Positions 1 through 60,160 of a stretch of 60,160 nucleotides of DNA are shown here, piece by piece. The notes beneath the pieces were generated by a model. It ran no database searches. It was given only the letters and a program-made list of their open reading frames with translations, and was not told the origin of the DNA. How positions within the stretch are numbered: the first letter of the stretch is position 1; each line of letters starts with the position of its first letter. This DNA is from Spirochaetales bacterium (lineage in GTDB: Bacteria; Spirochaetota; Spirochaetia; JAIPGG01), in assembly GCA_021736255.1 (NCBI GenBank), contig JAIPGG010000006.1, positions 1-60,160 on the forward strand, read 5' to 3'. Made by a program: the position numbers and the translations under genes.

Positions 1-217
1 CATAATGTAGAACTTCTACTTCAACCTTTCTCTTTACCGCCTCTTCAGCAAGTGCATAGATTCGAGAGCTCACTTCCTCCGACAGATAGTATTCTCCACA
101 ATTGTCACATACCTGAGCCGGAACATCCTTGATCACAATGACCGTAGTATCTCTTTCCAAAGTTACTGTTGTCGTTCCCTGTTGTGTAGTACCAGTTTTA
201 CAAATTAAGCAACTCAT
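1..217 (-). CDS. YgiT-type zinc-finger protein (MqsA-like antitoxin), truncated by the window edge
   Basis: Not in the ORF track. Manual translation from ATG at 217: MSCLICKTGTTQQGTTTVTLERDTTVIVIKDVPAQVCDNCGEYYLSEEV..., with two CxxC motifs and the typical VPAxVCxxCGE. The start overlaps the upstream stop (ATGA). Confidence 0.85.
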   Translation of the reverse strand, partial: MSCLICKTGTTQQGTTTVTLERDTTVIVIKDVPAQVCDNCGEYYLSEEVSSRIYALAEEAVKRKVEVEVLHY

Positions 218-500
218 CTCTGCCTCCGCCTTTTATAATCATTTTCCCAGATCAGAGGATCGGGTTCATATACAGTAATAATGTAGCATACTGATGCAGA
301 GGAATCTCTCCCTACAAGTACATGTATCGGTCGCGCATTGGAATACCCGAGTAGTAAGTACTCGGGAAAGGAGTATCATCTTTATACTCGATTATCGCTT
401 CACCTCTACTGACAATAGTACGAATCTGCTCAGGGCTAATTGAACGGAAGAACATTCGCTCAAAAGCGTGTCGTGTAAAAGTGATCTCCCGGCAATTCAC
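214..500 (-). pseudogene. DUF4258-like putative toxin (RelE/BrnT-like) with a frameshift
   Basis: The N-half (FTRHAFERM...IIEYKDDTPFPS) continues in another frame as YLLLGYSNARPIHVLVGRDSSASVCYIITVYEPDPLIWENDYKRRRQR*. That frame ends at TGA 214-216, overlapping the YgiT ATG. The shift lies near 358-362. Confidence 0.8.
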
Positions 501-530
501 ATATACTCCTTTGACATTCCGCTTTCTTCA

Positions 531-719
531 TTACAAAGCAACTCCACGCTTAATATCTTCCAAACGGTCTTCGAGAATAAGAGAGACTGCCTCACGTAAA
601 CTATCTTTTGCCTCTTCTACAGTCTCACCCTGACCGTTTGCACCGGGAACCTCTGGACAGATTGCCCAGTAGCCACCTTCCGGAGCTTTCTCAATAATTG
701 CCGTGAGCTCACTTTTCAT
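531..719 (-). CDS. HicB-family antitoxin (short UPF0150 type), no hicA partner adjacent
   Basis: MKSELTAIIEKAPEGGYWAICPEVPGANGQGETVEEAKDSLREAV; GAGG RBS upstream of ATG 719. Confidence 0.85.
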   Translation of the reverse strand: MKSELTAIIEKAPEGGYWAICPEVPGANGQGETVEEAKDSLREAVSLILEDRLEDIKRGVAL

Positions 720-736
720 GTTTTTCCTCGACAAAG

Positions 737-916
737 ATGCACGAGGTGATGCAGACCGCAATCGAACGAAACGCAGATATCGATAAATTCCCCGATAATT
801 ACAACATCCCTCATCGCAAACCGGAGGCTCCCTGCCCTGTCTGCGGCTCCCCCATCGGAAAGGGAAAGGTAAACGGTCGGAGTTCCTATTCCTGTCCCCC
901 GTGCCGGAAACGTTGA
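737..916 (+). pseudogene. C-terminal remnant of an Fpg/Nei-family DNA glycosylase (zinc finger)
   Basis: Manual translation, 59 aa (below the ORF cutoff): MHEVMQTAIERNADIDKFPDNYNIPHRKPEAPCPVCGSPIGKGKVNGRSSYSCPPCRKR*. It has the CPxCG...GRssYxCPxC signature. Confidence 0.75.
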
Positions 917-1119
917 TCTTTTAAAAGCTGAATCTGTTCAACAGCAGATACATCTACTGAATTTTCATATTCAAAAAGGTTTAAGAGAAACTGATCAGAT
1001 TTTTTTCTTTACAACAGGAGCGCAATAATCTACAGTACATTACCTATGGACAGAATGCCCGGCCAATACCGGCGGTGCTATTGTGCGGGGAACACACGGT
1101 CTGTAAGCACGGAGACCCC

Positions 1120-3651
1120 ATGAAACACTCGGAGAACAGGACCATTCTGCTGGTTGAAGACGAGGCGCTGATCGCGATGGCCGAACAGCGGACGCTCGAA
1201 CAGCATGGGTATCGTGTGGTTTTGGCCGCCGACGGGGAACGGGCCGTCCACATCGCCGAAGAGCAGCCGGAGATTGATCTGGTGCTCATGGACATCAACC
1301 TGGGCACCGGCATGGACGGAACCGAGGCGGCGCAACTTATCCTAAAAAATCGTGACCTGCCGATCGTCTTTCTCTCCTCTTATACTGATCCGGCCGTCGT
1401 CGAAAAAACCGAACGGATTACCTCCTACGGCTACATCGTCAAGAACACAGGAGATACCGTTCTGCTCACATCACTTAAGATGGCGTTCCGGCTCTTCTAT
1501 TCGCAAAAGCTCGCGGCAGAGACCTTTGATCATTCAATAAACGGGCTCTGTGTTCATCGGCTCCTCTATGACAAAGCCGGTACTCCATACGACTGCGAAT
1601 ACCTGAAGGTGAACGAAGCATTCGAGCGTCAGACCGGCTTGATCGCTCAGAAGCTTATCGGAAAGACCGTCCGCGAACTCTTTCCCGACGATCAAGCCCA
1701 AGAGGTGATAGAGCTGTATATCGATGTCGTCTCGAGCCGGACTCCGGCCCGAAAGGAGATCTGGTTCGGGCCGACCGGAAGCTGGTACGAACTGAGCGTA
1801 TTCCCGACCCGGGGAGACGAGTTCACGGTTGTGGTGCAGAACGTCACCGAACGCAAGCTCGCCCGCGAGAGGCTCGAGCGGGAAAAGGAATGGCTGCGCG
1901 TGACCTTACAGAGCGTGGGAGATGCGGTCCTCGCCACCGACGCCGAGGGGTGCGTGAAGTTTCTGAACCCCGTCGCCGAACAGCTGACCGGATACGCTAC
2001 GGACGCAGCCGCCGGAAGGTCCCTCTCAGAGGTTTTCCGCATTTTCAACTCGCACACTCGAGAGCCGGTGAAAAACCCTGCCGAGCGTGTGCTGGCCGAG
2101 GGTCGGGTGGTCGGGCTTGCAAACCATACGGTTCTTATCTCTGCGAACGGGGAGGAGTACCAGATTGCCGACTCGGCGGCGCCGATCCGCAGCTCCTCCG
2201 GCGAGATCATCGGCGTGGTACTCGTCTTCCGCGATGTGAGTCGGGAGTACGCCGCCGCCGAACAGCTCCGCGAACGAGAGCGTAATATGAGGCAGGCTCA
2301 GGAACTTGCAGCCCTCGGTTCCTGGCGAATCAACCTGGAGGACGGTACCGTGGAAGCTTCTCCCACGGCACACAGGATCTACGGGCTGTCCGAAGACAGG
2401 CTGACGCTCGGACATATCAAGAGCGTTCCATTGGCGGCCTACCGCGATATGCTCGATGCCGCGCTCTACAACCTTGTTCATTACAGGCAGCGGTACGATG
2501 TGGAGTTTGAAATCCGCCGCCCAAATGACGGTGAAATTCGGCATATCCATTCGATCGCCGACTACGATGCGGATCTGAACGTGGTGGTGGGAACGCTGCA
2601 GGATATCACTGAGCGCAAGCGCGCCAAAGAAACCTTGCGCGAGGAGCGGGAATGGTATTCGACCATTACGGAGATGAGCCCTATCGGTATTGCTACTGTG
2701 GACGCCGACGGGGTGATCACCTACGCGAACTCCGCCGCCGAGCGTATTCTGGGCCTTCAGCGCGACCAGATCACCTCGCGTACTTACGACGCACCGGAAT
2801 GGAAGCACACTGCTCCGGACGGCGGTCCGTTTCCAGACGAAAAGCAACCGTTTTCGATTGTTAAGAAAACGCTCAAGCCGGTGTACGACGTTCGGCACGG
2901 CATTACATGGCCCGACGGCAGGCACGTCGAGTTGTCCGTTAATGCAAGCCCAATCCTTACCGAGGACAGCGGCTTCGAAGGTATGGTCGCAACGGTCGAG
3001 GACATCACCGAGCGAAAACGGGCTGAGGACCACGTCCGGGCCCTCCTGCGGGAGAAGGAGCTCCTGCTCCGGGAGTCGCATCATCGTGTCATGAACAACA
3101 TGAACACCATCAACAGTTTGCTTTCGCTCCAATCATCTACAACCAAATCTTCGGATGCCCGCGAGGCGCTCAACGACGCTGCACAACGGCTCCAGTCGAT
3201 GGCGCACGTGTACAACAAGCTCTTTCGCACCACTCGAACCGGGACCATGAGCCTCCGTGAATTCCTCCTCCCGCTTATAGATGAGGCTATAGAGGTATTT
3301 ACCTCCGTCATCCCCGTACGGGTATCCGCAGAGGTGGAGGATATCCCGATCGACTCCGGAACGCTAACCTCACTCGGCATTGTAATCAACGAACTCCTGA
3401 CAAACTCGGTAAAACACGCCTTCGCCGGCCGAGAGGAAGGGCATGTGTCCGTCACAGCCGTCGAAGAGGATTCGCAAATCATCATCACCTATCGCGACGA
3501 CGGCCCCGGACTGGACCCGGATACGGCGACCGAAGAGGCGCTCGGCTTCGGTATGCAGCTTGTACAGTCGACCGTTGAGAGCCTGGACGGCCGAATTGTG
3601 ATACATCCCGGCCCGGGATTCCACATCGACCTGACGCTGCCGAATACGTGA
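1120..3651 (+). CDS. REC-PAS(x4)-HisKA_2-type histidine kinase
   Basis: N-terminal receiver (ILLVEDE, LMDINL), several PAS/PAC repeats, H-box HHRVMNNM, NELLTNSVKHAF, DDGPG, GFG. Start placed at ATG 1120 after GGAG. Confidence 0.9.
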   Translation: MKHSENRTILLVEDEALIAMAEQRTLEQHGYRVVLAADGERAVHIAEEQPEIDLVLMDINLGTGMDGTEAAQLILKNRDLPIVFLSSYTDPAVVEKTERITSYGYIVKNTGDTVLLTSLKMAFRLFYSQKLAAETFDHSINGLCVHRLLYDKAGTPYDCEYLKVNEAFERQTGLIAQKLIGKTVRELFPDDQAQEVIELYIDVVSSRTPARKEIWFGPTGSWYELSVFPTRGDEFTVVVQNVTERKLARERLEREKEWLRVTLQSVGDAVLATDAEGCVKFLNPVAEQLTGYATDAAAGRSLSEVFRIFNSHTREPVKNPAERVLAEGRVVGLANHTVLISANGEEYQIADSAAPIRSSSGEIIGVVLVFRDVSREYAAAEQLRERERNMRQAQELAALGSWRINLEDGTVEASPTAHRIYGLSEDRLTLGHIKSVPLAAYRDMLDAALYNLVHYRQRYDVEFEIRRPNDGEIRHIHSIADYDADLNVVVGTLQDITERKRAKETLREEREWYSTITEMSPIGIATVDADGVITYANSAAERILGLQRDQITSRTYDAPEWKHTAPDGGPFPDEKQPFSIVKKTLKPVYDVRHGITWPDGRHVELSVNASPILTEDSGFEGMVATVEDITERKRAEDHVRALLREKELLLRESHHRVMNNMNTINSLLSLQSSTTKSSDAREALNDAAQRLQSMAHVYNKLFRTTRTGTMSLREFLLPLIDEAIEVFTSVIPVRVSAEVEDIPIDSGTLTSLGIVINELLTNSVKHAFAGREEGHVSVTAVEEDSQIIITYRDDGPGLDPDTATEEALGFGMQLVQSTVESLDGRIVIHPGPGFHIDLTLPNT

Positions 3652-3782
3652 GCGCGTATCCGGAACTCCCTCAACGAGTAAACTCAAGCCTCCCTGCGTA
3701 CACTGCCGCGGGCGGTGACTCTGCGAGTTGCCACCTCGATAGGGCATCTTCGCAGCAACAAAACGGCATAGGAAATCCTAAG

Positions 3783-3897
3783 GGGGGAGCGGAATAGCCC
3801 GCCCGCTGCACCCGGCGGAGCGGAGGAGCGGAGCCGGATCAGTGCAGCGGAGCCCCGGCCTTTACCCCGCGGCTATGGAGCGCGGGGGCGCTCCCCC
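3783..3897. repeat. GC-rich nested inverted-repeat element (REP/MITE-like or structured RNA)
   Basis: GGGGGAGCG (3783-3791) pairs with CGCTCCCCC (3889-3897). CCGCTGCAC (3803-3811) pairs with GTGCAGCGG (3842-3850). There is a further CCCCGC...GCGGGG hairpin and repeated CGGAG units. Confidence 0.5.
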
Positions 3898-4052
3898 GCC
3901 TGTAGTGGGAGTTTATTACGCGGGAAAGTGGAACCCGTCCTTCTCGTCTCAGTCTTTTATCAAGAGCTTCTAAAGGCAGCTATAGCGGATGTATATCAGG
4001 GCCGGCAGCCGGATCTCTACCGGATAGATGGGCTTTGAACGGGAGAACCGGT

Positions 4053-6485
4053 TCAGTGGCCTTCCCCCAACGCCATGCGGCCCATAATCGAGGTGAACCG
4101 GCGCAAACTCTCTTTCATTCCCCCGACATCAAAGGAATCGGCCATTTTCTCAATCTGTTTTCCATAGTGAATCAGTTCATCACAATCATACGCCATTCCG
4201 ATTTTTTTAAGGCGGCGGCTCAACTCAACAGCATCGCCGATGGAAATTACATGCTTCAGTTGATTCAAGAGGGGGAGTATCTGCTCGTAAAAATCTCTGC
4301 GGAAACTTTCACCCGATTCCACCAGGAGAAGACGGCATGCATTCTCCATCGGCCGGTCGGCATCTCCCTCCAGGTCTGTCTCCGAAGGTAAATCCGATGC
4401 AGGAGCCGGTTTGACCTGAGAGCCACCATTCTGATTTGCTGTTAGTGGTTTCCTTGCTTCCCCTCTCGAAATAGTATGCGGAAGAAAGCGGGAAAGGGTA
4501 CGGAAGAGTTCGTTCTTTTGGACAGGTTTTCGAAGACACTCGTCAAAAAGGTTTTTGACCTTGTCTTCCTCGTCCTTCATGACCGCAGCCGTCAGCGCTA
4601 AAACCGGGATTGTTTTCCAGTCCTCCCTGGCCCGTATTTTTTCAACAGCCTCATACCCATCCATTTCAGGCATCCGCAAATCCATAATCACCAGATCGGG
4701 AAGGGAGGTTTCTATTTGTTCGAGAGCTTGGACGCCATTTTCGGCTTCGAAAATATTTATGTCTGTGTCCTCTAAATAGGATCGTACGAGCAGACGGTTG
4801 TTCTCTTGGTCTTCCACCAGCAGTATTGTTGCAGATTTGAATTGGACAATTTCTTTCCATTGGGTTTCCTGTTGTTTACCGGCCGGATAATCGGAGGTTG
4901 AGATGTTTTCCTGCTTTGGACTCGAATCATTCGGAGCATCGACCGGAAGGGTGATTAAAAAAGCGGTACCGACGTTCACCCGGCTTTCGAGTTGTATGCT
5001 GCCGCCAAGCGTTTCGATAATCCGGCGAGAAATCGTCAATCCTAAACCGGTACCCCCGTATTTTCGAGTAGATTGTCCATTCTGCTGCTGGAAGGGTTGG
5101 AAAATTGCCTTTTGCTGATCGAGGGGGATGCCGATACCGGTGTCTTCCACACGGATGAACAACTCTCCGGGCAGCCCCACCCTAGGGAGGGGGAACCCTT
5201 CCAATTGGCCTTTTGCTTCAAATTCTCCCTCCCTAAACCAGAATTTTACAACAACCGAGCCTGTCTCTGTGAATTTTATCGCGTTTCCAACCAAATTGTA
5301 GAGGATCTGCCTGATACTGGTCGCATCAGTCATAAGAGAAAACGGTGTCGCATCTTCAACATGAAATTCAAGTGAAATTCCCTTTTCAAGAGCCCGTCCC
5401 TCCAACACACGGCGGGTTTCATCGACCAATGCCCGGATGTTCACTTTTTCGATTACCGTTTCCATCTTACCGGCATCAATTTTCGAGAGGTCGAGCACAT
5501 TGTTGATAAGTCCGAGCAGGGCCTTCCCCCCCGATTCTATGGTCCGGACATACTTGAGAAGCTCAGGATCATCCCGGAGTTTCTCGTGCAAAACTTCGGC
5601 AAACCCCAAAACAGCGTTCATTGGGGTGCGGATCTCATGACTCATGTTGGCCAGAAACTCACTCTTAGCCCGGTTCGCCCCTTCTGCCCGATCCCGAGCA
5701 ACACGAAGGTCCTCTTCGAGGGCAACCCGTTCAGTAACGTCCCTGGCAATAGATATGATTATGCCGTTAAAGGCCGGAAGATAACTTACACTGAGTTCTA
5801 CAATCATTACCGATCCGTCTTTCCGCCGGTGTTTCGAAGTAAACCGGTCCGAGCCGTTTTTAATAACAGCTCGGACGTGTTCCTCCGTTTCAGCTCTGGA
5901 TTCCAGGACCTCGATATCGGGAATTTGCATTTCGTAGAGTTCTTCCCGGGAATAACCGGTCATTCTGCAAAAGGCCTCGTTCGATTCGATAAAACGACCT
6001 GTCCCGTCCACCGTGAAAATACCGTCGATAGAACTCGAAAGGATCGCCTCAAATCTCTCCCGCTCTTCCCGAAGTGCCTGTTCTGCTTTTTCCGCCCGCT
6101 TTTGTTCGGTAATATCCAGGATATATCCGATAAAGCGCTGTTCTTTTCCATCGGCATCCCGTTCAATATGCGTAAAATCACTTACCCATATTATTTCTCC
6201 GGTTTTCGTCCGAAGGCGATAGTTTCTGTGTTGAACGTGGTCGGTCTCCGCCTCAATGGCCCCGCTCACCTCTTGCTGCACACATTCCCTGTCCTCCTCA
6301 AGAATGAGGTCACGGTAGTCCACCAAAGCTTCAAGGAAATCTTCCCGGCTGTAACCGAGGATCGTCTCTACATTCGGGGTAACCATTTCCACCGGCCGTC
6401 CGGGTTCATTCGACCAGCTAAAAACAACCACCGGCCCGGTACTGAATATCTTTTCCAGTTCAAAAGATGAATCGTGCTCCGACAT
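4053..6485 (-). CDS. Hybrid sensor histidine kinase PAS-PAS-HisKA-HATPase-REC
   Basis: FLANMSHEIRTPMN, NLVGNAIKFT, DTGIGI, GGTGLGL, and a C-terminal receiver LVEDQ...MDLRMP. Confidence 0.95.
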   Translation of the reverse strand: MSEHDSSFELEKIFSTGPVVVFSWSNEPGRPVEMVTPNVETILGYSREDFLEALVDYRDLILEEDRECVQQEVSGAIEAETDHVQHRNYRLRTKTGEIIWVSDFTHIERDADGKEQRFIGYILDITEQKRAEKAEQALREERERFEAILSSSIDGIFTVDGTGRFIESNEAFCRMTGYSREELYEMQIPDIEVLESRAETEEHVRAVIKNGSDRFTSKHRRKDGSVMIVELSVSYLPAFNGIIISIARDVTERVALEEDLRVARDRAEGANRAKSEFLANMSHEIRTPMNAVLGFAEVLHEKLRDDPELLKYVRTIESGGKALLGLINNVLDLSKIDAGKMETVIEKVNIRALVDETRRVLEGRALEKGISLEFHVEDATPFSLMTDATSIRQILYNLVGNAIKFTETGSVVVKFWFREGEFEAKGQLEGFPLPRVGLPGELFIRVEDTGIGIPLDQQKAIFQPFQQQNGQSTRKYGGTGLGLTISRRIIETLGGSIQLESRVNVGTAFLITLPVDAPNDSSPKQENISTSDYPAGKQQETQWKEIVQFKSATILLVEDQENNRLLVRSYLEDTDINIFEAENGVQALEQIETSLPDLVIMDLRMPEMDGYEAVEKIRAREDWKTIPVLALTAAVMKDEEDKVKNLFDECLRKPVQKNELFRTLSRFLPHTISRGEARKPLTANQNGGSQVKPAPASDLPSETDLEGDADRPMENACRLLLVESGESFRRDFYEQILPLLNQLKHVISIGDAVELSRRLKKIGMAYDCDELIHYGKQIEKMADSFDVGGMKESLRRFTSIMGRMALGEGH

Positions 6486-6537
6486 ACCTAAACCATAGTA
6501 AATTTTGGGCCAAAATAAAATTAATTCTCGGAAAGTC

Positions 6538-6587
6538 TTGACATATAAACTTACACATGGTATCTACTGTATTAGTTTTGTAATACA
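6538..6587 (+). promoter_or_regulatory. Promoter with a YtrA-type GntR operator
   Basis: TTGACA at 6538-6543. Perfect inverted repeat TGTATTA-N6-TAATACA at 6568-6587, just upstream of an operon encoding a YtrA-like GntR. Confidence 0.75.
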
Positions 6588-6605
6588 CTATTACGGAGAG
6601 ACAGT

Positions 6606-7451
6606 ATGGTAGCAATGAACCAAGTAACATTTGCCTATGGGAAACAGCGGCCCCTTTTCGATTCTTTGGATCTGCGGCTTCCGGACGGCAATATCTACGG
6701 CCTTTTAGGAAAAAACGGTGCTGGAAAAACAACACTGCTCAAAATTTTCGCGGGTTTGCTCTTTCCGCGAGAAGGTTCTTCGATGCTTAACTGCTGCGAG
6801 GCGGGGGAGCGAAACCCCCGGGCCTTGGAAGAACTTTTCTTTCTCCCGGAAGAATTTTCCGTTCCTGCAACCAGCGGCAAACGCTTTGTCCGGCTTTTTG
6901 CACCCTTCTATCCTCATTTCGATTATGAGGCAATGCATGAATATACCGGCGAACTCGGCCTTGATCTATCACGGCCTCTTCCGTCCTTGTCGTACGGAAT
7001 GAAAAAAAAGTTTTCCCTGGCTTTTGGCCTGGCCAGCGGCTGCAGGACCCTGCTTCTCGATGAGCCGACAAACGGACTGGACATTCCCTCGAAAAGCATC
7101 TTCCGGAAACTGGTTGCTTCGGCACTGACTGAAGAGCGGAGCTTCGTGATTTCGACACACCAGGTCAGAGACCTGGAAAATCTCATTGATCCGGTAGTCA
7201 TTCTCGATGAGGGGAACGTGCTCTTTTATCGAAGTATAGAAGAAATCACTCGTGCCCTCGAGTTCGGCCTCTCTTCCGATGAACCGGAAGAAGCCCTCTA
7301 CAGTGAAAAAGTCCCGGGAGGATACGCTGTAGTCCGCCCGAACCGGAACGCCACGGACTCTCGGGTTGATTTGGAGCTCTTGTTCAATGCAGTAACCCAA
7401 CAAAGCAGCCGTTTGAACAGCTGCTTTACCGCTCAGGAGGCCCGGAAATGA
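6606..7451 (+). CDS. ABC transporter ATP-binding protein (YtrB-like)
   Basis: GKNGAGKTT, LSYGMKK, LLLDEPT, STH. Confidence 0.95.
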   Translation: MVAMNQVTFAYGKQRPLFDSLDLRLPDGNIYGLLGKNGAGKTTLLKIFAGLLFPREGSSMLNCCEAGERNPRALEELFFLPEEFSVPATSGKRFVRLFAPFYPHFDYEAMHEYTGELGLDLSRPLPSLSYGMKKKFSLAFGLASGCRTLLLDEPTNGLDIPSKSIFRKLVASALTEERSFVISTHQVRDLENLIDPVVILDEGNVLFYRSIEEITRALEFGLSSDEPEEALYSEKVPGGYAVVRPNRNATDSRVDLELLFNAVTQQSSRLNSCFTAQEARK

Positions 7452-8224
7452 TAATGAAAAGGCAGCAAACGTTTCATCCAAGAAGGCTCCTGAAATTAAT
7501 GCGAAATGATTTGGTCTTTCGGACAAAACCTCTTCTGATAACCGTCGGAGCGGTTTTCGGTTTGCTCTTCGTAATAAACATCGCATCGGTAGGCAGCGGT
7601 GATTCAGGGGAATTCCACTCGGTGTTTTATGCATTGGTGTTGATGATCGGCGGGCATATTACAACGAGTCTTTCTTTTCGTGAATTACACGATCCGGAAA
7701 CAAGCTACCGTTACCTCACCCTCCCCGCTTCCATGCCGGAGAAATACCTGGCCCGACTTCTGTTGACATCAATCGGTTACGTGGTCATAAGTTTGGTTCT
7801 CTATGAGCTTTTCAGTCTCATAGCAGCCGGTTTTACTCAATTGATCTTTTCGAAACACCACCCGCTGCTTTCTCCCTTTTCTCCGGAAACAGGCAGAATA
7901 ATTGCAGTTTATCTGGCTACCCACGGGTTGACGTTCTTCGGAGCCGTATTTTTTCGAAGGCTGCATCTGTTAAATACCATCCTCTGGGCTTTTCTGCTGA
8001 TGCTGGCTGTGGGAGCCGCCACCGCCTTTGCAGGCCGCATTATCTTTTGGGATTTTTTTAACGGGTTTTTCGTTCCGAGCAATATTGATTTTATTCAATT
8101 CGGGGAGAAACTCTTTTCTTATATGCGGAGTATGTACGTTTTGTCTCAGATAATTTTCTATGCGGCTGTTCCGGTATTCTTCTGGATATGCGGTTTTGTG
8201 CGGTTTCGGGAAACGGAGGTCTGA
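7448..8224 (+). CDS. ABC-2-type membrane permease
   Basis: About 6 hydrophobic segments, LTLPAS..EK motif, ATGA overlap with the ATPase. Confidence 0.8.
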   Translation: MIMKRQQTFHPRRLLKLMRNDLVFRTKPLLITVGAVFGLLFVINIASVGSGDSGEFHSVFYALVLMIGGHITTSLSFRELHDPETSYRYLTLPASMPEKYLARLLLTSIGYVVISLVLYELFSLIAAGFTQLIFSKHHPLLSPFSPETGRIIAVYLATHGLTFFGAVFFRRLHLLNTILWAFLLMLAVGAATAFAGRIIFWDFFNGFFVPSNIDFIQFGEKLFSYMRSMYVLSQIIFYAAVPVFFWICGFVRFRETEV

Positions 8225-8226
8225 AA

Positions 8227-8610
8227 ATGGATTTTCGCGGAGCGGAACCAATTTATCAGCAGATCGGCGACAGTATTAGCTATTCAATTCTTCGGGGCAG
8301 CCGAAAGAAAGGAGAGCGGATTCCGTCTGTACGGGAGATGGCGGTGAGTATGGAAGTAAATCCGAACACAGTACAACGAGCCTATGCGTCATTACAGGAT
8401 GAAGGAATAATCCAAAACAAACGGGGTATCGGATACTTTGTGCAGGATTCGGCATACGAGAGGGTTAAGGAAATGAAAACGCAAGAGTTTATAAGTGATG
8501 AGCTCCCACGTCTCTTCAAAATGATGGAGCTGCTCGGTCTGACCGTAGATGATCTCGGAAAATATTTTGAGGATTACAGGAAAAACAACAACAAGGATAA
8601 ATCACAATGA
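8227..8610 (+). CDS. GntR-family regulator, YtrA subfamily
   Basis: PIYQQI, IPSVREMA..VNPNTVQRAY, RGIGYFV, short C-terminus. ATG at 8227. Confidence 0.95.
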   Translation: MDFRGAEPIYQQIGDSISYSILRGSRKKGERIPSVREMAVSMEVNPNTVQRAYASLQDEGIIQNKRGIGYFVQDSAYERVKEMKTQEFISDELPRLFKMMELLGLTVDDLGKYFEDYRKNNNKDKSQ

Positions 8611-9326
8611 AAACAACAGGCAAGTTATTAATCTATGGCTTGACAGGTCTTATTGCAGTGGCAGTTCTCGCCCTGATCGGTCTCCGCTTACATCTTATTG
8701 GAGCTTCAAGCCCCGTAGAGCCGGCAGCAGACTCCGGAGCTCTTATCTCAAAAGATTACCGGCCGGGTGAGTTTGACTCGATAAACATCGATGGTTTTTG
8801 GGAGCTGGAGATTACCAGAGGGGATGTATCCAAGGTCAGGATCGAGGCTCCGGAGAATTTTATCGAAAATCTGGCGGTAACCGCAACCAATGGAGAGCTC
8901 TCGATAGAGCAGGAACAAAAACTGTTTTACATTGGCATGGGTACCAAGAACCGCCGTCTCCGGGCCGAAATTACCCTGCCGGTATTGAGATCACTGAAAA
9001 TAACAGGCGGCGGTGATCTTCATCTTTCGGGAATGGAAACAGAAAACCTCAAAATCCTCCTCGAGGGTGCCGGCAGCTTTACAGCGAAGAACTCCCGGGT
9101 GGAAAATTTGACACTCGATATAAGGGGAGCAGCTTCCGTGGATATGGCCGGGTGCCCTGTCACAAACGCTTTGGTTGATATGGAAGGAGCAGGTTCGATT
9201 CTATTAAACATGGAAGGCGGGCGCTTGTCCGGTTCGATCGAGGGGGCCGGTTCGCTCGAATATACAGGCTCGGTACTGGAAGAAACCATTAACACCAGCG
9301 GGTTTGCTTCAGTAGAACAACGCTGA
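8607..9326 (+). CDS. DUF2807 / head-GIN domain membrane-anchored protein
   Basis: N-terminal TM segment and repeated xxGAGS beta-helix motifs. Confidence 0.8.
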   Translation: MKTTGKLLIYGLTGLIAVAVLALIGLRLHLIGASSPVEPAADSGALISKDYRPGEFDSINIDGFWELEITRGDVSKVRIEAPENFIENLAVTATNGELSIEQEQKLFYIGMGTKNRRLRAEITLPVLRSLKITGGGDLHLSGMETENLKILLEGAGSFTAKNSRVENLTLDIRGAASVDMAGCPVTNALVDMEGAGSILLNMEGGRLSGSIEGAGSLEYTGSVLEETINTSGFASVEQR

Positions 9327-9374
9327 GAGCAGATATGCCCTGACCACGAATGAGCAGGCCTTTCTATGTAGTTA

Positions 9375-10034
9375 CTAGGTATTCAATTTTGTATCAGTGC
9401 CGTAATGGATGGCATGAACAGGGCAGACATCCACGCAGGAAAAGCAGCTGAGGCAACGGTTCCCGGTAATCACCGCCTTTTTCTCCCGAACCTCTACTGC
9501 GGCGGCGGGGCACACCTCGACACAAAAACCACACCCGATGCAGGCTTCCTGGTCAACCCGGAGCCGCAGGGGAGCCGGGCGGGAAGATAAGTCCAAAAGA
9601 GTCCCGAAAGGACAAAGTCCGCGATGCCAGAAGCTCTCGTGGAATATGACGGAGACAACTAACGATACCCCGAGCAGATACAAAAGGACATCAATTCGTA
9701 GTTTCAGTCGTAAGTTCAGCACAAGGAGAACGACAAATGCAGCAAGCAGGAGGTACCGGCTGACGGTCATGGCTCTCAATGAAGGCTGGAATCGCTTCAG
9801 CGGGGTTTTCTTCAGCAGCCGGGTAAGCGGCCTGAGGAGCGTCTGCATTGGACATATCCAGCCGCAATAGAGTCTCCCGAAAAGAAGGGAAACGGCGATT
9901 CCCCCGAGAAAAACGGCAAACCACAACTGGGTACGATTGGTGCTGACCAGGAATAGAAAGGACGCCAGTGCTGCGATCTGCACTCCGGCCATGGACCACC
10001 ACCGAAGCCCTTTCTTCTTTCGCTTTATTTTCAT
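9375..10034 (-). CDS. Membrane 4Fe-4S binding protein (NapH/MauN-like polyferredoxin)
   Basis: GRLYCGWICP, LCPFG, CIGCGFCVEVCP, CLSCFSCVDVCP plus TM helices. Confidence 0.85.
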   Translation of the reverse strand: MKIKRKKKGLRWWSMAGVQIAALASFLFLVSTNRTQLWFAVFLGGIAVSLLFGRLYCGWICPMQTLLRPLTRLLKKTPLKRFQPSLRAMTVSRYLLLAAFVVLLVLNLRLKLRIDVLLYLLGVSLVVSVIFHESFWHRGLCPFGTLLDLSSRPAPLRLRVDQEACIGCGFCVEVCPAAAVEVREKKAVITGNRCLSCFSCVDVCPVHAIHYGTDTKLNT

Positions 10035-10107
10035 ACGTTCATCCCTCTTTCAGTCCTCTTTCGGTCCCGAGGATACCCTTCGAGGGACTTCACTGCTGTA
10101 ACAAATG

Positions 10108-11901
10108 CTACCGTTTGAGGGAAACAATAGGGAGAAAAAGCTCAAGAAGATCCGGATCGAACGAACGTTTGCCCTCCGCCTTCATAAACTCAGTGGCTTT
10201 GTGAAAATCCATGCCCTTCCGGTACGGCCTGTCGTCGGTTATTGCATCCCACACATCGGCCAGGGCGATAATCCGGGCATAGAATGGAATAGCATCCCCC
10301 TCGAGTCCTTCCGGATATCCGCTGCCGTCCCACCGCTCATGATGGGAAAGGACCCCGCCCCGGACGGGGCCGTAGTTGGGAAGGTCCTGAAGTATCTCAA
10401 CCCCCCGAACCGGGTGTTCTTTGATCCGGGCAAATTCCTCGCCGGTCAAGCGTCCGGGTTTGTCCAGAATCTGTTCGGAGACGCCGATTTTTCCTATATC
10501 ATGGAGAAGAGCGGAAATTCGGACTTTCTTTCTGTCCATCTCGCTCAAGCCTGCCGACTCTGCAAGGCGTTCGGAGAGTTCTGCTACCCGTTCACTATGT
10601 CCCGCCGTCCATTTGGATTTGGCGTCTACCGTCCTTGTCAGAGCGGTTATCGATGCCAGATTGAGGGCTTCGTATTCTTCCACGGCCCGAACACTGCGGA
10701 AGGCAACCCCCACCTGGTCGGCAAGCATCCGAAGGGTTTCCTGCATTTTCCCGTTAAACTCGAAAAGATCGGGGCCTGCCAGCAGGAGAGCACCCTGAAA
10801 GTGATTATCTACGGTTATAGGGATACCCGTGAGCGCTGCGAGTTCTATTTCCTCCGGAAAAAAATCATGGTACGGGGCCGGAACAGCCGATCTCCCGCCG
10901 GTAATATGGAATTCCGTAGAGAGATCTTGTTCGGGAATAAAAACAGCCGGGGCCTCTTTTCCCTTTCGAGTCGAGGAAATAATCTCGAATTCTCCTTTGC
11001 CCCGGTGAATTGCTATAACGGCGGCGCTGCCGGGAATCCGTTCGGTGATAAAGCCCAGCACACGGTCTAAAAGCTCGCTCCGGGATATCGAGGAAAGCAC
11101 CGCCTTATCGATGAGGTTCATAACCTCCATCGCCTCTACCCGTCTTTGAATCTCCCCGGTCATGCTGTTTAGAGAATCTGAAAGCGACCCGAGTTCATCC
11201 TGTCGCCCACGGGGAAACCGGGCATCGAGATTCCCGGCGGCGACCTCTCCTGCAGTGCCCGCTAATCGGCGAATCGGCCGGGTAAAGCGGGTCGACAACA
11301 GCCTTGCCAGAACAAAGCCCACCAGAAAAAGCAGCCCCCCGAACAGGAGGATCACCCGGATGTTTTCTTTGACTACCTGCTCGAGCCCGGCACGATTGAG
11401 AGTCACCTCCAGAACATGCGTGGCCCGCTCCCCTTCCCAACCGAGGCCTGCATAGAGTTTGGGCCGGCTCTGAAAACCGAAAAACAAACCGCGGCGGGTA
11501 AGGGACTCCCCGCTCTCGAGCCGCTGCAGACGCCGGAGAAAAGCTTTTTCGTATTCTTCAGCAGCTTCCTCACCCTCCCGCAGCGGGATCATTTCGCAGC
11601 CTTCATCAAGAAAGCGAATCAGAACGACCTCGTCAACTATGCTCTCTTCCGGAGTGAAGATCCGGCCGATTCCCTGGTTCGCCCCTTTACCGAAATCATC
11701 CAGATTTACGACCTTCCGAAGGTATTCTGCCGGATCGGTACCCTCATACCTGCTAAAATTCTCCTGGATTGTACTGCTTACTTCAGAAAACATCAGGTAG
11801 GTATATATCATGCCCATACCGATAAACGTGAGATAGCCGATAATGAGGCCATAGAGAATAAAATATCCGGCGAGTTTGGCGGTCAGGGAAAAACGGATTA
11901 T
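10108..11901 (-). CDS. Membrane HAMP-GAF-HD-GYP c-di-GMP phosphodiesterase (probable ATA start at 11901; first ATG at 11817)
   Basis: HAMP (PIRRL..DELG), GHSERV, LLHDIGK, HHERWDGSGYP. The in-frame upstream extension IIRFSLTAKLAGYFILYGLIIGYLTFIG supplies the first TM helix. Confidence 0.88.
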   Translation of the reverse strand: MIRFSLTAKLAGYFILYGLIIGYLTFIGMGMIYTYLMFSEVSSTIQENFSRYEGTDPAEYLRKVVNLDDFGKGANQGIGRIFTPEESIVDEVVLIRFLDEGCEMIPLREGEEAAEEYEKAFLRRLQRLESGESLTRRGLFFGFQSRPKLYAGLGWEGERATHVLEVTLNRAGLEQVVKENIRVILLFGGLLFLVGFVLARLLSTRFTRPIRRLAGTAGEVAAGNLDARFPRGRQDELGSLSDSLNSMTGEIQRRVEAMEVMNLIDKAVLSSISRSELLDRVLGFITERIPGSAAVIAIHRGKGEFEIISSTRKGKEAPAVFIPEQDLSTEFHITGGRSAVPAPYHDFFPEEIELAALTGIPITVDNHFQGALLLAGPDLFEFNGKMQETLRMLADQVGVAFRSVRAVEEYEALNLASITALTRTVDAKSKWTAGHSERVAELSERLAESAGLSEMDRKKVRISALLHDIGKIGVSEQILDKPGRLTGEEFARIKEHPVRGVEILQDLPNYGPVRGGVLSHHERWDGSGYPEGLEGDAIPFYARIIALADVWDAITDDRPYRKGMDFHKATEFMKAEGKRSFDPDLLELFLPIVSLKR

Positions 11902-12323
11902 TGCTCACCCTCCAGATATTCGAGTTTGATAGAGGGCTCTTTTTGAGAGGGGTCCCCGGCTTTCATCCGGCGGTAGAAGCAGCTCGTCCGTGTATCTCCG
12001 CTGTTGTCCCGGGTGTGGCAGACCCCCGAACCGAGCAGTCGAACCCGGTAGACCAGGGTATCCTGATCACAATCTACAAGCACCTCCTCTACCCTCAGAT
12101 AGTCACCGGAGGTTTCTCCCTTGGTCCACTGGCTTTTTCTGCTTCTGCTCCAGAACGTGGCATAGCCTGTGTTCATTGTCTTTTCAATAGCAATGCGATC
12201 GGCGAAACCCAGCATGAGGACTCGCCCGTCTTCGCTGTTTTGAACGATGACCGGCAAAAGACCGTCCATTTTTTCGAAATCAGGCCGAAAAACGCTCCCC
12301 TCTTCCCGATTTTTATCACTCAT
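11898..12323 (-). CDS. hisI: Phosphoribosyl-AMP cyclohydrolase
   Basis: GLLPVIVQ, VLMLG, FWSRSR..WTKGETSG, DCDQD, CHT, SCFY. Confidence 0.95.
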   Translation of the reverse strand: MSDKNREEGSVFRPDFEKMDGLLPVIVQNSEDGRVLMLGFADRIAIEKTMNTGYATFWSRSRKSQWTKGETSGDYLRVEEVLVDCDQDTLVYRVRLLGSGVCHTRDNSGDTRTSCFYRRMKAGDPSQKEPSIKLEYLEGEQ

Positions 12324-12347
12324 CCCCGCTCCTTTGCTGTTTACAGT

Positions 12348-14708
12348 CTATACGAGTTCCGTATCGAAAAGGAAGGAAGACGTTTGTTCCTCTTTTCCGA
12401 GTTCCGGATGATCATATTTTGTTTTGTCGAAGAAAAATGCCGCGCCGTCGAGGGCAGGTTGCTCAACCGGCCTGTCGGGATACAGAATATACATTGCCGG
12501 ATCCTCGTCGTATTCGAGATAGAACCGCTTCCCCCTCGAATCGGTAACCCAGCCTGTTCCTGCAAGCTCGGCACGTGTTACGAAAATATGGGGGGCCCCA
12601 TAACGGTACTGTTCAATCTCTGTAAAATTCCCTGCGTTCCGTATTATTGATTGTATTGCTTCCGATTCCAGTTCGATCCAGGCCTGTACACGGCGGGCAC
12701 CGAGATCATGCAGTTCAGAGACAGCAAGACTGTTTGCCGCCTGAAGGGGAAATGAGGTACTGAGCTGCAAATCCTCTGCCCCGGCAAGATTGCTTCGAAA
12801 GAGCTCGAACTGATAGAGGGCTGTAACACGAAAGGAGCGAAAGCCTTTTTCATAGGCCTGCTTTAAACGATTCCCGAGATCCTCCAGCCCTGTTTCCGGA
12901 CAGAAAAAGGGCAGTTCGAGTTCAACACTTCTTCCAAGATCAATGTTGTGAATTGGAACACAAACAACGCCCTTAAAAGCGCCTCCTTCGGCAAACCGCT
13001 CCCTTTTACAAACCGGCGGCGCTTTATCGGCGGGCAGGTCGACATCCGTTCTATTCGCCAACAGCTCCTTCCACGACCAGGCGCCTCCCTCGGCAACCTC
13101 CGCATCTTTTTCTCCCGCCTTTTCGATTTGCCCGCTCGCCCATTCCCAAAACGTGCGCCGTATTGTTTTGAGCCTGCTCGCAGGAACAAACCAGTCCCCC
13201 TCTACCGCCGCTTCTATACGGCCGGCGCGTATCCAGCTGGTCCGGGTCTGCCGAAAAAGGGTTTCCAGCTGCTCTTTTTCCAAGGGCCTGTTTCTGGCGG
13301 GTTCGGATTCCAATTCAAAACTCCGCCGTCCTCCTGTCTCCTGACGATCCCGAACCGAGTACGCTGTCTCCAGCCGCTTCCCGTCGAAGCCGATCTCCAG
13401 ATCAACCACAATTCGCGGTTGGAAAAGCGGCATCCGATCCCTGTGAACCGAGAGCCCGGCTACGCTCTCTCCTATCTTGTAGAGGTAGTTGCCGGCCTGA
13501 ACCTCGGCCCGGCTTTCGATATATACCAGGCTGCTTTTGTTTCTGCCGCTCGAGGACGTTTTCTGTGGTTCCGTGAGCTGCTTCATCTTTACAACCGTAA
13601 AGGAGGGTCCCTCCTCTCCCTGCTTCGGCTGGATACGCAGCCTGTCACCGATGTTTACCGGCCGGGATAGTTCGGCAGTAAAACCGTCGGCGGTAACAGA
13701 TCGGACCCGCCCGACCAAAAGGCCCGACACTCCCGAAGCTGCAGGATTCACCAGCTCCTTTTTATCTGCTTCGGTCGCAAACCCATGGGACCAGCGTCTT
13801 CCGAAAGAACCGGCCAGTACGTTCTTCGCCTCAGAGAGCACCTCCTTCGGCAGACGGCTGCCGGGGTCTTCACCGACGGAATCCAAAACCATTCGGTAGG
13901 CCCGCACAACACGGGATACATAATCGGGCTTTTTCAGCCGTCCTTCTATCTTGAACGAGGCGACTCCGAGTCTGGTCAGGTGGTCGAGCATGTCCAGGAA
14001 GGAGAGGTCGTCCGGAGAAAAGAGGAAGCCGCTCTCCTTGTTTCCTTCATCATCCTGCCGGTAATACCGCCGCCTGCACGGCTGCTTGCACTTCCCCCGG
14101 TTCCCGCTCCAGCCCCCGATCCATGAGGAAAACAGACAGTTTCCCGAGAGCGAACAACAGAGAGCGCCGTGAACAAATACCTCGATCTCGGTATCCACCG
14201 CCGTCGTAATGCTCTCCAATTCATCAAGGGAAACCTGCCGTTCGAGTATTACCCTCCCGACTCCCAGACGGGAAAGCAGCTCTACTCCCGCGCTGTTGTG
14301 GGTCCCCATCTGAGTAGATGCATGGATTTCGGTCTCGGGCCAACGCTCCCGCAATAGCCGCAGCACCCCCAAATCCTGAATAATCACCGCGTCGGGTTCG
14401 AGTTTCATCACCTGGGCGAGGTCCTCGGCTGCCTCCTCGAGCTCACCGTCCTTGATGAGGGTGTTAAAGGTCAAATGGAAGCGTTTGCCGTGTTCCTTTG
14501 TATAGGCAGAGAGCCTGGAAAGGTCGTCCCAGTCGAAATTGCGGCCCATCTCGCGGGCGTTGAAACGGCTGAGACCTGCGTACACCGCATCGGCCCCGGC
14601 CTCGAAGGCAGCTAATGCGCTCTCGAGGGTCCCGGCAGGGGCGAGGAGTTCGGGCGGTCTCTGTGGTTTGTTCACATCAGACCCGGAGGTATCACCTGTT
14701 GCACTCAT
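12348..14708 (-). CDS. Peptidase U32 family Fe-S protein (long, RlhA-like RNA hydroxylase candidate)
   Basis: PELLAPAG, GADAVY, HASTQ, EVFVHGALCCSLSGNC...NRGKCKQPCR, KIEGR. Confidence 0.85.
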   Translation of the reverse strand: MSATGDTSGSDVNKPQRPPELLAPAGTLESALAAFEAGADAVYAGLSRFNAREMGRNFDWDDLSRLSAYTKEHGKRFHLTFNTLIKDGELEEAAEDLAQVMKLEPDAVIIQDLGVLRLLRERWPETEIHASTQMGTHNSAGVELLSRLGVGRVILERQVSLDELESITTAVDTEIEVFVHGALCCSLSGNCLFSSWIGGWSGNRGKCKQPCRRRYYRQDDEGNKESGFLFSPDDLSFLDMLDHLTRLGVASFKIEGRLKKPDYVSRVVRAYRMVLDSVGEDPGSRLPKEVLSEAKNVLAGSFGRRWSHGFATEADKKELVNPAASGVSGLLVGRVRSVTADGFTAELSRPVNIGDRLRIQPKQGEEGPSFTVVKMKQLTEPQKTSSSGRNKSSLVYIESRAEVQAGNYLYKIGESVAGLSVHRDRMPLFQPRIVVDLEIGFDGKRLETAYSVRDRQETGGRRSFELESEPARNRPLEKEQLETLFRQTRTSWIRAGRIEAAVEGDWFVPASRLKTIRRTFWEWASGQIEKAGEKDAEVAEGGAWSWKELLANRTDVDLPADKAPPVCKRERFAEGGAFKGVVCVPIHNIDLGRSVELELPFFCPETGLEDLGNRLKQAYEKGFRSFRVTALYQFELFRSNLAGAEDLQLSTSFPLQAANSLAVSELHDLGARRVQAWIELESEAIQSIIRNAGNFTEIEQYRYGAPHIFVTRAELAGTGWVTDSRGKRFYLEYDEDPAMYILYPDRPVEQPALDGAAFFFDKTKYDHPELGKEEQTSSFLFDTELV

Positions 14709-17200
14709 TTTATCTGATCACCACCGTGCCGGCCGCTGTCCCTTTCCAAAGCGGTATCCGATAATCCTATTGACGGATCCCAGTAGAGCGGCCTGTCCCT
14801 GCCGAATTCCTGCAGAAGTTTTTCTGCTTCGACTGCCTCCCTCAGTTCGCCGGGAAGGGCCTCTAGGACCGCCTCTTTCATCCTCTCCTCCGACAAGGCG
14901 CTGAAAAGCCGAAAGAAACGGAACAGCCCTGAATCTGCCGGGAGGTACTCATCCACCAGCACGGGCCGACCGGTCTGTTCTTCGATATAGGAAAGGGCAT
15001 CCATCAAGCTTCCGGTATCATCAATGAGTCCGGCTTCTTTCGCCTGCCTGCCGGTCCATATCCGTCCCCCCGCCAAATCTTCCAGTCTTTCGGAATCGAT
15101 ATCTCTCGTTTTTGAAACCACCGAGAGAAAACGGCGGTAGTGCTCCTCAACAGATTCCTGAAGTCGAGCCACTTCTGTTTCGGAGGGTTCGATCATGGGG
15201 TCGAGCATATCAGCATTTTCGGAGGTCTTCACTGTGTCCCTGTTGATGTGAAACCTTTCGAGAAGTCCCTGGAAGCTCGGACGCAGCATAACCACTCCTA
15301 TGGATCCGGTCTTACTCGTCGGTGCGGCAATAATATGATCGGCGGCAGTGGCGATGTAATATCCGCCGGAGGCAGCAATCCGTCCCATGGATACCACCAG
15401 AAGCTTGTCGGTTTCATCAACAAATTTCTCGAGCGAACGGTATATCAAATCAGAAGCAAAAGCGCTCCCTCCTCCCGAGTTGATTCGCAAAAGAACCGCC
15501 TGATACCTGTCGTCCCGGCCGAGCCTGTCCAGGAGCTCGGGAAAATCATCCGAACCTATGGTCCCTTCCTCGCTTTCGGCCTTGACGATATCCCCTTCCG
15601 CATAGACCAGGGCTACCCGGCTGTATTCACTGTCGGCCCAGTCGTAACGGAGAGGTTCCGGCAGGCGCGGATCAACTACTGAAAGCCCTTCGAGTTCATC
15701 CTCCAGCCAGGAATCGAACTCCTCTTCGTACATCAGCCGATCCACGATTCCAGCATCCACAGCCGATCGGGCGGTCATGTAGGGCCCTTCGGATATGACC
15801 TTCTCGGCCCCGCCGGCCAGCCGTTCACCCCGCCCCCGGGAAACCAGCTCGAGATAGTAGCCCTGCAGACTCTCCAGGTAGGAGGAGAGGTTTTTCCGCT
15901 CTTCCTCGGGCATCCCGGCTTCCGACAGAAAGTTTCCGAAACTCTTTGCGGGGGACGACCTGAAATTGTAGACCTCCACCCCCCACTCGGCCAGGAGATC
16001 CCGGAGGTACAATCGGCTCATCGACAATCCGCGCACCTCGGCAAAGCCCCGGGGATTGAGCACCAGGGTATCGGCAAGGGAGGCGAGCATGGGATACTCG
16101 AAATTGTAGATCTCATCCATATAAACAATGATTCGGGTTCCCCGCCGCTTCATGTTCTGCAGGGTATCGAGGAAGGCCTCACGCTGCGCCATCCCGGCAA
16201 ACAGGTGCTGATTCCGAATGACTACGGCCTCGACGTTTTCCTGGGCCTCAAGTCGCTCGAGCCACTTCCCGTACTCGTAGACCCCAACCCGCCGGCCGGG
16301 GACGAAAGACTCCATCGGCAAAGACCACGTTCGAAATTCTTCGAGGTAGACGTCATCCTCCAGCTCATAGGCCCGGGGCCTTTGAGAGGGAAGAAAACTC
16401 CTGTGCTTATCAACGTGGAGAAAGAGTTTGTTCTCGAGTCTCCGGTTGTTTTCTCTTACGATTGCCCGGGAACCTGCGGTACCTCGGAAGAGAGAGAGAG
16501 ACAGGCCTGCAAACCAGCTTTTATCTTCGAAATCGTATCCTCCCCGCAGCAGCACTCCATCTGCCGGTTCGGTCTCCAGAACAGCCGAAGGGAGACGGAA
16601 GGCTCCCTCACTATTCATCACGGTGTCCACCCCTACAGACAAGCGGCTGCCCCAGTATTTGTCAAAAAAGAGGGGCCTCACCCCTAGTCCGAAAATATAT
16701 TCCGGATTAGCCTCCAAGGACAGTCCCCGTACAACCGAGCTTACCGATAAAGCTGCGTGGGGACGAAAGAGAAGCCCGATATCACTCTGCGCCTGATAAT
16801 TCTCGATATCCATTCCGCTGGTGCCCGAAAGCCTTCCGGAAAAACCGATGGAGAACGGTTCCGCCGGCTGAACAGCAAAGGTGAACCGATGACCCATCAG
16901 TCCATTGAAATACTCATAATCATAGGCAAAAGGAGCAAAGGCCAAATGCAGACCGAAATCTTCAAAAACCTCTTCACTGTTTCCAGGCGGATTTTCGAGA
17001 TCGATCCCCTGGCGAACACCCAATCCATTGCCGAGTCCTGTTGCAAGTGCGGCGGGATTGTTCCGGTAATCGAGACTCCTGTCATATACGGCGCTCCCGA
17101 AGGAGCCGTTCTGCTGGGTAAACCCGGGGAAAGTCATTACCGTAAAAAACACGAGAAACGATCCAAAAACCAACGAGCTACGGAAAAAAAAGCTTCTCAT
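14705..17200 (-). CDS. sppA: Signal peptide peptidase SppA (tandem S49) with a long N-terminal extension
   Basis: RINSGGGS, AASGGYY, TGSIGV, GGRIWTG..A..GLID. Signal peptide from ATG 17200. Confidence 0.85.
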   Translation of the reverse strand: MRSFFFRSSLVFGSFLVFFTVMTFPGFTQQNGSFGSAVYDRSLDYRNNPAALATGLGNGLGVRQGIDLENPPGNSEEVFEDFGLHLAFAPFAYDYEYFNGLMGHRFTFAVQPAEPFSIGFSGRLSGTSGMDIENYQAQSDIGLLFRPHAALSVSSVVRGLSLEANPEYIFGLGVRPLFFDKYWGSRLSVGVDTVMNSEGAFRLPSAVLETEPADGVLLRGGYDFEDKSWFAGLSLSLFRGTAGSRAIVRENNRRLENKLFLHVDKHRSFLPSQRPRAYELEDDVYLEEFRTWSLPMESFVPGRRVGVYEYGKWLERLEAQENVEAVVIRNQHLFAGMAQREAFLDTLQNMKRRGTRIIVYMDEIYNFEYPMLASLADTLVLNPRGFAEVRGLSMSRLYLRDLLAEWGVEVYNFRSSPAKSFGNFLSEAGMPEEERKNLSSYLESLQGYYLELVSRGRGERLAGGAEKVISEGPYMTARSAVDAGIVDRLMYEEEFDSWLEDELEGLSVVDPRLPEPLRYDWADSEYSRVALVYAEGDIVKAESEEGTIGSDDFPELLDRLGRDDRYQAVLLRINSGGGSAFASDLIYRSLEKFVDETDKLLVVSMGRIAASGGYYIATAADHIIAAPTSKTGSIGVVMLRPSFQGLLERFHINRDTVKTSENADMLDPMIEPSETEVARLQESVEEHYRRFLSVVSKTRDIDSERLEDLAGGRIWTGRQAKEAGLIDDTGSLMDALSYIEEQTGRPVLVDEYLPADSGLFRFFRLFSALSEERMKEAVLEALPGELREAVEAEKLLQEFGRDRPLYWDPSIGLSDTALERDSGRHGGDQIK

Positions 17201-17465
17201 CTGTCCCCCTCTGTTCATCATGGCAACCCGAGAGAAAAAAGGCAAGAGAATGCTTCGACAGGACAAAGGCCTTCTGTATAAATCAAAGGTTGCAATACCG
17301 GCGCTTTTCGTTTTTACAGGATTTGGCAGGCTTTATTTCCGTATTTTGCAAATATCTACCAAATTTTCTTCATTTTTTTGAATATTTCAGCATTGTTTAA
17401 TGAAGAATCGGCACGTATCATGGAAAAATCAGAGCTGTGTCACCCATATAACCAACCCCTCTGCA

Positions 17466-17494
17466 TTGACAGCAGAAAAAACCGGACATACAAT
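17466..17494 (+). promoter_or_regulatory. Sigma70-type promoter of the peptidase/Dpp operon
   Basis: TTGACA (17466-17471), 17-nt spacer, TACAAT (17489-17494). Confidence 0.7.
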
Positions 17495-17533
17495 TTTATC
17501 CATAATTTTATATATAGCAACAGGAGCTAACGT

Positions 17534-19657
17534 ATGTCGGCTCATGAAAAAAAGTTATCTACTGTCTTTTCTCCATACCGCAGCAATATAGACATACACT
17601 ACGGTTACCGGCTTGCAACAGACCTTTCCCGCATCGGCAACAGCAGTCTCGGAGGCAGACAGGCCGGAAGCCGGGCCGACAGAGAAGCAACCCGATACCT
17701 CCATCATGAAATGAACCGGATCGGCCTTTCCAAGGTCCGCCGCGAGGCATTTCCTGTTGATTCTTGGGAATTTCGAGGGGCCCGTCTCACCATTACAAAA
17801 GGCGGGGGGGAAAGAACTATCTATCCCTACTCGTATGCTTCCGGGGGAACGGACAGGGAGGGCATTACCGGCGAGCTAATTTACGCCGGCAAGGGAAGGC
17901 GCCGGGACTACGAAAATCTGAATGTCCGGGGAAAAATTGTCCTCATAGATATCGATATGGAAAACGACTGGTGGATCAACTACCCCAGTCTCGAAGCGGC
18001 GCATCAGGGCGCAGCGGCCCTTATCAACAATTGTGTAGAGGGGTACGGCCAGTACAACGACAGGACCATGAACACCCAGGATTTCTGCGGACCGGTTACC
18101 ATCCCCTCGGTTAATGTCAGCCGGGCTGATGCTGAGTATCTGAAAGGACTCATCCAGGAGGGCAATCCGGAGATCAATCTGCAGGTAGACAACGAAGTAA
18201 AACCGAATGGAACGAGCTGGAACATCGTTGGAGAGATACCCGGAGAAACCGCTGAAACCCGAATCATTGTCGGAGATCATCATGACTGTCATTTTTACGG
18301 CTTCCAGGACAACAACACCGGGGTAGCTGCAGCCCTGACCATCGCCAAGGCTATGATCGACTCTGACTACCGGCCCTATCACACCCTGATATTCGTCCTC
18401 CACGGCGCAGAAGAATGGGGGGCCATCGATAACCGCTACGACTGGCAGGTAGGGGCATGGCACCAGATTCACACCCTTCATCCCGAATGGATCGGGTCGA
18501 CCCTTGCCTTCATAAACTTCGAAATGCCCGGCATGGCAGGAGGCGAACGATTTGTTACTCATGCCACCCCCGAATTCCATTCCTTTCTCCAGGATACCTA
18601 CCGGCAGGCGGAAGAGATGGGACTGGAGGTTTCCGAACAATTCGCCGAGGGCTTCGGCTGCGAGGATCCACTTCTTACAACATGGTCCGATGCATGGACC
18701 TATGCTTCGGGGGGAATCCCCTCTTTCGAAAACTATGCAGGCTATCGCGAAGGCGACACCGCTTTCTCGCGCAATATTTATCATTCGAACTACGACACCC
18801 CGGAACTCTTCCAATCGGCCGCCTTTGATTTCAATGTTGCCTTTTACGGATTGCTGGCTATGGTTCTCGACCGTATGGGACTTATTCCCCTCGATTTCCG
18901 CGCCCAAGCCGACAGAATCGATTCAGCGGCAAACTACCGGCTCATGGAAGAGGCGGCAGGAAAGCCTGATGTCGAGGCATTCAAAAAAGCCCTTTCCGAA
19001 TTCCGCGAGGCCGCTGCCGCGCTGTACGAACAGACCATCCCGGCGGCAGCAGCCGCTGCGGCGCAAGGTACGGGGCCGAACAGCAATTCGGAACCCACCT
19101 CCGCCGAGAGAAAAACAATCGACCGGCTCCGGCGTCTTGGGCCCGACAAACTCAAGAGTCTCAACCGCCGTATCCTCGAGGCGTTTGGAGCCTTTCAGGA
19201 CGGGCTGGTACGACTCGACTGGGAAGACAGTCAGGCCTACCGTTTCGAACAGAAACAGAGAAACATACCTCCCTTGGAGCAGGCACTCCGGCATATAGAA
19301 TCCGGCAACAGGGAAGCCGCCGCCGAGGCGCTCTCCCGGGTCGATAACAACGCATATGCCCTCTATTTTTCCCGTCCGGTTGTTCAACATGAATACGAAC
19401 AGATTTTCGGGAAAATGAACGAGGGAAAACTGTTCTGGGGGACAGGCAAACTTTCAGGCTACATAGATTTTTACGATGCCATAGCCTCTCTTCAGGGCCG
19501 CAGTCCGGAAGAGTACGCTGCCGGCGAATTCGTATCGAAGAATTACGAAAAGGAAAAACAGCAATTAAAGGAAGAGGTGCAGGAAAGCACTCAACAGATG
19601 GAAGAGGTAACGGAAGCCTTGTTCAGTATCGTCCGGGACACCAATCAGGGTTGGTGA
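17534..19657 (+). CDS. M28-family metallopeptidase/amidohydrolase with a PA domain
   Basis: GDHHD, QDNNTG, GAEEWG, INFE, YHSNYD; PA domain GELIYAG..VRGKIVL. No obvious signal peptide. Confidence 0.85.
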   Translation: MSAHEKKLSTVFSPYRSNIDIHYGYRLATDLSRIGNSSLGGRQAGSRADREATRYLHHEMNRIGLSKVRREAFPVDSWEFRGARLTITKGGGERTIYPYSYASGGTDREGITGELIYAGKGRRRDYENLNVRGKIVLIDIDMENDWWINYPSLEAAHQGAAALINNCVEGYGQYNDRTMNTQDFCGPVTIPSVNVSRADAEYLKGLIQEGNPEINLQVDNEVKPNGTSWNIVGEIPGETAETRIIVGDHHDCHFYGFQDNNTGVAAALTIAKAMIDSDYRPYHTLIFVLHGAEEWGAIDNRYDWQVGAWHQIHTLHPEWIGSTLAFINFEMPGMAGGERFVTHATPEFHSFLQDTYRQAEEMGLEVSEQFAEGFGCEDPLLTTWSDAWTYASGGIPSFENYAGYREGDTAFSRNIYHSNYDTPELFQSAAFDFNVAFYGLLAMVLDRMGLIPLDFRAQADRIDSAANYRLMEEAAGKPDVEAFKKALSEFREAAAALYEQTIPAAAAAAAQGTGPNSNSEPTSAERKTIDRLRRLGPDKLKSLNRRILEAFGAFQDGLVRLDWEDSQAYRFEQKQRNIPPLEQALRHIESGNREAAAEALSRVDNNAYALYFSRPVVQHEYEQIFGKMNEGKLFWGTGKLSGYIDFYDAIASLQGRSPEEYAAGEFVSKNYEKEKQQLKEEVQESTQQMEEVTEALFSIVRDTNQGW

Positions 19658-19695
19658 TGCCCCGAATAGATAAAATCTTTTCAGGAGGTAACGGT

Positions 19696-21378
19696 ATGAG
19701 AACTACCAAGCACGGACTCCATCGCGGCTTGCTGATTGCACTCACCCTTTTTGTAGTGCTCTCAATGGCTGTATTTGCCGGAGGACAACAGGAAGGCGCC
19801 GGCCAGGCCGAAGGTGGAGCCGAGCAGGCAGAACCGGTTCGGATGACTGCAGGGTTTACTCAGGAGGAATCCCTGGAGACTCTGAGCCCGACCGACGCAT
19901 GGCAATACGGGGAAATGGGCTGTATGTTCTGGCCGCTGGTCTATGATCAGCTGTGGATTATGGGGCCGGGCCCGGATTACGAGGCAATACCCGCTCTGGC
20001 AAAGAGCTGGGAGACCGAGGACAACCAGACCTGGACCTTTCACCTGCGTGAAGGAGTTGAATTTCACGACGGAGAAGAGGTGACCGCCGAGGATGTCGAG
20101 TTCACCCTCGAGTACTTTGTCCATTCCGATCCGGTCTGGGAATATCAGGAAGTAATGACTACCGATATTCAGGTTATTGATAAATATACCATCCAGTTCA
20201 CCCTTGAAGAGCCGCACGGCGGGGCAGGCGGGAAATATCCCCCGGGATTCTGGACCCCCATCGTACCCAAGCACATTTTCGAGCCGGTGAAAGACAGCAT
20301 CCCATCCTACCCCAACGAAGAAGCGATCGGTTCGGGCCCCTTCCAGCTGAAAGAATTCAAGTCCGGCGAATTTGTCTGGCTCGAAAAGAACGAAGACTGG
20401 TGGGGAGAAGGCCCCTATGTGGATGAGGTTGTATTCCGCATGTTCGGCAGCGAAGACGCCCGGGACATGGCCCTCAAAAGGGGTGATATCGACATGATCG
20501 GCTATGCAGGTGTCGATCCGGTTTCCGCAAAGCAGTTCGAAGGCCTCGATAATATTGAAATTCTTACTGCCGGCGGGCTTCAGATCCCCTGGGTCACCTT
20601 CAATCTGCATAATGACACCCCGATTCAGGACCTGGCTGTCAGGCAGGCTATCATGTACGCTATAAACAAACAGCGCATAGCCGACATCGTCTATCTCGGG
20701 TATGCAGAGCGTGTATACGGCTTTATCTACCCGGAAATGAGCGAGTTCAATCCCAATGTAAAACGCTACAACTACGATGTGGATAAGGCCAAAGAGGTTC
20801 TTGCAGGCGCAGGTTACACCGACACCGACGGGAACGGCGTTCTAAACGATCCGGAGACCGGAGAGGACCTGGAGTTCGAAGGCCCGATCAACTCCCAGAA
20901 GACCTACATGATCAAAACCATGCGCCTTATCTCCGAAGATCTGGCGGAAATCGGAATCAAGATCAATGTTAAACCTACCGACCAGAGCACCCTGCTGGAC
21001 TATCTATACGATCCGGTTTCGGATAACTACACCATTTCCCTCATCGATGAAGAGCCCGGCCCCTATGCCGATTGGGTTTGGGAATTCGCCCGGAGCTACG
21101 AAAACGGAGGAGAAGGCTGGAATACTGCATATTACAACAGCGAAGAGTTTGATTCTCATCTGAAGGCTCTGCTTTCTGCTGATACCCTCGAGGAGAGGAA
21201 AGAGCATTCCTATGCCATGCAGCGGATCTTGTCGGAAGACCTTCCCTTCGGCTTCCTGGTCCGGCCGGAGGCTATCGATCCGGTCAGAACCGACAACGTT
21301 ACCGGTTATGTAGAGGCTATGGGTATTTCCAACTGGATTAACCCCTGGTCCTATATCAAGGCCAAACCGGTAGAATAA
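19696..21378 (+). CDS. Peptide/nickel ABC substrate-binding protein (SBP_bac_5)
   Basis: LAKSWE..WTFHLREGVEFHDG..TAEDV, IGSGPF. Signal peptide ends AVFAGGQQE; GGAGG RBS. Confidence 0.95.
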   Translation: MRTTKHGLHRGLLIALTLFVVLSMAVFAGGQQEGAGQAEGGAEQAEPVRMTAGFTQEESLETLSPTDAWQYGEMGCMFWPLVYDQLWIMGPGPDYEAIPALAKSWETEDNQTWTFHLREGVEFHDGEEVTAEDVEFTLEYFVHSDPVWEYQEVMTTDIQVIDKYTIQFTLEEPHGGAGGKYPPGFWTPIVPKHIFEPVKDSIPSYPNEEAIGSGPFQLKEFKSGEFVWLEKNEDWWGEGPYVDEVVFRMFGSEDARDMALKRGDIDMIGYAGVDPVSAKQFEGLDNIEILTAGGLQIPWVTFNLHNDTPIQDLAVRQAIMYAINKQRIADIVYLGYAERVYGFIYPEMSEFNPNVKRYNYDVDKAKEVLAGAGYTDTDGNGVLNDPETGEDLEFEGPINSQKTYMIKTMRLISEDLAEIGIKINVKPTDQSTLLDYLYDPVSDNYTISLIDEEPGPYADWVWEFARSYENGGEGWNTAYYNSEEFDSHLKALLSADTLEERKEHSYAMQRILSEDLPFGFLVRPEAIDPVRTDNVTGYVEAMGISNWINPWSYIKAKPVE

Positions 21379-21397
21379 GTCTCAAATAAATCAACAC

Positions 21398-21429
21398 AAA
21401 CCCGGCGGCCAACCGTCGCCGGGTTTTTT
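21398..21429 (+). terminator. Intrinsic terminator/attenuator after the binding-protein gene
   Basis: ACCCGGCGGC-loop-GTCGCCGGGT followed by a T-run. Confidence 0.75.
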
Positions 21430-21484
21430 CTGCCGTCTCGCCTTTTTCAGAGCGAGTTCTGTGGAAAGGAGGGAGAAACAACCC

Positions 21485-22453
21485 GTGCGAAACTTTCTTA
21501 TTCGTAAGGTTATAGCATCGATTGTAACACTTTATGCCATAGTTACAGCAAACTTCGTTATTTTCCGGATGGCGCCCGGCGATCCGATCCGCATGATGTT
21601 CCGCGACCCCCGCGTTTCAGCGGAACAGCTGGCGGAGCAGACCGAGAAATTCGGCTTGAGCGGCAGCCTCTGGGATCAATACTTGGCCTACATGGGTAAT
21701 CTGCTGCAGGGAGATCTCGGCCTCTCGTTCTGGCAAAAACGCCCTGTTATCGATGTAATCGCAGAACGCATACCGCAGACCCTGATGCTGGTCCTTACCG
21801 CCCTTGCACTAGCTGTGTTAATCGGTACCTTTTTCGGGGCCCTGGCGGGATGGAAAAGTGGAAAGAAGACAGATTCAATCATACTTTCGACCTCTCTTAC
21901 CCTGTACTCTATCCCCTCATTCGCTATGGGCATCGTTCTACTTATGGTCTTCGCTTACATATTGACCATCTTTCCATTAGGAGGGATACGAACCCCCGCC
22001 TCGGGCTTTACGGGGATAAGGAGTGTGCTGGATGTCCTCTGGCACATGATTCTACCGGCCTTTTCGATCATACTCTGGTATGTAGGAGAATACATCCTTC
22101 TGACCAGGAGTTCGATGCTCGATGTGCTCGGGCAGGATTATATTCTCACCGCCAGGGCGAAGGGTCTGAGGGAGCGGCTCATTCGAAAGCGGCACGCTCT
22201 TCGGAACGCACTGCTGCCGGTTATCACAATTACCGGTGTTAATCTCGGTTTTGCCGTAGCAGGTATTATCGAAGCGGAAACGGTCTTTTCCTGGCCGGGG
22301 GTGGGAAGACTGATATACGATGCCGTACTCAAACGTGATTACCCGCTTTTGCAGGGAGTGTTTTTGGTGTTTGCAGCCGCCATCATCCTCGCGAATTTCG
22401 TTATCGACCTGATCTACAGCTTTGTAGACCCGCGTATCCGGGTGGGGGAGTAG
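21485..22453 (+). CDS. Dpp/Opp ABC permease B
   Basis: PGDP, GDLGLS, ARAKGL..HALRNA, RDYPLLQG. GTG start after GGAGG. Confidence 0.95.
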   Translation: MRNFLIRKVIASIVTLYAIVTANFVIFRMAPGDPIRMMFRDPRVSAEQLAEQTEKFGLSGSLWDQYLAYMGNLLQGDLGLSFWQKRPVIDVIAERIPQTLMLVLTALALAVLIGTFFGALAGWKSGKKTDSIILSTSLTLYSIPSFAMGIVLLMVFAYILTIFPLGGIRTPASGFTGIRSVLDVLWHMILPAFSIILWYVGEYILLTRSSMLDVLGQDYILTARAKGLRERLIRKRHALRNALLPVITITGVNLGFAVAGIIEAETVFSWPGVGRLIYDAVLKRDYPLLQGVFLVFAAAIILANFVIDLIYSFVDPRIRVGE

Positions 22454-22457
22454 CAGC

Positions 22458-23354
22458 ATGGCTGAAACAGGATTACTGAAAACCACCGATACACAGAAAA
22501 AAAAGACGCGGGAGTTTTTTCAACTCCTTCTCGGTCATGGGATGGGAAAAACCGGAATCATAATCATTATAATCTTTCTTGTTATGGCCTTCTTTTCACC
22601 TTTGCTCTGGACCAACGATCCTTACAAGAGCGGCGAGGCAAAAGATATACTGGTAAAGCCCTCCGCCGAATTCTGGCTCGGCACCGATGATATGGGCAAG
22701 GACGTGTGGAGCCAGGTAGTCTACGGAGCACGGGTTTCCATAATGATCGGGTTCATAGCAGCGGTCATTACCGTAGTAACGGGGGCGTTCGTCGGGATTG
22801 TTGCAGGCTTTTTCGGCGGCAAACTCGAAGAGGGGCTCATGAGGATAGTCGACTTCTTTATGATGCTCCCGATTCTGCCGTTGATGATTGTTCTGGCGGC
22901 TGTCCTCGGCCCGAGTATCTGGAACATCGTTTTTGTCATCAGTGTGGTAAGCTGGCCCACCACAGCCCGCGTCGTCCGCTCCCAGGTGCTGTCTCTGAAG
23001 GAACGCCCCTTCATCGAGGCGGCCCGCTGTATAGGAGCTCCGAACAAGAGAATCATGTTCCGGGAAATACTTCCCAACGTGGTCCCTCTTCTTTTCGCCC
23101 AATCGATTCTGATGATAACCGAAACAATCTATGCAGAATCTGTATTGAGCTTTCTCGGCTTGGGAGATGCCAGCAAAATCAGCTGGGGACAGATGCTCCA
23201 TTTCGCCTTCGAATCAGGGGCGATGTCGAATTCACCCTGGTGGGTAATCCCGCCGATTCTCTCCATCGTTCTGTTAATCGTCAGTTTCTCGTTCCTCGGA
23301 ACAGCAGTAAGTGACGTATTAACACCGGGGTATAAAGAGAAGAGGGGGTACTAG
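22458..23354 (+). CDS. Dpp/Opp ABC permease C
   Basis: LGTDDMGKD, ARVVRSQVL, FIEAAR, LSFLGLG. Confidence 0.95.
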   Translation: MAETGLLKTTDTQKKKTREFFQLLLGHGMGKTGIIIIIIFLVMAFFSPLLWTNDPYKSGEAKDILVKPSAEFWLGTDDMGKDVWSQVVYGARVSIMIGFIAAVITVVTGAFVGIVAGFFGGKLEEGLMRIVDFFMMLPILPLMIVLAAVLGPSIWNIVFVISVVSWPTTARVVRSQVLSLKERPFIEAARCIGAPNKRIMFREILPNVVPLLFAQSILMITETIYAESVLSFLGLGDASKISWGQMLHFAFESGAMSNSPWWVIPPILSIVLLIVSFSFLGTAVSDVLTPGYKEKRGY

Positions 23355-23357
23355 AAG

Positions 23358-24329
23358 ATGGCACTGCTTGAAGTAAAAGACCTTTCAATCTATTACCAAA
23401 TGCATCGGGGAGACGCCAAGGCGGTCGACGGGGTTTCCTTTTCTATCAAGGAAAACGAGACCCTCGGCCTTATCGGGGAATCGGGCTGCGGAAAAACTAC
23501 AATCGCCCTGTCTTTGCTCCGCTTCATCCGTCCGCCCGGAAAGATAACCGGGGGCTCGATTATCTACAACGGGACAAACATCCTGGATCTGAGTGAGGAC
23601 GGTATGCGCCGTCTTCGCGGGAATGAAATAGCTATCGTCAGACAAGAGGCGCAGAATGCGCTGAATCCGGTTCTAACGGTCGGAGAACAGATTGCCGAAC
23701 AGATAATCGAACACGACAAGGTCGACAAGAATACCGCCTGGCAGCGGGCCAAGGACCAGCTCGAACTGGTAGGGATCGGTGCGGACCGGGTCAGAAGCTA
23801 TCCCCACGAGTTTTCCGGAGGGATGAGGCAGCGGGTCATGATCGCAATAGCCACGGCAAACTACCCCAAACTGCTCATCCTCGATGAACCGATTACCGGT
23901 CTCGACGTGATAGTTCAGAGACAGCTCTTGAAGCTCATCGCCGATTTACGGGATCGATTCGAGCTCACCATCATTTTTATCGCTCACGATCTCTCGGTCA
24001 TTGCCGAAAACTGCGACCGGGTCGTCGTTATGTACGCCGGAAAGGTGGCCGAAAACTCGAACACCAGCGATCTCTATCACAAGCCTTTACATCCATACTC
24101 CAGCGCCCTGATAAGTTCCTATCCCAGTATTCTCGGGGAACGGCAGGAGCTCAAGAGTATCCCGGGAGCGCCGCCGTCCCTGGTTAACCCACCGCCAGGA
24201 TGTCTGTTCGCAGACCGGTGCGAACATGTTATGGATATCTGCAGACAGAAAATCCCTCCCGAGTATGACATCGACGGTCGAAGCGTGGCATGCCACCTCT
24301 ACGAGCACAGCAAGGAGCCCCAGGTATGA
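23358..24329 (+). CDS. Dpp/Opp ABC ATPase D
   Basis: [31 protein letters not shown]. Confidence 0.95.
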
Positions 24330-25351
24330 GTATCCTCGAAATCAATAATTTGAAAACACACTTTGCCCAGCGTCAGGGTTTTCTGCGAAAACTTGCGGGC
24401 AAAGAACCCGATTACATACGAGCGGTAGACGGGGTTGATCTCGATCTGGATGAGGGCGAGGTACTCGGGATCGTAGGGGAATCCGGCTGCGGAAAATCCA
24501 CTCTGAGCCGTACCATACTCAAACTAATAAAATCGACCTCCGGCAGTATGCGGTATCGGGGTACGGAGATCTCGGATATGCCCGAATCGGATTTCAAGCC
24601 CTATAGGCGGAAAATGCAGATGATCTTTCAGGATCCCTTCGGATCGCTGAACCCGCGACGGAAGGTTGCCGAGATTCTCGGAGAAACGATCGACATCCAC
24701 GAACTCGCCGAAAACCAGGAAGAACGGAAACAGATGATAGAAAAGTCTCTCAGCGAAGTGGGCCTGGATCCTCCGGGTGAATTCTGGGAAAAGTATCCCG
24801 GACTGCTCAGCGGGGGACAGCTTCAGCGGGTAAGCATGGCACGGGTATTAATACTTCAGCCGGATTTCGTCGTGGCCGACGAACCGGTATCCATGCTCGA
24901 TGTATCGGTACGCATCGGCATACTCGACCTGCTGCTTCAGCTTCGCAAGAAGTATTCCATTTCCTTTATCTACATCACCCATGACCTTGCAACCGCCCGA
25001 TATGTCTGCGACAGGATCAACATCATGTATCTCGGCCGTTTCGTCGAGTCGGGTACTACCGAAACCATATTGAAAAAACCTGCTCACCCCTACACGCGGG
25101 CTTTGATTTCTGCGGTACCGGTGCCTAATCCCGATGTCGGGGCTCCCGAGCTGCCGATCAAGGGCTATGTAAACCCGGAAGGCCTCACCGATATCACCGG
25201 CTGCCGGTTCGCTCCCCGCTGTCCGTATACGGAAGAAGCGTGCAAAAGGGAAGAACCTGAATGCACGTCGATCTACGGATCAGGCAAGCAGGAACACCGG
25301 ATTGCATGCAGAAACTTGGCGCACCTGCCTGAATTCGTCCCGCGCGGTTGA
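24326..25351 (+). CDS. Dpp/Opp ABC ATPase F
   Basis: GESGCGKS, LSGGQLQR, DEPVSMLD, GCRFAPRC. ATGA overlap at 24326. Confidence 0.95.
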   Translation: MSILEINNLKTHFAQRQGFLRKLAGKEPDYIRAVDGVDLDLDEGEVLGIVGESGCGKSTLSRTILKLIKSTSGSMRYRGTEISDMPESDFKPYRRKMQMIFQDPFGSLNPRRKVAEILGETIDIHELAENQEERKQMIEKSLSEVGLDPPGEFWEKYPGLLSGGQLQRVSMARVLILQPDFVVADEPVSMLDVSVRIGILDLLLQLRKKYSISFIYITHDLATARYVCDRINIMYLGRFVESGTTETILKKPAHPYTRALISAVPVPNPDVGAPELPIKGYVNPEGLTDITGCRFAPRCPYTEEACKREEPECTSIYGSGKQEHRIACRNLAHLPEFVPRG

Positions 25352-25386
25352 TTTCAGCCTTTTCATAGCAGAGAGAGACGAAACCT

Positions 25387-25421
25387 GCGGCCCAATGTCA
25401 TCCGGCATTGGGCCGCCTTTT
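25387..25421 (+). terminator. Intrinsic terminator between convergent genes
   Basis: GCGGCCCAATG-loop-CATTGGGCCGC followed by TTTT. Confidence 0.7.
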
Positions 25422-25463
25422 ATGGTTCGCTATAGAGTCCCCGGAAGGGACAGACGGCAGCGT

Positions 25464-26195
25464 CTACAATTCCAGATTGAGCTTTCGCAGTTTCGGCGTA
25501 ATTACGAAACTGCAGTATCCTGCTCCCCTATTATTGTCATAGTAGTCCTGGTGGTAATCTTCGGCCCGGTAAAAGGTCTCGAGAGGGACTATTTCAGTGA
25601 CAAGCGGGTCATCGAAATAACCGGAATCCTCGAACTCCGCCTTCGATTTTTCTGCTGTTTGTTTTTGCTCCTGGTCGTGATAGAGGATAATTGAGCGATA
25701 CTGGGTACCCACATCCGGCCCCTGCCGGTTCAGTGTCGTCGGGTCATGGGCCTTCCAAAAAACGTCGAGTATTTCCCCGTAGCTTACAACCTCAGGATCA
25801 TACTCTATCTGTACAACCTCGGCATGTCCGGTGGTGCCGGTTGTAACCTCCCGGTATGAGGGGTCCTCCACCGACCCGCCTGCATAACCAGAGGTCGTCG
25901 AGACAACGCCCTCGATTCGGTCATACACCGCTTCGATGCACCAAAAACATCCACCGCCCAATGTTGCACTACGGGTATTTGTATTGTTCATAGTATTCTC
26001 CTTTGCCGACTCGGATGTCCGGCCGGACCCGGCCTGTTGTTTTGTATTTTTCTTTTCTTCCACGGCAGAAAAGCTGCTTCCCGATTCCCCGCTGCCTGCC
26101 GCGAAAAGGCTCCCTCCCGATACGAGAAGAATGACAAAACTTATCAGTATAATAATGAAAGCCCTGAAGGGTACAAATTGATTCGTTTGTTTCAT
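25464..26195 (-). CDS. msrA: Exported peptide-methionine (S)-S-oxide reductase
   Basis: GGGCFWC, GYAGG, GHAEVV, RQGPDVGTQYRS, AEDYHQDY. N-terminal signal-like segment ending LFAAGSGE. Confidence 0.95.
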   Translation of the reverse strand: MKQTNQFVPFRAFIIILISFVILLVSGGSLFAAGSGESGSSFSAVEEKKNTKQQAGSGRTSESAKENTMNNTNTRSATLGGGCFWCIEAVYDRIEGVVSTTSGYAGGSVEDPSYREVTTGTTGHAEVVQIEYDPEVVSYGEILDVFWKAHDPTTLNRQGPDVGTQYRSIILYHDQEQKQTAEKSKAEFEDSGYFDDPLVTEIVPLETFYRAEDYHQDYYDNNRGAGYCSFVITPKLRKLNLEL

Positions 26196-26291
26196 AGACG
26201 ACTCCTTATATTACTAATTTACGAATATTCGACCGGCAAGGCAGTAGTATTGAGAGAATTTTCCGGTTGGAAGGAGTTAAAAAGCGGGGAT

Positions 26292-27281
26292 CTAAGGTTC
26301 GACAGGTGAGCGACCGGTCGATCGACCGGTCGGACGGGCATGATATTGTTCAGCGATTTTTTGAAGGATCTCCTTGTTCCCAGCCAATGAACACCCGTAG
26401 CCGGTTTTTATTAACGCATCCGGGTCCTCCCTCAATGCCCGGAGAAATGGCGAACGGATAACTTCCATCACAGACCGGCCGCAAACCGAATCCGAGGCAT
26501 AATGGGCAAAGGGGCATGGCTCCACCAATCCTTGAGAAGTGAGGTGAAAAGAGCCGCTGCCGACGGCCGTGCATCGCCCGTGGTCGTCATATTCGTCTTC
26601 CGGCAGATGAACCAGAAGCATAGGCAGCCTGCGGCGTTGTTCATTCAGAAAATCAGCGAAGCTGCTGAGTGAAGCATTATCGGCAACCATCGATTCATCG
26701 GCCCCGCAGGCTGGAATGAAATCGTTGAAAAAACCAATACTGCACCCCCTCCTGAACATCTCATCGAAAAACTCATCCCGGCATAAATAGTGAACGGACT
26801 CCCGGCTAACTACCGCAGAAAAACCGAAAATGACACCGGCAGAGCGAAAAGCCTCCATTGCTGCAGTAACCGCCTCATAAACCCCTCGTCCTCGCCGTGC
26901 ATCAGTAAGGTCAAGATTTCCTTCGATGCTAACCACCGGGAAAACGTGAGGGACAGAGGCAAATCTCTGGGCAATATCATCGGTTACCAAGGTACCGTTA
27001 GTAATAACGATAAAAATCCGGTCCCTCCGCATCTCAAAAAGCTCGAAGAGTGACGGAAAAAGCAGAGGCTCCCCTCCGGTGACGACGAACAGGAAAGTCC
27101 CCAGCCGGGAAAGTTCGGAAACAACTCGAAGGACCTCTTCTGGGGGTATCTCGTCTTGGGTTTCATGCCTGCGGGAATAACAACCGCAACACTCCAGATT
27201 ACACTGCATTGTCGGACTCAAACCGATCCCCACCGGAACGGTTAGCCCATTATACCGCAGGTGTCTGCGGCGCAGGCACAT
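26292..27281 (-). CDS. Radical SAM protein with a Twitch/SPASM-like C-terminus (start uncertain)
   Basis: CNLECCGC (CxxxCxxC), TGGEP, TNG; C-terminal C..G..H..G.VEPCPF. Confidence 0.85.
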   Translation of the reverse strand: MCLRRRHLRYNGLTVPVGIGLSPTMQCNLECCGCYSRRHETQDEIPPEEVLRVVSELSRLGTFLFVVTGGEPLLFPSLFELFEMRRDRIFIVITNGTLVTDDIAQRFASVPHVFPVVSIEGNLDLTDARRGRGVYEAVTAAMEAFRSAGVIFGFSAVVSRESVHYLCRDEFFDEMFRRGCSIGFFNDFIPACGADESMVADNASLSSFADFLNEQRRRLPMLLVHLPEDEYDDHGRCTAVGSGSFHLTSQGLVEPCPFAHYASDSVCGRSVMEVIRSPFLRALREDPDALIKTGYGCSLAGNKEILQKIAEQYHARPTGRSTGRSPVEP

Positions 27282-28941
27282 CGAGGAGTTCGATAACCCG
27301 TTCGGCGCCCTTGTTAAACGCATCGGCTGCCGGACGGTAATCAAATCCAATGATTATGCTCAAACCGCTGTGAACAATCTCATGAAGCATCGATGAGAGA
27401 AGACGCAGATATGCCTCGCGAACCACTGTTCCGGAGGAGTCCCGGAAAAGAAGATCCCGAACAGATAGCGCCTCGGCAATAACCCCGACCTGTCTGGCAT
27501 AGACCGGGGAAAGCCGCTTGACCAGCTCGAGATACCCTTTCCGGTACGCCCCGCCGCCGCCTGCCAGGTTCGCTATCTGGATACGGCGGTCCCGAACCCG
27601 CCGGTTCCCCTCGCTCCTGTAAGGTATAAAACCGGTAATCAGTTTGACTACCGTTTCCGACTGAAACAACTTGTATGCAGAGTAGTATGCTAAGAGAAGT
27701 CCGGCGCTGCGGCGCAGACCGGAAACCCCGGCCGCCTGCACCAGCACTCCGGCGACCTCCCGGTCTACCGGCCGCAGCTTGTGCTCAGCCTCGCCCTCAA
27801 CGGCAAAAAGCCGTTCCTGCGACCAAGCGGCATCCAGTCCCTCCCTCAGCACTGCCTCGCAGCGCCGCAGCACAGCGATGAAGCTGTCCTGTCCGGCCTT
27901 CTCCAGCGCCTTCGAGAGCAGCCGCCGCTGCTCGCCGGTCAGAGCGGCGTTACCGCGTTCCCTCCCGCCGCCGATCCGTTCGGAAAGAACCAGTAAATAT
28001 TCTTCGAAGTCCTGCACCTGTTGTTCGATCCGGCTCGTGCCGCCCGCTTGGTTCTTTATCCTCTCGGCAAAAAAATCAACCGCCAGCTCGAGTCCGGTCC
28101 GGGAAAGAACAGCAGAACTGCCGCTGTCTGTATCCTGCAAGAGTGTTTCCAAATAGTCTCGAACCATAAGCCCGAGGGCATTCTGCATCTGTTCGATGAG
28201 ATAGGCATTGACCGGAGGGGCTCCACGCAGAAGGTTCATAGCCGGGTCCTCGGGAACAAAGGCGACCGGTTGAAATCTCGCATGCAGTTTCTCGGATATG
28301 GTTAGGTCTTCGGTGACATTCGCGTTATAGGTGGAGGCAGGGTCTCCCGGATCAAAGGATGCATCAACAATTCTGCGAAACCTATTGATCCAAAGCACGC
28401 CGCGCTTTTCGGGCACATGCTCCTGAAGACGCCTGAGGTAACTGCCGGCAGCGACATGCGATGCAGGATCGGGATTGGTCACCAGAATTACCGGTCCGAC
28501 CAGCGGCAAAAACGAAAGATGTTCCGCTTCCTCGGATCCGGCACTCATATCAAAAACAAACAGATCATATGTGTTTATTAATTCATCCCGGCTGGTTTCG
28601 AAAAGGAAAGTCTTCACTGCGGCGGGATCTTTGAATCCGGCATTGTAGGGCTGAAGAATATCAAGGTCCGGGTAGGCGCCGATCCGTATTGAGTCAATCC
28701 GGGCGGGCTCTGAGGTTTGTGAACGCTGAACAACGGCTTTTTTCAACCCCTCCGAGACATCCCGGAGATCGAGCAGGACTGCCGCATCGGAAAGGGGATC
28801 GAGATCAACCAATGCTGTGTGATACCCCTGTCGCGCCGCCCAGACGGCAAGATTCACCGCCGTAGTGGTTTTGCCCACCCCGCCTTTACCGGAAACAACA
28901 GCAACAGATCTATTCCGAATACCGCTTGCCACCTCAATCAT
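27250..28941 (-). CDS. MinD/FlhG/ParA-family ATPase with a large insertion
   Basis: Deviant Walker A GKGGVGKTT, VDLDP, FDMSAG, WINR, VPEDP. Confidence 0.75.
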   Translation of the reverse strand: MIEVASGIRNRSVAVVSGKGGVGKTTTAVNLAVWAARQGYHTALVDLDPLSDAAVLLDLRDVSEGLKKAVVQRSQTSEPARIDSIRIGAYPDLDILQPYNAGFKDPAAVKTFLFETSRDELINTYDLFVFDMSAGSEEAEHLSFLPLVGPVILVTNPDPASHVAAGSYLRRLQEHVPEKRGVLWINRFRRIVDASFDPGDPASTYNANVTEDLTISEKLHARFQPVAFVPEDPAMNLLRGAPPVNAYLIEQMQNALGLMVRDYLETLLQDTDSGSSAVLSRTGLELAVDFFAERIKNQAGGTSRIEQQVQDFEEYLLVLSERIGGGRERGNAALTGEQRRLLSKALEKAGQDSFIAVLRRCEAVLREGLDAAWSQERLFAVEGEAEHKLRPVDREVAGVLVQAAGVSGLRRSAGLLLAYYSAYKLFQSETVVKLITGFIPYRSEGNRRVRDRRIQIANLAGGGGAYRKGYLELVKRLSPVYARQVGVIAEALSVRDLLFRDSSGTVVREAYLRLLSSMLHEIVHSGLSIIIGFDYRPAADAFNKGAERVIELLDVPAPQTPAV

Positions 28942-29085
28942 ATCGGCAGCATCATACCACGAAGCTGAAGAAGAGAAAAGCAAAACTGTCGACCCGCTGT
29001 TATTGCAGGATACAGACTCTATGATATAATACCCCTCGGCAAAGATCGGACCGAGACAGCACGAAACCCTAGAAAAGGATCAGAT

Positions 29086-30531
29086 ATGAATACCTATATT
29101 GCAGTCGACCTCGGAGCTTCCAACGGCCGGATTATCGCGGGGAACCTTTCTTCAATGGAGGTCTTGCGGCGATTTCCCACATACTCTGTAAAAATACATG
29201 GCTCCTATTACTGGGACCTGCAGGCCATTTTCCGCGAGATTCTCGAGGGATTGAAAGAGGCATTTCGTCGTTATGGTGGAAACGGACCGGAGTCGAGGGT
29301 GATCAGCGGCATAGGTATCGATACGTGGGGAGTCGATTATGTACTCACCGATAAAAATGGGGAACTGATCGGACTTCCCTACCATTATCGCGATTCTCGC
29401 ACCGACAACGCCATGGAAGAGGTTTTCAGCATTTTACCGGCAGATACAATTTATCGGGAAACCGGTATCCAGTTCATGCAGATCAATACCCTCTTCCAGC
29501 TCTACAGCTTCAAACGAGATCATCCGGAGCTCTTCTCCGCCGCCCGTTTTTATCTCTCTATTCCTGATTTATTGAATTACTGGTTAACCGGTATAATGAA
29601 AAACGAATATTCCCATGCCACCACAACCCAGCTCTTCAATCCCTCCATCGGTTCCTGGTCCGGCACGATACTCGCTGCCCTCGATTTTCCCCGGGAAATG
29701 TTCGGCTCTATTGTACCCTCAGGAACGAAAATCGGAGACCTCGATTCTGGTGTTGCCGCCGAGGTCGGTGCCGGCTACTCGGTACCCGTCTTTGCTGTCG
29801 GATGCCACGACACGGCATCAGCAGTGGCGGCAGTTCCCGCTGAGGAGGAAAAGGAATTTATCTATATCAGTTCAGGTACCTGGTCTCTGCTCGGTATCGA
29901 AACACCCCGTCCCATTATAAACGACGACAGTTACCGCTTTAACTTCACCAACGAGGGATCGGTAACCGGAGGAATACGCTTTCTGAAAAACATCATGGGG
30001 ATGTGGATCTTTCAGGAGTGCAAAAAGGAATGGGACACCGCCGACGGCACAGAGAACGATTATGGGGATCTTGTTGAAAAAGCTCGCAGACAGGGTGAAT
30101 CAAAATGCACGATTGATCCAGCGGACAACAGATTTCTCAAACCCGGAGAACCGGACGACCCCATGACCGGCCGAATCCGGGCTTACTGTAGAGAACACTG
30201 CGGCTGCGAACCCGAAACCAGAGCCGAATTGATGATGAGCATCTTCCAGGGTCTTGCCGAGGCCTATCGAAATACCATCGAAAGCGTGGAGACGATTACC
30301 GGCACCAGGTTTCAGGATGTTCACATCATCGGGGGAGGAAGCAAGAACAAGCTGCTTTCTCAGCTCGCCGCCGACAAAACCGGCCGGCGGGTCGTTACCG
30401 GGCCGGTAGAGGCTACGGCCCTCGGAAACATCATGGTCCAGGCTATCGCCGCAGGCGAGATAGACTCTGTCTCCGCCGGAAGAAGACAGATCATGCAGTC
30501 GGAGGAGATCCTCGAGTTTCAGCCTCGTTAG
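29086..30531 (+). CDS. Rhamnulokinase/L-fuculokinase (FGGY)
   Basis: DLGASNGR, GIDTWGVDY, HDTASAV, SSGTWSL, TNEG, LKNIMGMW, GPVEATALGN. Confidence 0.92.
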   Translation: MNTYIAVDLGASNGRIIAGNLSSMEVLRRFPTYSVKIHGSYYWDLQAIFREILEGLKEAFRRYGGNGPESRVISGIGIDTWGVDYVLTDKNGELIGLPYHYRDSRTDNAMEEVFSILPADTIYRETGIQFMQINTLFQLYSFKRDHPELFSAARFYLSIPDLLNYWLTGIMKNEYSHATTTQLFNPSIGSWSGTILAALDFPREMFGSIVPSGTKIGDLDSGVAAEVGAGYSVPVFAVGCHDTASAVAAVPAEEEKEFIYISSGTWSLLGIETPRPIINDDSYRFNFTNEGSVTGGIRFLKNIMGMWIFQECKKEWDTADGTENDYGDLVEKARRQGESKCTIDPADNRFLKPGEPDDPMTGRIRAYCREHCGCEPETRAELMMSIFQGLAEAYRNTIESVETITGTRFQDVHIIGGGSKNKLLSQLAADKTGRRVVTGPVEATALGNIMVQAIAAGEIDSVSAGRRQIMQSEEILEFQPR

Positions 30532-32218
30532 GGCTTTCCGGCCCCTCGTTTTCCCGGTACCGGCTGGGGGTCATTCCGCTGTATTTTCTGAACTGAACAT
30601 AGAAGTAATCCGGATTATCGTACCCTACCCGCCGGCCGATTTCACCTGCCGACAGGTTCCTCTGTTGGAGAAGACGTTTTGCCTGCTCCATTCGAAGCGA
30701 AAGCAGATACTCGTTGAACTTCTTCCCGGTATAGCTGTGAAATTGCTTACCGAGATAGGGAGCGGATAACTGAAATCGGTCTGCGAGAGTCTTTAATGAC
30801 AGAGGACTCGCGTAATTCCTGCGGACAAACCCCACGATGCGCTCGATGGACGATACATTTCTGCTTCGGACTTGTTCGAGATGATCAACCACCTGGAGAG
30901 CGGTTTCCTGCATCCACTCCATGGTATCTTCGAGGGTTTTTTGGCGGAAAAGGCCGCGGAACAGGCTCTCGTAACCTCCGAGAATATGATCGACAGGAAG
31001 CCCGTTGATGCGAATTACCGCCAGCAGGTTCGACAAGACCTCCACGGAAAAGCCCCGGAAATAATCGAGGGAGACCACCCGGGTATGCAGAAATTGACCG
31101 TAGGTCTGTTCGAAAAATCCGATCACCTCCTCCCGGCGGCCTTCATTGACGATCTGAAAGAAATACTCCAGGTCGACCGAACGCAGTTCGTTTTCTTTCT
31201 GCAGGAAATCATCGACATCGTGAATCGTGATGATGTATTTCGGCAGATACCGGATCGGTTCGACTTCAAAACCGGAAAACCAGTCCGCCGCCGTTTTGCA
31301 AGCGAGTGCCCCGTCCATAATCGGCGATTGATATGTTACCGCGTGGAGTGTTCCGGCCTTTATAAACTCCAGGCCCACCTTGGTGCTGCCGTTGGCAACC
31401 CGCACGATATCCTCCCGTCCTGCTTTTCGGACTGCCTCGTTGATACCTATCTGCGGGAGCTGATCATCCGCACTCACGATCCCCCTCAAACGCCGGCCGT
31501 GCTTTTTGATCCATCCGCTTACGACTTCCTCTGTCTGATCACGATCGAAACCGGTATAATCCATTTCCAGCAGCTCCATGGCGGGGGCAATCTTCTTGAG
31601 TTCGGTTATTACCGACCAAGTACGGGCATAGTATGCGGAGGTGCCGGGTTTGTGTTGAATGATCCCGTATCCGCCCTGATTATCGAGAAAACCTGCGAAG
31701 GTGCGGGACAAGAGGCGGAACTGCCCCCAATCATCGGGGCCCGTCCAGGAGAGAATGTACTGAAAGCCCTCGGAGCTCGGCATGAGATTGCTTGCCATCA
31801 CCGGAATGCCGGCCTGGTTTATCCGACAGTACCAGTCGGTCCCCGACTCCGTATCTTCCGGAGACAGAAGAATCAGATCGGGACGTCGGCGGATTGCCTC
31901 CTGTACCTGTTCCTCCTGAATACCAGGCCGCCATCCCGCCGAACGGAACTCCACCTGAAAACCGGAGGCTGGAGCAGCATCCAAAAAGCCCCGCTGATAT
32001 CCCCGCAGATAGGGATGTTCACCGGGGAGAAGGACAATGATGTGCTTCCCTGAAGGTCCGCCGGATGGAGGTTCGGGAATATTTTTTTTCCGCACATCCC
32101 ATCCGGCAAACTCGGCATCATACCAGGCCCGTTCATCATCCGGGGGGTAGTTGTGCGGATTTCCGGGCCTCGGAGGTATCTCTTTATTTTGATAGTCCCA
32201 CAAGATCGGGCTTTGCAT
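30491..32218 (-). CDS. AraC-family regulator with an N-terminal sugar-binding (PBP type I) domain
   Basis: C-terminal double HTH (LSLKTLA..SAPYLG; VGYDNPDYF..FRK..GMTPSRYR). The N-domain is paralogous to the adjacent binding protein. No signal peptide. Confidence 0.9.
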   Translation of the reverse strand: MQSPILWDYQNKEIPPRPGNPHNYPPDDERAWYDAEFAGWDVRKKNIPEPPSGGPSGKHIIVLLPGEHPYLRGYQRGFLDAAPASGFQVEFRSAGWRPGIQEEQVQEAIRRRPDLILLSPEDTESGTDWYCRINQAGIPVMASNLMPSSEGFQYILSWTGPDDWGQFRLLSRTFAGFLDNQGGYGIIQHKPGTSAYYARTWSVITELKKIAPAMELLEMDYTGFDRDQTEEVVSGWIKKHGRRLRGIVSADDQLPQIGINEAVRKAGREDIVRVANGSTKVGLEFIKAGTLHAVTYQSPIMDGALACKTAADWFSGFEVEPIRYLPKYIITIHDVDDFLQKENELRSVDLEYFFQIVNEGRREEVIGFFEQTYGQFLHTRVVSLDYFRGFSVEVLSNLLAVIRINGLPVDHILGGYESLFRGLFRQKTLEDTMEWMQETALQVVDHLEQVRSRNVSSIERIVGFVRRNYASPLSLKTLADRFQLSAPYLGKQFHSYTGKKFNEYLLSLRMEQAKRLLQQRNLSAGEIGRRVGYDNPDYFYVQFRKYSGMTPSRYRENEGPESPNEAETRGSPPTA

Positions 32219-32233
32219 CGGCAACAGTATATC

Positions 32234-32266
32234 AAAAAAGGCCGCCGGAACGAATCCCGGCGGCCT
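32234..32266 (-). terminator. Intrinsic terminator after the sugar binding-protein gene
   Basis: GGCCGCCGG-loop-CCGGCGGCC stem with an A6 run on + (T6 on -). Confidence 0.7.
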
Positions 32267-32293
32267 GTTGTGTCGTGTGCGTTCTCTATGTTC

Positions 32294-33496
32294 TTACCAC
32301 TGAGCGGGCATGAACTCTTCTACGTTCTCTGCAGTGATAACCTTCTTCGGCAGATAACGGACCGGTTCGATCTCTTCACCGTTGAACCAGTCTGCGGCGG
32401 TCTTCACCGCGATGGCGCCGTCGGCTTCTGCTGACTGATAGGTAATGGCGTGCAGATCACCTGCCTTTACGGCATCCATACCAACCTTGCTGTTACCTGC
32501 GGCAACAACCACGATGTCCTCGCGGCCGGCCTTCTGCAAAGCTTCCTGGATTCCGATAGCCTGGGCGGAATCGTCGGCCGCACAGATACCCTTCAGATCA
32601 TCGCCGAAACGGGTGATCCAGTCGGATACGACCTGCATGGTCTTTTCTGCCTCGAAACCGGGAGCCTGATAATCCAGGGTCTCGATGTCGGGTGCATATT
32701 CGGAGAGTTCGGACATGGGGCCCCAGCAACGGGCAAAATAAGGGGATCCGCCGGGGGCATGCTGTACATAGGCAACACCAATGTCCTCGCCTTCGAAGTT
32801 ACTCTTCATCTCGTCGGCCCATTCACGGGCGAGCATGCGGAACTGACCCCAGTCGTCGGGACCGGTCCAGGCGATACAATACTTCATGCCTTCGTCTTCG
32901 GGAAGCATATTACTGACGATGATGGGAATACCGGCCTGGTTTACTTTCCGGATCTGCTGTACGGCAACCTTGGCATCGAGGGGAACGAGGACAATCATAT
33001 CCGGTTCGTCTACGATTGCTTCATCGAGCATCTGGTTCTGAACCGCTACATCCCAGTTCGGAGAAAGGATGGTGGCGTCCATCTGGTAGGCGCCGGCAAC
33101 TTTCTGTACACCATTTCCGAAGGCGGTAAGGTATGGATGATCACCATTGATGATTACAACCACTTCCTTCCCTCTGGCACCATCTGCAGGGGATTCGGGA
33201 ATATTCACCTTCTCCGCACTCCATCCTGCATACTCCATGTCGTACCAATGCATCGGATCGGTTTCAGGCAGAGATTCAGGATCCTCGGGGCGCTCGGGGA
33301 TTTCCTTTTGCTCCATTTCCAGGAGAAGCGGCTGACCGTCACGGGACTTGATCTTGGTCACGTCGACCTGCTTCGACCATTCTAAATTTTCCGAACCTCC
33401 GCTTTCAGCTGCAGGCTCGGCACTTTCCTGTTGACCACCGGCAAAAGCAAAACCGGCAATCGACAGCACCAGGAGAAGAACGAACAGTTTCTTCAT
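32294..33496 (-). CDS. Sugar ABC substrate-binding protein (RbsB-like fold, with an N-terminal extension)
   Basis: Signal MKKLFVLLLVLSIAGFAFAGGQQE; AGIPII, AADD.A.G, ITYQSA. Confidence 0.92.
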   Translation of the reverse strand: MKKLFVLLLVLSIAGFAFAGGQQESAEPAAESGGSENLEWSKQVDVTKIKSRDGQPLLLEMEQKEIPERPEDPESLPETDPMHWYDMEYAGWSAEKVNIPESPADGARGKEVVVIINGDHPYLTAFGNGVQKVAGAYQMDATILSPNWDVAVQNQMLDEAIVDEPDMIVLVPLDAKVAVQQIRKVNQAGIPIIVSNMLPEDEGMKYCIAWTGPDDWGQFRMLAREWADEMKSNFEGEDIGVAYVQHAPGGSPYFARCWGPMSELSEYAPDIETLDYQAPGFEAEKTMQVVSDWITRFGDDLKGICAADDSAQAIGIQEALQKAGREDIVVVAAGNSKVGMDAVKAGDLHAITYQSAEADGAIAVKTAADWFNGEEIEPVRYLPKKVITAENVEEFMPAQW

Positions 33497-33583
33497 CTGT
33501 CACTCCTTTTTTTGTCGTTATTGATCACGACAGCTCAGGCTGTCTGTGATTCACCTTTAATAAGCGAGATCACCGGGAGACCA

Positions 33584-34636
33584 TCAGGTTTTCCGGCCAT
33601 CTTCCAATTCTTTGAGCAATTCAGCGCGTTGCCCCTTTAGTTGTTCGTGTTTATAAATATAATATGCTTCATATAAAACAACACCTGCAAGTATCATTCC
33701 GCTCGCAAATATCTTGAACTCCGTTCCTACATTGAAACGGTTCATTCCATTGAAAAGCGTTTCGAGCATAAGCACTGCTATCATTGTTTTGAACACGCTG
33801 CCTTTTCCGCCCATCATCGAGGTTCCTCCGATAATGGTCGCAGCTACAACAATCAACAGCGAGTTCACACCCAGATCAACCGGCGAAGAGCTCATCTCGA
33901 TAGCAACCATCGACCCTCCGAGGGCTGCAAAGAAACCGGCAAAAACAAAGGCCAATATGGTATAGGTATCCGCCTTCAATCCGGCAAGCCAGGCAGTATC
34001 GCGGTTTCCTCCGACCATGTAGAAGTTCCGCCCGAACCGTGTCCTCTTTAAGAGAACCTCCATCCCGACCACACTGAGTATGGCGATCAAAATACGCGGA
34101 GTAAGCAGACGGATCGAATCCAAGAAGGGCATCCGCATAAAGTCGGACAAAGCGAAATCCGCCGGTGTGGTAGCACTCAGGGAAACGTCGGTGTACATGT
34201 AGATTACACCCTGTACGATAATCATCATTCCCAGCGTTACGATAAACGAGTGTATCTTCGCTTTCGCCACCAGCAAACCGTTGATCAGTCCGATCAGAGA
34301 ACCGGCGGCAAGTGCAATTACAACTCCCAGCGTCCATGCCATTCCCGGAGGGAGCTCGGAGAACATGAGGCGGAATCCGATGGTGAACACTGCTCCCAAA
34401 GAGAGCGTGGATCCAACCGAAAGGTCGAGCTGGTGAATAATCAGAACAAGGGTGAACCCGATCGCTACGGTAGCGTTCAGGCTCATGCTGCGAAGAATGT
34501 TGGTAAAGTTCCTGAGCCCCACAAAGTTCGGGGCAAAAATCGACATAACGAGAAATACACCGAGGAAGATGATATATATTCTGTTTCTGTCGATCCAGTA
34601 AACAGCATTCTGTTTCGAGTCGAGTTTAGGCATCAT
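33584..34636 (-). CDS. Sugar ABC permease (RbsC-like)
   Basis: LDLSVGS, FIVTLG, TRFGR..GGN, IIGGTS..GGKG. Confidence 0.95.
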   Translation of the reverse strand: MMPKLDSKQNAVYWIDRNRIYIIFLGVFLVMSIFAPNFVGLRNFTNILRSMSLNATVAIGFTLVLIIHQLDLSVGSTLSLGAVFTIGFRLMFSELPPGMAWTLGVVIALAAGSLIGLINGLLVAKAKIHSFIVTLGMMIIVQGVIYMYTDVSLSATTPADFALSDFMRMPFLDSIRLLTPRILIAILSVVGMEVLLKRTRFGRNFYMVGGNRDTAWLAGLKADTYTILAFVFAGFFAALGGSMVAIEMSSSPVDLGVNSLLIVVAATIIGGTSMMGGKGSVFKTMIAVLMLETLFNGMNRFNVGTEFKIFASGMILAGVVLYEAYYIYKHEQLKGQRAELLKELEDGRKT

Positions 34637-35714
34637 CCCTCCCGAGCTTTCTTAGACTGCGTGCGTTGATATAAACGACGGTTATAAAAACGATCCCCTG
34701 AACAACTGTCTGGGAGAAGGTATCAATACCCATAAGCGTCATTATATTCCGCATTAAACCAATTACAAATACGCCTCCGAGGACTCCTATTATATCGCCC
34801 CGGCCCCCGTTGAGCGTCATTCCACCGATAACAACGGCCGTCACAGCATTAAAGTCATACCCTTCGCCGTTGTAGTACGCACCGACCTTTCCGAGCGAGG
34901 TAATGAAGATACCCGTCAGGGCGGCAGTGAGGGAAGAGATCAAAAAGGCCGTACCGACTACCCGGCTTGCCTTGATTCCGCTGAGCCGGGCCACATCATA
35001 AGAGGACCCGGTTACCTTCAACTGCTGTCCGAACTTTGTTCGCTTCAAAAGGAACTGTGCGGCAATTACCAGTGCAATGAGAATAATAACGGTGATAGAG
35101 ATGCTGCCGAAGATGCGGATCCGGTACAGATTGATAAAGGCATCCGCCAGATGCTCGTTTCCGATGCCGGCCTTGATGTCGGGGTAGATCTGTTTGTTGA
35201 GCCAGACCCAGCGTACCACTCCCTTGGTGACATAGGCCATAGCCAAGGTCCAGATAATCGGGTTTGCCCGAAGTTTACCGACGGCAAAGGCATTAACAAG
35301 TCCCACACCTACACCTACCAGCAAACCGGTAAAGATACTCATGAACATTCCCAGAGGAATGAGTTCGATGGCGATATAACCGGAGAGGGCCATGGTTGTC
35401 GGAATAGAGAGATCGGCAAAGTGGCCCGAATAGGTTACGAAGGCTACACCGACTGCCGCCATCCCGAGCAGCGTTACTGCATCGAGAATATTGAGAAAGT
35501 TTTTTGAATTAAAAAAACTCCCGCCGAAAAGAATAATCCCTACGAGAATAAACAGGATAGCTACAACGTAAACACCGAATCTGTTGATCCAGAGGTTCAA
35601 ACCGGATTGCTTTAACTCCCGGGAAACAGGCGGGGCCGCTGCAGCATTTCCCTGCCCCGGCGGTGAGTTTTGCTGTGCGGGCTGCTGTTGGTTCAGATCA
35701 TCCGGCATTGACAT
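34626..35714 (-). CDS. Sugar ABC permease (RbsC-like)
   Basis: DLS, TKFG, AVVIGG..GGRG; multiple TM segments. Confidence 0.93.
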   Translation of the reverse strand: MSMPDDLNQQQPAQQNSPPGQGNAAAAPPVSRELKQSGLNLWINRFGVYVVAILFILVGIILFGGSFFNSKNFLNILDAVTLLGMAAVGVAFVTYSGHFADLSIPTTMALSGYIAIELIPLGMFMSIFTGLLVGVGVGLVNAFAVGKLRANPIIWTLAMAYVTKGVVRWVWLNKQIYPDIKAGIGNEHLADAFINLYRIRIFGSISITVIILIALVIAAQFLLKRTKFGQQLKVTGSSYDVARLSGIKASRVVGTAFLISSLTAALTGIFITSLGKVGAYYNGEGYDFNAVTAVVIGGMTLNGGRGDIIGVLGGVFVIGLMRNIMTLMGIDTFSQTVVQGIVFITVVYINARSLRKLGRDDA

Positions 35715-37221
35715 ACCTCCCTTCTCCGTTAGCCGCTAACAGGACTGTTTCTTCAGTGGCTTCCCCTCCGGGAATCTCGCCGATCATGTGTCCCTTCCTC
35801 ATCATGACGATTCTGTCCGATATTCCCACGAGCTCGGGAAGATCCGAGGAAACAACAATTACGGCATTGCCTTGGTCGGCCAGTTTTTCTATGGCTTTGT
35901 GAATAGTAACCTTTGCTCCTACATCGACTCCCCGGGTAGGCTCATCGAGAAACAATACGTTAGGCTCTATGGCAAGCCACTTAGCCAAAAGGACCTTCTG
36001 CTGATTTCCACCGGAAAGGTTGCTCATCGTTCGCCCCGGATCGGGAGGATAAATATTCAACTCATTGATAAGAGATTTCATCTTTCCCGCTCCGCGTTTA
36101 CTCGAAAAGACAAAATTCTTTACCAGGCGGGGAATTAAGGCGGAGAGAATATTTTCTCCGACGGTCAGGCGAAGAGCGAGTCCGAAAAGCTTTCTATCTT
36201 CGGTGAGATAGCCCACGTCTTTTTCGAGGGCCTCCGTCATATTCTTGATCCGGATCTGTTTCCCGTCCAGAAAGATTTCTCCCTCATCGATCGCGTCGAC
36301 CCCCGTAATTGCCCGGGCCAGCTCGGTCCGGCCGGCACCTGCAAGGCCGCCTATACCGAGAACCTCGCCTTCGTGAGCGGAGAAGGAAACATTGTGGAAA
36401 AACCCGTATCGGGAAAGATTTTCAACCCGCAGCTTTTCCTTTCCGGGGGTACGTACCCGCTTACTGAACATTTCCTCCATCTTTCTGCCGACCATCATCT
36501 CCACCAGCTCCGAGGTGGTTACATCGCTTACCTTTCGGGTGTCGATGCGTTTTCCGTCCCGCATAACCGTTACCCGGTCGGCAACCTCGAAGACCTCCGG
36601 AAGATGGTGAGATATATAGATAATTGCCAGCCCCTCGTCCCTGAGCTTGTGAATGATACCGAAAAGCAGAGCTACCTCATCCCGGGAAAGAGCAGAGGTA
36701 GGCTCGTCCATAACCAGGATACTGGGCGCATTTCCCAGGGCTTTTGCAATCTCGACCAATTGAGCCTGGTGCTGACTGATTTCTTCTATCTCCAAAAGCG
36801 GATCGAGATCTCCGAGTCCTACTCGCTCGAGAAGTTGTTTGGATTCTTCCACCATCCGTTTTTTATCGAGGAAACCCTTTTTCCGCGGCAAACGGCCTAC
36901 CAGGAGGTTTTCCGCGATGCTGATCGGCAGAGCCTGGGTGAGCTCCTGGTAAATCATTTCGATCCCCTCATCCTTTGCAATGGAGGGTGAATGGAGTTTT
37001 ACCTGCTGTCCACCGATGAAAATTTGTCCGGTATAATCGTTAAAAGATCCGGCAAGCATCTTCATGAGAGTAGATTTTCCGGCACCGTTCTCGCCGACCA
37101 GTGCATGAACCTCACCGGCCTGGACGTCGAAACTTACGGTATCGACTGCTATGGTCCCGGGAAACTGCTTGCTGACGTCCTTCATTTCTATGGCCTTCCC
37201 CAACTGTTCAGCTTCACTCAC
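35698..37221 (-). CDS. Sugar ABC ATPase (RbsA/MglA-like, two domains)
   Basis: GENGAGKST, MDEPTS, LSGGNQQK, DEPTRGVDVGAK. Confidence 0.97.
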   Translation of the reverse strand: MSEAEQLGKAIEMKDVSKQFPGTIAVDTVSFDVQAGEVHALVGENGAGKSTLMKMLAGSFNDYTGQIFIGGQQVKLHSPSIAKDEGIEMIYQELTQALPISIAENLLVGRLPRKKGFLDKKRMVEESKQLLERVGLGDLDPLLEIEEISQHQAQLVEIAKALGNAPSILVMDEPTSALSRDEVALLFGIIHKLRDEGLAIIYISHHLPEVFEVADRVTVMRDGKRIDTRKVSDVTTSELVEMMVGRKMEEMFSKRVRTPGKEKLRVENLSRYGFFHNVSFSAHEGEVLGIGGLAGAGRTELARAITGVDAIDEGEIFLDGKQIRIKNMTEALEKDVGYLTEDRKLFGLALRLTVGENILSALIPRLVKNFVFSSKRGAGKMKSLINELNIYPPDPGRTMSNLSGGNQQKVLLAKWLAIEPNVLFLDEPTRGVDVGAKVTIHKAIEKLADQGNAVIVVSSDLPELVGISDRIVMMRKGHMIGEIPGGEATEETVLLAANGEGRYVNAG

Positions 37222-37284
37222 TGTTTGAAGACCTCCTTCTTGTTTTCGAAAGCATCAGAGGCTGTTCCGGATTTGCCTCTTACA

Positions 37285-37343
37285 TGTAATCCATTACAAC
37301 CCCATACCCGGGATTTGTCAAGAAAAAATTGTAATCGTTTCCA
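37285..37343 (-). promoter_or_regulatory. Sigma70 promoter of the sugar ABC operon with two LacI-type operators
   Basis: On the minus strand: TTGACA (37321-37316), 17-nt spacer, TGTAAT (37298-37293). Palindromes TGTAATCCATTACA (37285-37298) and TGTAATCGTTTCCA (37330-37343). Confidence 0.8.
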
Positions 37344-37562
37344 CAAAAACAGGGGTTTTTCCACTCCCTAAGTTTTCAGAACGATAAAATCCGCAATATT
37401 CCGGTTGTTGAACGATGCCCGTTCTTGCGTTATACTATTTTACCTAGGAAAAACTAGTTGTTTTTTCGCTCCGTACCAGGGAAATCCGGGGTATTATCTG
37501 TACCGGTGTTTTTTTTCAAAAAATACTTGCAAAAAACGACATTCCGGGTGATTCTAATAGGG

Positions 37563-37576
37563 TGTAAACGTATACA
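37563..37576. promoter_or_regulatory. LacI-type operator upstream of lacI-fucI
   Basis: TGTAAACGTATACA has the same TGTAA-nCGn-TwCA pattern as the two sites above. Confidence 0.75.
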
Positions 37577-37598
37577 CGAATAGGGGATGAAACGAGCA

Positions 37599-38594
37599 AT
37601 GGCAGCAACGATCAAAGATGTGGCGAAACAGGCAGGAGTTTCCACCGCCACGGTATCCAGAGTAATCAATAACGACAAACACATCGCACCGGATACAAGA
37701 GAACGGGTGCTCCGAATCATTTCCGATCTCAATTATACCGTCAACAATGTAGCCAGAAGCCTGAAGATAAACCGCACACACACCGTAGGGCTTATTACGC
37801 CGGCTATTGCCGAGGATTTTTTCATGCAGGTAGCACAGGGAGCGGAAACCGTACTCAGGAAAGAAGGGTACACCCCGATTATCTGCAATTCCAACGAAGA
37901 GCTCGAGGAAGAAACAGCCAGGATACGGCTTCTTCTGGAACAACAGACCGACGGTGTCATCATCATTCCGGCCACAAACCGGGGTGAGCATTTTGACATG
38001 CTTACCTCCAATCACATACCCTATGTCCTGGTGGACCGCGTTGTGGACGAGACCAAGGCAGATGCGGTTTTAGTGGATAATATCAACGGCGCTTACGAGG
38101 CGACCGAATACCTGATCAACCGCGGTTACCGCCGTTTCGGCTTTCTCGGCGGGGACATAGAGCATCAGTCAAACGCCCGCGAGCGGTTCGTCGGATTCAA
38201 GCGGGCCCTCGAAGATTACAAAATCGAGCTGGAGGAAGATCTGCTCAAGTACGGGGATTTCCACGAACGTTCGGGGTATGAACTTATCGGCTCCTTTTTG
38301 AACAATGATCGAGCCCCGGAGGTCGTGTTCATCTCGAACTACTACATGTATGTGGGTGCGGTAAAATACCTCATCCGGAACAAAGACACAATGAAACAAC
38401 CGGTATACCTGGCCAGCTTCGACGACATGGCTTTTTCCGAAGTCAACGGACTGCCCAGTTTGAATATCGCCCAGCCGATCCAGGAAATCGGCATGGAAGC
38501 GGCGCGGCTTCTCCTCTCCCGTATCCGGGGAGAAGAACTGCCTTACCCGCAAATTCGCCGTTTAAAAACACGGCTCGTACATCATAATACCTGA
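37599..38594 (+). CDS. LacI-family regulator
   Basis: [26 protein letters not shown], sugar-binding domain. Confidence 0.97.
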
Positions 38595-38638
38595 TTTCCG
38601 GTAATCAGAGGCCGGAAACAACCTTAGAGGAGGAAAAC

Positions 38639-40447
38639 ATGGCTAATCTATCTGACCTCACAGTCCTTCCCCCACAGAACCGACTTCGGAGCAGACTGCC
38701 GAAGGTTGGAATCCGGCCCACTATCGACGGCAGGCGGGGGGTTCGCGATTCTCTGGAAGAGCAAACAATGGCACTTGCCAAAGCGGCGGCCGGTCTAATA
38801 CAAGAAAACCTGCGGCATGCCTGCGGTCTGCCTGTGGAATGCGTTATAGCCGACTCCACCATCGGCGGTGTAGCGGAAGCCGCCGCCTGTGCGGACAAGT
38901 TCTCTCGCGAGGGAGTAGGTGTTTCTCTTACGGTCACTCCCTGCTGGTGCTACGGATCGGAGACCATGGATATGGACCCCAGCACACCGAAAGCCGTCTG
39001 GGGATTCAACGGTACCGAACGGCCGGGGGCAGTTTATCTTTCTGCGGTTCTGGCCGCTCACAGTCAAAAAGGGCTGCCTGCTTTCAGCATCTACGGGCGG
39101 GAGGTCCAGGACGCAGACGACCATTCGATTCCGGAAGACGTACAGGAAAAGATTCTTCGCTTTGTCCGGGGCGGTCTGGCAGTGGCAACCATGCGGGGGG
39201 CCTCCTATCTCTCGATCGGTTCGGTTTCCATGGGAATCGGCGGTTCTATCGTAGACGCGGATTTTTTCCAGAAACACCTCGGAATGAGAAACGAATACGT
39301 CGATATGTCCGAGATAGAACGACGTGTGCGCGAAGGGGTTTACGATCACCAGGAATACGAAAAGGCAATCGCCTGGGTTCGAGAGAACTGTGCAGAGGGT
39401 CCCGACCCCAATCCTCCGGAAAAGCAAAAAAAACGGAAGGAAAAAGATCAAGACTGGGAATACGTAGTCAAGATGACCCTAATTGCCCGGGATCTGATGA
39501 TCGGCAACCCGAAACTTGCCGAGATGGGATTCGAAGAGGAATCCAACGGGCACAACGCCATCGCCGGAGGCTTCCAGGGGCAGCGGCAATGGACCGATTT
39601 TTTACCGAACGGCGATTTCATGGAGACGATGCTCAATACCTCGTTCGACTGGAACGGAATCCGGGAGCCCTTCGTTTTTGCCACCGAGAACGACTCGCTC
39701 AACGGCGTATCCATGCTCTTCGGTCACCTGCTCACCGGCACCGCCCAGATTTTCTCCGACGTGCGGACCTACTGGAGCCCGGAGGCTATTAAACGAGTCA
39801 CCGGGCAGACCGTCACCGGCACAGCGGAAAACGGCCTGATCCATCTGATCAACTCGGGTTCGACCACCCTCGACGGCACCGGCCGTCAAAGCAAAGACGG
39901 CAAACCCGTAATGAAACCCTACTGGGAAATAACTCCCCAGGATGCGCAGAACTGCCTCGAATCCGCTGTCTTTCCGGCGGCAAACCGAGACTATTTTCGC
40001 GGAGGCGGCTATTCGACCAATTTCCTCACCCTCGGCGGAATGCCGGTTACCATGACCCGGATCAACCTGATCGACGGCCTCGGACCGGTGATTCAGATTG
40101 CCGAGGGGTGGACCGTTACCCTCGAAGAGGATGTACACGAGAAACTCGACAGTCGGACCGACCCGACTTGGCCGACCACCTGGTTCGCCCCGCGCCTTAC
40201 CGGCAGCGGCCCCTTCCGGGATGTCTATTCGGTCATGGCAAACTGGGGGGCCAACCACGGGGCCATCAGTTACGGCCACATAGGCGCAGACATGATCACC
40301 CTTGCTTCCATGCTCAGAATCCCGGTAAATATGCATAATATCGAGGCCGAAAAAATCTACCGACCGAGCACCTGGAGCGCATTCGGCATGGATCTTGAAG
40401 GTTCGGATTACCGAGCCTGCGAAAAATTGGGACCACTGTATAAATAA
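38639..40447 (+). CDS. fucI: L-fucose (D-arabinose) isomerase
   Basis: [56 protein letters not shown]. Confidence 0.97.
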
Positions 40448-40448
40448 C

Positions 40449-40493
40449 AAAAAGGCCGGTACCGGGAGAACCTCCCGGCGCCGGCCTTTTTTT
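40449..40493. terminator. Bidirectional intrinsic terminator
   Basis: AAAAAGGCCGG..CCGGGAG-loop-CTCCCGG..CCGGCCTTTTTTT between convergent genes. Confidence 0.8.
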
Positions 40494-40507
40494 AACGCGT
40501 GTCCGGT

Positions 40508-41770
40508 TTACTTTATGTCCGGAATATCATGCTCCCCCAGGTCGAGAGGATAGTTTCCATACTCCCGGACCAGCTTCATCACATAATCAAAGCGCTCTCC
40601 CGAGACCGAGTTGGGCACCGAATGGTCCGACATGAAGATCATACCGCCGCCCTTGGCCGCATTGAGTTTCCGGAGGACAGTATTCTTGAGCTGGTCCATC
40701 GGGAGATCGGCCCATTCCATTACGTCCATGTTTCCGCACAATGCGATCTTATGGTCGTATTCACGGCGGAGTTCGATGACATCCAGACCGGATTTCGCCT
40801 CCAGCGGGTTGTATCCGTCGATACCGAGATCGATCATATCGGAGAAAATTTCACGGGAATCGCCGCAGCCGTGATAGATCACGGGAATATTATTGCTGTG
40901 ACAAACATCAACAATATCGGCTACCACCGGTTTGAAGTATTTCCGCCAGTATTCCGGACTAAACATCATTCCGTTCTTGTAAGCCACGTCGCCCCAGATC
41001 ACCATGCCGTCCAGCATGCCGTTCGCCGCTTTTATCTGTCCCTCGGTTATCCCTACCAGGAAATCCCCTACCCGGCGCAGAAATTTTCCGAGCTTCTCCG
41101 GATACAAGCCGATCCACAAAAGCATATTTTCCGATCCGATGATTCTCCACCCCTGTTCCTGGGCCTCGCAGACGCTGCCGTAAACCGGAATATCGGGATA
41201 GAGCGCCTTGACCTGATCCACCCAGGGCGGAAGATCTCGGGCAAAACCATCACCTACCCCTCCGATTTGGTTGTCGCCGCCTGAATAATACCTCCTGTCG
41301 TCGAAGGGATCGTCGAACTCGAACGCCTCCATCTTCTCGATAGTATTGGTGTCGAAATGCACGAAGGCCGGCATCGGATAGGTAAACTTCTTCCGGACAT
41401 GCGCCTCGTAACCGGTTTTGACCAGCACTTCGTCGTCGGTCTGCTTCAGGATCTCGAAGTCTTTGATGTGGGGATCCATGTTCGGAAGGGTAACAATGAA
41501 GTCGAGGTCATAGTATTCATAGATGTCCGTGCCCTCCGGCAGGCCGAGGTCCTCTCTCCACCGCTGCAGGAATTGGCCCCAGAAAAAATCGCTAACCGGG
41601 ACGCGGTCCGGCTCTTCATGGCGGAGGGCCTTGTTCACCCGTTCGAGTTTCTGTTTGGCCTTTTCTGTTCTTTCGGGGATTATGTCGGTACTCCCCTGTT
41701 TGTGTTTGCTGCGAAGAGATTTAGAAATAAACATGCCTTCATCGGTAAAAAAGGGATTGTCGCTAGCCAT
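40508..41770 (-). CDS. URO-D/MtaA-CmuA-like (beta/alpha)8 Zn protein, copy 1
   Basis: EEPDRVP, WGDVA, MFSPE, YHGCG, NPLE, GGGMIF.SDHSV. Confidence 0.85.
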   Translation of the reverse strand: MASDNPFFTDEGMFISKSLRSKHKQGSTDIIPERTEKAKQKLERVNKALRHEEPDRVPVSDFFWGQFLQRWREDLGLPEGTDIYEYYDLDFIVTLPNMDPHIKDFEILKQTDDEVLVKTGYEAHVRKKFTYPMPAFVHFDTNTIEKMEAFEFDDPFDDRRYYSGGDNQIGGVGDGFARDLPPWVDQVKALYPDIPVYGSVCEAQEQGWRIIGSENMLLWIGLYPEKLGKFLRRVGDFLVGITEGQIKAANGMLDGMVIWGDVAYKNGMMFSPEYWRKYFKPVVADIVDVCHSNNIPVIYHGCGDSREIFSDMIDLGIDGYNPLEAKSGLDVIELRREYDHKIALCGNMDVMEWADLPMDQLKNTVLRKLNAAKGGGMIFMSDHSVPNSVSGERFDYVMKLVREYGNYPLDLGEHDIPDIK

Positions 41771-41966
41771 TCGGCAGACCTCCTGAATTGTTCCTCATGG
41801 ATTATTCGGTATTCGTATTAACATAATCCTACCATGAACACGGAAAACTACAATAAAATTTTACTGGAATTTTCTATGTTTTACTAAATTTTACTTTACA
41901 TGGCAGATGCCTGTTGGTACTCTGGAGGAAATCTCTTGTTTTCTGCAGATAATCCGGGAGAGACGC

Positions 41967-43007
41967 ATGAACCAACGACCAACCCTTCGCGAGGTAGCTT
42001 CAAAAGCGGGGGTTTCTCTTACAACAGCATCCCTGGTAATGAACGGCAAAGGGGCCATCTCCGATGATGTACGAACTCTCGTCCGCGAGGCAGCCGCCGC
42101 TCTCGGCTATCATAAAAGCAGCGGCCCCTTTCTCCGTCAGAATGAAAAAAAACGGGCGGGAATTCTCGTTCATACCGATAACCGCTGGGCCTATCTCTGG
42201 CACTTCATTCAGCCGGCGCTCGAGGCCATAGACCGTATTTTGCGCCGCTCAGGCTACCTCACGATCATGCTCCCGGTATACCATGACGACAATCCCAGGG
42301 AGGTGATCGAGGCTGTCCGTCGATCGGGATGCTCTAGTCTTTTTTCCATGTATTACGGCAGCACCGAGGTCTTCTCTTACCTCGAACAGAGAAATATCCC
42401 GGTAGTGACCGCCTTCAACAATGATTTTCAGGACCGGTTTTTCTCTGTATGCGTCGATGATTTTGCCGGAAGCTACGAAGGCACCCTCCATTTGATAGAG
42501 CGGGGTCATCGAAACATTCTCTACTTTGAGTTCGATATACCCGTGCTGCCACTGGTCGTCAGCGACCGGTATATCGGTTTTCAAAAGGCAATGAACGAGC
42601 GGGGCCTCGAAGCAGGATCCGACAGGCGAATTCGTGTGGACATCTCAAATTTTGATGAAATTTTCGAACGGGTCAGACGATGGTTCGGAAAGGAACGGCC
42701 GGCCCGGGCCAGACCGACGGCAATCTTCGCCATGGACGACTACCTGGCCGCCTATCTCCACACCGCCCTCGGAAAACTCGGTCTGAAAGTCCCCCGGGAT
42801 GTTTCGATTATCGCTCCGGGAGATGTTCTGGACTACCGGCATCCCTTCACACCGATGATCAGCACCATGCGGATCAACACCTCCCTGATAGGCAAAACAG
42901 CCGCAGAGATGATGATCGAACGGCTGGAAAATAACCCCGGGGAAATACAGGTACTGAAAATCAAACAGCAGCTGGTGGAACGGGGATCGTGCCGAAGCCT
43001 GGCATAA
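41967..43007 (+). CDS. LacI-family regulator (divergent subtype)
   Basis: PTLREVASKAGVSLTTAS, VDDFAG, PTAIFA.DD, VPRDVSI, LVERGSC. Confidence 0.93.
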   Translation: MNQRPTLREVASKAGVSLTTASLVMNGKGAISDDVRTLVREAAAALGYHKSSGPFLRQNEKKRAGILVHTDNRWAYLWHFIQPALEAIDRILRRSGYLTIMLPVYHDDNPREVIEAVRRSGCSSLFSMYYGSTEVFSYLEQRNIPVVTAFNNDFQDRFFSVCVDDFAGSYEGTLHLIERGHRNILYFEFDIPVLPLVVSDRYIGFQKAMNERGLEAGSDRRIRVDISNFDEIFERVRRWFGKERPARARPTAIFAMDDYLAAYLHTALGKLGLKVPRDVSIIAPGDVLDYRHPFTPMISTMRINTSLIGKTAAEMMIERLENNPGEIQVLKIKQQLVERGSCRSLA

Positions 43008-43027
43008 TCACGGCAGACTTCGGCGCC

Positions 43028-43135
43028 CCAATAGACCCAGCGGTACCAATAGACCCAGCGGTACCAATAGACCCAGCGGTACCAATAGACCCAGCGGTAC
43101 CAATAGACCCAGCGGTACCAATACGCTCAGCGGTA
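43028..43135. repeat. 18-bp tandem repeat (VNTR): 5 perfect units plus 1 degenerate unit
   Basis: (CCAATAGACCCAGCGGTA)x5 at 43028-43117, then CCAATACGCTCAGCGGTA at 43118-43135. Confidence 0.95.
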
Positions 43136-44410
43136 CTGGGCTACCGTCTCGTACATCGCAACGATATTCTCCGGCGGAACATCGGGCATGATGTTGTGCA
43201 CGGTGTTGAACACAAAACCGCCGCCGGGCATAAAAACATCGAGCCGCTTCTTTACATGGTCCCGCACCTGTTCAGCGGTACCGGAGTTGAGGACCTCCCG
43301 GGTATCCGCCCCGCCGCCCCAGAAACAGATATCGCCTCCGAATTCCTTCTTGAGACGCTCGGGTTCCATATCGACGGTATTGGTCTGCACCGGATTGAGC
43401 ACGTCGTAGCCGGCCTCCACCAGGTCGGGGATGAGCTTGTAAACCGAACCACAGGAATGCAGAAAGGTTTTCATTCCGCTGTTTTTGTGGACATATTCGC
43501 AGAGCCTGGTGTGGCGAGGTTTGAAGATCTTCCGATAGATCTCGGGAGCCATGAACGGACCGGTGTCCAGCCCCAAATCATCACCGAATCGAAGAACATC
43601 GGCAACATCTCCCACTGTCTCGCAGACCTTCTCGAGACCTGCAAGGTGGACCTCCATCAGGGCATCCAAGAGCCCCTCGACCTTGTCCGGTTCGGTGTAG
43701 ATGTCCATCAGAAAATTGTCCATCCGGCGCAGAAAGGTGCCCCATTCGAAGAGGTTCGATCCGGCAACGATCATCAGCGCCCGGTCGCTGTTTTCTTTTA
43801 GTTTGATCGCTGCATTCCGAAGCTGTTCCCAATAGTCATCTTCTCCTGCATGATCCCAGGGACTGTGCACCATAGCCTGCCAGAGCACCTTGTTCATGGC
43901 ATCCGGCAAATCGTCATAGGAATCAGGATAGCCGTCGATATAAGGGAAATAGGTCTGATCGAAAAAGGTTGCCCCTTTCGGTTTTTTTGCAATCGGAGTG
44001 CCGTCGCCGGCCTTGGCAATAAGCGCCGTTCCCTCCTGTTCGGGATGAAACCAGGCCGGATAATAGGCTTGACTGCCGTCGGACAGCTCGACAGGATACC
44101 AGTCGCTTTCCCTGTTGTTGAACATACGCCCTATATCCAGCACGTCCACGCCGAATCGATCTATCGCCCAGTCTTCCGGCTGAGCGAGTTCCTGAACTAC
44201 ATCATAGACGCGGGTTCGGCTCTCTTCGACACCAAGATAATCGGCAAGCCTGGTGTAGGCAATGGCCGAAATGCCGGAACTCGGCGTGGCACCCAGGTCG
44301 AGAGGCACCCGGTCCGGTTCCCGGTGTTCTATCGCCGATAGGACCCGTTCCCGGGAGGTCATAGCGCCGGCGGCACCGCTGGTGTCGGAATTGCTTGATT
44401 GCTCAGTCAA
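43127..44410 (-). CDS. URO-D/MtaA-CmuA-like Zn protein, copy 2
   Basis: MTSRERV..HREPDRVPLDLG, FGDDLG, FLHSCG, LNPVQ, FWGG, GGGFVF..VHNI, VPPEN. Confidence 0.88.
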   Translation of the reverse strand: MTEQSSNSDTSGAAGAMTSRERVLSAIEHREPDRVPLDLGATPSSGISAIAYTRLADYLGVEESRTRVYDVVQELAQPEDWAIDRFGVDVLDIGRMFNNRESDWYPVELSDGSQAYYPAWFHPEQEGTALIAKAGDGTPIAKKPKGATFFDQTYFPYIDGYPDSYDDLPDAMNKVLWQAMVHSPWDHAGEDDYWEQLRNAAIKLKENSDRALMIVAGSNLFEWGTFLRRMDNFLMDIYTEPDKVEGLLDALMEVHLAGLEKVCETVGDVADVLRFGDDLGLDTGPFMAPEIYRKIFKPRHTRLCEYVHKNSGMKTFLHSCGSVYKLIPDLVEAGYDVLNPVQTNTVDMEPERLKKEFGGDICFWGGGADTREVLNSGTAEQVRDHVKKRLDVFMPGGGFVFNTVHNIMPDVPPENIVAMYETVAQYR

Positions 44411-44732
44411 GGTGGAAGACCTCCTCCATCTCGGCCCACCATTCCCCTTCCTTGCGGGTATCGAGGGGCTTTTGCATGGGCATCATAATGTCCCACCATT
44501 CCTGGGTCTTGGGATGGTCGGCCATCTTCTGCATATCCGCTTCGAAATCATCTCCTACGTATTCCATAAAAGCAAAGAGCATGTTGTCCTTGTGGAAAAT
44601 CGTGTAGTTACGGATATTACACTCCTTAATCTTGTCAGCCACCTCCGGCCAAATATTGTTGTGGTAGCGGACATATTCATCATATTTGTCAGGATCGAGC
44701 CCGATAATCTGTCCGTGTCGTTTTACTGCCAT
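44403..44732 (-). CDS. L-rhamnose/L-fucose mutarotase (RhaM/DUF718 family)
   Basis: EYVRYHNNIWPEV, IRNYTIF, QEWW..M, W..MEEVFHLD. AGGAGG RBS before ATG 44732. Confidence 0.92.
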   Translation of the reverse strand: MAVKRHGQIIGLDPDKYDEYVRYHNNIWPEVADKIKECNIRNYTIFHKDNMLFAFMEYVGDDFEADMQKMADHPKTQEWWDIMMPMQKPLDTRKEGEWWAEMEEVFHLD

Positions 44733-44881
44733 GCCGTCCTCCTTTATCATATTTTAGCAATATTTTACCACGGACACCAAGACAGTCAAGGTTTTTTCGA
44801 ATAATCTCCTATATTCAGCGGTTTTTTCTTGTATTTTTGGTTAATTATGATAAAGTAATGGTTAAATATGGAGCGGATGAG

Positions 44882-45943
44882 GTGAGCGATAACAACGAAA
44901 CCACCCTGGAAGACGTAGCTCGGCTGGCCGGAGTATCCAACGCAACCGCATCATTAGCTCTTGCCGGCAAAGGACGCATCTCTGCTGTCGTCCGGGATCG
45001 GGTAATCGACTCCGCCCGGAGTCTCAATTACCGCCGCGGTCTCGAGAAGATCCAGAAACTCAGGCCCGTCACCGGAAAACTTGCCCTTCTGCTCCAAATC
45101 GACCCCCGGTGGACCTACGCCTGGCCTCTGGTGCAGCCGATTATTGATGCGGTGGATACCGGGGTAAAAAGCAGGGGCTACACGCTGGTCATGGTTCCGA
45201 TCCGAAACGACATGAAACCGGACCGGGTTATCGAAGACGTGAGATCCGTGGAAGCTCAAGGGGTTTTTGCGCCGATCACCGACATACCCGGGCTGTTCGA
45301 CCGGATCCGAGCCGAGAATCTTCCCTTGACATTGATTTTGGACAACAGCCGGCAGGAAGACATCTCCACCGTGGGAATCGACGATTTCCGCGGAGCCTAT
45401 GAGGGAACCAGGTATCTGATTGGTCTCGGTCACCGGGACTTCCTCTATGTAACTACCGGCAGGCCGAATATTCCCCTGATGGCAAGTGATCGCTACGTAG
45501 GATTTCTCAAGGCGATCCATGAACTGGGCCTCGTGCACGATCAGGACCGGGACATCATCTTTCCCATAGAATCCTACAACCTTCTCAAGGATAAACTCGA
45601 AAGGGCGATGAAGACCGGGCGCAGGCCAACCGGTATATTCGCCCTCGATGATGCAGTAGCTCTGCGAACCATTCGCAGCCTGGGAGAACTCGGCTTCTCA
45701 GTTCCCGAAGACGTGTCGGTCATTTCGGTTGGGGACCTGCTCGATTATCGGCAGGACTTTGTTCCTCCGATCACTACCATGCAGATCGACAGCGGCATGA
45801 TGGGAACCCTGGCGGCGGACATGATGCTTCGAAGACTCGATAACCGCGAAGAGGTTGAAAGCGCCCCGGCGGTTTTAAAAACACGCCTCAATCTGCAGGA
45901 ACGGGGCAGCTGCCGTGAAATCACAGAGGAGAAATCGCTATGA
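44882..45943 (+). CDS. LacI-family regulator, paralog of 41967-43007
   Basis: TTLEDVARLAGVSNATAS, RWTYAW (versus RWAYLW), SDRY.GF.KA, GD.LDYR..F.P, ERGSCR. Start uncertain. Confidence 0.92.
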   Translation: MSDNNETTLEDVARLAGVSNATASLALAGKGRISAVVRDRVIDSARSLNYRRGLEKIQKLRPVTGKLALLLQIDPRWTYAWPLVQPIIDAVDTGVKSRGYTLVMVPIRNDMKPDRVIEDVRSVEAQGVFAPITDIPGLFDRIRAENLPLTLILDNSRQEDISTVGIDDFRGAYEGTRYLIGLGHRDFLYVTTGRPNIPLMASDRYVGFLKAIHELGLVHDQDRDIIFPIESYNLLKDKLERAMKTGRRPTGIFALDDAVALRTIRSLGELGFSVPEDVSVISVGDLLDYRQDFVPPITTMQIDSGMMGTLAADMMLRRLDNREEVESAPAVLKTRLNLQERGSCREITEEKSL

Positions 45944-46992
45944 CAAGCAAAGAACGAGTACTCAATTCTTTCGAGGGAAAAATTCCCGATCGGGTACCCC
46001 GCTGGTTCGGAACCTCGCCTGAATTCCTGGAAAAGGCTGAGCGGACTACCGGCCTCGATGAGGAGGGTCTGCGGAAAAAGGTCGGCGATGATTTTCGAAG
46101 AGTATTCGCCGAGTACCGCGGCCCTGAGCACCAACTCTCTGAAGGAGCAACCTGGAGAAGCCCCTTCGGCATCGAACGGGAGGGGCTCGGCTACGGTATG
46201 CCGAAAACCCCGCCGCCGCTTGCTGGAGTACGAACGATTGAAGAGGTAGAGGCCTTCAACTGGCCTGACCCGAACTGGATGGATGTAACGGGTATCCCGG
46301 AACAAGCAGCACCATACCGGGACGAGTACGCAATCCTCGGCGGCGATTGGTCCCCCTATTGGCACGACGTGATCGACCTGACAGGACACGTCGAGCTCTA
46401 CTACATGATATACGACGCACCGGAGGTACTCGAACGCATCTTCGAACGGGTAACCGATTTCTACCAGCAGGTGAGCCGGAACATCTTCGACTACGCAGGG
46501 AACGACATCGACATTTTCTTTATAGGCAACGATTTCGGCGGCCAGACCGGCCCGCTCATGAGCCCCGAACAGTTTCGGAGGTTTCTCCTGCCGTCCATGA
46601 AACGCCTTATCGACCTGGGCCACGGGTACGGCAAACCGGTTATGCTGCACTGCTGCGGAGGCTACCGGGAGTTGATCCCGGATCTGATAGAAGCAGGGAT
46701 CGACGGCCTGCAGGCCCTGCAGCCGGATGCTGCAGGTATGGAGCCGGCGGAACTCAAAAAGGAATTCGGATCGAAAATCGTGCTGAACGGATCGATCGAT
46801 TCCAAACGGGTACTGATCAATGGGCCGAGCCCCGATTTCGTACGAGAGGAAACACGAAAGGTCCTCGAAATCATGCAGCCCGGAGGACGCTACATCGCTT
46901 CGGCAAGTCACGATGCCATTCTGGAAGAAACCCCGGTGGAGAATGTGCTGGCTATGTTCGAGAGCATCGAAGAATTCGGCGCATACAACTAG
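45940..46992 (+). CDS. URO-D/MtaA-CmuA-like Zn protein, copy 3
   Basis: MTSKERV..PDRVP, GNDFG.Q..MSPE, LHCCG, LQP, GGRYI..SHD, TPVEN. Confidence 0.88.
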   Translation: MTSKERVLNSFEGKIPDRVPRWFGTSPEFLEKAERTTGLDEEGLRKKVGDDFRRVFAEYRGPEHQLSEGATWRSPFGIEREGLGYGMPKTPPPLAGVRTIEEVEAFNWPDPNWMDVTGIPEQAAPYRDEYAILGGDWSPYWHDVIDLTGHVELYYMIYDAPEVLERIFERVTDFYQQVSRNIFDYAGNDIDIFFIGNDFGGQTGPLMSPEQFRRFLLPSMKRLIDLGHGYGKPVMLHCCGGYRELIPDLIEAGIDGLQALQPDAAGMEPAELKKEFGSKIVLNGSIDSKRVLINGPSPDFVREETRKVLEIMQPGGRYIASASHDAILEETPVENVLAMFESIEEFGAYN

Positions 46993-47022
46993 TTTTCTAA
47001 GCATTTTCACTATTTTTTTCCG

Positions 47023-47051
47023 TTGCGCACCCATCATCCTCCTGGTATCCT
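47023..47051 (+). promoter_or_regulatory. Candidate promoter of the glycyl radical enzyme operon
   Basis: TTGCGC (47023-47028), 17-nt spacer, TATCCT (47046-47051) with an extended TG. AGGAGG RBS downstream. Confidence 0.5.
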
Positions 47052-47075
47052 ATGTATGAAAGATAGACAGGAGGA

Positions 47076-49385
47076 ATGATTATGGATTCAAAGAAAACCA
47101 ATAGAGAAACCATCGGGGCCCAGGCAGTACCGGGAATCTCCCCGAACAGCCGAGTGCAGGCACTGATCGACCGCAGAGACAAACTCGCCCGGGAACATAA
47201 GCGTGATTTGTACGTAGACAATCCCGAATTCCTTGTCTATCACTGGTCAGGGGAAGCCGAAGCCTTCAGTCCCGCCACCGGCGAACATGCCGCAGCCGAG
47301 GACAAACGCATCAACCTCGGGGATCACAACTGCCGTGTGGACATCGGCATTCCCTTTCCCTACACAGAGGAGATGCCCTCCAAAAAGAACGGCCACAGCA
47401 ACGATCCCGAAAACTTCGGCGCCGACTACGCCTTTTTTATGGATCACAGTCCGGCGGAGATCCATCCCCACGAACAGATTGTCGGAGAGTTTCACTGGCA
47501 GCTCGACGAGGCCCGCCGATTCCGCTACCCCGAAAAGCAGCGGGAACTCGGCCGGCAGGCCAGGCAGTTGGGAGCCGGGGGTATCAGCTTCAACCACACC
47601 ACCCCGGATTTGAGTATCGGCCTCTCTCTGGGATGGAAAGGCCTCCTGGAAAAAATTCGCAGCAATCGTTCCAAATACGAAGAATACGGAAACCAGCAGA
47701 GCGTTCAATACCTAAACGGGGCTGAACAGGTCGCCCTTTCCATATCCCGGTTTATCGCCCGGCATGCAGAACGAGCCGAAGAGCTTTCTGCAGCCGAAAG
47801 TGACCCCGAACTCAAAGAGAATTACCGGCAGGTTGCCCAAACATGCCGGGCCATCAGCCAGGATGCACCGAAAACCCTTCAGCAGGCTGTGCAGTGGATC
47901 CAGTTTTACCTCCTTGCCGACCGGATAATAGGCCACGGCAACGGATACGGCAGGCTCGATCAACTGCTCATCGACTTCTACCGAAACGATCTCGAAGAGG
48001 GAAGGATCACTCGTGAACAGGCCCGCGACTACATTGCAGAGCTCTACCTCAAATACGGGGGAAACTACTTCTCCTTCGGAGGCAGAAACCGGGAACTCGA
48101 GGATGCTACCAACGAGCTGAGCTGGATCGGCCTCGAGGCATACGATATGACCGGCGGCTACAACCACCTCGGAGTCATGTGGCACCCGGATATGGACCCG
48201 GACTTTTTCGAATATGCCTGCGACGTTGTGGGACGGCACGGAGCGGGAACTCCCACTCTGGTAAACTACGACGTTATGCGCTACAGCCAGCTCCGCTCGG
48301 GTGTAAGCGAGGACGATGCCTGGAATATCTCCTACAGCGGATGCCAGTGGTACTGCACGGTAGGCAACGAGTACAACGACCAGGACCTCAATTCCCTCGT
48401 TCTCGTCCAGCCGATGCAGCGGGCCATGAAGCGTGCAGCTGGCGAAGGCAGCAAAACCTTCGACGATTTCTGGCAGATCTACGATCAGGAGGTCCAAAAG
48501 ACCGCCGACATCCTGCGGGATTTCAAGAACAAGACCTACGAATGGCAAGCCCGGATATGGCCGGAGATCGTTACTTCTTTCTGCATGCACGGTCCCATGG
48601 ATAAGGGAAAGGACGTCACCGACACCCGGGCAGTAAACAACAACTACACCTCGGTCAACGTGTTGGGTGTTCCCAATGTCTCCGATTCGATGTATGCCAT
48701 CAAGAAACTTGTGTACGAGGAGGGCCTCTGCAGCATGTCCGAACTCCTCGAGGCAGTCGAGAATGACTGGGAAGGGCGAGAACCCCTTCGCCGGCGGTTT
48801 TTGAACCTGCCCAAGTTCGGCAACGACATCGATGAACCGGATACCATGGGCATCAGGGTATCCGAACACATCCGGGAAACCCTCGAGAGCCGCCGCAACA
48901 TAAAGGGATTCCATTTCCGCCCCTCGCTCTTCCAGTACATGGGGCACACCTATGCCGGTCCAATGCTGGGGGCCACCCCCGACGGGAGAAAGGCCGCCGA
49001 ACCCCTCGCCCACGGCATGAATCCAATGCACGGACGCAACACGGAGGGAATAGTAGCAACCGCCAACTCATTTACCAAACTCGACTTTCGCAAATACCAG
49101 GGCGGCTCGTTTCAGATCGAGCTCGAGCCCTCCTTTTTTCAGCGGGACGAGAGGCGCGGTCCTGTGGTAGCTATGTTCGCCAAATCGTTCTTCGAAAAGG
49201 GCGGTGTGCAAATCAACCTGAACGTCATCGACATAGATACCCTCAAGGATGCAATGGCCAATCCGGAAAAGGATGAATATCAGGACATCGTAGTCAAAGT
49301 AACCGGGTACTCGGCACACTTTGTTGTCATGGACCGGCAATTCCAGAGCGAGTTCATTCAGCGGGTCAATTACGAGGACCTCTAG
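47076..49385 (+). CDS. Glycyl radical enzyme (PFL-like superfamily), atypical active site
   Basis: GRLDQ, PKFGND, ATPDGR, QINLNV; Cys loop SGCQW (Cys423) and Gly loop VKVTGYS (Gly744). Confidence 0.92.
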   Translation: MIMDSKKTNRETIGAQAVPGISPNSRVQALIDRRDKLAREHKRDLYVDNPEFLVYHWSGEAEAFSPATGEHAAAEDKRINLGDHNCRVDIGIPFPYTEEMPSKKNGHSNDPENFGADYAFFMDHSPAEIHPHEQIVGEFHWQLDEARRFRYPEKQRELGRQARQLGAGGISFNHTTPDLSIGLSLGWKGLLEKIRSNRSKYEEYGNQQSVQYLNGAEQVALSISRFIARHAERAEELSAAESDPELKENYRQVAQTCRAISQDAPKTLQQAVQWIQFYLLADRIIGHGNGYGRLDQLLIDFYRNDLEEGRITREQARDYIAELYLKYGGNYFSFGGRNRELEDATNELSWIGLEAYDMTGGYNHLGVMWHPDMDPDFFEYACDVVGRHGAGTPTLVNYDVMRYSQLRSGVSEDDAWNISYSGCQWYCTVGNEYNDQDLNSLVLVQPMQRAMKRAAGEGSKTFDDFWQIYDQEVQKTADILRDFKNKTYEWQARIWPEIVTSFCMHGPMDKGKDVTDTRAVNNNYTSVNVLGVPNVSDSMYAIKKLVYEEGLCSMSELLEAVENDWEGREPLRRRFLNLPKFGNDIDEPDTMGIRVSEHIRETLESRRNIKGFHFRPSLFQYMGHTYAGPMLGATPDGRKAAEPLAHGMNPMHGRNTEGIVATANSFTKLDFRKYQGGSFQIELEPSFFQRDERRGPVVAMFAKSFFEKGGVQINLNVIDIDTLKDAMANPEKDEYQDIVVKVTGYSAHFVVMDRQFQSEFIQRVNYEDL

Positions 49386-49399
49386 GCCGTGCTGTGAAC

Positions 49400-50356
49400 A
49401 TGAAGGCACGTATTTTCGACATCCACCGGCTCTCCACCCACGACGGCCCCGGCTTCCGGACGGCCGTCTTTTTTAAAGGCTGCAGTCTGCGCTGCCGGTG
49501 GTGCCACAACCCCGAGAGTTTCAACCCCGGTCCGGAGGTGTGGTGGTATTCAAACAAATGTATCGGCTGCCTCGATTGTGTTCGCTCCTGCCCGGAAGAC
49601 GCCCTCAGTGCTGAAGAGGAGGGAATCCGCATTGACCGGAATAAATGCACAGGCTGCGGAATCTGCGCCTCGGTCTGCCCCTCCGGCGCCATGCGTATGG
49701 TCGGAAACGAATGGAAACTAGACGACTTGATCGAACTCATAGAAAAGGACAGGCAATACTTCGACAATTCCGGCGGAGGTATCACCCTCTCCGGAGGAGA
49801 ACCGCTTCTGCAAAGCGGCTTCAGTCTTTCCCTGCTCGATGCAGCGGCCGCAAGGGGTATCTCCACTGCCGTCGACACCTGCGGAGCAGTACCTCCCGAA
49901 ACCATCGAGCAGAGCCTGCCCCTCACCGACTATCTTTTCTATGACCTCAAACTCATAGACCCGGAGGAACACCGCAGCTTCACCGGAGCGGGAAACGACA
50001 GGATCCTCGAAAACCTCCGCTTTGCAGCCGACTATGCACGAAACAACCGGAAGCCGGAAATCTGGGTCAGGACCCCCCTCATCCCCGGCGCTACTGCAGG
50101 AGAGGAAAACCTTCAGGCCGTCGGCGACTATCTTGCCGATATCGGATCTGATGTCATTTCCCGCTGGGAATTGCCGGCCTTCAACCGGCTCGCCTCGGAC
50201 AAATATTCCCGCCTCGGCAGGGAATGGGAATATGCCGATACCCCGATACTCACCGATTCCGAGGCCGAAAATCTGGTAAATGCTGCGAAAAGCTCACGAT
50301 TTCCCGATAAGCTGATCGTTCTGACTGGAATTACCGACTCAAATGCGTCAAAATAG
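49400..50356 (+). CDS. Glycyl-radical enzyme activating protein with a 2x[4Fe-4S] insert
   Basis: HDGPGFRT.VFFKGCSLRCRWCHNPES, CIGCLDCVRSCP, CTGCGICASVCP, GGITLSGGEP. Confidence 0.95.
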   Translation: MKARIFDIHRLSTHDGPGFRTAVFFKGCSLRCRWCHNPESFNPGPEVWWYSNKCIGCLDCVRSCPEDALSAEEEGIRIDRNKCTGCGICASVCPSGAMRMVGNEWKLDDLIELIEKDRQYFDNSGGGITLSGGEPLLQSGFSLSLLDAAAARGISTAVDTCGAVPPETIEQSLPLTDYLFYDLKLIDPEEHRSFTGAGNDRILENLRFAADYARNNRKPEIWVRTPLIPGATAGEENLQAVGDYLADIGSDVISRWELPAFNRLASDKYSRLGREWEYADTPILTDSEAENLVNAAKSSRFPDKLIVLTGITDSNASK

Positions 50357-50364
50357 ATACAGAT

Positions 50365-50991
50365 ATGTATATTTCATACAGAAAGAACCAGACCGGCCAT
50401 GCGATCGACTTCATCTCCCATGTGCTTCGGGCAGGGTATTATCTGGAGGAGCTCTACCGTCCCGGCAGCCTTACCGGCAAGGGAAAGACCATGGACAGAT
50501 GCAACGAAGCGATTCTCGAAGCCAAAAAACTCGATCCCCCTGCCGAAACCGAACAGTTCTACAGTTTCTTGCTCGCGGGCTTTCAGGCGATTCTTCTGAC
50601 CCTTCTCGATGAACCCAAAATGGCCAAACAGGCCATTCGCGTTTTCCCCCAGCGGCATTTCAAATCCCATGAACTCGGCCGGCCGTCTTTACGACCCGTG
50701 CTGTATCATATTCCCAAAATCATGGGGCTCGCCTTGGAACATGAAAACGAGGCCTTTTTTCAGTTTCTGTGCCGAACCTGTCTGGTAATCGAACCCATGT
50801 CGTTTCTCGAGAACAAGATCGATATGACCCTAACCGACCTGATTCGCAGCAGAAAATCCCCCGAGTTCACGGCAGGATGGCAGTTCCTCCTGCATCATGC
50901 CGAAGGCCTTGCCCCGGAGTTTCCTGTATTTCGGGAATATGTTCAGGGACTACGCAGTTCCGAGTCCGACCTTTTGTGCCTGACGGTGTAA
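50365..50991 (+). CDS. Hypothetical protein in the GRE operon
   Basis: 208-aa ORF 8 nt after the activase, on the same strand, with no competing annotated gene. Confidence 0.7.
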   Translation: MYISYRKNQTGHAIDFISHVLRAGYYLEELYRPGSLTGKGKTMDRCNEAILEAKKLDPPAETEQFYSFLLAGFQAILLTLLDEPKMAKQAIRVFPQRHFKSHELGRPSLRPVLYHIPKIMGLALEHENEAFFQFLCRTCLVIEPMSFLENKIDMTLTDLIRSRKSPEFTAGWQFLLHHAEGLAPEFPVFREYVQGLRSSESDLLCLTV

Positions 50992-51015
50992 AATAATGAA
51001 GAGAGGTTATTTCTC

Positions 51016-51453
51016 ATGGACTTTTCCTACCCGGTTGCAGAACGCGCAGTAAAGCGCTGGAAAAGCGAACGGCTCGAAGAAATCGAACCGCAGCATTTTC
51101 TCTTCCATTACCAGGGAAGCACCTGCAGCAACGGCGGAGTACCCTTTATCGCCGATTTTCACGTGATTGTCGATAAAAGCCCAACACTTCGGATTCAAAG
51201 CGCATGGATCGAGATGCCGGAAGAAGAGGAAGAAAACTGGCGGGAAATGTGCTCATTCCAGAGCCGGGGCGAGAAGTTTCTCCGGGAGATTACGAAAGAA
51301 GCAGCCTTCGCCGGGAAAACGGTCGAAGAGGTTCTCAACAACCCTGGAGAAATCAATTATGCCGGGTGCCTCTGCTTTCCCGCCATGGTCAATCAGAAGT
51401 GGCAAATGGTTCTTTCCACCGTCCATTATGCCTGCGCCGTCAGTGGAGCATAA
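51016..51453 (+). CDS. Small Cys-rich hypothetical protein (possible Fe-S accessory subunit)
   Basis: 145 aa, GAGG RBS; GSTCSNGG, EMCSF, AGCLCF. Confidence 0.75.
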   Translation: MDFSYPVAERAVKRWKSERLEEIEPQHFLFHYQGSTCSNGGVPFIADFHVIVDKSPTLRIQSAWIEMPEEEEENWREMCSFQSRGEKFLREITKEAAFAGKTVEEVLNNPGEINYAGCLCFPAMVNQKWQMVLSTVHYACAVSGA

Positions 51454-52615
51454 CCTGCCCGCCGGTCACCGGCACTGCCTGACCGGTTTCGTAGACCTGA
51501 TCAACGACATATTCGAGGGCCTTATAGACATCCGGACCGGTACACCCGCGCTTCATCGGGACCTTTTGTTCATAAAAATGCTTTACATCCTCTATTGATT
51601 TTGCCCCCGGGACTTTACCGGCCCGCAGGTACTGGACAAACAGCCCCCGCTCAGGGTCCGACCAGAGGGGCCCCTCGAAAAAGTTACCCGGACAGATGGA
51701 ATTGACCTTGATGTTGTCGCTTATCAGTTCGAGTGCAAAACTCTGAGTCAAACCGATCCCGCCGAACTTCCCGCCGGCATAGGCTCCGTTTTTATTGGAC
51801 CCGGAAAGACCGGACTTGGAATTGATTTGGATAATATCGCTGAACATCGGACCGCTGCCCGCTGCCTCGGCAGCCTTGTTCTGCAGGGCCATTACCGGGG
51901 AAACATGCTTCGTACCGAGAAAATAGCCGAAATAGTTTACCCGCGACACGAACTCGAAATCGGAATACTTCAGTTCTTTTACGCTTCCCGCTTTGAGGAC
52001 CCCGGCGTTGCTCAGATACAGATCCACCCCGCCGGTTCGCTTCACCACCTCTTCCGCCATAGCCGCCACAGATTCTTCTTTGGAAACATCGACCTGCAGA
52101 GCATAGGCGGCCTTCTGTGAACCCCTTCCGGTGTACTGCTCGTTGATACTCTGTGCCATCTTTTCGGCGCCCTCGAGATTGAGATCGACGATTACCACAA
52201 CAGCACCACGAGCGGCAAGCTGCTGTACCAGAGAGGCCCCGAAACCCTGGGCCCCGCCGGTTACCACCGCAGCCTTCCCGGCCACCGGCGAATTGATTGA
52301 AACACCTTCCGGATAATAAACCCGATACTGTCCCACTCCTTCGACTTCGATCCGTACCGGTCCGGAAGCAGAGGCTTCCTCTCCCTTTTCGGGAACAACC
52401 TCGGCTCCGCCTGCAGCTTTCCACGCCGCGGTCAATTCCTCGACGAGCTTGTCTTCGTCCAATTCCGAGAACCCGCGGTCTTTGATCTTTAGAACGGCTT
52501 CCCCTGAATCGGGTGCTGTATCATCCTCTTCGGAAACCATTTGGACCAGGGGAGCGGTCTTTCCGTTATACATCAATCCCCGCAGAAGGGGGGCTGCCTT
52601 ATGCTGTACATCCAT
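51440..52615 (-). CDS. SDR oxidoreductase, sorbitol-6-phosphate dehydrogenase (SrlD)-like, with an extra N-terminal segment
   Basis: TGGAQGFG, NAG, IIQINSKSG..GS..N..YAGGKFGG.GLTQS.ALEL, TGQ...VTGGQVM. Confidence 0.88.
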   Translation of the reverse strand: MDVQHKAAPLLRGLMYNGKTAPLVQMVSEEDDTAPDSGEAVLKIKDRGFSELDEDKLVEELTAAWKAAGGAEVVPEKGEEASASGPVRIEVEGVGQYRVYYPEGVSINSPVAGKAAVVTGGAQGFGASLVQQLAARGAVVVIVDLNLEGAEKMAQSINEQYTGRGSQKAAYALQVDVSKEESVAAMAEEVVKRTGGVDLYLSNAGVLKAGSVKELKYSDFEFVSRVNYFGYFLGTKHVSPVMALQNKAAEAAGSGPMFSDIIQINSKSGLSGSNKNGAYAGGKFGGIGLTQSFALELISDNIKVNSICPGNFFEGPLWSDPERGLFVQYLRAGKVPGAKSIEDVKHFYEQKVPMKRGCTGPDVYKALEYVVDQVYETGQAVPVTGGQVMLH

Positions 52616-52637
52616 TTCTTTCTCTCCTTATTTCAGG

Positions 52638-53960
52638 TCATGCGAAATCTGCGAGCCGGCGAATTGCTTCGGGATCGCGCCGGTCGTGCTGCCTTCCTAT
52701 ATCGGCATAGCGTTCCATTCTCTCCGCGAGATCCAGGCCGGACAAGGGATTGTCGGGGTGAAAAAGGCCGAGTTCCGCTGAACAGTTCGTCAGTTTTTCG
52801 TGGGCAATCAGCGCCCAGGTAGCATCGATTAAATGGGAAAACTCAGGCTGTTCGAGCTCCCTGCAGTGAAAGGACTGGCGGGAGGTGTTGATATCGACAC
52901 CGCTTATCTCCATGAGCTCATTCTCCCGGGCAAGCCGCATAATCCGTTTCAGCTGCTGCATAGTATTGCGCGGCGGCATGTAGGTTACCGCCTGAAAACC
53001 GAGGCGCTTCACCTCCGGTATCAGAGAATCCAGAAACTCATCCTCGAATTTTTGTGCTTTCTTGTCCCCGGTCGGCGATTCACCGACATCGCCCAGGTAG
53101 GCATACGCAGGTATTGCTCCTGTTTTCTGCGCCAGGGCGACTGCATCCTTTACCGAAACGCATTCGTTCTCGTCGGGCTGAACGTAGAACCTAGGGGTGT
53201 ACTCTGATTTCAATACACCGAGCAGATCGTAAAGATAATGCGGGTTATGTTCATCTTCAAGAAACTCTTTTATCCGCTGAGGCAGATTAATCCCCATCTT
53301 CTCGGCAAGAAGCCGAACCACACCAGGCCCCCTGCCTTCGGAGGCGAGGATCCGGTGAACAAGGGCAAAAAGCAAATGCCGTTCGGTTATACTTCCTCCT
53401 TCATCGGCAGAGGAGAGCGGGACGACATCAGCTGCAAAATCCAGTTTTCCGATTCCGAAGTTTCCGATCATATCGTTCAAGGCCTCGAGCATTCGGCGGT
53501 TCCGCTGATTTCGGGCCTCATGGATAGGTTCGAGAAAACGTCCTACCACCGGAAAAGCAGCGGCAGGCACTCCGTGTATAACAATATATGCAATATTTTG
53601 AGAATCGGGGCTGTTCAGCCGCAATCCCTCGAGTCCGGTCCCGCTCATGTTAACCCGGAGTTCGAATCCCACGGTAGATCCTATAGACAGGGCCCTGGCA
53701 GCCTCGATCATCTCCATTCCGCCGGCTATGGAATCATGATCGACAATACCGACGGCCTGCAGCCCGGCCTTCCAAGCCTCGAAAGCCGCGGCGGTAGGGG
53801 TATACGGGCTGAAGGAATAGCTTGTATGAACATGGTTGTTTACTTCTATTGTAGGTGTTATATCCGGCTGATTTCGGTCGCGATAATCCGCTAATTCACG
53901 GTGTATTTGAAAGCGTCGTTTACTGCTTTCATGATTGACAGGGGGGATGGGTGTTTCCAT
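52638..53960 (-). CDS. PHP-domain metallophosphoesterase
   Basis: NNHVHT..S, GIVDHD, G.E, SGVD. ATG 53960 follows GGAG. Confidence 0.8.
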   Translation of the reverse strand: METPIPPVNHESSKRRFQIHRELADYRDRNQPDITPTIEVNNHVHTSYSFSPYTPTAAAFEAWKAGLQAVGIVDHDSIAGGMEMIEAARALSIGSTVGFELRVNMSGTGLEGLRLNSPDSQNIAYIVIHGVPAAAFPVVGRFLEPIHEARNQRNRRMLEALNDMIGNFGIGKLDFAADVVPLSSADEGGSITERHLLFALVHRILASEGRGPGVVRLLAEKMGINLPQRIKEFLEDEHNPHYLYDLLGVLKSEYTPRFYVQPDENECVSVKDAVALAQKTGAIPAYAYLGDVGESPTGDKKAQKFEDEFLDSLIPEVKRLGFQAVTYMPPRNTMQQLKRIMRLARENELMEISGVDINTSRQSFHCRELEQPEFSHLIDATWALIAHEKLTNCSAELGLFHPDNPLSGLDLAERMERYADIGRQHDRRDPEAIRRLADFA

Positions 53961-54180
53961 AGACAGGAACTCCGTTGTACTCAAGAATTTCGTATGCTCT
54001 CTTTTCTATAGGCAGGCAGCTTCCCGACAGGGTTCATCTGCTTCGCCTTTGCAGGAAAGAGGCAATGAAATCCACACACGACGATGTGAAGATGCCATAT
54101 ATCGGGCTCTGATGCAAGAGCTCCCTGGCTGCTCCGACGCCCCGGAGATTTCGGCTGCCGGGGCCAAACCAAATAACAGC

Positions 54181-55020
54181 TTATTTGCGGGAGGGGCTGC
54201 CGAACAGACGGAAAAAGGGCGAGAATTTTCCGCAGCGTTTTTTCCCCTCCAAGAGCTCCTTCAGGTCAACAAGAACGGGAAGAGCGGCTGCCTCACCCCG
54301 GCTTATCAGTTCCTCCTTGTGTTTGAGATCCTGATAGCCATAATCCGAAAGCTCCGGTTCGATCCGAAATGTGCAGGGATCCGGATCCTTCATGCTGATA
54401 TTATCCATGAGAATCCCGAAAGAGTAATACAAGACAGATAATAGAGATTCGGGCGGCTTTGTCCGGCTCCGATCGGCATTCAAATTCACCGATAAAACAA
54501 CATCCGCACCCATCGAATACACAATATCCTCGGGAACATTGTTTCTGAGGCCGCCGTCTACCAGCATCCTCCCGTTCACCCACACCGGGGGGAAAATACC
54601 GGGAATGCTGCAGCTCGCCCGTACAATCCTCGCAGCATCCCCCGAATCGGCAACCACCTGCTCTCCGCTTATGATATCCACGGTTACAGCCCGGAAGGGC
54701 TTAAGCAGGTCTTGTATATCGAGACCGCCTATATCATTTTCCAAAAGAGCTTCCATTCGTCCGGCTTTAACCAGACCGAGAGAAGGGATAGCAGGCCTGA
54801 TCAAATTCGCCCAGGTAATATCCTTCGCAATCTCGTAAATTGAGCGCCACTTGTATCCTGCAGCATAATACACGCCTATCAGACTGCCTGCACTGGTACC
54901 GGCTACATAGTCCGCCTCAAGGCCGGCCTCTTCGAGGGCCTTTAATACACCGATATGTGCAAGGCCTCGAGCTGCTCCCCCGCCGAGGGCTAACCCAAGT
55001 TTTTTTCGTTTGGTGCTCAT
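54181..55020 (-). CDS. Patatin-like phospholipase (RssA/NTE type)
   Basis: GGGAARG, GTSAG, RASCSIPG, DGG. Confidence 0.95.
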   Translation of the reverse strand: MSTKRKKLGLALGGGAARGLAHIGVLKALEEAGLEADYVAGTSAGSLIGVYYAAGYKWRSIYEIAKDITWANLIRPAIPSLGLVKAGRMEALLENDIGGLDIQDLLKPFRAVTVDIISGEQVVADSGDAARIVRASCSIPGIFPPVWVNGRMLVDGGLRNNVPEDIVYSMGADVVLSVNLNADRSRTKPPESLLSVLYYSFGILMDNISMKDPDPCTFRIEPELSDYGYQDLKHKEELISRGEAAALPVLVDLKELLEGKKRCGKFSPFFRLFGSPSRK

Positions 55021-55247
55021 CGACCGGCTCCTATAAATACGACTTCGTGATTCATGCTATGCAGTTCCGTGGAAAAAATCAATGCTGCAGTTCACCGATA
55101 TATGAGCGACTTTTTATTGGACAAAAACAACGCTCTAGGGTAAAGTAAAATACACAGGATTTGATATTCAATATATATTTTACTCGTTTAATATTTTTCG
55201 GCTAATATATATTATTGTATATATATTTCCTGACGAAAGGAGTTTCT

Positions 55248-56945
55248 ATGGCTAAGAAAATTATTGTAATCGGCGGATCCGCTGCCGGACCCAAGGCAGC
55301 TGCCCGCGCTCGGCGACTCGACAATGATGCCGAGATCACCATCATCCAGAAAGCCCATGACCTTTCTATGGCCTCATGCGGTTTTCCCTACTATGTCGGC
55401 GGTTTTTTCGACGACAGAAATAAACTGCTCTGTACTCCGACAGGAGTAGTCCGTGACCCGACCTTTTACATGAAGACGAAAGAGATCTTCGCGAAGACGG
55501 ACACGGAAGTCACAAAGATCAATCGGCAGGATAAAACTGTCGAAACAAAAAACGTACAAACCGGGGAGAGCGAAACCCTCGAGTACGACAAATTGATCAT
55601 GGCAATGGGAGCCTGCCCCAAAATGCCTCCGGTTCCGGGAACGGAACTCGAAGGGATTACCACCCTGCAGTCGATGCCGGATGCAGACTACCTGCGCAAA
55701 GTCAGAGACGAAGGAACAATCAAAAAGGCTGTTGTTGTCGGCGGGGGTTTAATAGGAATCGAAACCTGTGAAGCTCTTCAATTAGCCGGAATCAAGATTA
55801 CGGTTGTGGAGATGCTGCCTCAGATTCTCATGTTCCTTGACTGGCAGCTGGCAAAAATCCTCGAGAACCATGTTAAAACCCACGCTGCAGATGTCATTAC
55901 CGACAATGCAGTCTCGGCATTCCTGGGAGATGAGAACGGGAAGCTCCGAGCGGTAAAACTTGCAAACGGGGATGAGATCCCGTGTGAAATGGCGGTTGTG
56001 GCCATAGGCGTCACTCCCAACACAAAGTTAGCCCGTGATGCGGATATCAATGTCGGAAAAACCGGCGGTGTTGTGGTGAATGAATACATGCAGACCAACG
56101 ACCCCGATATCTACGCGATCGGGGACTGTACTGAAGTTCCGCAGCGAATGAGCGGGAACAATGTACACGCACCCTACGGAGACCTGGCGAATCTGGAGGG
56201 CCGGGTTGCCGGAGAAAATGTTATCCAGGGAAATGTCGCCACATTCCCCGGAACTATCCAGACCGGCGTGTGCAAGGTCTTTGATTTTTCCGCAGGTTCT
56301 ACCGGCTTGTCCGAGGCTTCCGCCAAGAAGCTGGGTTACAAGAATGCGGTCAGTGTGGTTACCGCAGGACCGGATAAACCCGGGTTCATGGGTGCTCATA
56401 TCCTGATCAACAAAATAACTGCCGATACAGAGACAGGAAAGATGCTCGGTTTTCAGTGTATCGGCATGGGAGATGCAAGCAAACAGATCGGTATGGCGGC
56501 TATGGCTATCATGGGAGGCCTTACTATCGACCAGCTCGTAAATGCCGATCTCCCCTATGCCCCTCCGTTCTCGCTGGCAATCGACAACATCGTTGCCGCC
56601 GCTCATGCTATGCAGAATAAACTGCATGGTCTAATGGAAGGCCTGTCCGCCATTGAAGTAAAGAAAAAACTCGACAGCGGTGAAACACCGTTCATTATCG
56701 ACTGCCGCGGACCCGAGGAATGGGAACAGATGCGTCTTGGAGTGGGCGAACACCTTATTCCGGTGGGGGCCCTCAGAGGCCGCATAAAAGAGCTGCCGGA
56801 AGACAAAAACACCGAAATCATCACCTTCTGCAAGATATCCCTGCGAGGGTATGAAGCTGCACGGATTCTTGTAGCCAACGGTTACAAGAATGTAAAGGTA
56901 ATGGAAGGCGGCCTCATGGCTTGGCCTTTCTACCGGGAAAAATAA
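55248..56945 (+). CDS. CoA-disulfide/persulfide reductase with a rhodanese domain (Npsr/CoADR-RHD-like)
   Basis: GGSAAG, SMASCGFPY, GGGLIG, YAIGD, YAPPF; C-terminal rhodanese FCKISLRG..GG. Confidence 0.9.
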   Translation: MAKKIIVIGGSAAGPKAAARARRLDNDAEITIIQKAHDLSMASCGFPYYVGGFFDDRNKLLCTPTGVVRDPTFYMKTKEIFAKTDTEVTKINRQDKTVETKNVQTGESETLEYDKLIMAMGACPKMPPVPGTELEGITTLQSMPDADYLRKVRDEGTIKKAVVVGGGLIGIETCEALQLAGIKITVVEMLPQILMFLDWQLAKILENHVKTHAADVITDNAVSAFLGDENGKLRAVKLANGDEIPCEMAVVAIGVTPNTKLARDADINVGKTGGVVVNEYMQTNDPDIYAIGDCTEVPQRMSGNNVHAPYGDLANLEGRVAGENVIQGNVATFPGTIQTGVCKVFDFSAGSTGLSEASAKKLGYKNAVSVVTAGPDKPGFMGAHILINKITADTETGKMLGFQCIGMGDASKQIGMAAMAIMGGLTIDQLVNADLPYAPPFSLAIDNIVAAAHAMQNKLHGLMEGLSAIEVKKKLDSGETPFIIDCRGPEEWEQMRLGVGEHLIPVGALRGRIKELPEDKNTEIITFCKISLRGYEAARILVANGYKNVKVMEGGLMAWPFYREK

Positions 56946-56981
56946 TTCCCGCCAGTCTTCAAGTTAAACAGAAAAAACCAT

Positions 56982-57017
56982 AACGGCCGGTTGACTTATC
57001 AACCGGCCGTTTTTTTT
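56982..57017 (+). terminator. Intrinsic terminator
   Basis: AACGGCCGGTTGA-loop-TCAACCGGCCGTT followed by a T-run. Confidence 0.85.
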
Positions 57018-57069
57018 CGATGGTTTGATCAAATAGAACAATTTATGGATAATCAAAGCCTTGGAAATT

Positions 57070-58281
57070 ATGAGATCAAGTGAACGGAGCCGTGAAAAAC
57101 TACAAGTCACTTCCCTCTGCATAACAGCTTTCTTTGGAATGGCAGGAGGAGCAATGGTCTCTCCTACCCTGCCCGCTATAATGAACAGTTTCGGGGTGAG
57201 CGGCCGGCAAATCGGATGGGTTATGGGGGTTTACACGCTTGCAGCAGCGCTCTTCATGCCGGTGATCGGTGTACTGGCGGACCGCTTCGGCCGGAAAAAA
57301 GCACTCATCCCTGCCCTGGTCATCAATGGTTTGGCAGGCCTGGGAACCGCACTGAGCAGCAGCTTTGAGATGATTCTCTTTTTCCGGTTCCTTCAGGGAA
57401 TCGGCATCGCCGGAATGATGCCGCTGGTGATGACGCTGGTCGGCGATTTATACGATGGGAAGGAACGAGTCCGGGTAATGGGATCTATCAGCGCCACAAC
57501 CGGAATGGGTTCCGCCTTGGCACCGTTTATCGGAGGAATGCTTGCGGGCATCGTTTGGAGAGTTCCCTTTTTCCTCTACTTTCTGACCATCCCCTTGGCG
57601 CTTCTTATATTCTTTATTATCCCGAAAGAAGACCGGGCAGGCAAACAAAAGCCCCTTTCCTCGTATTTAAGTCTGTTCGTTTCGGCTCCGAACCGGGTCC
57701 GGATTCTGGGGATCATGAGTATGGCTCTTCTCTCCTTCCTTCTTCTCTACTCGCTGATCATCTATATTCCGCTGCTTCTTACCGGCAGCAGCTATGACCT
57801 TTCGGAATTCTGGGCGGGACTTTTTCTAGCTATCCAGGGGATAACCTCGGGCATTGTCTCCTTCCAAGCCCGCCGCCTGAGCGAAAAATTCCAGAGGCCC
57901 CACATCCTTGCCGCGGGTTTTACACTCATGAGCGGAGCGCTGTTCTTCATATTCTTCTCTTCCGCCTTATGGCAGATAATCACCGCGCTTCTGATTTTCG
58001 GCAGCGGTTTCGGATCGGTTCAGCCACAGATCAACACGTGGATCACAGAACAGGTGGGCGGCCCGCAGCGCGGAGGGCTTGTGTCACTTTTCAACACAAT
58101 GAAGTATGTGGGTCAAACCCTCTCCCCCCTGCTCTTCGGCGCGGTCCTGGCCGGCGTATCGGTAGAAATGGTTTTCGCTGCCGCCGGCATTATCGGTATA
58201 GCTTCGATTACAGCTGCATTCAGCCTAAAGTATACCCGCCCGCCGAAAACCGGTCCCACCCCACACAAGGAAGATGAATAA
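57070..58281 (+). CDS. MFS transporter (DHA1-like)
   Basis: GVLADRFGRKK, RFLQG, APFIGG, WR.PF; about 12 TM segments. Confidence 0.93.
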   Translation: MRSSERSREKLQVTSLCITAFFGMAGGAMVSPTLPAIMNSFGVSGRQIGWVMGVYTLAAALFMPVIGVLADRFGRKKALIPALVINGLAGLGTALSSSFEMILFFRFLQGIGIAGMMPLVMTLVGDLYDGKERVRVMGSISATTGMGSALAPFIGGMLAGIVWRVPFFLYFLTIPLALLIFFIIPKEDRAGKQKPLSSYLSLFVSAPNRVRILGIMSMALLSFLLLYSLIIYIPLLLTGSSYDLSEFWAGLFLAIQGITSGIVSFQARRLSEKFQRPHILAAGFTLMSGALFFIFFSSALWQIITALLIFGSGFGSVQPQINTWITEQVGGPQRGGLVSLFNTMKYVGQTLSPLLFGAVLAGVSVEMVFAAAGIIGIASITAAFSLKYTRPPKTGPTPHKEDE

Positions 58282-58335
58282 GGAATTCCCTTTCCGTCTT
58301 GAACCTTTCCGGAAAAGAGACTATCGTTTTTCTTC

Positions 58336-60105
58336 ATGCGCCGTGTATTCTCTCTTCTTGTATTGGTTTTTCTGTCACTACCTCTCTTCAGTCAAACGCT
58401 CGAGTTAGATACAGAACAGGCCTCCTACGATTTGTCCTCATCGATGAAGTATTTTTCAGATCCGAGCGGAGAGCTCAGCGCAACGGAAGTCCATAAAAGA
58501 CTCAACACCTTTCGCCCCTTTGACAGTGCATCATTACAAATACCGAGAGATGGAGCTGTCTGGCTTTATTTCACCCTCCACAACAAGAGCCGAAATACCA
58601 ACTGGATTATCGAAAACGCAATGAATGTCGAATTAATGGAGCTCTATCTGCGAAAGGAAGGGGCATGGAGCAGTGAGGGGCAATCGGGAAATATGATTCC
58701 CTTCTCTGAAAGAAAAACGGCAACCCGCACACCTGCTTTTGAGCTCGCCCTCCAGTCCCAGAGAAAGCATGAAGTACTGATCAAGGTATTCGATTATCAA
58801 TCTTCCTGTATACAACTGACTCTAAAGGATAGCAGCCGGTTCCGGAAGGATTACCATCGAGAGACACTTCTTCTCGGCCTTGCCTTCGGGTTTTTTGCCG
58901 CCTTTATTGTGTACAACCTGATTGTGTTCTTTTTAAACAGGGAACGATCATATTTACTCTATTCCCTTTATATGGCGGCCTTTTTTCTCAACCAATTTGC
59001 CCAGGAACGGCTCTTTGCCCAATATATACAGCCGGAACAGCCATACGGATTCTTCTGGTTCATTATCTTCGGAAGTGCTACCGCAGCCTTCGGTCTCGAT
59101 TTTTTTCGTCACTTTATCGGAACCCGCTCAAAAATGCCCCGGCTCGATTTCTCGATGCGCATACTCAGGACCCTTGCCGTGCTTCTAGGAGTATCGGCCT
59201 TCTTTTACTCCGGACCGATTTCTGCGGACCTGCTCAATATCTTGAGTATTGCCGCAATGGGGTTGATCTTCACCGTTCTTGCCCTCCGGATTCTCAAACG
59301 GGATCTGCTCGCTCTTTTGTGCCTTACAGGCTCTCTTCTCTATCTTGCCGGTACTGCAGCGGAAATTGTTATAACCCTCGTTCCCGTTCCGGTTACCTCC
59401 TTTGCCCTCCATGCACAACTCTACGGAGCCCTTGCCCAGGTCCTCTTCATCGGATTCGCCGTGGGGGCTAATACCTACCGCCTCCGGCAGGAAAATGAAC
59501 GAATACAACTCGAGTTTACCGAGAAACTCGAAGATATGGTTGCAAAACGGACGCAACAATTGAATGAAGCAAACCGGAAGCTCACCGAACATGCGGTAAC
59601 CGACCCCCTTACCGGGCTTTTCAACAGAGGAGAACTCGACAGGCGAAGCGAGGAATTCGACACCTACTTTGCCCGCAAAACCGAGGGCGATGTTAGGTAT
59701 GTGATCTCTGCTGCATACATCGACCTCGATAATTTCAAATATTGCAACGATACCTTCGGACATCATTACGGTGATGAAATATTGATCAAAACCGCCGACA
59801 TACTGCGGAAGAGAACGAGAGGCTACGACCTGCTTTTTCGGTTAGGAGGAGACGAGTTCCTCGTTTTGATGCCGGAGACAACATTACAGGAAGCATCCGG
59901 CATTGTTGAACGAATCCGCAGAGCAATCGAGTCTGAAGCAGATGATAAAGCGAAAATATCAGCATCGATTGGCCTTGCCTCAACCGAGAAAATGACAAAT
60001 CTCAACGTCGAACAATTGATACGCGAAGCCGACACCGCTCTCCTCTACTCGAAAAGAGAGGGGAAAAACCGTATTAGATTCCAAAATTATAGCAAAACAT
60101 ATTAA
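58336..60105 (+). CDS. 7TMR-DISM diguanylate cyclase
   Basis: Signal peptide, DISMED2-like domain, 7 TM segments (YNL..YLLYSLY), TDPLTGL.NR, DLDNFK, RGYD I-site, GGDEF. Confidence 0.92.
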   Translation: MRRVFSLLVLVFLSLPLFSQTLELDTEQASYDLSSSMKYFSDPSGELSATEVHKRLNTFRPFDSASLQIPRDGAVWLYFTLHNKSRNTNWIIENAMNVELMELYLRKEGAWSSEGQSGNMIPFSERKTATRTPAFELALQSQRKHEVLIKVFDYQSSCIQLTLKDSSRFRKDYHRETLLLGLAFGFFAAFIVYNLIVFFLNRERSYLLYSLYMAAFFLNQFAQERLFAQYIQPEQPYGFFWFIIFGSATAAFGLDFFRHFIGTRSKMPRLDFSMRILRTLAVLLGVSAFFYSGPISADLLNILSIAAMGLIFTVLALRILKRDLLALLCLTGSLLYLAGTAAEIVITLVPVPVTSFALHAQLYGALAQVLFIGFAVGANTYRLRQENERIQLEFTEKLEDMVAKRTQQLNEANRKLTEHAVTDPLTGLFNRGELDRRSEEFDTYFARKTEGDVRYVISAAYIDLDNFKYCNDTFGHHYGDEILIKTADILRKRTRGYDLLFRLGGDEFLVLMPETTLQEASGIVERIRRAIESEADDKAKISASIGLASTEKMTNLNVEQLIREADTALLYSKREGKNRIRFQNYSKTY

Positions 60106-60160
60106 AATGGATTGATTTTTTCTTTACGTTCACCATCATCCGATATAAATTTAAAATATG

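Follow-up and report, generated by a model that had tools for sequence, protein, structure and literature searches.

Why would a block of fucose genes carry three URO-D-like proteins together with an atypical glycyl radical enzyme (GRE)? Such a block, from a lake-water bacterium, lies in the 60,160-nucleotide stretch of spirochaete DNA analyzed here (the window), and the first-pass annotation proposed it as a candidate anaerobic pathway for a decorated deoxy-sugar. Gene identities were assigned by Pfam and NCBIfam profile searches, and every gene that had been listed was present. Our preferred reading, to which we give a probability of about one in two, is a fucose super-locus of separable modules, in which the GRE would break a C-O bond of a fucose-type sugar by radical chemistry and the URO-D-like proteins would alter a substituent. 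The GRE and the URO-D-like proteins probably handle fucose or decorated fucose by a route not yet described; a literature search on the two families found nothing in print.

The first module would provide the classical isomerase and kinase steps. L-Fucose isomerase FucI (38639-40447, + strand; NF008220, 1,095 bits; cut-off, 775) follows a LacI regulator (37587-38594, +), and the FGGY sugar kinase (29086-30531, +; PF00370 and PF02782) is rhamnulokinase-like, a candidate fuculo- or rhamnulokinase that scores 469 bits against TIGR02627, under the cut-off of 528. It is the sole RhaB-like kinase found in the MAG (2.66 Mb, 133 contigs, 82% complete). As the first-pass annotation had it, the window lacks a FucA/RhaD aldolase, a propanediol dehydratase, and microcompartment genes. 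The missing aldolase is nevertheless unremarkable, since other contigs carry class II aldolases: the genome search for fucA/rhaD returned Aldolase_II matches on contigs C126 and C14 only, so this step would be encoded elsewhere in the genome. On C14 the aldolase belongs to a paralogous operon with a TIM-barrel protein, RhaM, a URO-D-like protein, and RhaA. In another spirochaete record, L062, a class II aldolase adjoins the GRE, and a kinase orthologue (36% identity) stands beside FucI and the GRE; FucI orthologues (65%) are found near the GRE in L061 as well as L062.

The second module would comprise a RhaM-type mutarotase, the URO-D-like proteins A and B (and C), a LacI regulator, a CUT2-type importer, and an AraC regulator with its own sensor domain. 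The mutarotase gene (44403-44750, −; PF05336, 117.6 bits) precedes that of URO-D-like B (UROD_B; 43127-44410, −; PF01208) and overlaps it by 8 bases. UROD_A (40508-41770, −) matches PF01208 in its C-terminal half only and is divergent from a LacI regulator (41907-43007, +; LacI and Peripla_BP_3), orthologues of which (38 to 41%) adjoin RhaM/UROD genes in L011, L020, L025, and L125. The monosaccharide ABC importer consists of four genes (32294-37221, −): a binding protein (32294-33496; Peripla_BP_4), two permeases (33584-34636 and 34626-35714; BPD_transp_2), and an ATPase (35698-37221; ABC_tran). Its orthologues share an operon with RhaM, UROD_A, and UROD_B in L125 and adjoin the GRE in L011, L025, and L062. 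The AraC regulator (30491-32224, −; HTH_18) is fused to a periplasmic-binding sensor domain (Peripla_BP_4) that is 47% identical to the importer's binding protein, of which it is a paralogue, and its orthologues (35 to 49%) directly adjoin the GRE in L011, L014, L020, and L025. The RhaM-URO-D pair recurs in L009, L011, L020, L025, L029, and L062. Because the URO-D-like proteins follow a mutarotase and stand ahead of FucI or alongside it, their substrate would most likely be the free 6-deoxy-sugar, from which they may remove or alter a substituent before FucI takes over.

The URO-D-like proteins constitute a diverged branch within the URO-D/MtaA/MetE barrel and have a predicted His-Cys-His metal site. 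The AF2 model of UROD_A (pLDDT 89) has HemE, MtaA, and MetE as its best folds, and UROD_A orthologues, 57 to 70% identical, occur in three phyla. UROD_B orthologues (57 to 61%) were found in two Bacteroidota isolates, and those of UROD_C (60 to 64%) adjoin the GRE in L011, L014, and L070. In Bacteroidota, URO-D genes stand beside RhaT, GH29, or GH139. Could these proteins be classical corrinoid-dependent O-demethylase methyltransferases of the MtaA/MtvB type, with the corrinoid protein and activator encoded elsewhere? MtaA/CmuA-type models are their best named matches, the fold matches include MtaA and MetE, and the only PDB sequence match, MtaA (4ay7), shares the H-x-C portion of its zinc site. 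However, these models reach only 38 to 70 bits against cut-offs of 235 to 600, the hemE and MtaA models scoring far under their cut-offs for UROD_A, and the motif is H-x-C...H rather than the H-x-C...C of MtaA, so that the third zinc ligand would be His instead of Cys. The suggested genome search for corrinoid proteins also went against this role: B12-binding domains, found in ORFs between 145 and 1131 aa long, were confined to contigs outside the window (C56, C72, C58, and C65, with a weak match on C126), none of which carries a URO-D paralogue. No corrinoid protein was present among the annotated neighbours of the URO-D orthologues, which are a minority of the flanking ORFs, and neither a corrinoid protein nor another methyl acceptor was evident for the URO-D-like proteins in this 82%-complete MAG. 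Of the explanations considered here, we regard this one as the least probable.

The third module would consist of LacI, UROD_C, the GRE, and its activase. The LacI gene (44837-45943, +) is the first of the operon and overlaps UROD_C (45940-46992, +) by 4 bases; a gap of 83 bases leads to the GRE (47076-49385, +; PFL-like and Gly_radical) and one of 8 bases to the activating enzyme (49394-50356, +), a radical SAM protein with a ferredoxin-like insert (TIGR02494, 307 bits; cut-off, 174). Two ORFs of 208 and 145 aa (50365-50991 and 51016-51453, +) follow after 8 and 24 bases. Their codon usage is gene-like, but they had no Pfam or NCBIfam matches and no tblastn matches in 77 GRE loci from other genomes or in the rest of the MAG, so they are lineage-specific and outside the conserved system.

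The GRE was rightly singled out as atypical, since it scores below every NCBIfam equivalog cut-off and its cysteine loop lacks the C-x-E motif. Among 8,000 scored candidates, 577 proteins matched at E ≤ 0.001; the best 120 of these include the window's own cluster, and the remaining 119 are 61 to 69% identical. Overall, relatives 58 to 71% identical extend across at least 8 phyla, and this family of oxygen-sensitive radical enzymes is tightly conserved, unnamed, and very widespread. The cysteine loop reads SGCQWYC and the glycine motif KVTGYS; SGCQW[YF]C is retained in 76 of 78 family ORFs and KVTGYS in 73. The C-x-E motif, absent from the family, is kept by all described GRE eliminases and isomerases (PMC13450708). 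In the alignment, the G-C-Q-W of the loop replaces the G-C-V-E of glycerol dehydratase; the equivalents of His164 and Asp447 of the latter are kept, whereas Glu435 has become Trp. The second-best PDB match is PflD, and YbiW/PflD are known ether-cleaving GREs (PMC13450708).

Neighbours were counted within 8 kb of the GRE in the 77 loci, whose record titles cover at least 8 phyla; ORFs were taken from stop to stop and grouped by single-linkage BLAST clustering, many loci are short contigs, and those from related genomes are not independent. GRE homologues do co-occur with sugar and URO-D genes in several phyla, contrary to the outcome that, for the first-pass annotation, would have refuted its reading. 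An adjacent activase (71/77) and an AraC regulator are usual neighbours. Apart from these, the commonest is a FucP-family permease (33/77), followed by GH29 fucosidases (29/77), a CUT2 ABC ATPase (17/77), and a URO-D-like protein (15/77); PhyH oxygenase (9 loci), sulfatase (7), RhaM (6), and RhaT (6) are less frequent. At least one fucosidase-type glycoside hydrolase (GH29, GH95, GH139, or GH95-like) is present in 31 loci, and where the contig extends at least 5 kb upstream and at least 6 kb downstream (36 loci), FucP is present in 17, GH29 in 17, and URO-D in 9. This GRE is normally accompanied by fucosidases, an AraC regulator, and a transporter for monosaccharides, whether FucP-type, sugar-porter, or CUT2 ABC.

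Recurrent co-location lends partial support to the first-pass annotation, but the GRE and URO-D modules are separable and not obligate partners, because each occurs without the other. Among 400 other genomes of the phylum, UROD_A was found in 14 and the GRE in none at E ≤ 1e-150, and in 13 spirochaete UROD_A loci from genomes where no GRE was found, RhaM (10/13), FucI (8/13), and the kinase (3/13) are nearby and the GRE is not (0/13). Conversely, the genomes holding L041 and L082 possess the GRE with no URO-D-like match at E ≤ 1e-10. This separability, the four regulators and several transcription units of the block, and the genes in it that are not conserved with the GRE (the two small ORFs, an SDR, and a PHP protein) could all suggest a mosaic, a caveat already raised in the first-pass annotation, whose parts are adjacent by accident or shared descent only; promoter-like sites occur at the frequency of shuffled sequence (11 versus 11.4 expected). 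Such a mosaic is nonetheless highly improbable. The orthologues of UROD_A/B/C, RhaM, LacI, the importer, and the AraC sensor beside the GRE are reshuffled in the spirochaete records L011, L014, L020, L025, and L062, and the same families stand beside it in several phyla with differing gene orders. Here UROD_C joins the GRE operon by translational coupling, and it adjoins the GRE in three phyla; the AraC sensor, a paralogue of the importer's binding protein, has orthologues that flank the GRE elsewhere. In addition, five GRE-bearing genomes of 4.6 to 7.3 Mb hold 3 to 22 GH29 matches, from which about 1 to 9% of 19-kb spans would contain one by chance, far below the 38% observed.

Within the super-locus of separable modules, the GRE would cleave a C-O bond of a fucose-type monosaccharide, most likely eliminating an O-substituent from decorated fucose, possibly 2-O-methyl-L-fucose. 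The reaction is proposed by analogy with YbiW/PflD, which cleave a ring ether, and with the dehydration that glycerol dehydratase catalyzes; the acid/base set would be non-canonical, Trp replacing the C-x-E glutamate, and 1,2-elimination on 2-O-methylfucose would yield a deoxy-keto or deoxy-lactone sugar. An independent hint toward O-methyl fucose comes from GH139: release of 2-O-methyl-L-fucose is known from this family alone (PMC12282258). GH139-type proteins are near the GRE in L016, L019, L023 (a fragment), L043, and L069, the L043 protein matching structures 9hmb and 9hyq (E = 2e-134 and 2e-105), and four of the five retain the Gln-Asn and catalytic Glu motifs; GH139 is also near URO-D genes in 3 loci. 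The remaining members of that neighbour cluster are GH95 and distant GH95-like proteins, not GH139. The decorated-sugar reading thus gains from GH139, but it is weakened because GH139 occurs in only 5 of 77 GRE loci, because no conserved downstream enzyme for the product was found beside the GRE in these loci, and because the catalytic Glu of all known eliminases is absent. Moreover, all 31 full-length GRE-linked permeases match TIGR00885 (fucP), an ordinary type that fits plain L-fucose as well as decorated fucose.

Two other substrates therefore merit weighing. The GRE might act after fucose cleavage, on L-lactaldehyde (for instance converting its hydrate to propionate) or another C3 product, as a microcompartment-free alternative to lactaldehyde reductase and propanediol dehydratase, with the URO-D module unrelated. 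The linked permease is the sole FucP-family match in one genome and the best-scoring in two others, which, with GH29 alongside, suggests that plain fucose is imported. An excreted acid needs no conserved downstream enzyme, the retained His164 and Asp447 equivalents are expected for a small diol-like substrate, and the MAG has no BMC shell matches and no second eliminase-type GRE, its only other GRE being a PFL on C56. Among the 31 GRE-bearing genomes surveyed, just 5 have a lactaldehyde reductase that passes the TIGR02638 cut-off; yet these 5 carry a bona fide FucO alongside the GRE. Rhamnose also yields lactaldehyde, but the GRE neighbours are fucose-specific (FucP, GH29, GH95, and GH139) and not common to rhamnose genes. 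Regulators with extracellular sugar-sensor domains directly adjoin the GRE, the glutamate on which every diol dehydratase relies is absent, and the reaction is newly proposed here, the literature search having found no paper on it; we consider it unlikely. Rather less likely still is radical dehydration or epimerization of unmodified L-fucose or L-fuculose, parallel to FucI/K/A. The prevalence of FucP fits this, the two invariant cysteines of C-Q-W-Y-C could serve hydrogen abstraction and return from opposite faces, and a strong FucI match is absent from 9 of 30 GRE-bearing genomes, including the isolates Labilibacter marinus and Photobacterium sagamiensis. However, the other 21 have a canonical FucI, the further dedicated enzymes required are not conserved beside the GRE, and the GH139, PhyH, and URO-D neighbours suggest another substrate.

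The remaining genes of the block, also proposed as pathway members, are an SrlD-like SDR (51440-52615, −; best match sorbitol-6-P dehydrogenase, 233 bits; cut-off, 307) and a PHP-domain protein (52638-53984, −). No counterpart of the PHP protein stands near the GRE homologues in the 77 loci, and the SDR has a single 29% match, in L039; together they form a convergent operon, probably a neighbouring unit outside the conserved system. At its N terminus the SDR ORF is extended by 110 residues, and a ribosome-binding site precedes this extension.

The window is the entire contig C46 of the source metagenome-assembled genome (MAG), which comprises 2.66 Mb in 133 contigs and is 82% complete. Sequencing runs containing the stretch carry the label lake water, and the nearest orthologues of its glycyl radical enzyme (GRE), URO-D, and FucI genes are found in records titled Spirochaetales or Spirochaetaceae, which suggests that the MAG is that of a spirochaete. 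Pfam and NCBIfam scans bore out the observation made in the first-pass annotation, and every gene in its list is present. The fucose block (29086-53960) begins with a rhamnulokinase-like FGGY kinase and an AraC regulator carrying a fused sensor domain of the periplasmic-binding type (30491-32224), followed by a CUT2-type ABC importer (32294-37221), LacI and FucI (38639-40447), the URO-D-like protein UROD_A (40508-41770), another LacI gene, and rhaM (44403-44750), which overlaps the gene for the URO-D-like protein UROD_B (43127-44410) by 8 bases. The next unit is a codirectional operon encoding LacI, the URO-D-like protein UROD_C (45940-46992), the GRE (47076-49385, plus strand), its activase, ORF208, and ORF145, in which LacI and UROD_C overlap by 4 bases and the subsequent gaps are 83, 8, 8, and 24 bases; a convergent PHP-SDR pair (51440-53984) lies after it. 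FucI scored 1095 bits with NF008220 (cutoff, 775) and is a full equivalog. The kinase, the sole RhaB-like kinase found in the MAG, reached 469 bits with the rhamnulokinase model (cutoff, 528) and 163 bits with the E. coli-type fuculokinase model (cutoff, 471). No glycosidases, GH139 included, are encoded in the window, and a scan for promoters and terminators gave no excess over shuffled sequence. The AraC regulator's sensor domain shares 47% identity with the importer binding protein (32294-33496), and the regulator probably responds to the extracellular sugar of the importer; at one locus of another genome (L020), three paralogues of this AraC-sensor regulator surround the GRE.

The classical L-fucose operon of E. 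coli and Bacteroides thetaiotaomicron encodes FucP, FucI, FucK, FucA, FucO, and FucU. The block shares with it FucI, an FGGY kinase, and a mutarotase, and class II aldolases are present in the genome; however, the aldolase is unlinked, the mutarotase is of the RhaM type, and uptake is by a CUT2 ABC importer. The FucP-family permease of the classical operon is the commonest transporter beside the GRE in other genomes, and the GRE, the activase, and the three URO-D-like genes are inserted with no classical counterpart. The absences claimed for the window (aldolase, another GRE type, microcompartment) hold; the missing aldolase is no anomaly, as it had been taken to be, because candidate aldolases of class II are encoded in the MAG, unlinked, on other contigs. 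Class II aldolase (PF00596) matches occur only on contigs C14, within a rhamnose operon, and C126, and none is in the window. The C126 protein (C126:38395-39678; L090:9396-10679) has 427 aa in two tandem class II aldolase domains, is followed by two FGGY kinases, and is 38% identical to the single-domain aldolase adjacent to the GRE in the spirochaete locus L062 (38% and 30% for its two halves). For the idea that a URO-D-like protein takes the place of the aldolase, the evidence is neutral: five UROD_A-bearing genomes all have class II aldolases elsewhere, and both L062 and C14 carry a URO-D-like gene together with an aldolase. The only other GRE in the MAG is pyruvate formate-lyase. The microcompartment shell model PF00936 gave 0 matches in this 82% complete MAG, and no shell genes were noted among the annotated neighbor clusters of the GRE loci.

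The GRE matches PF02901 (300 bits) and PF01228 (73 bits), corresponding to a PFL-like barrel and a C-terminal glycine radical domain; the PFL-like match begins at residue 173, and the extra N-terminal region of ~170 residues is conserved. The radical-SAM activase scored 307 bits with TIGR02494 (cutoff, 174) and adjoins the GRE in 71 of 77 loci. The GRE itself falls below every curated equivalog: the best named model is NF007437 (formate C-acetyltransferase; 244 bits, cutoff 1109), the best eliminase model is HypD (234 bits, cutoff 1100), and HypD, CutC, HpsG, and the remaining named models range from 150 to 245 bits with cutoffs of at least 1000, while the subfamily model PFL2-3 gave 311 bits (cutoff, 678). 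A search of a 5.8-billion-protein collection yielded 577 related proteins at an E value of ≤0.001 among 8000 scored candidates, and the best 119 clusters besides the window's own, from gut, termite, marine, peat, and freshwater bacteria, are 61 to 69% identical over 96 to 100% of the length. If sources give these relatives a name, it is either unspecific or at odds with the others ("pyruvate formate lyase family," "formate C-acetyltransferase," "choline trimethylamine-lyase"). Judged by its sequence, the GRE belongs to a large, unnamed family with tight conservation.

Scanning one genome per species gave 77 GRE loci, with phylum labels read from the record titles: Bacteroidota (26), Spirochaetota (15), Bacillota (11), Verrucomicrobiota (7), Acidobacteriota (7), Chloroflexota (3), Bifidobacteriaceae (2), and others that include Photobacterium, Desulfobulbaceae, Chlorobiota, Victivallales, and WS1. 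Cultured carriers include Parabacteroides segnis, Faecalicatena contorta, Diplocloster spp., Carboxylicivirga sediminis, Labilibacter marinus, and Photobacterium sagamiensis. The two loci titled Bifidobacteriaceae (L048, L050) have a GRE-activase-FucP arrangement, with GH29 as well in L048; the L048 genome measures 6.8 Mb, far above the expectation for Bifidobacteriaceae, and its bin or label may be wrong.

The best PDB sequence matches of the GRE are glycerol dehydratase (1r8w; E = 4.7e-62) and propanediol dehydratase (5i2a; E = 7.3e-57), the latter being the classical GRE link to fucose; PflD (8yjo; E = 1.9e-59) is the second-best match. The GRE shares with the eliminases the PFL-like barrel, the Gly radical domain, a dedicated activase, and the equivalents of His164 and Asp447, at ~25% identity as estimated by eye from the alignment. 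Its Cys423 aligns with the catalytic Cys433 of glycerol dehydratase, and H174 and D437, corresponding to His164 and Asp447, are invariant in the family, whereas the eliminase Glu two residues past the catalytic Cys is an invariant Trp. The C-x-E motif of GRE eliminases and isomerases such as glycerol and propanediol dehydratases, HypD, CutC, IslA, YbiW, PflD, and HplG is thus absent and the loop reads C-Q-W-[YF]-C invariantly; SGCQW[YF]C was found in 76 of 78 family ORFs (the two others do not contain that region), and the radical glycine motif KVTGYS was found in 73 of 78. With C-x-E replaced and all equivalog cutoffs missed, the description of this GRE as atypical was correct. The eliminases also differ in their genomic setting: genes for a sugar permease and for fucosidases surround the GRE in place of those for aldehyde dehydrogenase or phosphotransacylase, and there are no microcompartment genes.

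According to the accessible text of a June 2026 GRE review (PMC13450708), all C-O eliminases and all three isomerases among GREs keep C-x-E, whose Glu is hydrogen-bonded to the substrate and is kept by six described C-O eliminases; that text reports whole clades without an assigned function and gives no enzyme acting on fucose or a methyl ether. It also describes YbiW and PflD, which cleave an ether C-O bond beside the carbinol carbon on sugar-like rings and constitute the nearest precedent for sugar-ether cleavage. These are 1,5-anhydrohexitol-6-phosphate C-O lyases that act on phosphorylated anhydro-sugars and retain C-x-E (PMC13450708), whereas the present family has C-Q-W, lies beside transporters of free monosaccharides, and has no kinase consistently adjacent.

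For the genomic neighborhood, ORFs running from stop to stop were collected up to 8 kb from the GRE at each of the 77 loci and grouped into single-linkage BLAST clusters, whose representatives were annotated. The resulting counts are rough, since they represent ORFs and not gene calls, depend on single-linkage clusters, and draw on many short contigs and on related genomes that do not count as independent; they are 33 for FucP-family permeases, 29 for GH29 alpha-L-fucosidases, 17 for CUT2 ABC ATPases, 15 for URO-D-like genes, 9 for PhyH-type 2-oxoglutarate (2OG) oxygenases, 7 for sulfatases, 6 each for RhaM, RhaT-family permeases, and a xylose-isomerase-like barrel identified by fold, and 3 each for XylE-like sugar porters and chemotaxis receptors. 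Restricting the count to the 36 loci that extend ≥5 kb upstream and ≥6 kb downstream gives FucP in 17, GH29 in 17, and URO-D in 9. All 31 full-length members of the FucP-type cluster match TIGR00885 fucP, and gene strings together with the cluster representative identify a short AraC regulator as the usual immediate neighbor. FucP-type, sugar-porter, and CUT2 ABC transporters all carry monosaccharides; thus, the substrate of the GRE or its precursor is expected to be a free monosaccharide. To gauge chance, GH29 matches were counted in five genomes of 4.6 to 7.3 Mb that carry the GRE (3, 6, 14, 16, and 22 matches), from which GH29 would be expected by copy number within a 19-kb span in ~1 to 9% of cases, against 38% observed over at least six phylum labels. 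The neighborhood context of the GRE is strong and reproducible.

In the interval between the activase and FucP, several loci (L030:14271-15083, L032:14247-15071, L044, L045:7605-8441, and L064) have a PhyH-type 2OG/Fe(II) oxygenase, placing an oxygen-dependent oxygenase and an oxygen-sensitive GRE in one cluster. In five of six loci the oxygenase is followed by a 275-aa protein without a Pfam match, which is predicted to fold as a xylose-isomerase-like barrel, with the Art22 isomerase, UlaE, the YcjR 3-keto-glucoside epimerase, DgpBC, and 3-keto-glucoside 1,2-lyases as the best folds. A methyl-accepting chemotaxis protein is encoded ~7.5 kb or less from the GRE in three unrelated records (L062:17144-18991, L068:715-2583, and L082:7182-8933), directly upstream of it in L082, which suggests chemotaxis toward the GRE-linked sugar.

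The URO-D-like proteins belong to a numerous group, with ten PF01208 matches in the MAG and 22 URO-D-like genes in Blautia hominis. For the three window proteins, the Pfam match is confined to the C-terminal half of the profile (positions 154 to 346), and they score 23 to 29 bits with TIGR01464 hemE (cutoff, 303) and 38 to 70 bits with TIGR01463 MtaA (cutoff, 235); over the hemE and MtaA models together, the range is 23 to 70 bits against cutoffs of 235 to 600. The AlphaFold model of UROD_A (pLDDT, 89) has HemE and MtaA as its best solved folds, with MetE further off and no sugar enzyme among them; TM scores to HemE and MtaA are 0.55 to 0.71 (query or target normalized), with 14 to 18% identity to the structures. 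The zinc site of MtaA is His-x-Cys ... Cys. Across 29 URO-D-like sequences, the first His and a final His do not vary and the Cys is kept in at least 90%, which would make up a putative metal motif H-x-C...H; the paralogue on C14 has H-S-D at the H-x-C position. The predicted TIM-barrel fold and the H-x-C half of the MtaA zinc site are thus shared with the URO-D/MtaA/MetE superfamily, whereas the third putative metal ligand is His, no corrinoid partner is evident, and the genomic company consists of RhaM, RhaT, FucI, GH29, and GH139 and not of heme or methyl-transfer genes. No B12-binding domain (PF02310) is encoded on C46; such matches occur only on C56, C72, C58, and C65, and weakly on C126, in ORFs of 145 to 1131 aa on contigs that carry no URO-D paralogue.

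RhaM-URO-D pairs occur in six GRE loci, and in five of the six RhaT loci, mostly of Bacteroidota, a URO-D-like gene adjoins the RhaT-type permease (L024 is the exception). Orthologues of UROD_B with 57 to 61% identity are present in P. segnis, where RhaT, RhaM, and GH29-like genes are nearby, and in L. marinus, where a separate URO-D-like gene adjoins RhaT and GH29. Orthologues of UROD_A, with 63 to 70% identity for those matched over the full length, were detected in 14 of 400 other genomes sampled from the phylum, a single family accounting for 12; of 13 extended UROD_A loci, 10 have RhaM adjacent, 8 contain FucI, 3 contain a kinase, and none contains the GRE. The L125 locus contains LacI-RhaM-UROD_A-UROD_B in one string with an orthologous CUT2 importer, which ties the ABC system of the window to the URO-D module. 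The MAG itself carries a paralogous rhamnose operon on the minus strand of C14 (C14:7066-11927; L086), consisting of a TIM-barrel protein of the xylose-isomerase-like type, RhaM, a fourth kind of URO-D-like protein (363 aa), RhaA, and the class II aldolase (372 aa); genes for a DeoR regulator and for an ABC importer of the CUT2 type adjoin, and no kinase is in the operon. By hhalign, this TIM-barrel protein showed no similarity to the xylose-isomerase-like barrel of the GRE neighbor cluster c26.

Among longer relatives of UROD_A, P0125 (844 aa; 19 member sequences) is fused to an AraC-sensor regulator. P0126 (970 aa), from a single contig, joins a truncated GH139 to the C-terminal half of a UROD_A orthologue; this chimera is probably an assembly or deletion artifact, but it again puts GH139 and UROD_A genes next to each other. 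UROD_A orthologues in two otherwise high-quality genomes contain in-frame stops (one TAG in L110, G376:C31; two TGA in L113, G053:C1), which could be sequencing errors, pseudogenes, or recoding.

The GRE and URO-D modules are linked but separable. UROD_C is translationally coupled into the GRE operon in the window, its orthologues lie near the GRE in two spirochaetes (L011, L014) and in Verrucomicrobiota (L070), and a more distant URO-D-like gene lies near the GRE in a Bacteroidales locus (L009). UROD_A orthologues are located 2 to 8 kb from the GRE in one Prolixibacteraceae record and one Acidobacteriaceae record. Five other spirochaete records contain the GRE, activase, UROD genes, RhaM, LacI, ABC importer, and AraC-sensor regulator together in shuffled order, L062 additionally having a kinase, FucI, and the class II aldolase; elsewhere, orthologues of the AraC-sensor regulator flank the GRE directly. 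The GRE-bearing Diplocloster modestus and Photobacterium sagamiensis have no URO-D-like match at an E value of ≤1e-10, and no GRE was found at ≤1e-150 in the 400 sampled genomes of the phylum, although 14 of these have UROD_A. None of the 77 GRE loci holds a counterpart of the SDR, of the PHP protein, or of either ORF that follows the activase; the two ORFs are orphans with gene-like codon usage, and their candidacy as small subunits of the GRE was dropped for want of a homologue in these loci. The interpretation in the first-pass annotation finds partial support: the links that it proposed between modules recur across genomes and its methylated fucose is possible, whereas it drew the unit too wide and erred in treating the aldolase as anomalous.

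Support for methylated fucose comes from one neighbor cluster with a DUF5703_N domain, whose representative in L043 matches PDB entries 9hmb (E = 2e-134) and 9hyq (E = 2e-105). These structures were deposited with a 2025 JBC paper on GH139; in the text accessible to us, no family other than GH139 is known to release alpha-1,2-linked 2-O-methyl-L-fucose, the residues of its O2-methyl pocket are conserved in 98 to 99% or more of the family, and the fate of the released sugar is not described (PMC12282258). The assignment of the whole cluster to GH139 was rejected, since a motif check and PDB searches of 12 members revealed a mixture: among the 12 loci, 5 are GH139 type, 3 are ordinary GH95, and 4 are distant GH95-like. 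The GH139-type protein occurs in L016, L019, L043, and L069 and as a fragment in L023, with the Gln-Asn pair and the catalytic Glu kept in four of the five. The five adjacencies are notable given the rarity of GH139, and the O-methyl fucose guess gains from them in a minority of loci (5/77), while GH139 does not prove the substrate. The first four of these loci resemble the rhamnogalacturonan-II system of B. thetaiotaomicron in having GH139-type genes, here beside GRE and/or URO-D genes, but most GRE loci carry GH29, not GH139, and the sulfatases in seven loci do not fit rhamnogalacturonan-II.

GREs perform chemically hard anaerobic reactions. The GRE studied here would carry out a radical C-O cleavage on a fucose-type monosaccharide; this chemistry is favored because the nearest relatives cleave C-O bonds, YbiW and PflD in a sugar-ring ether, and because two of the three catalytic residues of glycerol dehydratase are kept. 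2-O-Methylfucose is the leading candidate substrate because of GH139, the co-located oxygenase, and the URO-D company, and the PhyH oxygenase would be a plausible aerobic alternative for the hard GRE step. The URO-D-like proteins would work on the free 6-deoxy-sugar at a point between the mutarotase and FucI or RhaA; removal of a substituent would be the most economical guess, given that the superfamily performs alkyl transfer. No methyl acceptor is evident for them, and the classical corrinoid model finds no support. We give a chance of about one in four to the full reading, in which the GRE family would be the first radical remover of a methyl-ether or O-linked sugar decoration (a "2-O-methyl-L-fucose methanol-lyase"), PhyH its oxygen-dependent counterpart in facultative bacteria, and the URO-D-like proteins cobalamin-independent, zinc-dependent sugar O-demethylases feeding FucI.

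Elimination has two weaknesses: the product would be a deoxy-keto or deoxy-lactone sugar, yet there is no conserved downstream gene, and the usual general base is missing. A serious rival is that the GRE acts on L-lactaldehyde or another C3 product of fucose, which requires no downstream enzyme and fits a plain FucP; lactaldehyde reductase scored above the cutoff in 5 of 31 genomes, all of them GRE bearing. Also serious is a novel radical reaction of fucose itself. In one verrucomicrobial genome the GRE-linked permease is the only FucP-family match, and in P. segnis and an acidobacterium it is the best-scoring one, as expected if ordinary fucose is imported. FucI is strong in 21 of 30 genomes, again all GRE bearing, and is lacking in 9, including two isolates; drawn from GRE-bearing genomes alone, neither this count nor that for lactaldehyde reductase discriminates between the readings. 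Conversion of 2-O-methylfucose to L-fuculose and methanol by C2-H abstraction was rejected on our own chemical reasoning, because the C2 radical of a 2-O-methyl aldose has no path to a C2 carbonyl and return of the hydrogen merely regenerates or epimerizes the substrate.

The GRE and the URO-D-like proteins fall within known superfamilies and are not a new kind of system. A literature search, which extended to neither subscription journals nor supplements, turned up no paper that treats the GRE family described here or that reports URO-D-like genes from operons for fucose or rhamnose. The GRE clade is large, breaks the C-x-E rule, and now has a testable context of fucose permease, fucosidases, and AraC regulator; because this context is strong and reproducible and cultured carriers exist, the family is directly testable. 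Fucose metabolism is a central cross-feeding route in the gut microbiota and in algal and plant glycan turnover, and if the GRE acts on fucose or methylfucose, it would represent a new branch of anaerobic fucose metabolism. The full reading, if true, would account for what becomes of the methylated fucose that rhamnogalacturonan-II and comparable glycans release in guts, sediments, peat, and lakes. The steady company of RhaM, RhaT, and FucI offers the first functional handle on the URO-D-like proteins abundant in anaerobe genomes.

Further features of the contig were observed in and around the block. An acidic, low-complexity N-terminal extension of 110 residues in the SrlD-like SDR (51440-52615) matches no family and has a ribosome-binding site of its own. 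The contig's left half (1075-25351) is unrelated to the block and encodes two PAS-rich hybrid histidine kinases, an HD-GYP-type protein, peptidases U32, S49, and M28, and an oligopeptide ABC importer. Immediately upstream of the fucose genes (26292-28983), a radical-SAM protein of 352 aa overlaps a 577-aa CbiA/ParA-type P-loop ATPase, and a 243-aa MsrA adjoins them.

Follow-up and report, generated by a model that had tools for sequence, protein, structure and literature searches.

The locus studied here raises the question of what a glycyl radical enzyme (GRE) does when a tryptophan takes the place of the glutamate in its catalytic loop, and whether such an enzyme is active at all. It lies in a stretch of 60,160 nucleotides from a Spirochaetales bacterium (GCA_021736255.1 JAIPGG010000006.1:1-60160), here called the window, and two genes are at its centre:

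47076..49385, plus strand: glycyl radical enzyme (GRE), 769 aa, open frame with PF02901 and PF01228 matches
49394..50356, plus strand: GRE-activating radical SAM enzyme (activase), 320 aa, beginning 8 nt past the GRE stop

The GRE frame is uninterrupted over 769 codons, and its product scores above the gathering thresholds of both PF02901 (300.3 bits, E 4.5e-89; the match begins at residue 173) and PF01228 (72.8 bits, E 4e-20). The two loops described in an earlier note on this DNA are borne out by the frame and by positions computed by script: the Cys loop reads S421-G-C423-Q-W425-Y-C427, where the Cys of GCQWYC, preceded by Gly, is residue 423 and a second cysteine follows at +4, and the Gly loop reads V740-K-V-T-G744-Y-S, where the Gly of VKVTGYS is residue 744. 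Upon alignment to glycerol dehydratase (1r8w), C423 falls opposite the catalytic Cys433 and W425 opposite Glu435, consistent with the claim that Trp sits at the Glu position; Gly744 falls opposite the Gly of RVAGYS, with Lys in place of Arg, and H174, invariant in the family, falls opposite His164, the leaving-group acid. The counterpart of glycerol dehydratase Asp447 is D435 in the pairwise HMMER alignment and D437 in the PflD and MAFFT alignments, and between these disagreeing alignments we favour D437 as the probable equivalent. Alignment would also place Trp425, Asp437, Glu497 and Cys427 in the pocket. The AlphaFold model that the earlier note had proposed was built with AF2 and has the GRE fold (pLDDT 88.0, pTM 0.91); Foldseek searches with this model returned GRE folds only, at 16-24% identity, with propanediol and glycerol dehydratases on top. 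Judged from the sequence, the parts for holding a radical on Gly744 and passing it to Cys423 are all present and conserved.

The absence of the canonical Glu and the Lys in place of Arg would also fit a decaying or non-catalytic GRE paralogue, and the earlier note had named motif decay among close homologues as the observation that would speak against its reading. The homologues behave otherwise. In a set of 33 sequences with 61-68% identity to the window GRE, S421, G422, C423, Q424, W425 and C427, as well as V740, K741, V742, T743, G744, Y745 and S746, are invariant (33/33). In the GRE loci taken from genomes, the Cys loop reads GCQWYC in 69 and GCQWFC in 4 of 73 GRE ORFs, three N-terminally truncated ORFs being left out of this count only, and the Gly loop carries Lys in 75 of 75 family ORFs, counted without one ORF lacking a readable Gly loop and without the unrelated second GRE of locus L060. 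The motifs are conserved, not decayed. The open frame, the occurrence of these motifs in ten or more phyla, the dedicated activase gene of 67 of the 76 GRE loci and a confident AF2 model make a dead paralogue extremely improbable, and we regard the enzyme as very probably a functional GRE of a new clade.

The activase itself carries CX3CX2C at residue 30, CX2CX2CX3C at residues 56 and 85, and GGE at residue 134. Its TIGR02494 score is 307.4 bits (cut-off 174.35), and on TIGR04003 it stays, with 182.7 bits, below the cut-off of 496.45. The ferredoxin insert that the earlier note had read in this protein is real: it is a two-cluster insert, with motifs at 56 and 85 and the TIGR02494 match.

We then considered whether the GRE belongs to a known class. 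It stays below the cut-offs of TIGR01255, the model of pyruvate formate lyase (PFL; 107.3 bits, cut-off 994.2), of TIGR01774, the NCBIfam subfamily of the glycerol and propanediol dehydratases (310.7, cut-off 678.2), of the eliminase equivalogs HypD (234.5, cut-off 1100), CutC (182.8, cut-off 1050) and HpsG (211.9, cut-off 1000), and of the decarboxylase and X-succinate synthase models NF033715 (154.4, cut-off 1150) and NF033718 (177, cut-off 1100). PFL chemistry uses two cysteines, which in PFL are adjacent. The two invariant cysteines of the Cys loop could therefore point to a PFL-like C-C lyase in which both residues take part in cleaving a keto sugar or a keto acid. However, they stand four residues apart, the TIGR01255 score is far below its cut-off, the window's genome contains a separate canonical PFL, and no CoA-handling genes lie nearby, so that we consider this reading very improbable.

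The earlier note had stated that the eliminases carry C-x-E, and the accessible parts of a 2026 review of GREs agree with it: characterised GRE 1,2-eliminases and isomerases all keep this motif and rely on its Glu, which bonds to the hydroxyl of the substrate; the motif is retained by all six C-O eliminases. The same parts of the review, dated June 2026, name no C-x-W-type enzyme. A full-text literature search, with subscription journals and supplements outside its scope, found no published function for a C-x-W GRE, and in the ESM Atlas the only clusters were generic ones labelled 'pyruvate formate lyase'.

The earlier note had also suggested placing the enzyme in a phylogeny. In a tree of 137 representatives of at least 600 aa out of the best-scoring 150, a sample that leaves the clade limits unfixed, all 26 C-x-W sequences formed a single branch (support 1.0) that holds no C-x-E sequence. 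Position 423 is Cys throughout, in 26/26 of the C-x-W and 95/95 of the C-x-E representatives, whereas position 425 is Trp in all 26 of the former and Glu in all 95 of the latter. D437 is found in every C-x-W representative (26/26), E497 in 26/26 versus 3/95 of the C-x-E representatives, and position 682 is E/D in 20/26 versus K/R in 62/95; H174 is kept by 23/26 and 91/95, respectively. The Lys of the Gly loop, to which the earlier note had drawn attention, is a true feature of the family, but 23 of the 26 C-x-W representatives keep Arg and 4 of the 95 C-x-E representatives have Lys, and on these sequences it is a minor, recurrent swap, not diagnostic. The Trp at the Glu position, Asp437, Glu497 and the position in the tree all put the window GRE within the C-x-W clade and, together with the TIGR01255 and TIGR01774 scores, agree with the earlier view that it is neither a PFL nor a standard dehydratase.

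Curated family cut-offs were reached by none of the 23 clade representatives tested, and NCBIfam equivalog cut-offs by none of 58 near-relative representatives. A profile of branch iii, run against the window's own genome and 300 others of its phylum, matched the former alone at E<=1e-120; the sister branch GCFWYV is represented by one locus on a 3.1-kb metagenome contig, too short for context. Sequence comparison thus identifies the window GRE as a member of a deep, uncharacterised GRE clade in which Trp always replaces the C-x-E Glu. Its chemistry may differ from that of other GREs; the enzyme could also be a dehydratase or isomerase whose acid/base set is rearranged, since His174 is kept and the clade has invariant carboxylates of its own (Asp437 and Glu497, with Glu/Asp at 682).

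To understand which substrate the enzyme may use, we analysed its surroundings in the window:

29086-30531, plus strand: rhamnulokinase-like FGGY kinase (TIGR02627 469.4 bits, below the cut-off of 527.95)
30491-32224, minus strand: AraC regulator with periplasmic-binding domain
32294-37221, minus strand: CUT2-type monosaccharide ABC transporter
38639..40447, plus strand: L-fucose isomerase FucI (TIGR01089 1081.6 bits, cut-off 850; NF008220 1095.6 bits)
40508-41770 and 43127-44410, minus strand: two further URO-D-like genes (profile matches)
41907-43007, plus strand: divergent LacI gene between the two minus-strand URO-D-like genes
44837..45943, plus strand: LacI-family regulator (LacI HTH and Peripla_BP_3), first gene of the apparent operon
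45940..46992, plus strand: URO-D / MtaA-like protein, 350 aa, directly upstream of the GRE, its start overlapping the LacI stop
50365..50991, plus strand: orf208, beginning 8 nt past the activase stop, no family match
51016..51453, plus strand: orf145, Cys-containing, 24 nt past orf208, no family match

FucI marks this part of the window as a fucose / 6-deoxyhexose utilisation region. The LacI, URO-D-like, GRE and activase genes form an apparent operon, and the direct neighbours of the GRE are the LacI and URO-D-like genes, not FucP or a fucosidase. A 430-aa ORF (45745-47037, minus strand) overlapping the URO-D-like gene has no family match, and a scan for promoters and terminators gave results at chance level. 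The two small ORFs after the activase were rejected as general GRE partners or subunits, tblastn of the other loci being empty at E<=1e-3, and it is doubtful that they belong to the GRE system. A small Fe-S subunit, expected of GRE decarboxylases and X-succinate synthases, is not conserved in the loci, where orf145 and orf208 have no homologue; nothing supports the decarboxylation that the earlier note had listed among its options.

Another of those options is ether cleavage. The enzyme might cleave the methyl ether of methylated fucose or rhamnose together with URO-D / MtaA-like proteins: the URO-D-like protein encoded directly upstream resembles the methylcobalamin:CoM methyltransferase 4ay7, whose H-x-C lies opposite an H-C-C-G stretch and is kept, such genes occur in 13 of the 76 loci and pair with RhaT-like transporters in Bacteroidota, and a PhyH-type oxygenase, which might be an aerobic counterpart, follows the activase in five same-strand runs. 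GREs able to break ring ethers do exist, since PflD/YbiW are sugar-acting isomerases that open the ring of 1,5-anhydrohexitol-6-phosphate, breaking the ring C-O bond without net elimination (accessible parts of the 2026 review). However, 63 of the 76 loci lack URO-D-like genes, the window shows no corrinoid protein, fucose would not be regained if methanol left by radical beta-elimination, and nothing points directly to methylated sugars. We therefore consider ether cleavage quite improbable. A full-text search found no literature linking URO-D with fucose.

The strongest functional clue, absent from the earlier note, is the link of the GRE to genes for L-fucose uptake and fucosidases. Across the 76 GRE loci we counted AraC in 38, FucP in 28, GH29 in 25, LacI-type regulators in 14, CUT2 ABC ATPases in 11, GH95 in 8, RhaM-type mutarotases in 5 and FucI in 3. 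At least one fucose marker is present in 37/76 loci, and in 25/46 of those of at least 12 kb; the 39 loci without a marker include many short contigs, yet 21 of the 46 loci of at least 12 kb also have none. The MFS neighbour is identified as FucP by scores of 368.5 and 381.3 bits, above the curated cut-off of 280.4, and same-strand runs with the GRE include FucP in 19/76 and GH29 in 14/76 loci. More specifically, an island of Parabacteroides segnis, set between unrelated genes, has AraC followed by GH29-GRE-AE-FucP-GH95 (AE being the activase), and islands of Diplocloster and Treponema read AraC-SBP-ATPase-permease-GRE-AE. Mutarotases flank the GRE in loci L060 and L092, and a clade member of branch iii adjoins GH130, ROK and sugar transporter genes. 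Photobacterium sagamiensis has the GRE without a FucI match, and its GRE neighbours differ (AKR, PfkB, XylE-like). No downstream catabolic enzyme is conserved beside the GRE in the 76 loci. Taken together, the enzyme is likely tied to the use of fucose or another 6-deoxyhexose; that it acts on the free sugar has an even chance.

FucI is encoded elsewhere in 4/5 isolate genomes that carry the GRE, and FucO is above its cut-off in 2/5. The FucA profile is too specific to be informative, no genome reaching its cut-off and Bacteroides thetaiotaomicron also giving no match at 1e-20. The presence of FucI elsewhere suggests that the textbook fucose pathway can do without the GRE, which could act downstream of it. 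Fucose induces the known GRE propanediol dehydratases. The window GRE might thus be a variant diol dehydratase working after the classical pathway on a C3 fucose product, L-lactaldehyde or 1,2-propanediol, and the top Foldseek matches and the retention of His174 would fit this function; the microcompartment class GRM5 is linked to fucose and rhamnose in the accessible parts of the 2026 review. On the other hand, the C-x-E of all six C-O eliminases is absent, identity to these enzymes is 21-24%, and genes for a microcompartment shell, an aldehyde dehydrogenase or other C3-handling proteins are not conserved in the vicinity. The dedicated FucP, ABC transporters and mutarotases beside the GRE suit a free-sugar substrate better, and locus L060 contains, beside the Trp-loop GRE, a canonical GCVE GRE (766.8 bits on TIGR01774) that could fill the C3 role. 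This makes a diol dehydratase unlikely.

A different use of the two cysteines would be radical epimerisation, in which the Cys423 thiyl takes a hydrogen off the L-fucose ring and Cys427 supplies another on the opposite face. Without the Glu base, elimination would be prevented, and the epimer (e.g., 6-deoxy-L-gulose) could enter an isomerase and transketolase route. The C3/C4 configuration of 6-deoxy-L-sugars is itself the wrong one for transketolase. Cys427 is invariant in the family (33 homologues; 73/73 loops), and it lies two residues past Trp425 on the same predicted strand, 425-428. In locus L092, a GCQWFC enzyme with 47% identity stands in an AraC-RhaM-GRE-AE-GalM arrangement, behind which lie genes for an SftI-like sugar isomerase (113.7 bits on NF048012) and for a split transketolase. 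However, this context is that of a single locus, with isomerase and transketolase not conserved in the 76 loci, and Cys is found at position 427 in only 7/26 clade representatives. The accessible parts of the 2026 review contain no GRE epimerase. We consider an epimerase about as unlikely as a diol dehydratase.

Overall, we lean towards a sugar-acting GRE whose substrate is L-fucose in its free form or a near analogue (another 6-deoxy sugar, for instance, or an L-galacto sugar); its role in the use of L-fucose, with the free sugar as the most likely substrate, is inferred from the gene neighbourhoods. GH29 and GH95 fucosidases would free the substrate, and FucP or a monosaccharide ABC transporter would import it. 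The activase would generate the Gly744 radical, giving a thiyl radical on Cys423, which would take a ring hydrogen from the pyranose stacked on Trp425. His174 and the clade-invariant Asp437 and Glu497 may give acid/base help in place of the absent Glu while the substrate radical loses or shifts a C-O bond, by dehydration or by a ring-opening isomerisation as in PflD/YbiW, after which Cys423 would give the hydrogen back. We propose only tentatively that this step cleaves a C-O bond or isomerises the substrate; epimerisation or C-C cleavage would be the alternatives. A similarly speculative idea is that the C-x-W enzymes form a functional class of GREs that is new, acting on free, unphosphorylated sugars and giving anaerobes a novel radical route for L-fucose. 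The sugar might then undergo two-cysteine radical epimerisation, or a ring-opening isomerisation to a deoxy-ketose that needs no base.

If true, either of these reactions would be new chemistry for the GRE superfamily. A Trp clade with invariant carboxylates of its own means that the base must sit elsewhere, or that the radical chemistry differs. Mucus, milk sugars, plant walls and algal fucoidan supply anaerobes with fucose, a major nutrient for them, and the family is carried by human-gut Parabacteroides, Blautia and Faecalicatena, by termite-gut Treponema and by marine and peat bacteria; a second, radical fucose route, if true, would change the modelling of fucose flux and products. The case is directly testable, as cultured carriers exist and two genes suffice.

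Compared with known systems, the GRE shares with PFL the superfamily, the Gly radical domain and two Cys-loop cysteines, but these are non-adjacent and its activase is of the long ferredoxin-insert type. It is closer to the glycerol dehydratase of Clostridium butyricum (1r8w, the solved structure closest to it in sequence, E 4.7e-62) and the propanediol dehydratase of Roseburia inulinivorans (5i2a/5i2g), with which it has in common the ten-stranded GRE fold (TM 0.76-0.78), the catalytic Cys, the radical Gly, the His164 equivalent and an activase with ferredoxin insert; the propanediol dehydratase is likewise part of fucose metabolism. It differs from these dehydratases in its N-terminal ~170 residues, in the low identity, in the Trp for an essential Glu and in the lack of microcompartment or C3 genes nearby. 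The second-best sequence match is PflD/YbiW (8yjo, 8id0, 8id7; E 1.9e-59). Unlike PflD/YbiW, the GRE has no conserved aldolase partner; these enzymes keep C-V-E and bind sugar phosphates, whereas the GRE has Trp and adjoins permeases for unphosphorylated sugar. In the alignment, the Asp of their H-D pair falls opposite Asp437 of the GRE.

The enzyme under study and its partner lie on the same strand, 8 bases apart:

47076-49385 (+), glycyl radical enzyme (GRE), open frame of 769 codons
49394-50356 (+), radical SAM activase (AE), 320 aa, 3' of the GRE

The GRE matched the PFL-like domain PF02901 over residues 173-627 (E 4.5e-89) and the glycine radical domain PF01228 (E 4e-20), and a script located the Cys loop SGCQWYC, with Cys at residues 423 and 427, and the Gly loop VKVTGYS, with Gly at residue 744. 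The activase scored 307.4 bits on TIGR02494 (cut-off 174.35) and carries CX3CX2C at 30, two ferredoxin motifs CX2CX2CX3C at 56 and 85, and GGE at 134. As motif positions, domain matches and activase features were all confirmed, the earlier note's account of both loops and of an activase with a ferredoxin insert proved right in every detail. A confident AlphaFold2 model built from a 33-sequence alignment (pLDDT 88.0, pTM 0.91) retrieved only GRE structures by Foldseek, at 16-24% identity and TM of about 0.72-0.81. Judged by its sequence, the window enzyme is a member of the GRE superfamily.

A word-indexed search with the GRE, in which 7999 candidates were scored, yielded 577 relatives, the best 119 of which (the window's own protein excluded) are 61-69% identical and carry generic names only. 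Across 33 of those in alignment, S421, G422, C423, Q424, W425, C427 and V740-S746 are invariant. ORFs were also called and clustered in 80 genome loci, giving a GRE cluster of 77 ORFs: GCQWYC occurs in 69/77 and GCQWFC in 4/77, three end before the loop, and one is an unrelated second GRE copy from a Phycisphaerales MAG (L060). In 75/75 ORFs of this family the Gly loop has Lys. Such invariance among relatives and genome loci rules out decay, and the window genes hold the conserved parts predicted to serve radical storage (Gly744), transfer (Cys423) and activation.

In an NCBIfam scan the GRE fell below every curated family cut-off under the superfamily level, reaching 310.7 bits on TIGR01774 (PFL2/glycerol dehydratase subfamily; cut-off 678.2), 234.5 on the HypD model (1100), 182.8 on the CutC model (1050) and 107.3 on the PFL model TIGR01255 (994.2); a PFL-like C-C lyase is among the less likely activities. 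The closest solved structures by sequence are glycerol dehydratase 1r8w (E 4.7e-62) and PflD 8yjo (E 1.9e-59). Searching the full set of 1.84 billion cluster representatives with HMMER returned 5324 matches; the nearest were at 52, 49, 42 and 39% identity, beyond which identities formed a continuum at ~30%. We aligned 137 of the best 150 representatives, those of at least 600 aa, and found the loop to be C-x-E in 95, C-x-W in 26 and of another type in 16. By FastTree (LG+gamma), 26/26 C-x-W sequences form a single clade, free of others, with support 1.0, its size being a lower bound in a tree drawn from the best scorers against the window GRE. Three branches make it up: i, the window-type family and its kin, with GC[QFYGP]W[YF][CS]; ii, with GCFWYV; and iii, with GC[NHQ]Wxx. 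When 23 clade representatives were scanned against NCBIfam, four matched TIGR01774 at E<=1e-100 (348-374 bits, under cut-off) and 19 had no match at that threshold. Family membership tests place the window GRE outside the C-x-E eliminases and isomerases, the formate lyases, the decarboxylases and the X-succinate synthases. The accessible part of the June 2026 GRE review, according to which whole GRE clades await validation, lists no enzyme of the C-x-W kind, and full-text searches of the GRE literature found no published paper on a Trp-loop GRE.

Residues marking the clade (window GRE numbering; 26 C-x-W and 95 C-x-E representatives)
425: C-x-W, Trp 26/26; C-x-E, Glu 95/95
437: C-x-W, Asp 26/26; C-x-E, Asp 10, Glu 21
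497: C-x-W, Glu 26/26; C-x-E, Glu 3
187: C-x-W, Trp 24/26; C-x-E, Trp 1
743: C-x-W, Thr 23/26; C-x-E, Thr 10
682: C-x-W, Glu/Asp 20/26; C-x-E, Lys/Arg 62
174: C-x-W, His 23/26; C-x-E, His 91

Because the loop Glu is gone while other carboxylates have become fixed, the alignment argues that the clade's active site is rebuilt, not broken. His174, common to both groups, corresponds to His164 of glycerol dehydratase, the acid protonating the leaving hydroxyl according to the accessible part of the review. Asp437 corresponds to the Asp of the H-D pair of PflD in the PflD pairwise and MAFFT alignments; the pairwise HMMER alignment to glycerol dehydratase disagrees, placing the same Asp two residues off, at D435, and D437 appears the better match. 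Lys for Arg in the Gly loop, put forward in the earlier note as a distinguishing mark, turned out to be minor, since 23/26 clade members have Arg, Lys being confined there to the window family and its GCQWFC neighbour, and 4/95 C-x-E representatives also have Lys.

We then considered gene neighbourhoods.

Neighbours in 76 loci carrying a family GRE, the window among them
Activase, 67/76
AraC regulator, 38/76
MFS permease (FucP), 28/76
GH29 alpha-L-fucosidase, 25/76
LacI regulator, 14/76
URO-D-like protein, 13/76
CUT2 monosaccharide ABC ATPase, 11/76
GH95, 8/76
PhyH oxygenase, 7/76
RhaT-like permease, 6/76
RhaM-type mutarotase, 5/76
Sulfatase, 5/76
FucI, 3/76

By the NCBI cut-off of TIGR00885 (280.4 bits) the MFS neighbour is FucP, with scores of 368.5 and 381.3 bits. 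One or more fucose markers (GH29, GH95, FucP or FucI) are present in 37/76 loci, and in 25/46 of those of at least 12 kb; same-strand runs with the GRE (gaps of at most 250 bases) include FucP at 19 loci, AraC at 16 and GH29 at 14. An island in Parabacteroides segnis, lying between dnaJ/grpE at one end and an integrase with glycosyltransferases at the opposite end, reads AraC, then GH29-GRE-AE-FucP-GH95, and Diplocloster and Treponema sp. TIM-1 carry AraC-SBP-ATPase-permease-GRE-AE amid unrelated genes. Further neighbours are GH106, GH35, GH97, GH130, GH141, SusD, and SSF and GPH transporters. No catabolic enzyme recurs beside the GRE among the 76 loci. From these neighbours we infer that the GRE acts on free L-fucose or on a free sugar closely resembling it; action on C3 products is less likely.

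Some loci hold other genes. In marine Bacteroidota (L022, L024, L057, L050, L031, L002) a PhyH-type Fe(II)/2-oxoglutarate oxygenase, often accompanied by a xylose-isomerase-like barrel, follows the activase directly in the same gene run, and may be an aerobic counterpart of the oxygen-sensitive GRE for the same substrate. An Oceanispirochaeta MAG (L012, 1988-4996) has an MtmB-like gene (monomethylamine methyltransferase family) and a 508-aa gene without assignment a few kb from the GRE, with a sulfatase, a RhaM-type mutarotase and a URO-D-like gene nearby. In a single locus, from a Verrucomicrobiota MAG (L041, 3842-4741), a fumarylacetoacetate-hydrolase-family gene lies directly 3' of GRE and activase; among the members of that family is the diketo-deoxy-fuconate hydrolase from the non-phosphorylative fucose pathway.

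The window genes run LacI, URO-D-like, GRE, activase and two orphan ORFs, in that order:

40508-41770 (-), URO-D/MtaA-like, upstream paralogue
41907-43007, LacI, divergent, among the URO-D/MtaA-like paralogues
43127-44410 (-), URO-D/MtaA-like, upstream paralogue
44837-45943 (+), LacI, first gene of the run
45940-46992 (+), URO-D/MtaA-like, upstream of the GRE, start overlapping the LacI stop
50365-50991 (+), orf208, 208 aa, closely spaced after the activase
51016-51453 (+), orf145, 145 aa, several Cys
51440-52615 (-), SDR ORF, best match sorbitol-6-phosphate dehydrogenase (233.5 bits, below cut-off 307)

Three URO-D/MtaA-like paralogues thus fall within 6.5 kb, the two divergent LacI genes interposed, and upstream lie FucI (TIGR01089, 1081.6 bits), a CUT2 ABC transporter and a rhamnulokinase-like kinase. 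The URO-D-like protein next to the GRE keeps an H-x-C stretch when aligned to the methyl transferase MtaA (4ay7), and in Prolixibacteraceae GRE loci such genes are paired with a RhaT-like permease. These proteins are possibly sugar-modifying or demethylating enzymes; ether cleavage by the GRE together with them is a less likely reading. The products of orf208 and orf145 have no Pfam or NCBIfam match and no homologue in the other GRE loci compared, and they may be lineage-specific genes or no genes at all. In the SDR ORF, whose 3' end overlaps the end of orf145, ~110 residues precede the dehydrogenase domain, and the actual start codon probably lies further into the gene, downstream of the called one.

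The GRE probably does not replace the textbook fucose pathway. FucI is encoded elsewhere in 4/5 GRE-carrying isolate genomes (none in Photobacterium sagamiensis), FucO is above cut-off in 2/5, and the window's own genome (82% complete) holds FucI, one canonical PFL and the window GRE. With a branch-iii profile, on which the window GRE reaches 8e-134, 300 other genomes of its phylum gave no match at E<=1e-120. Copies 60-68% identical occur in Bacteroidota, Spirochaetota, Bacillota, Verrucomicrobiota, Acidobacteriota, Chloroflexota, Planctomycetota, Bifidobacteriaceae and a Photobacterium, and this patchiness within the phylum, with close copies in distant phyla, points to a small module having spread horizontally.

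Run on 401 sampled genomes of the Blautia hominis phylum, the branch-iii profile had matches at E<=1e-120 in 4. One (G694) has a GCHWYG enzyme and activase near a GH130 glycoside phosphorylase, a ROK protein, an Opp-type ABC system and an MFS transporter. The enzyme of another (G583) is of the GCQWFC type, 47% identical to the window GRE, and its operon (L092, G583:C20, 7714-17860) consists, in order, of AraC, RhaM-type mutarotase, GRE, activase, aldose 1-epimerase, a protein with distant similarity to the sulfoquinovose isomerase SftI (113.7 bits, far under cut-off 700), split transketolase and binding protein. This operon has the look of a transketolase pathway acting on a 6-deoxy sugar, akin to the sulfo-transketolase pathway by which sulfoquinovose is used. 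A 52%-identical GRE of Anaerotignum (L059) follows a levoglucosan-dehydrogenase-like oxidoreductase (330.7 bits, under cut-off 650), a xylose-isomerase-like barrel and a GPH transporter. Because of these sugar-related neighbours, the whole clade looks sugar-linked. In L060 (5514-14337) the Trp-loop GRE adjoins a canonical GCVE GRE (766.8 bits on TIGR01774, above cut-off), with a single activase between them, behind an SSF transporter and a RhaM-type mutarotase. The adjoining mutarotases suggest that the GRE substrate is a free reducing sugar in one defined anomeric form.

By alignment, Trp425 would sit in place of the Glu of C-x-E, which bonds the substrate hydroxyl in all known eliminases and isomerases covered in the accessible part of the June 2026 review. 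Its indole would be suited to stacking on a pyranose ring, His174 could still protonate the leaving oxygen, and Asp437, Glu497 or Glu682 are candidate bases. Given the proposed stacking, the kept His174 and the candidate carboxylate bases, the most economical reaction would be abstraction of H from a ring carbon, C-O cleavage and return of H, the cleavage being a dehydration or a ring-opening isomerisation like that of PflD/YbiW. On chemical grounds, a base-free variant, with abstraction at C5 or C1 and then scission of the ring C-O bond, would account for how the Glu came to be lost. Cys427, invariant in the family and two residues past Trp425 on what is predicted to be the same strand, would also permit an epimerase that uses two cysteines, Cys423 and Cys427, which the transketolase operon would fit; however, that operon is one locus, and Cys427 is found in only 7/26 clade representatives. 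Cultured gut carriers make the Trp-loop GRE testable, and its interest to specialists is that it departs from the single motif common to all sugar- and alcohol-cleaving GREs.
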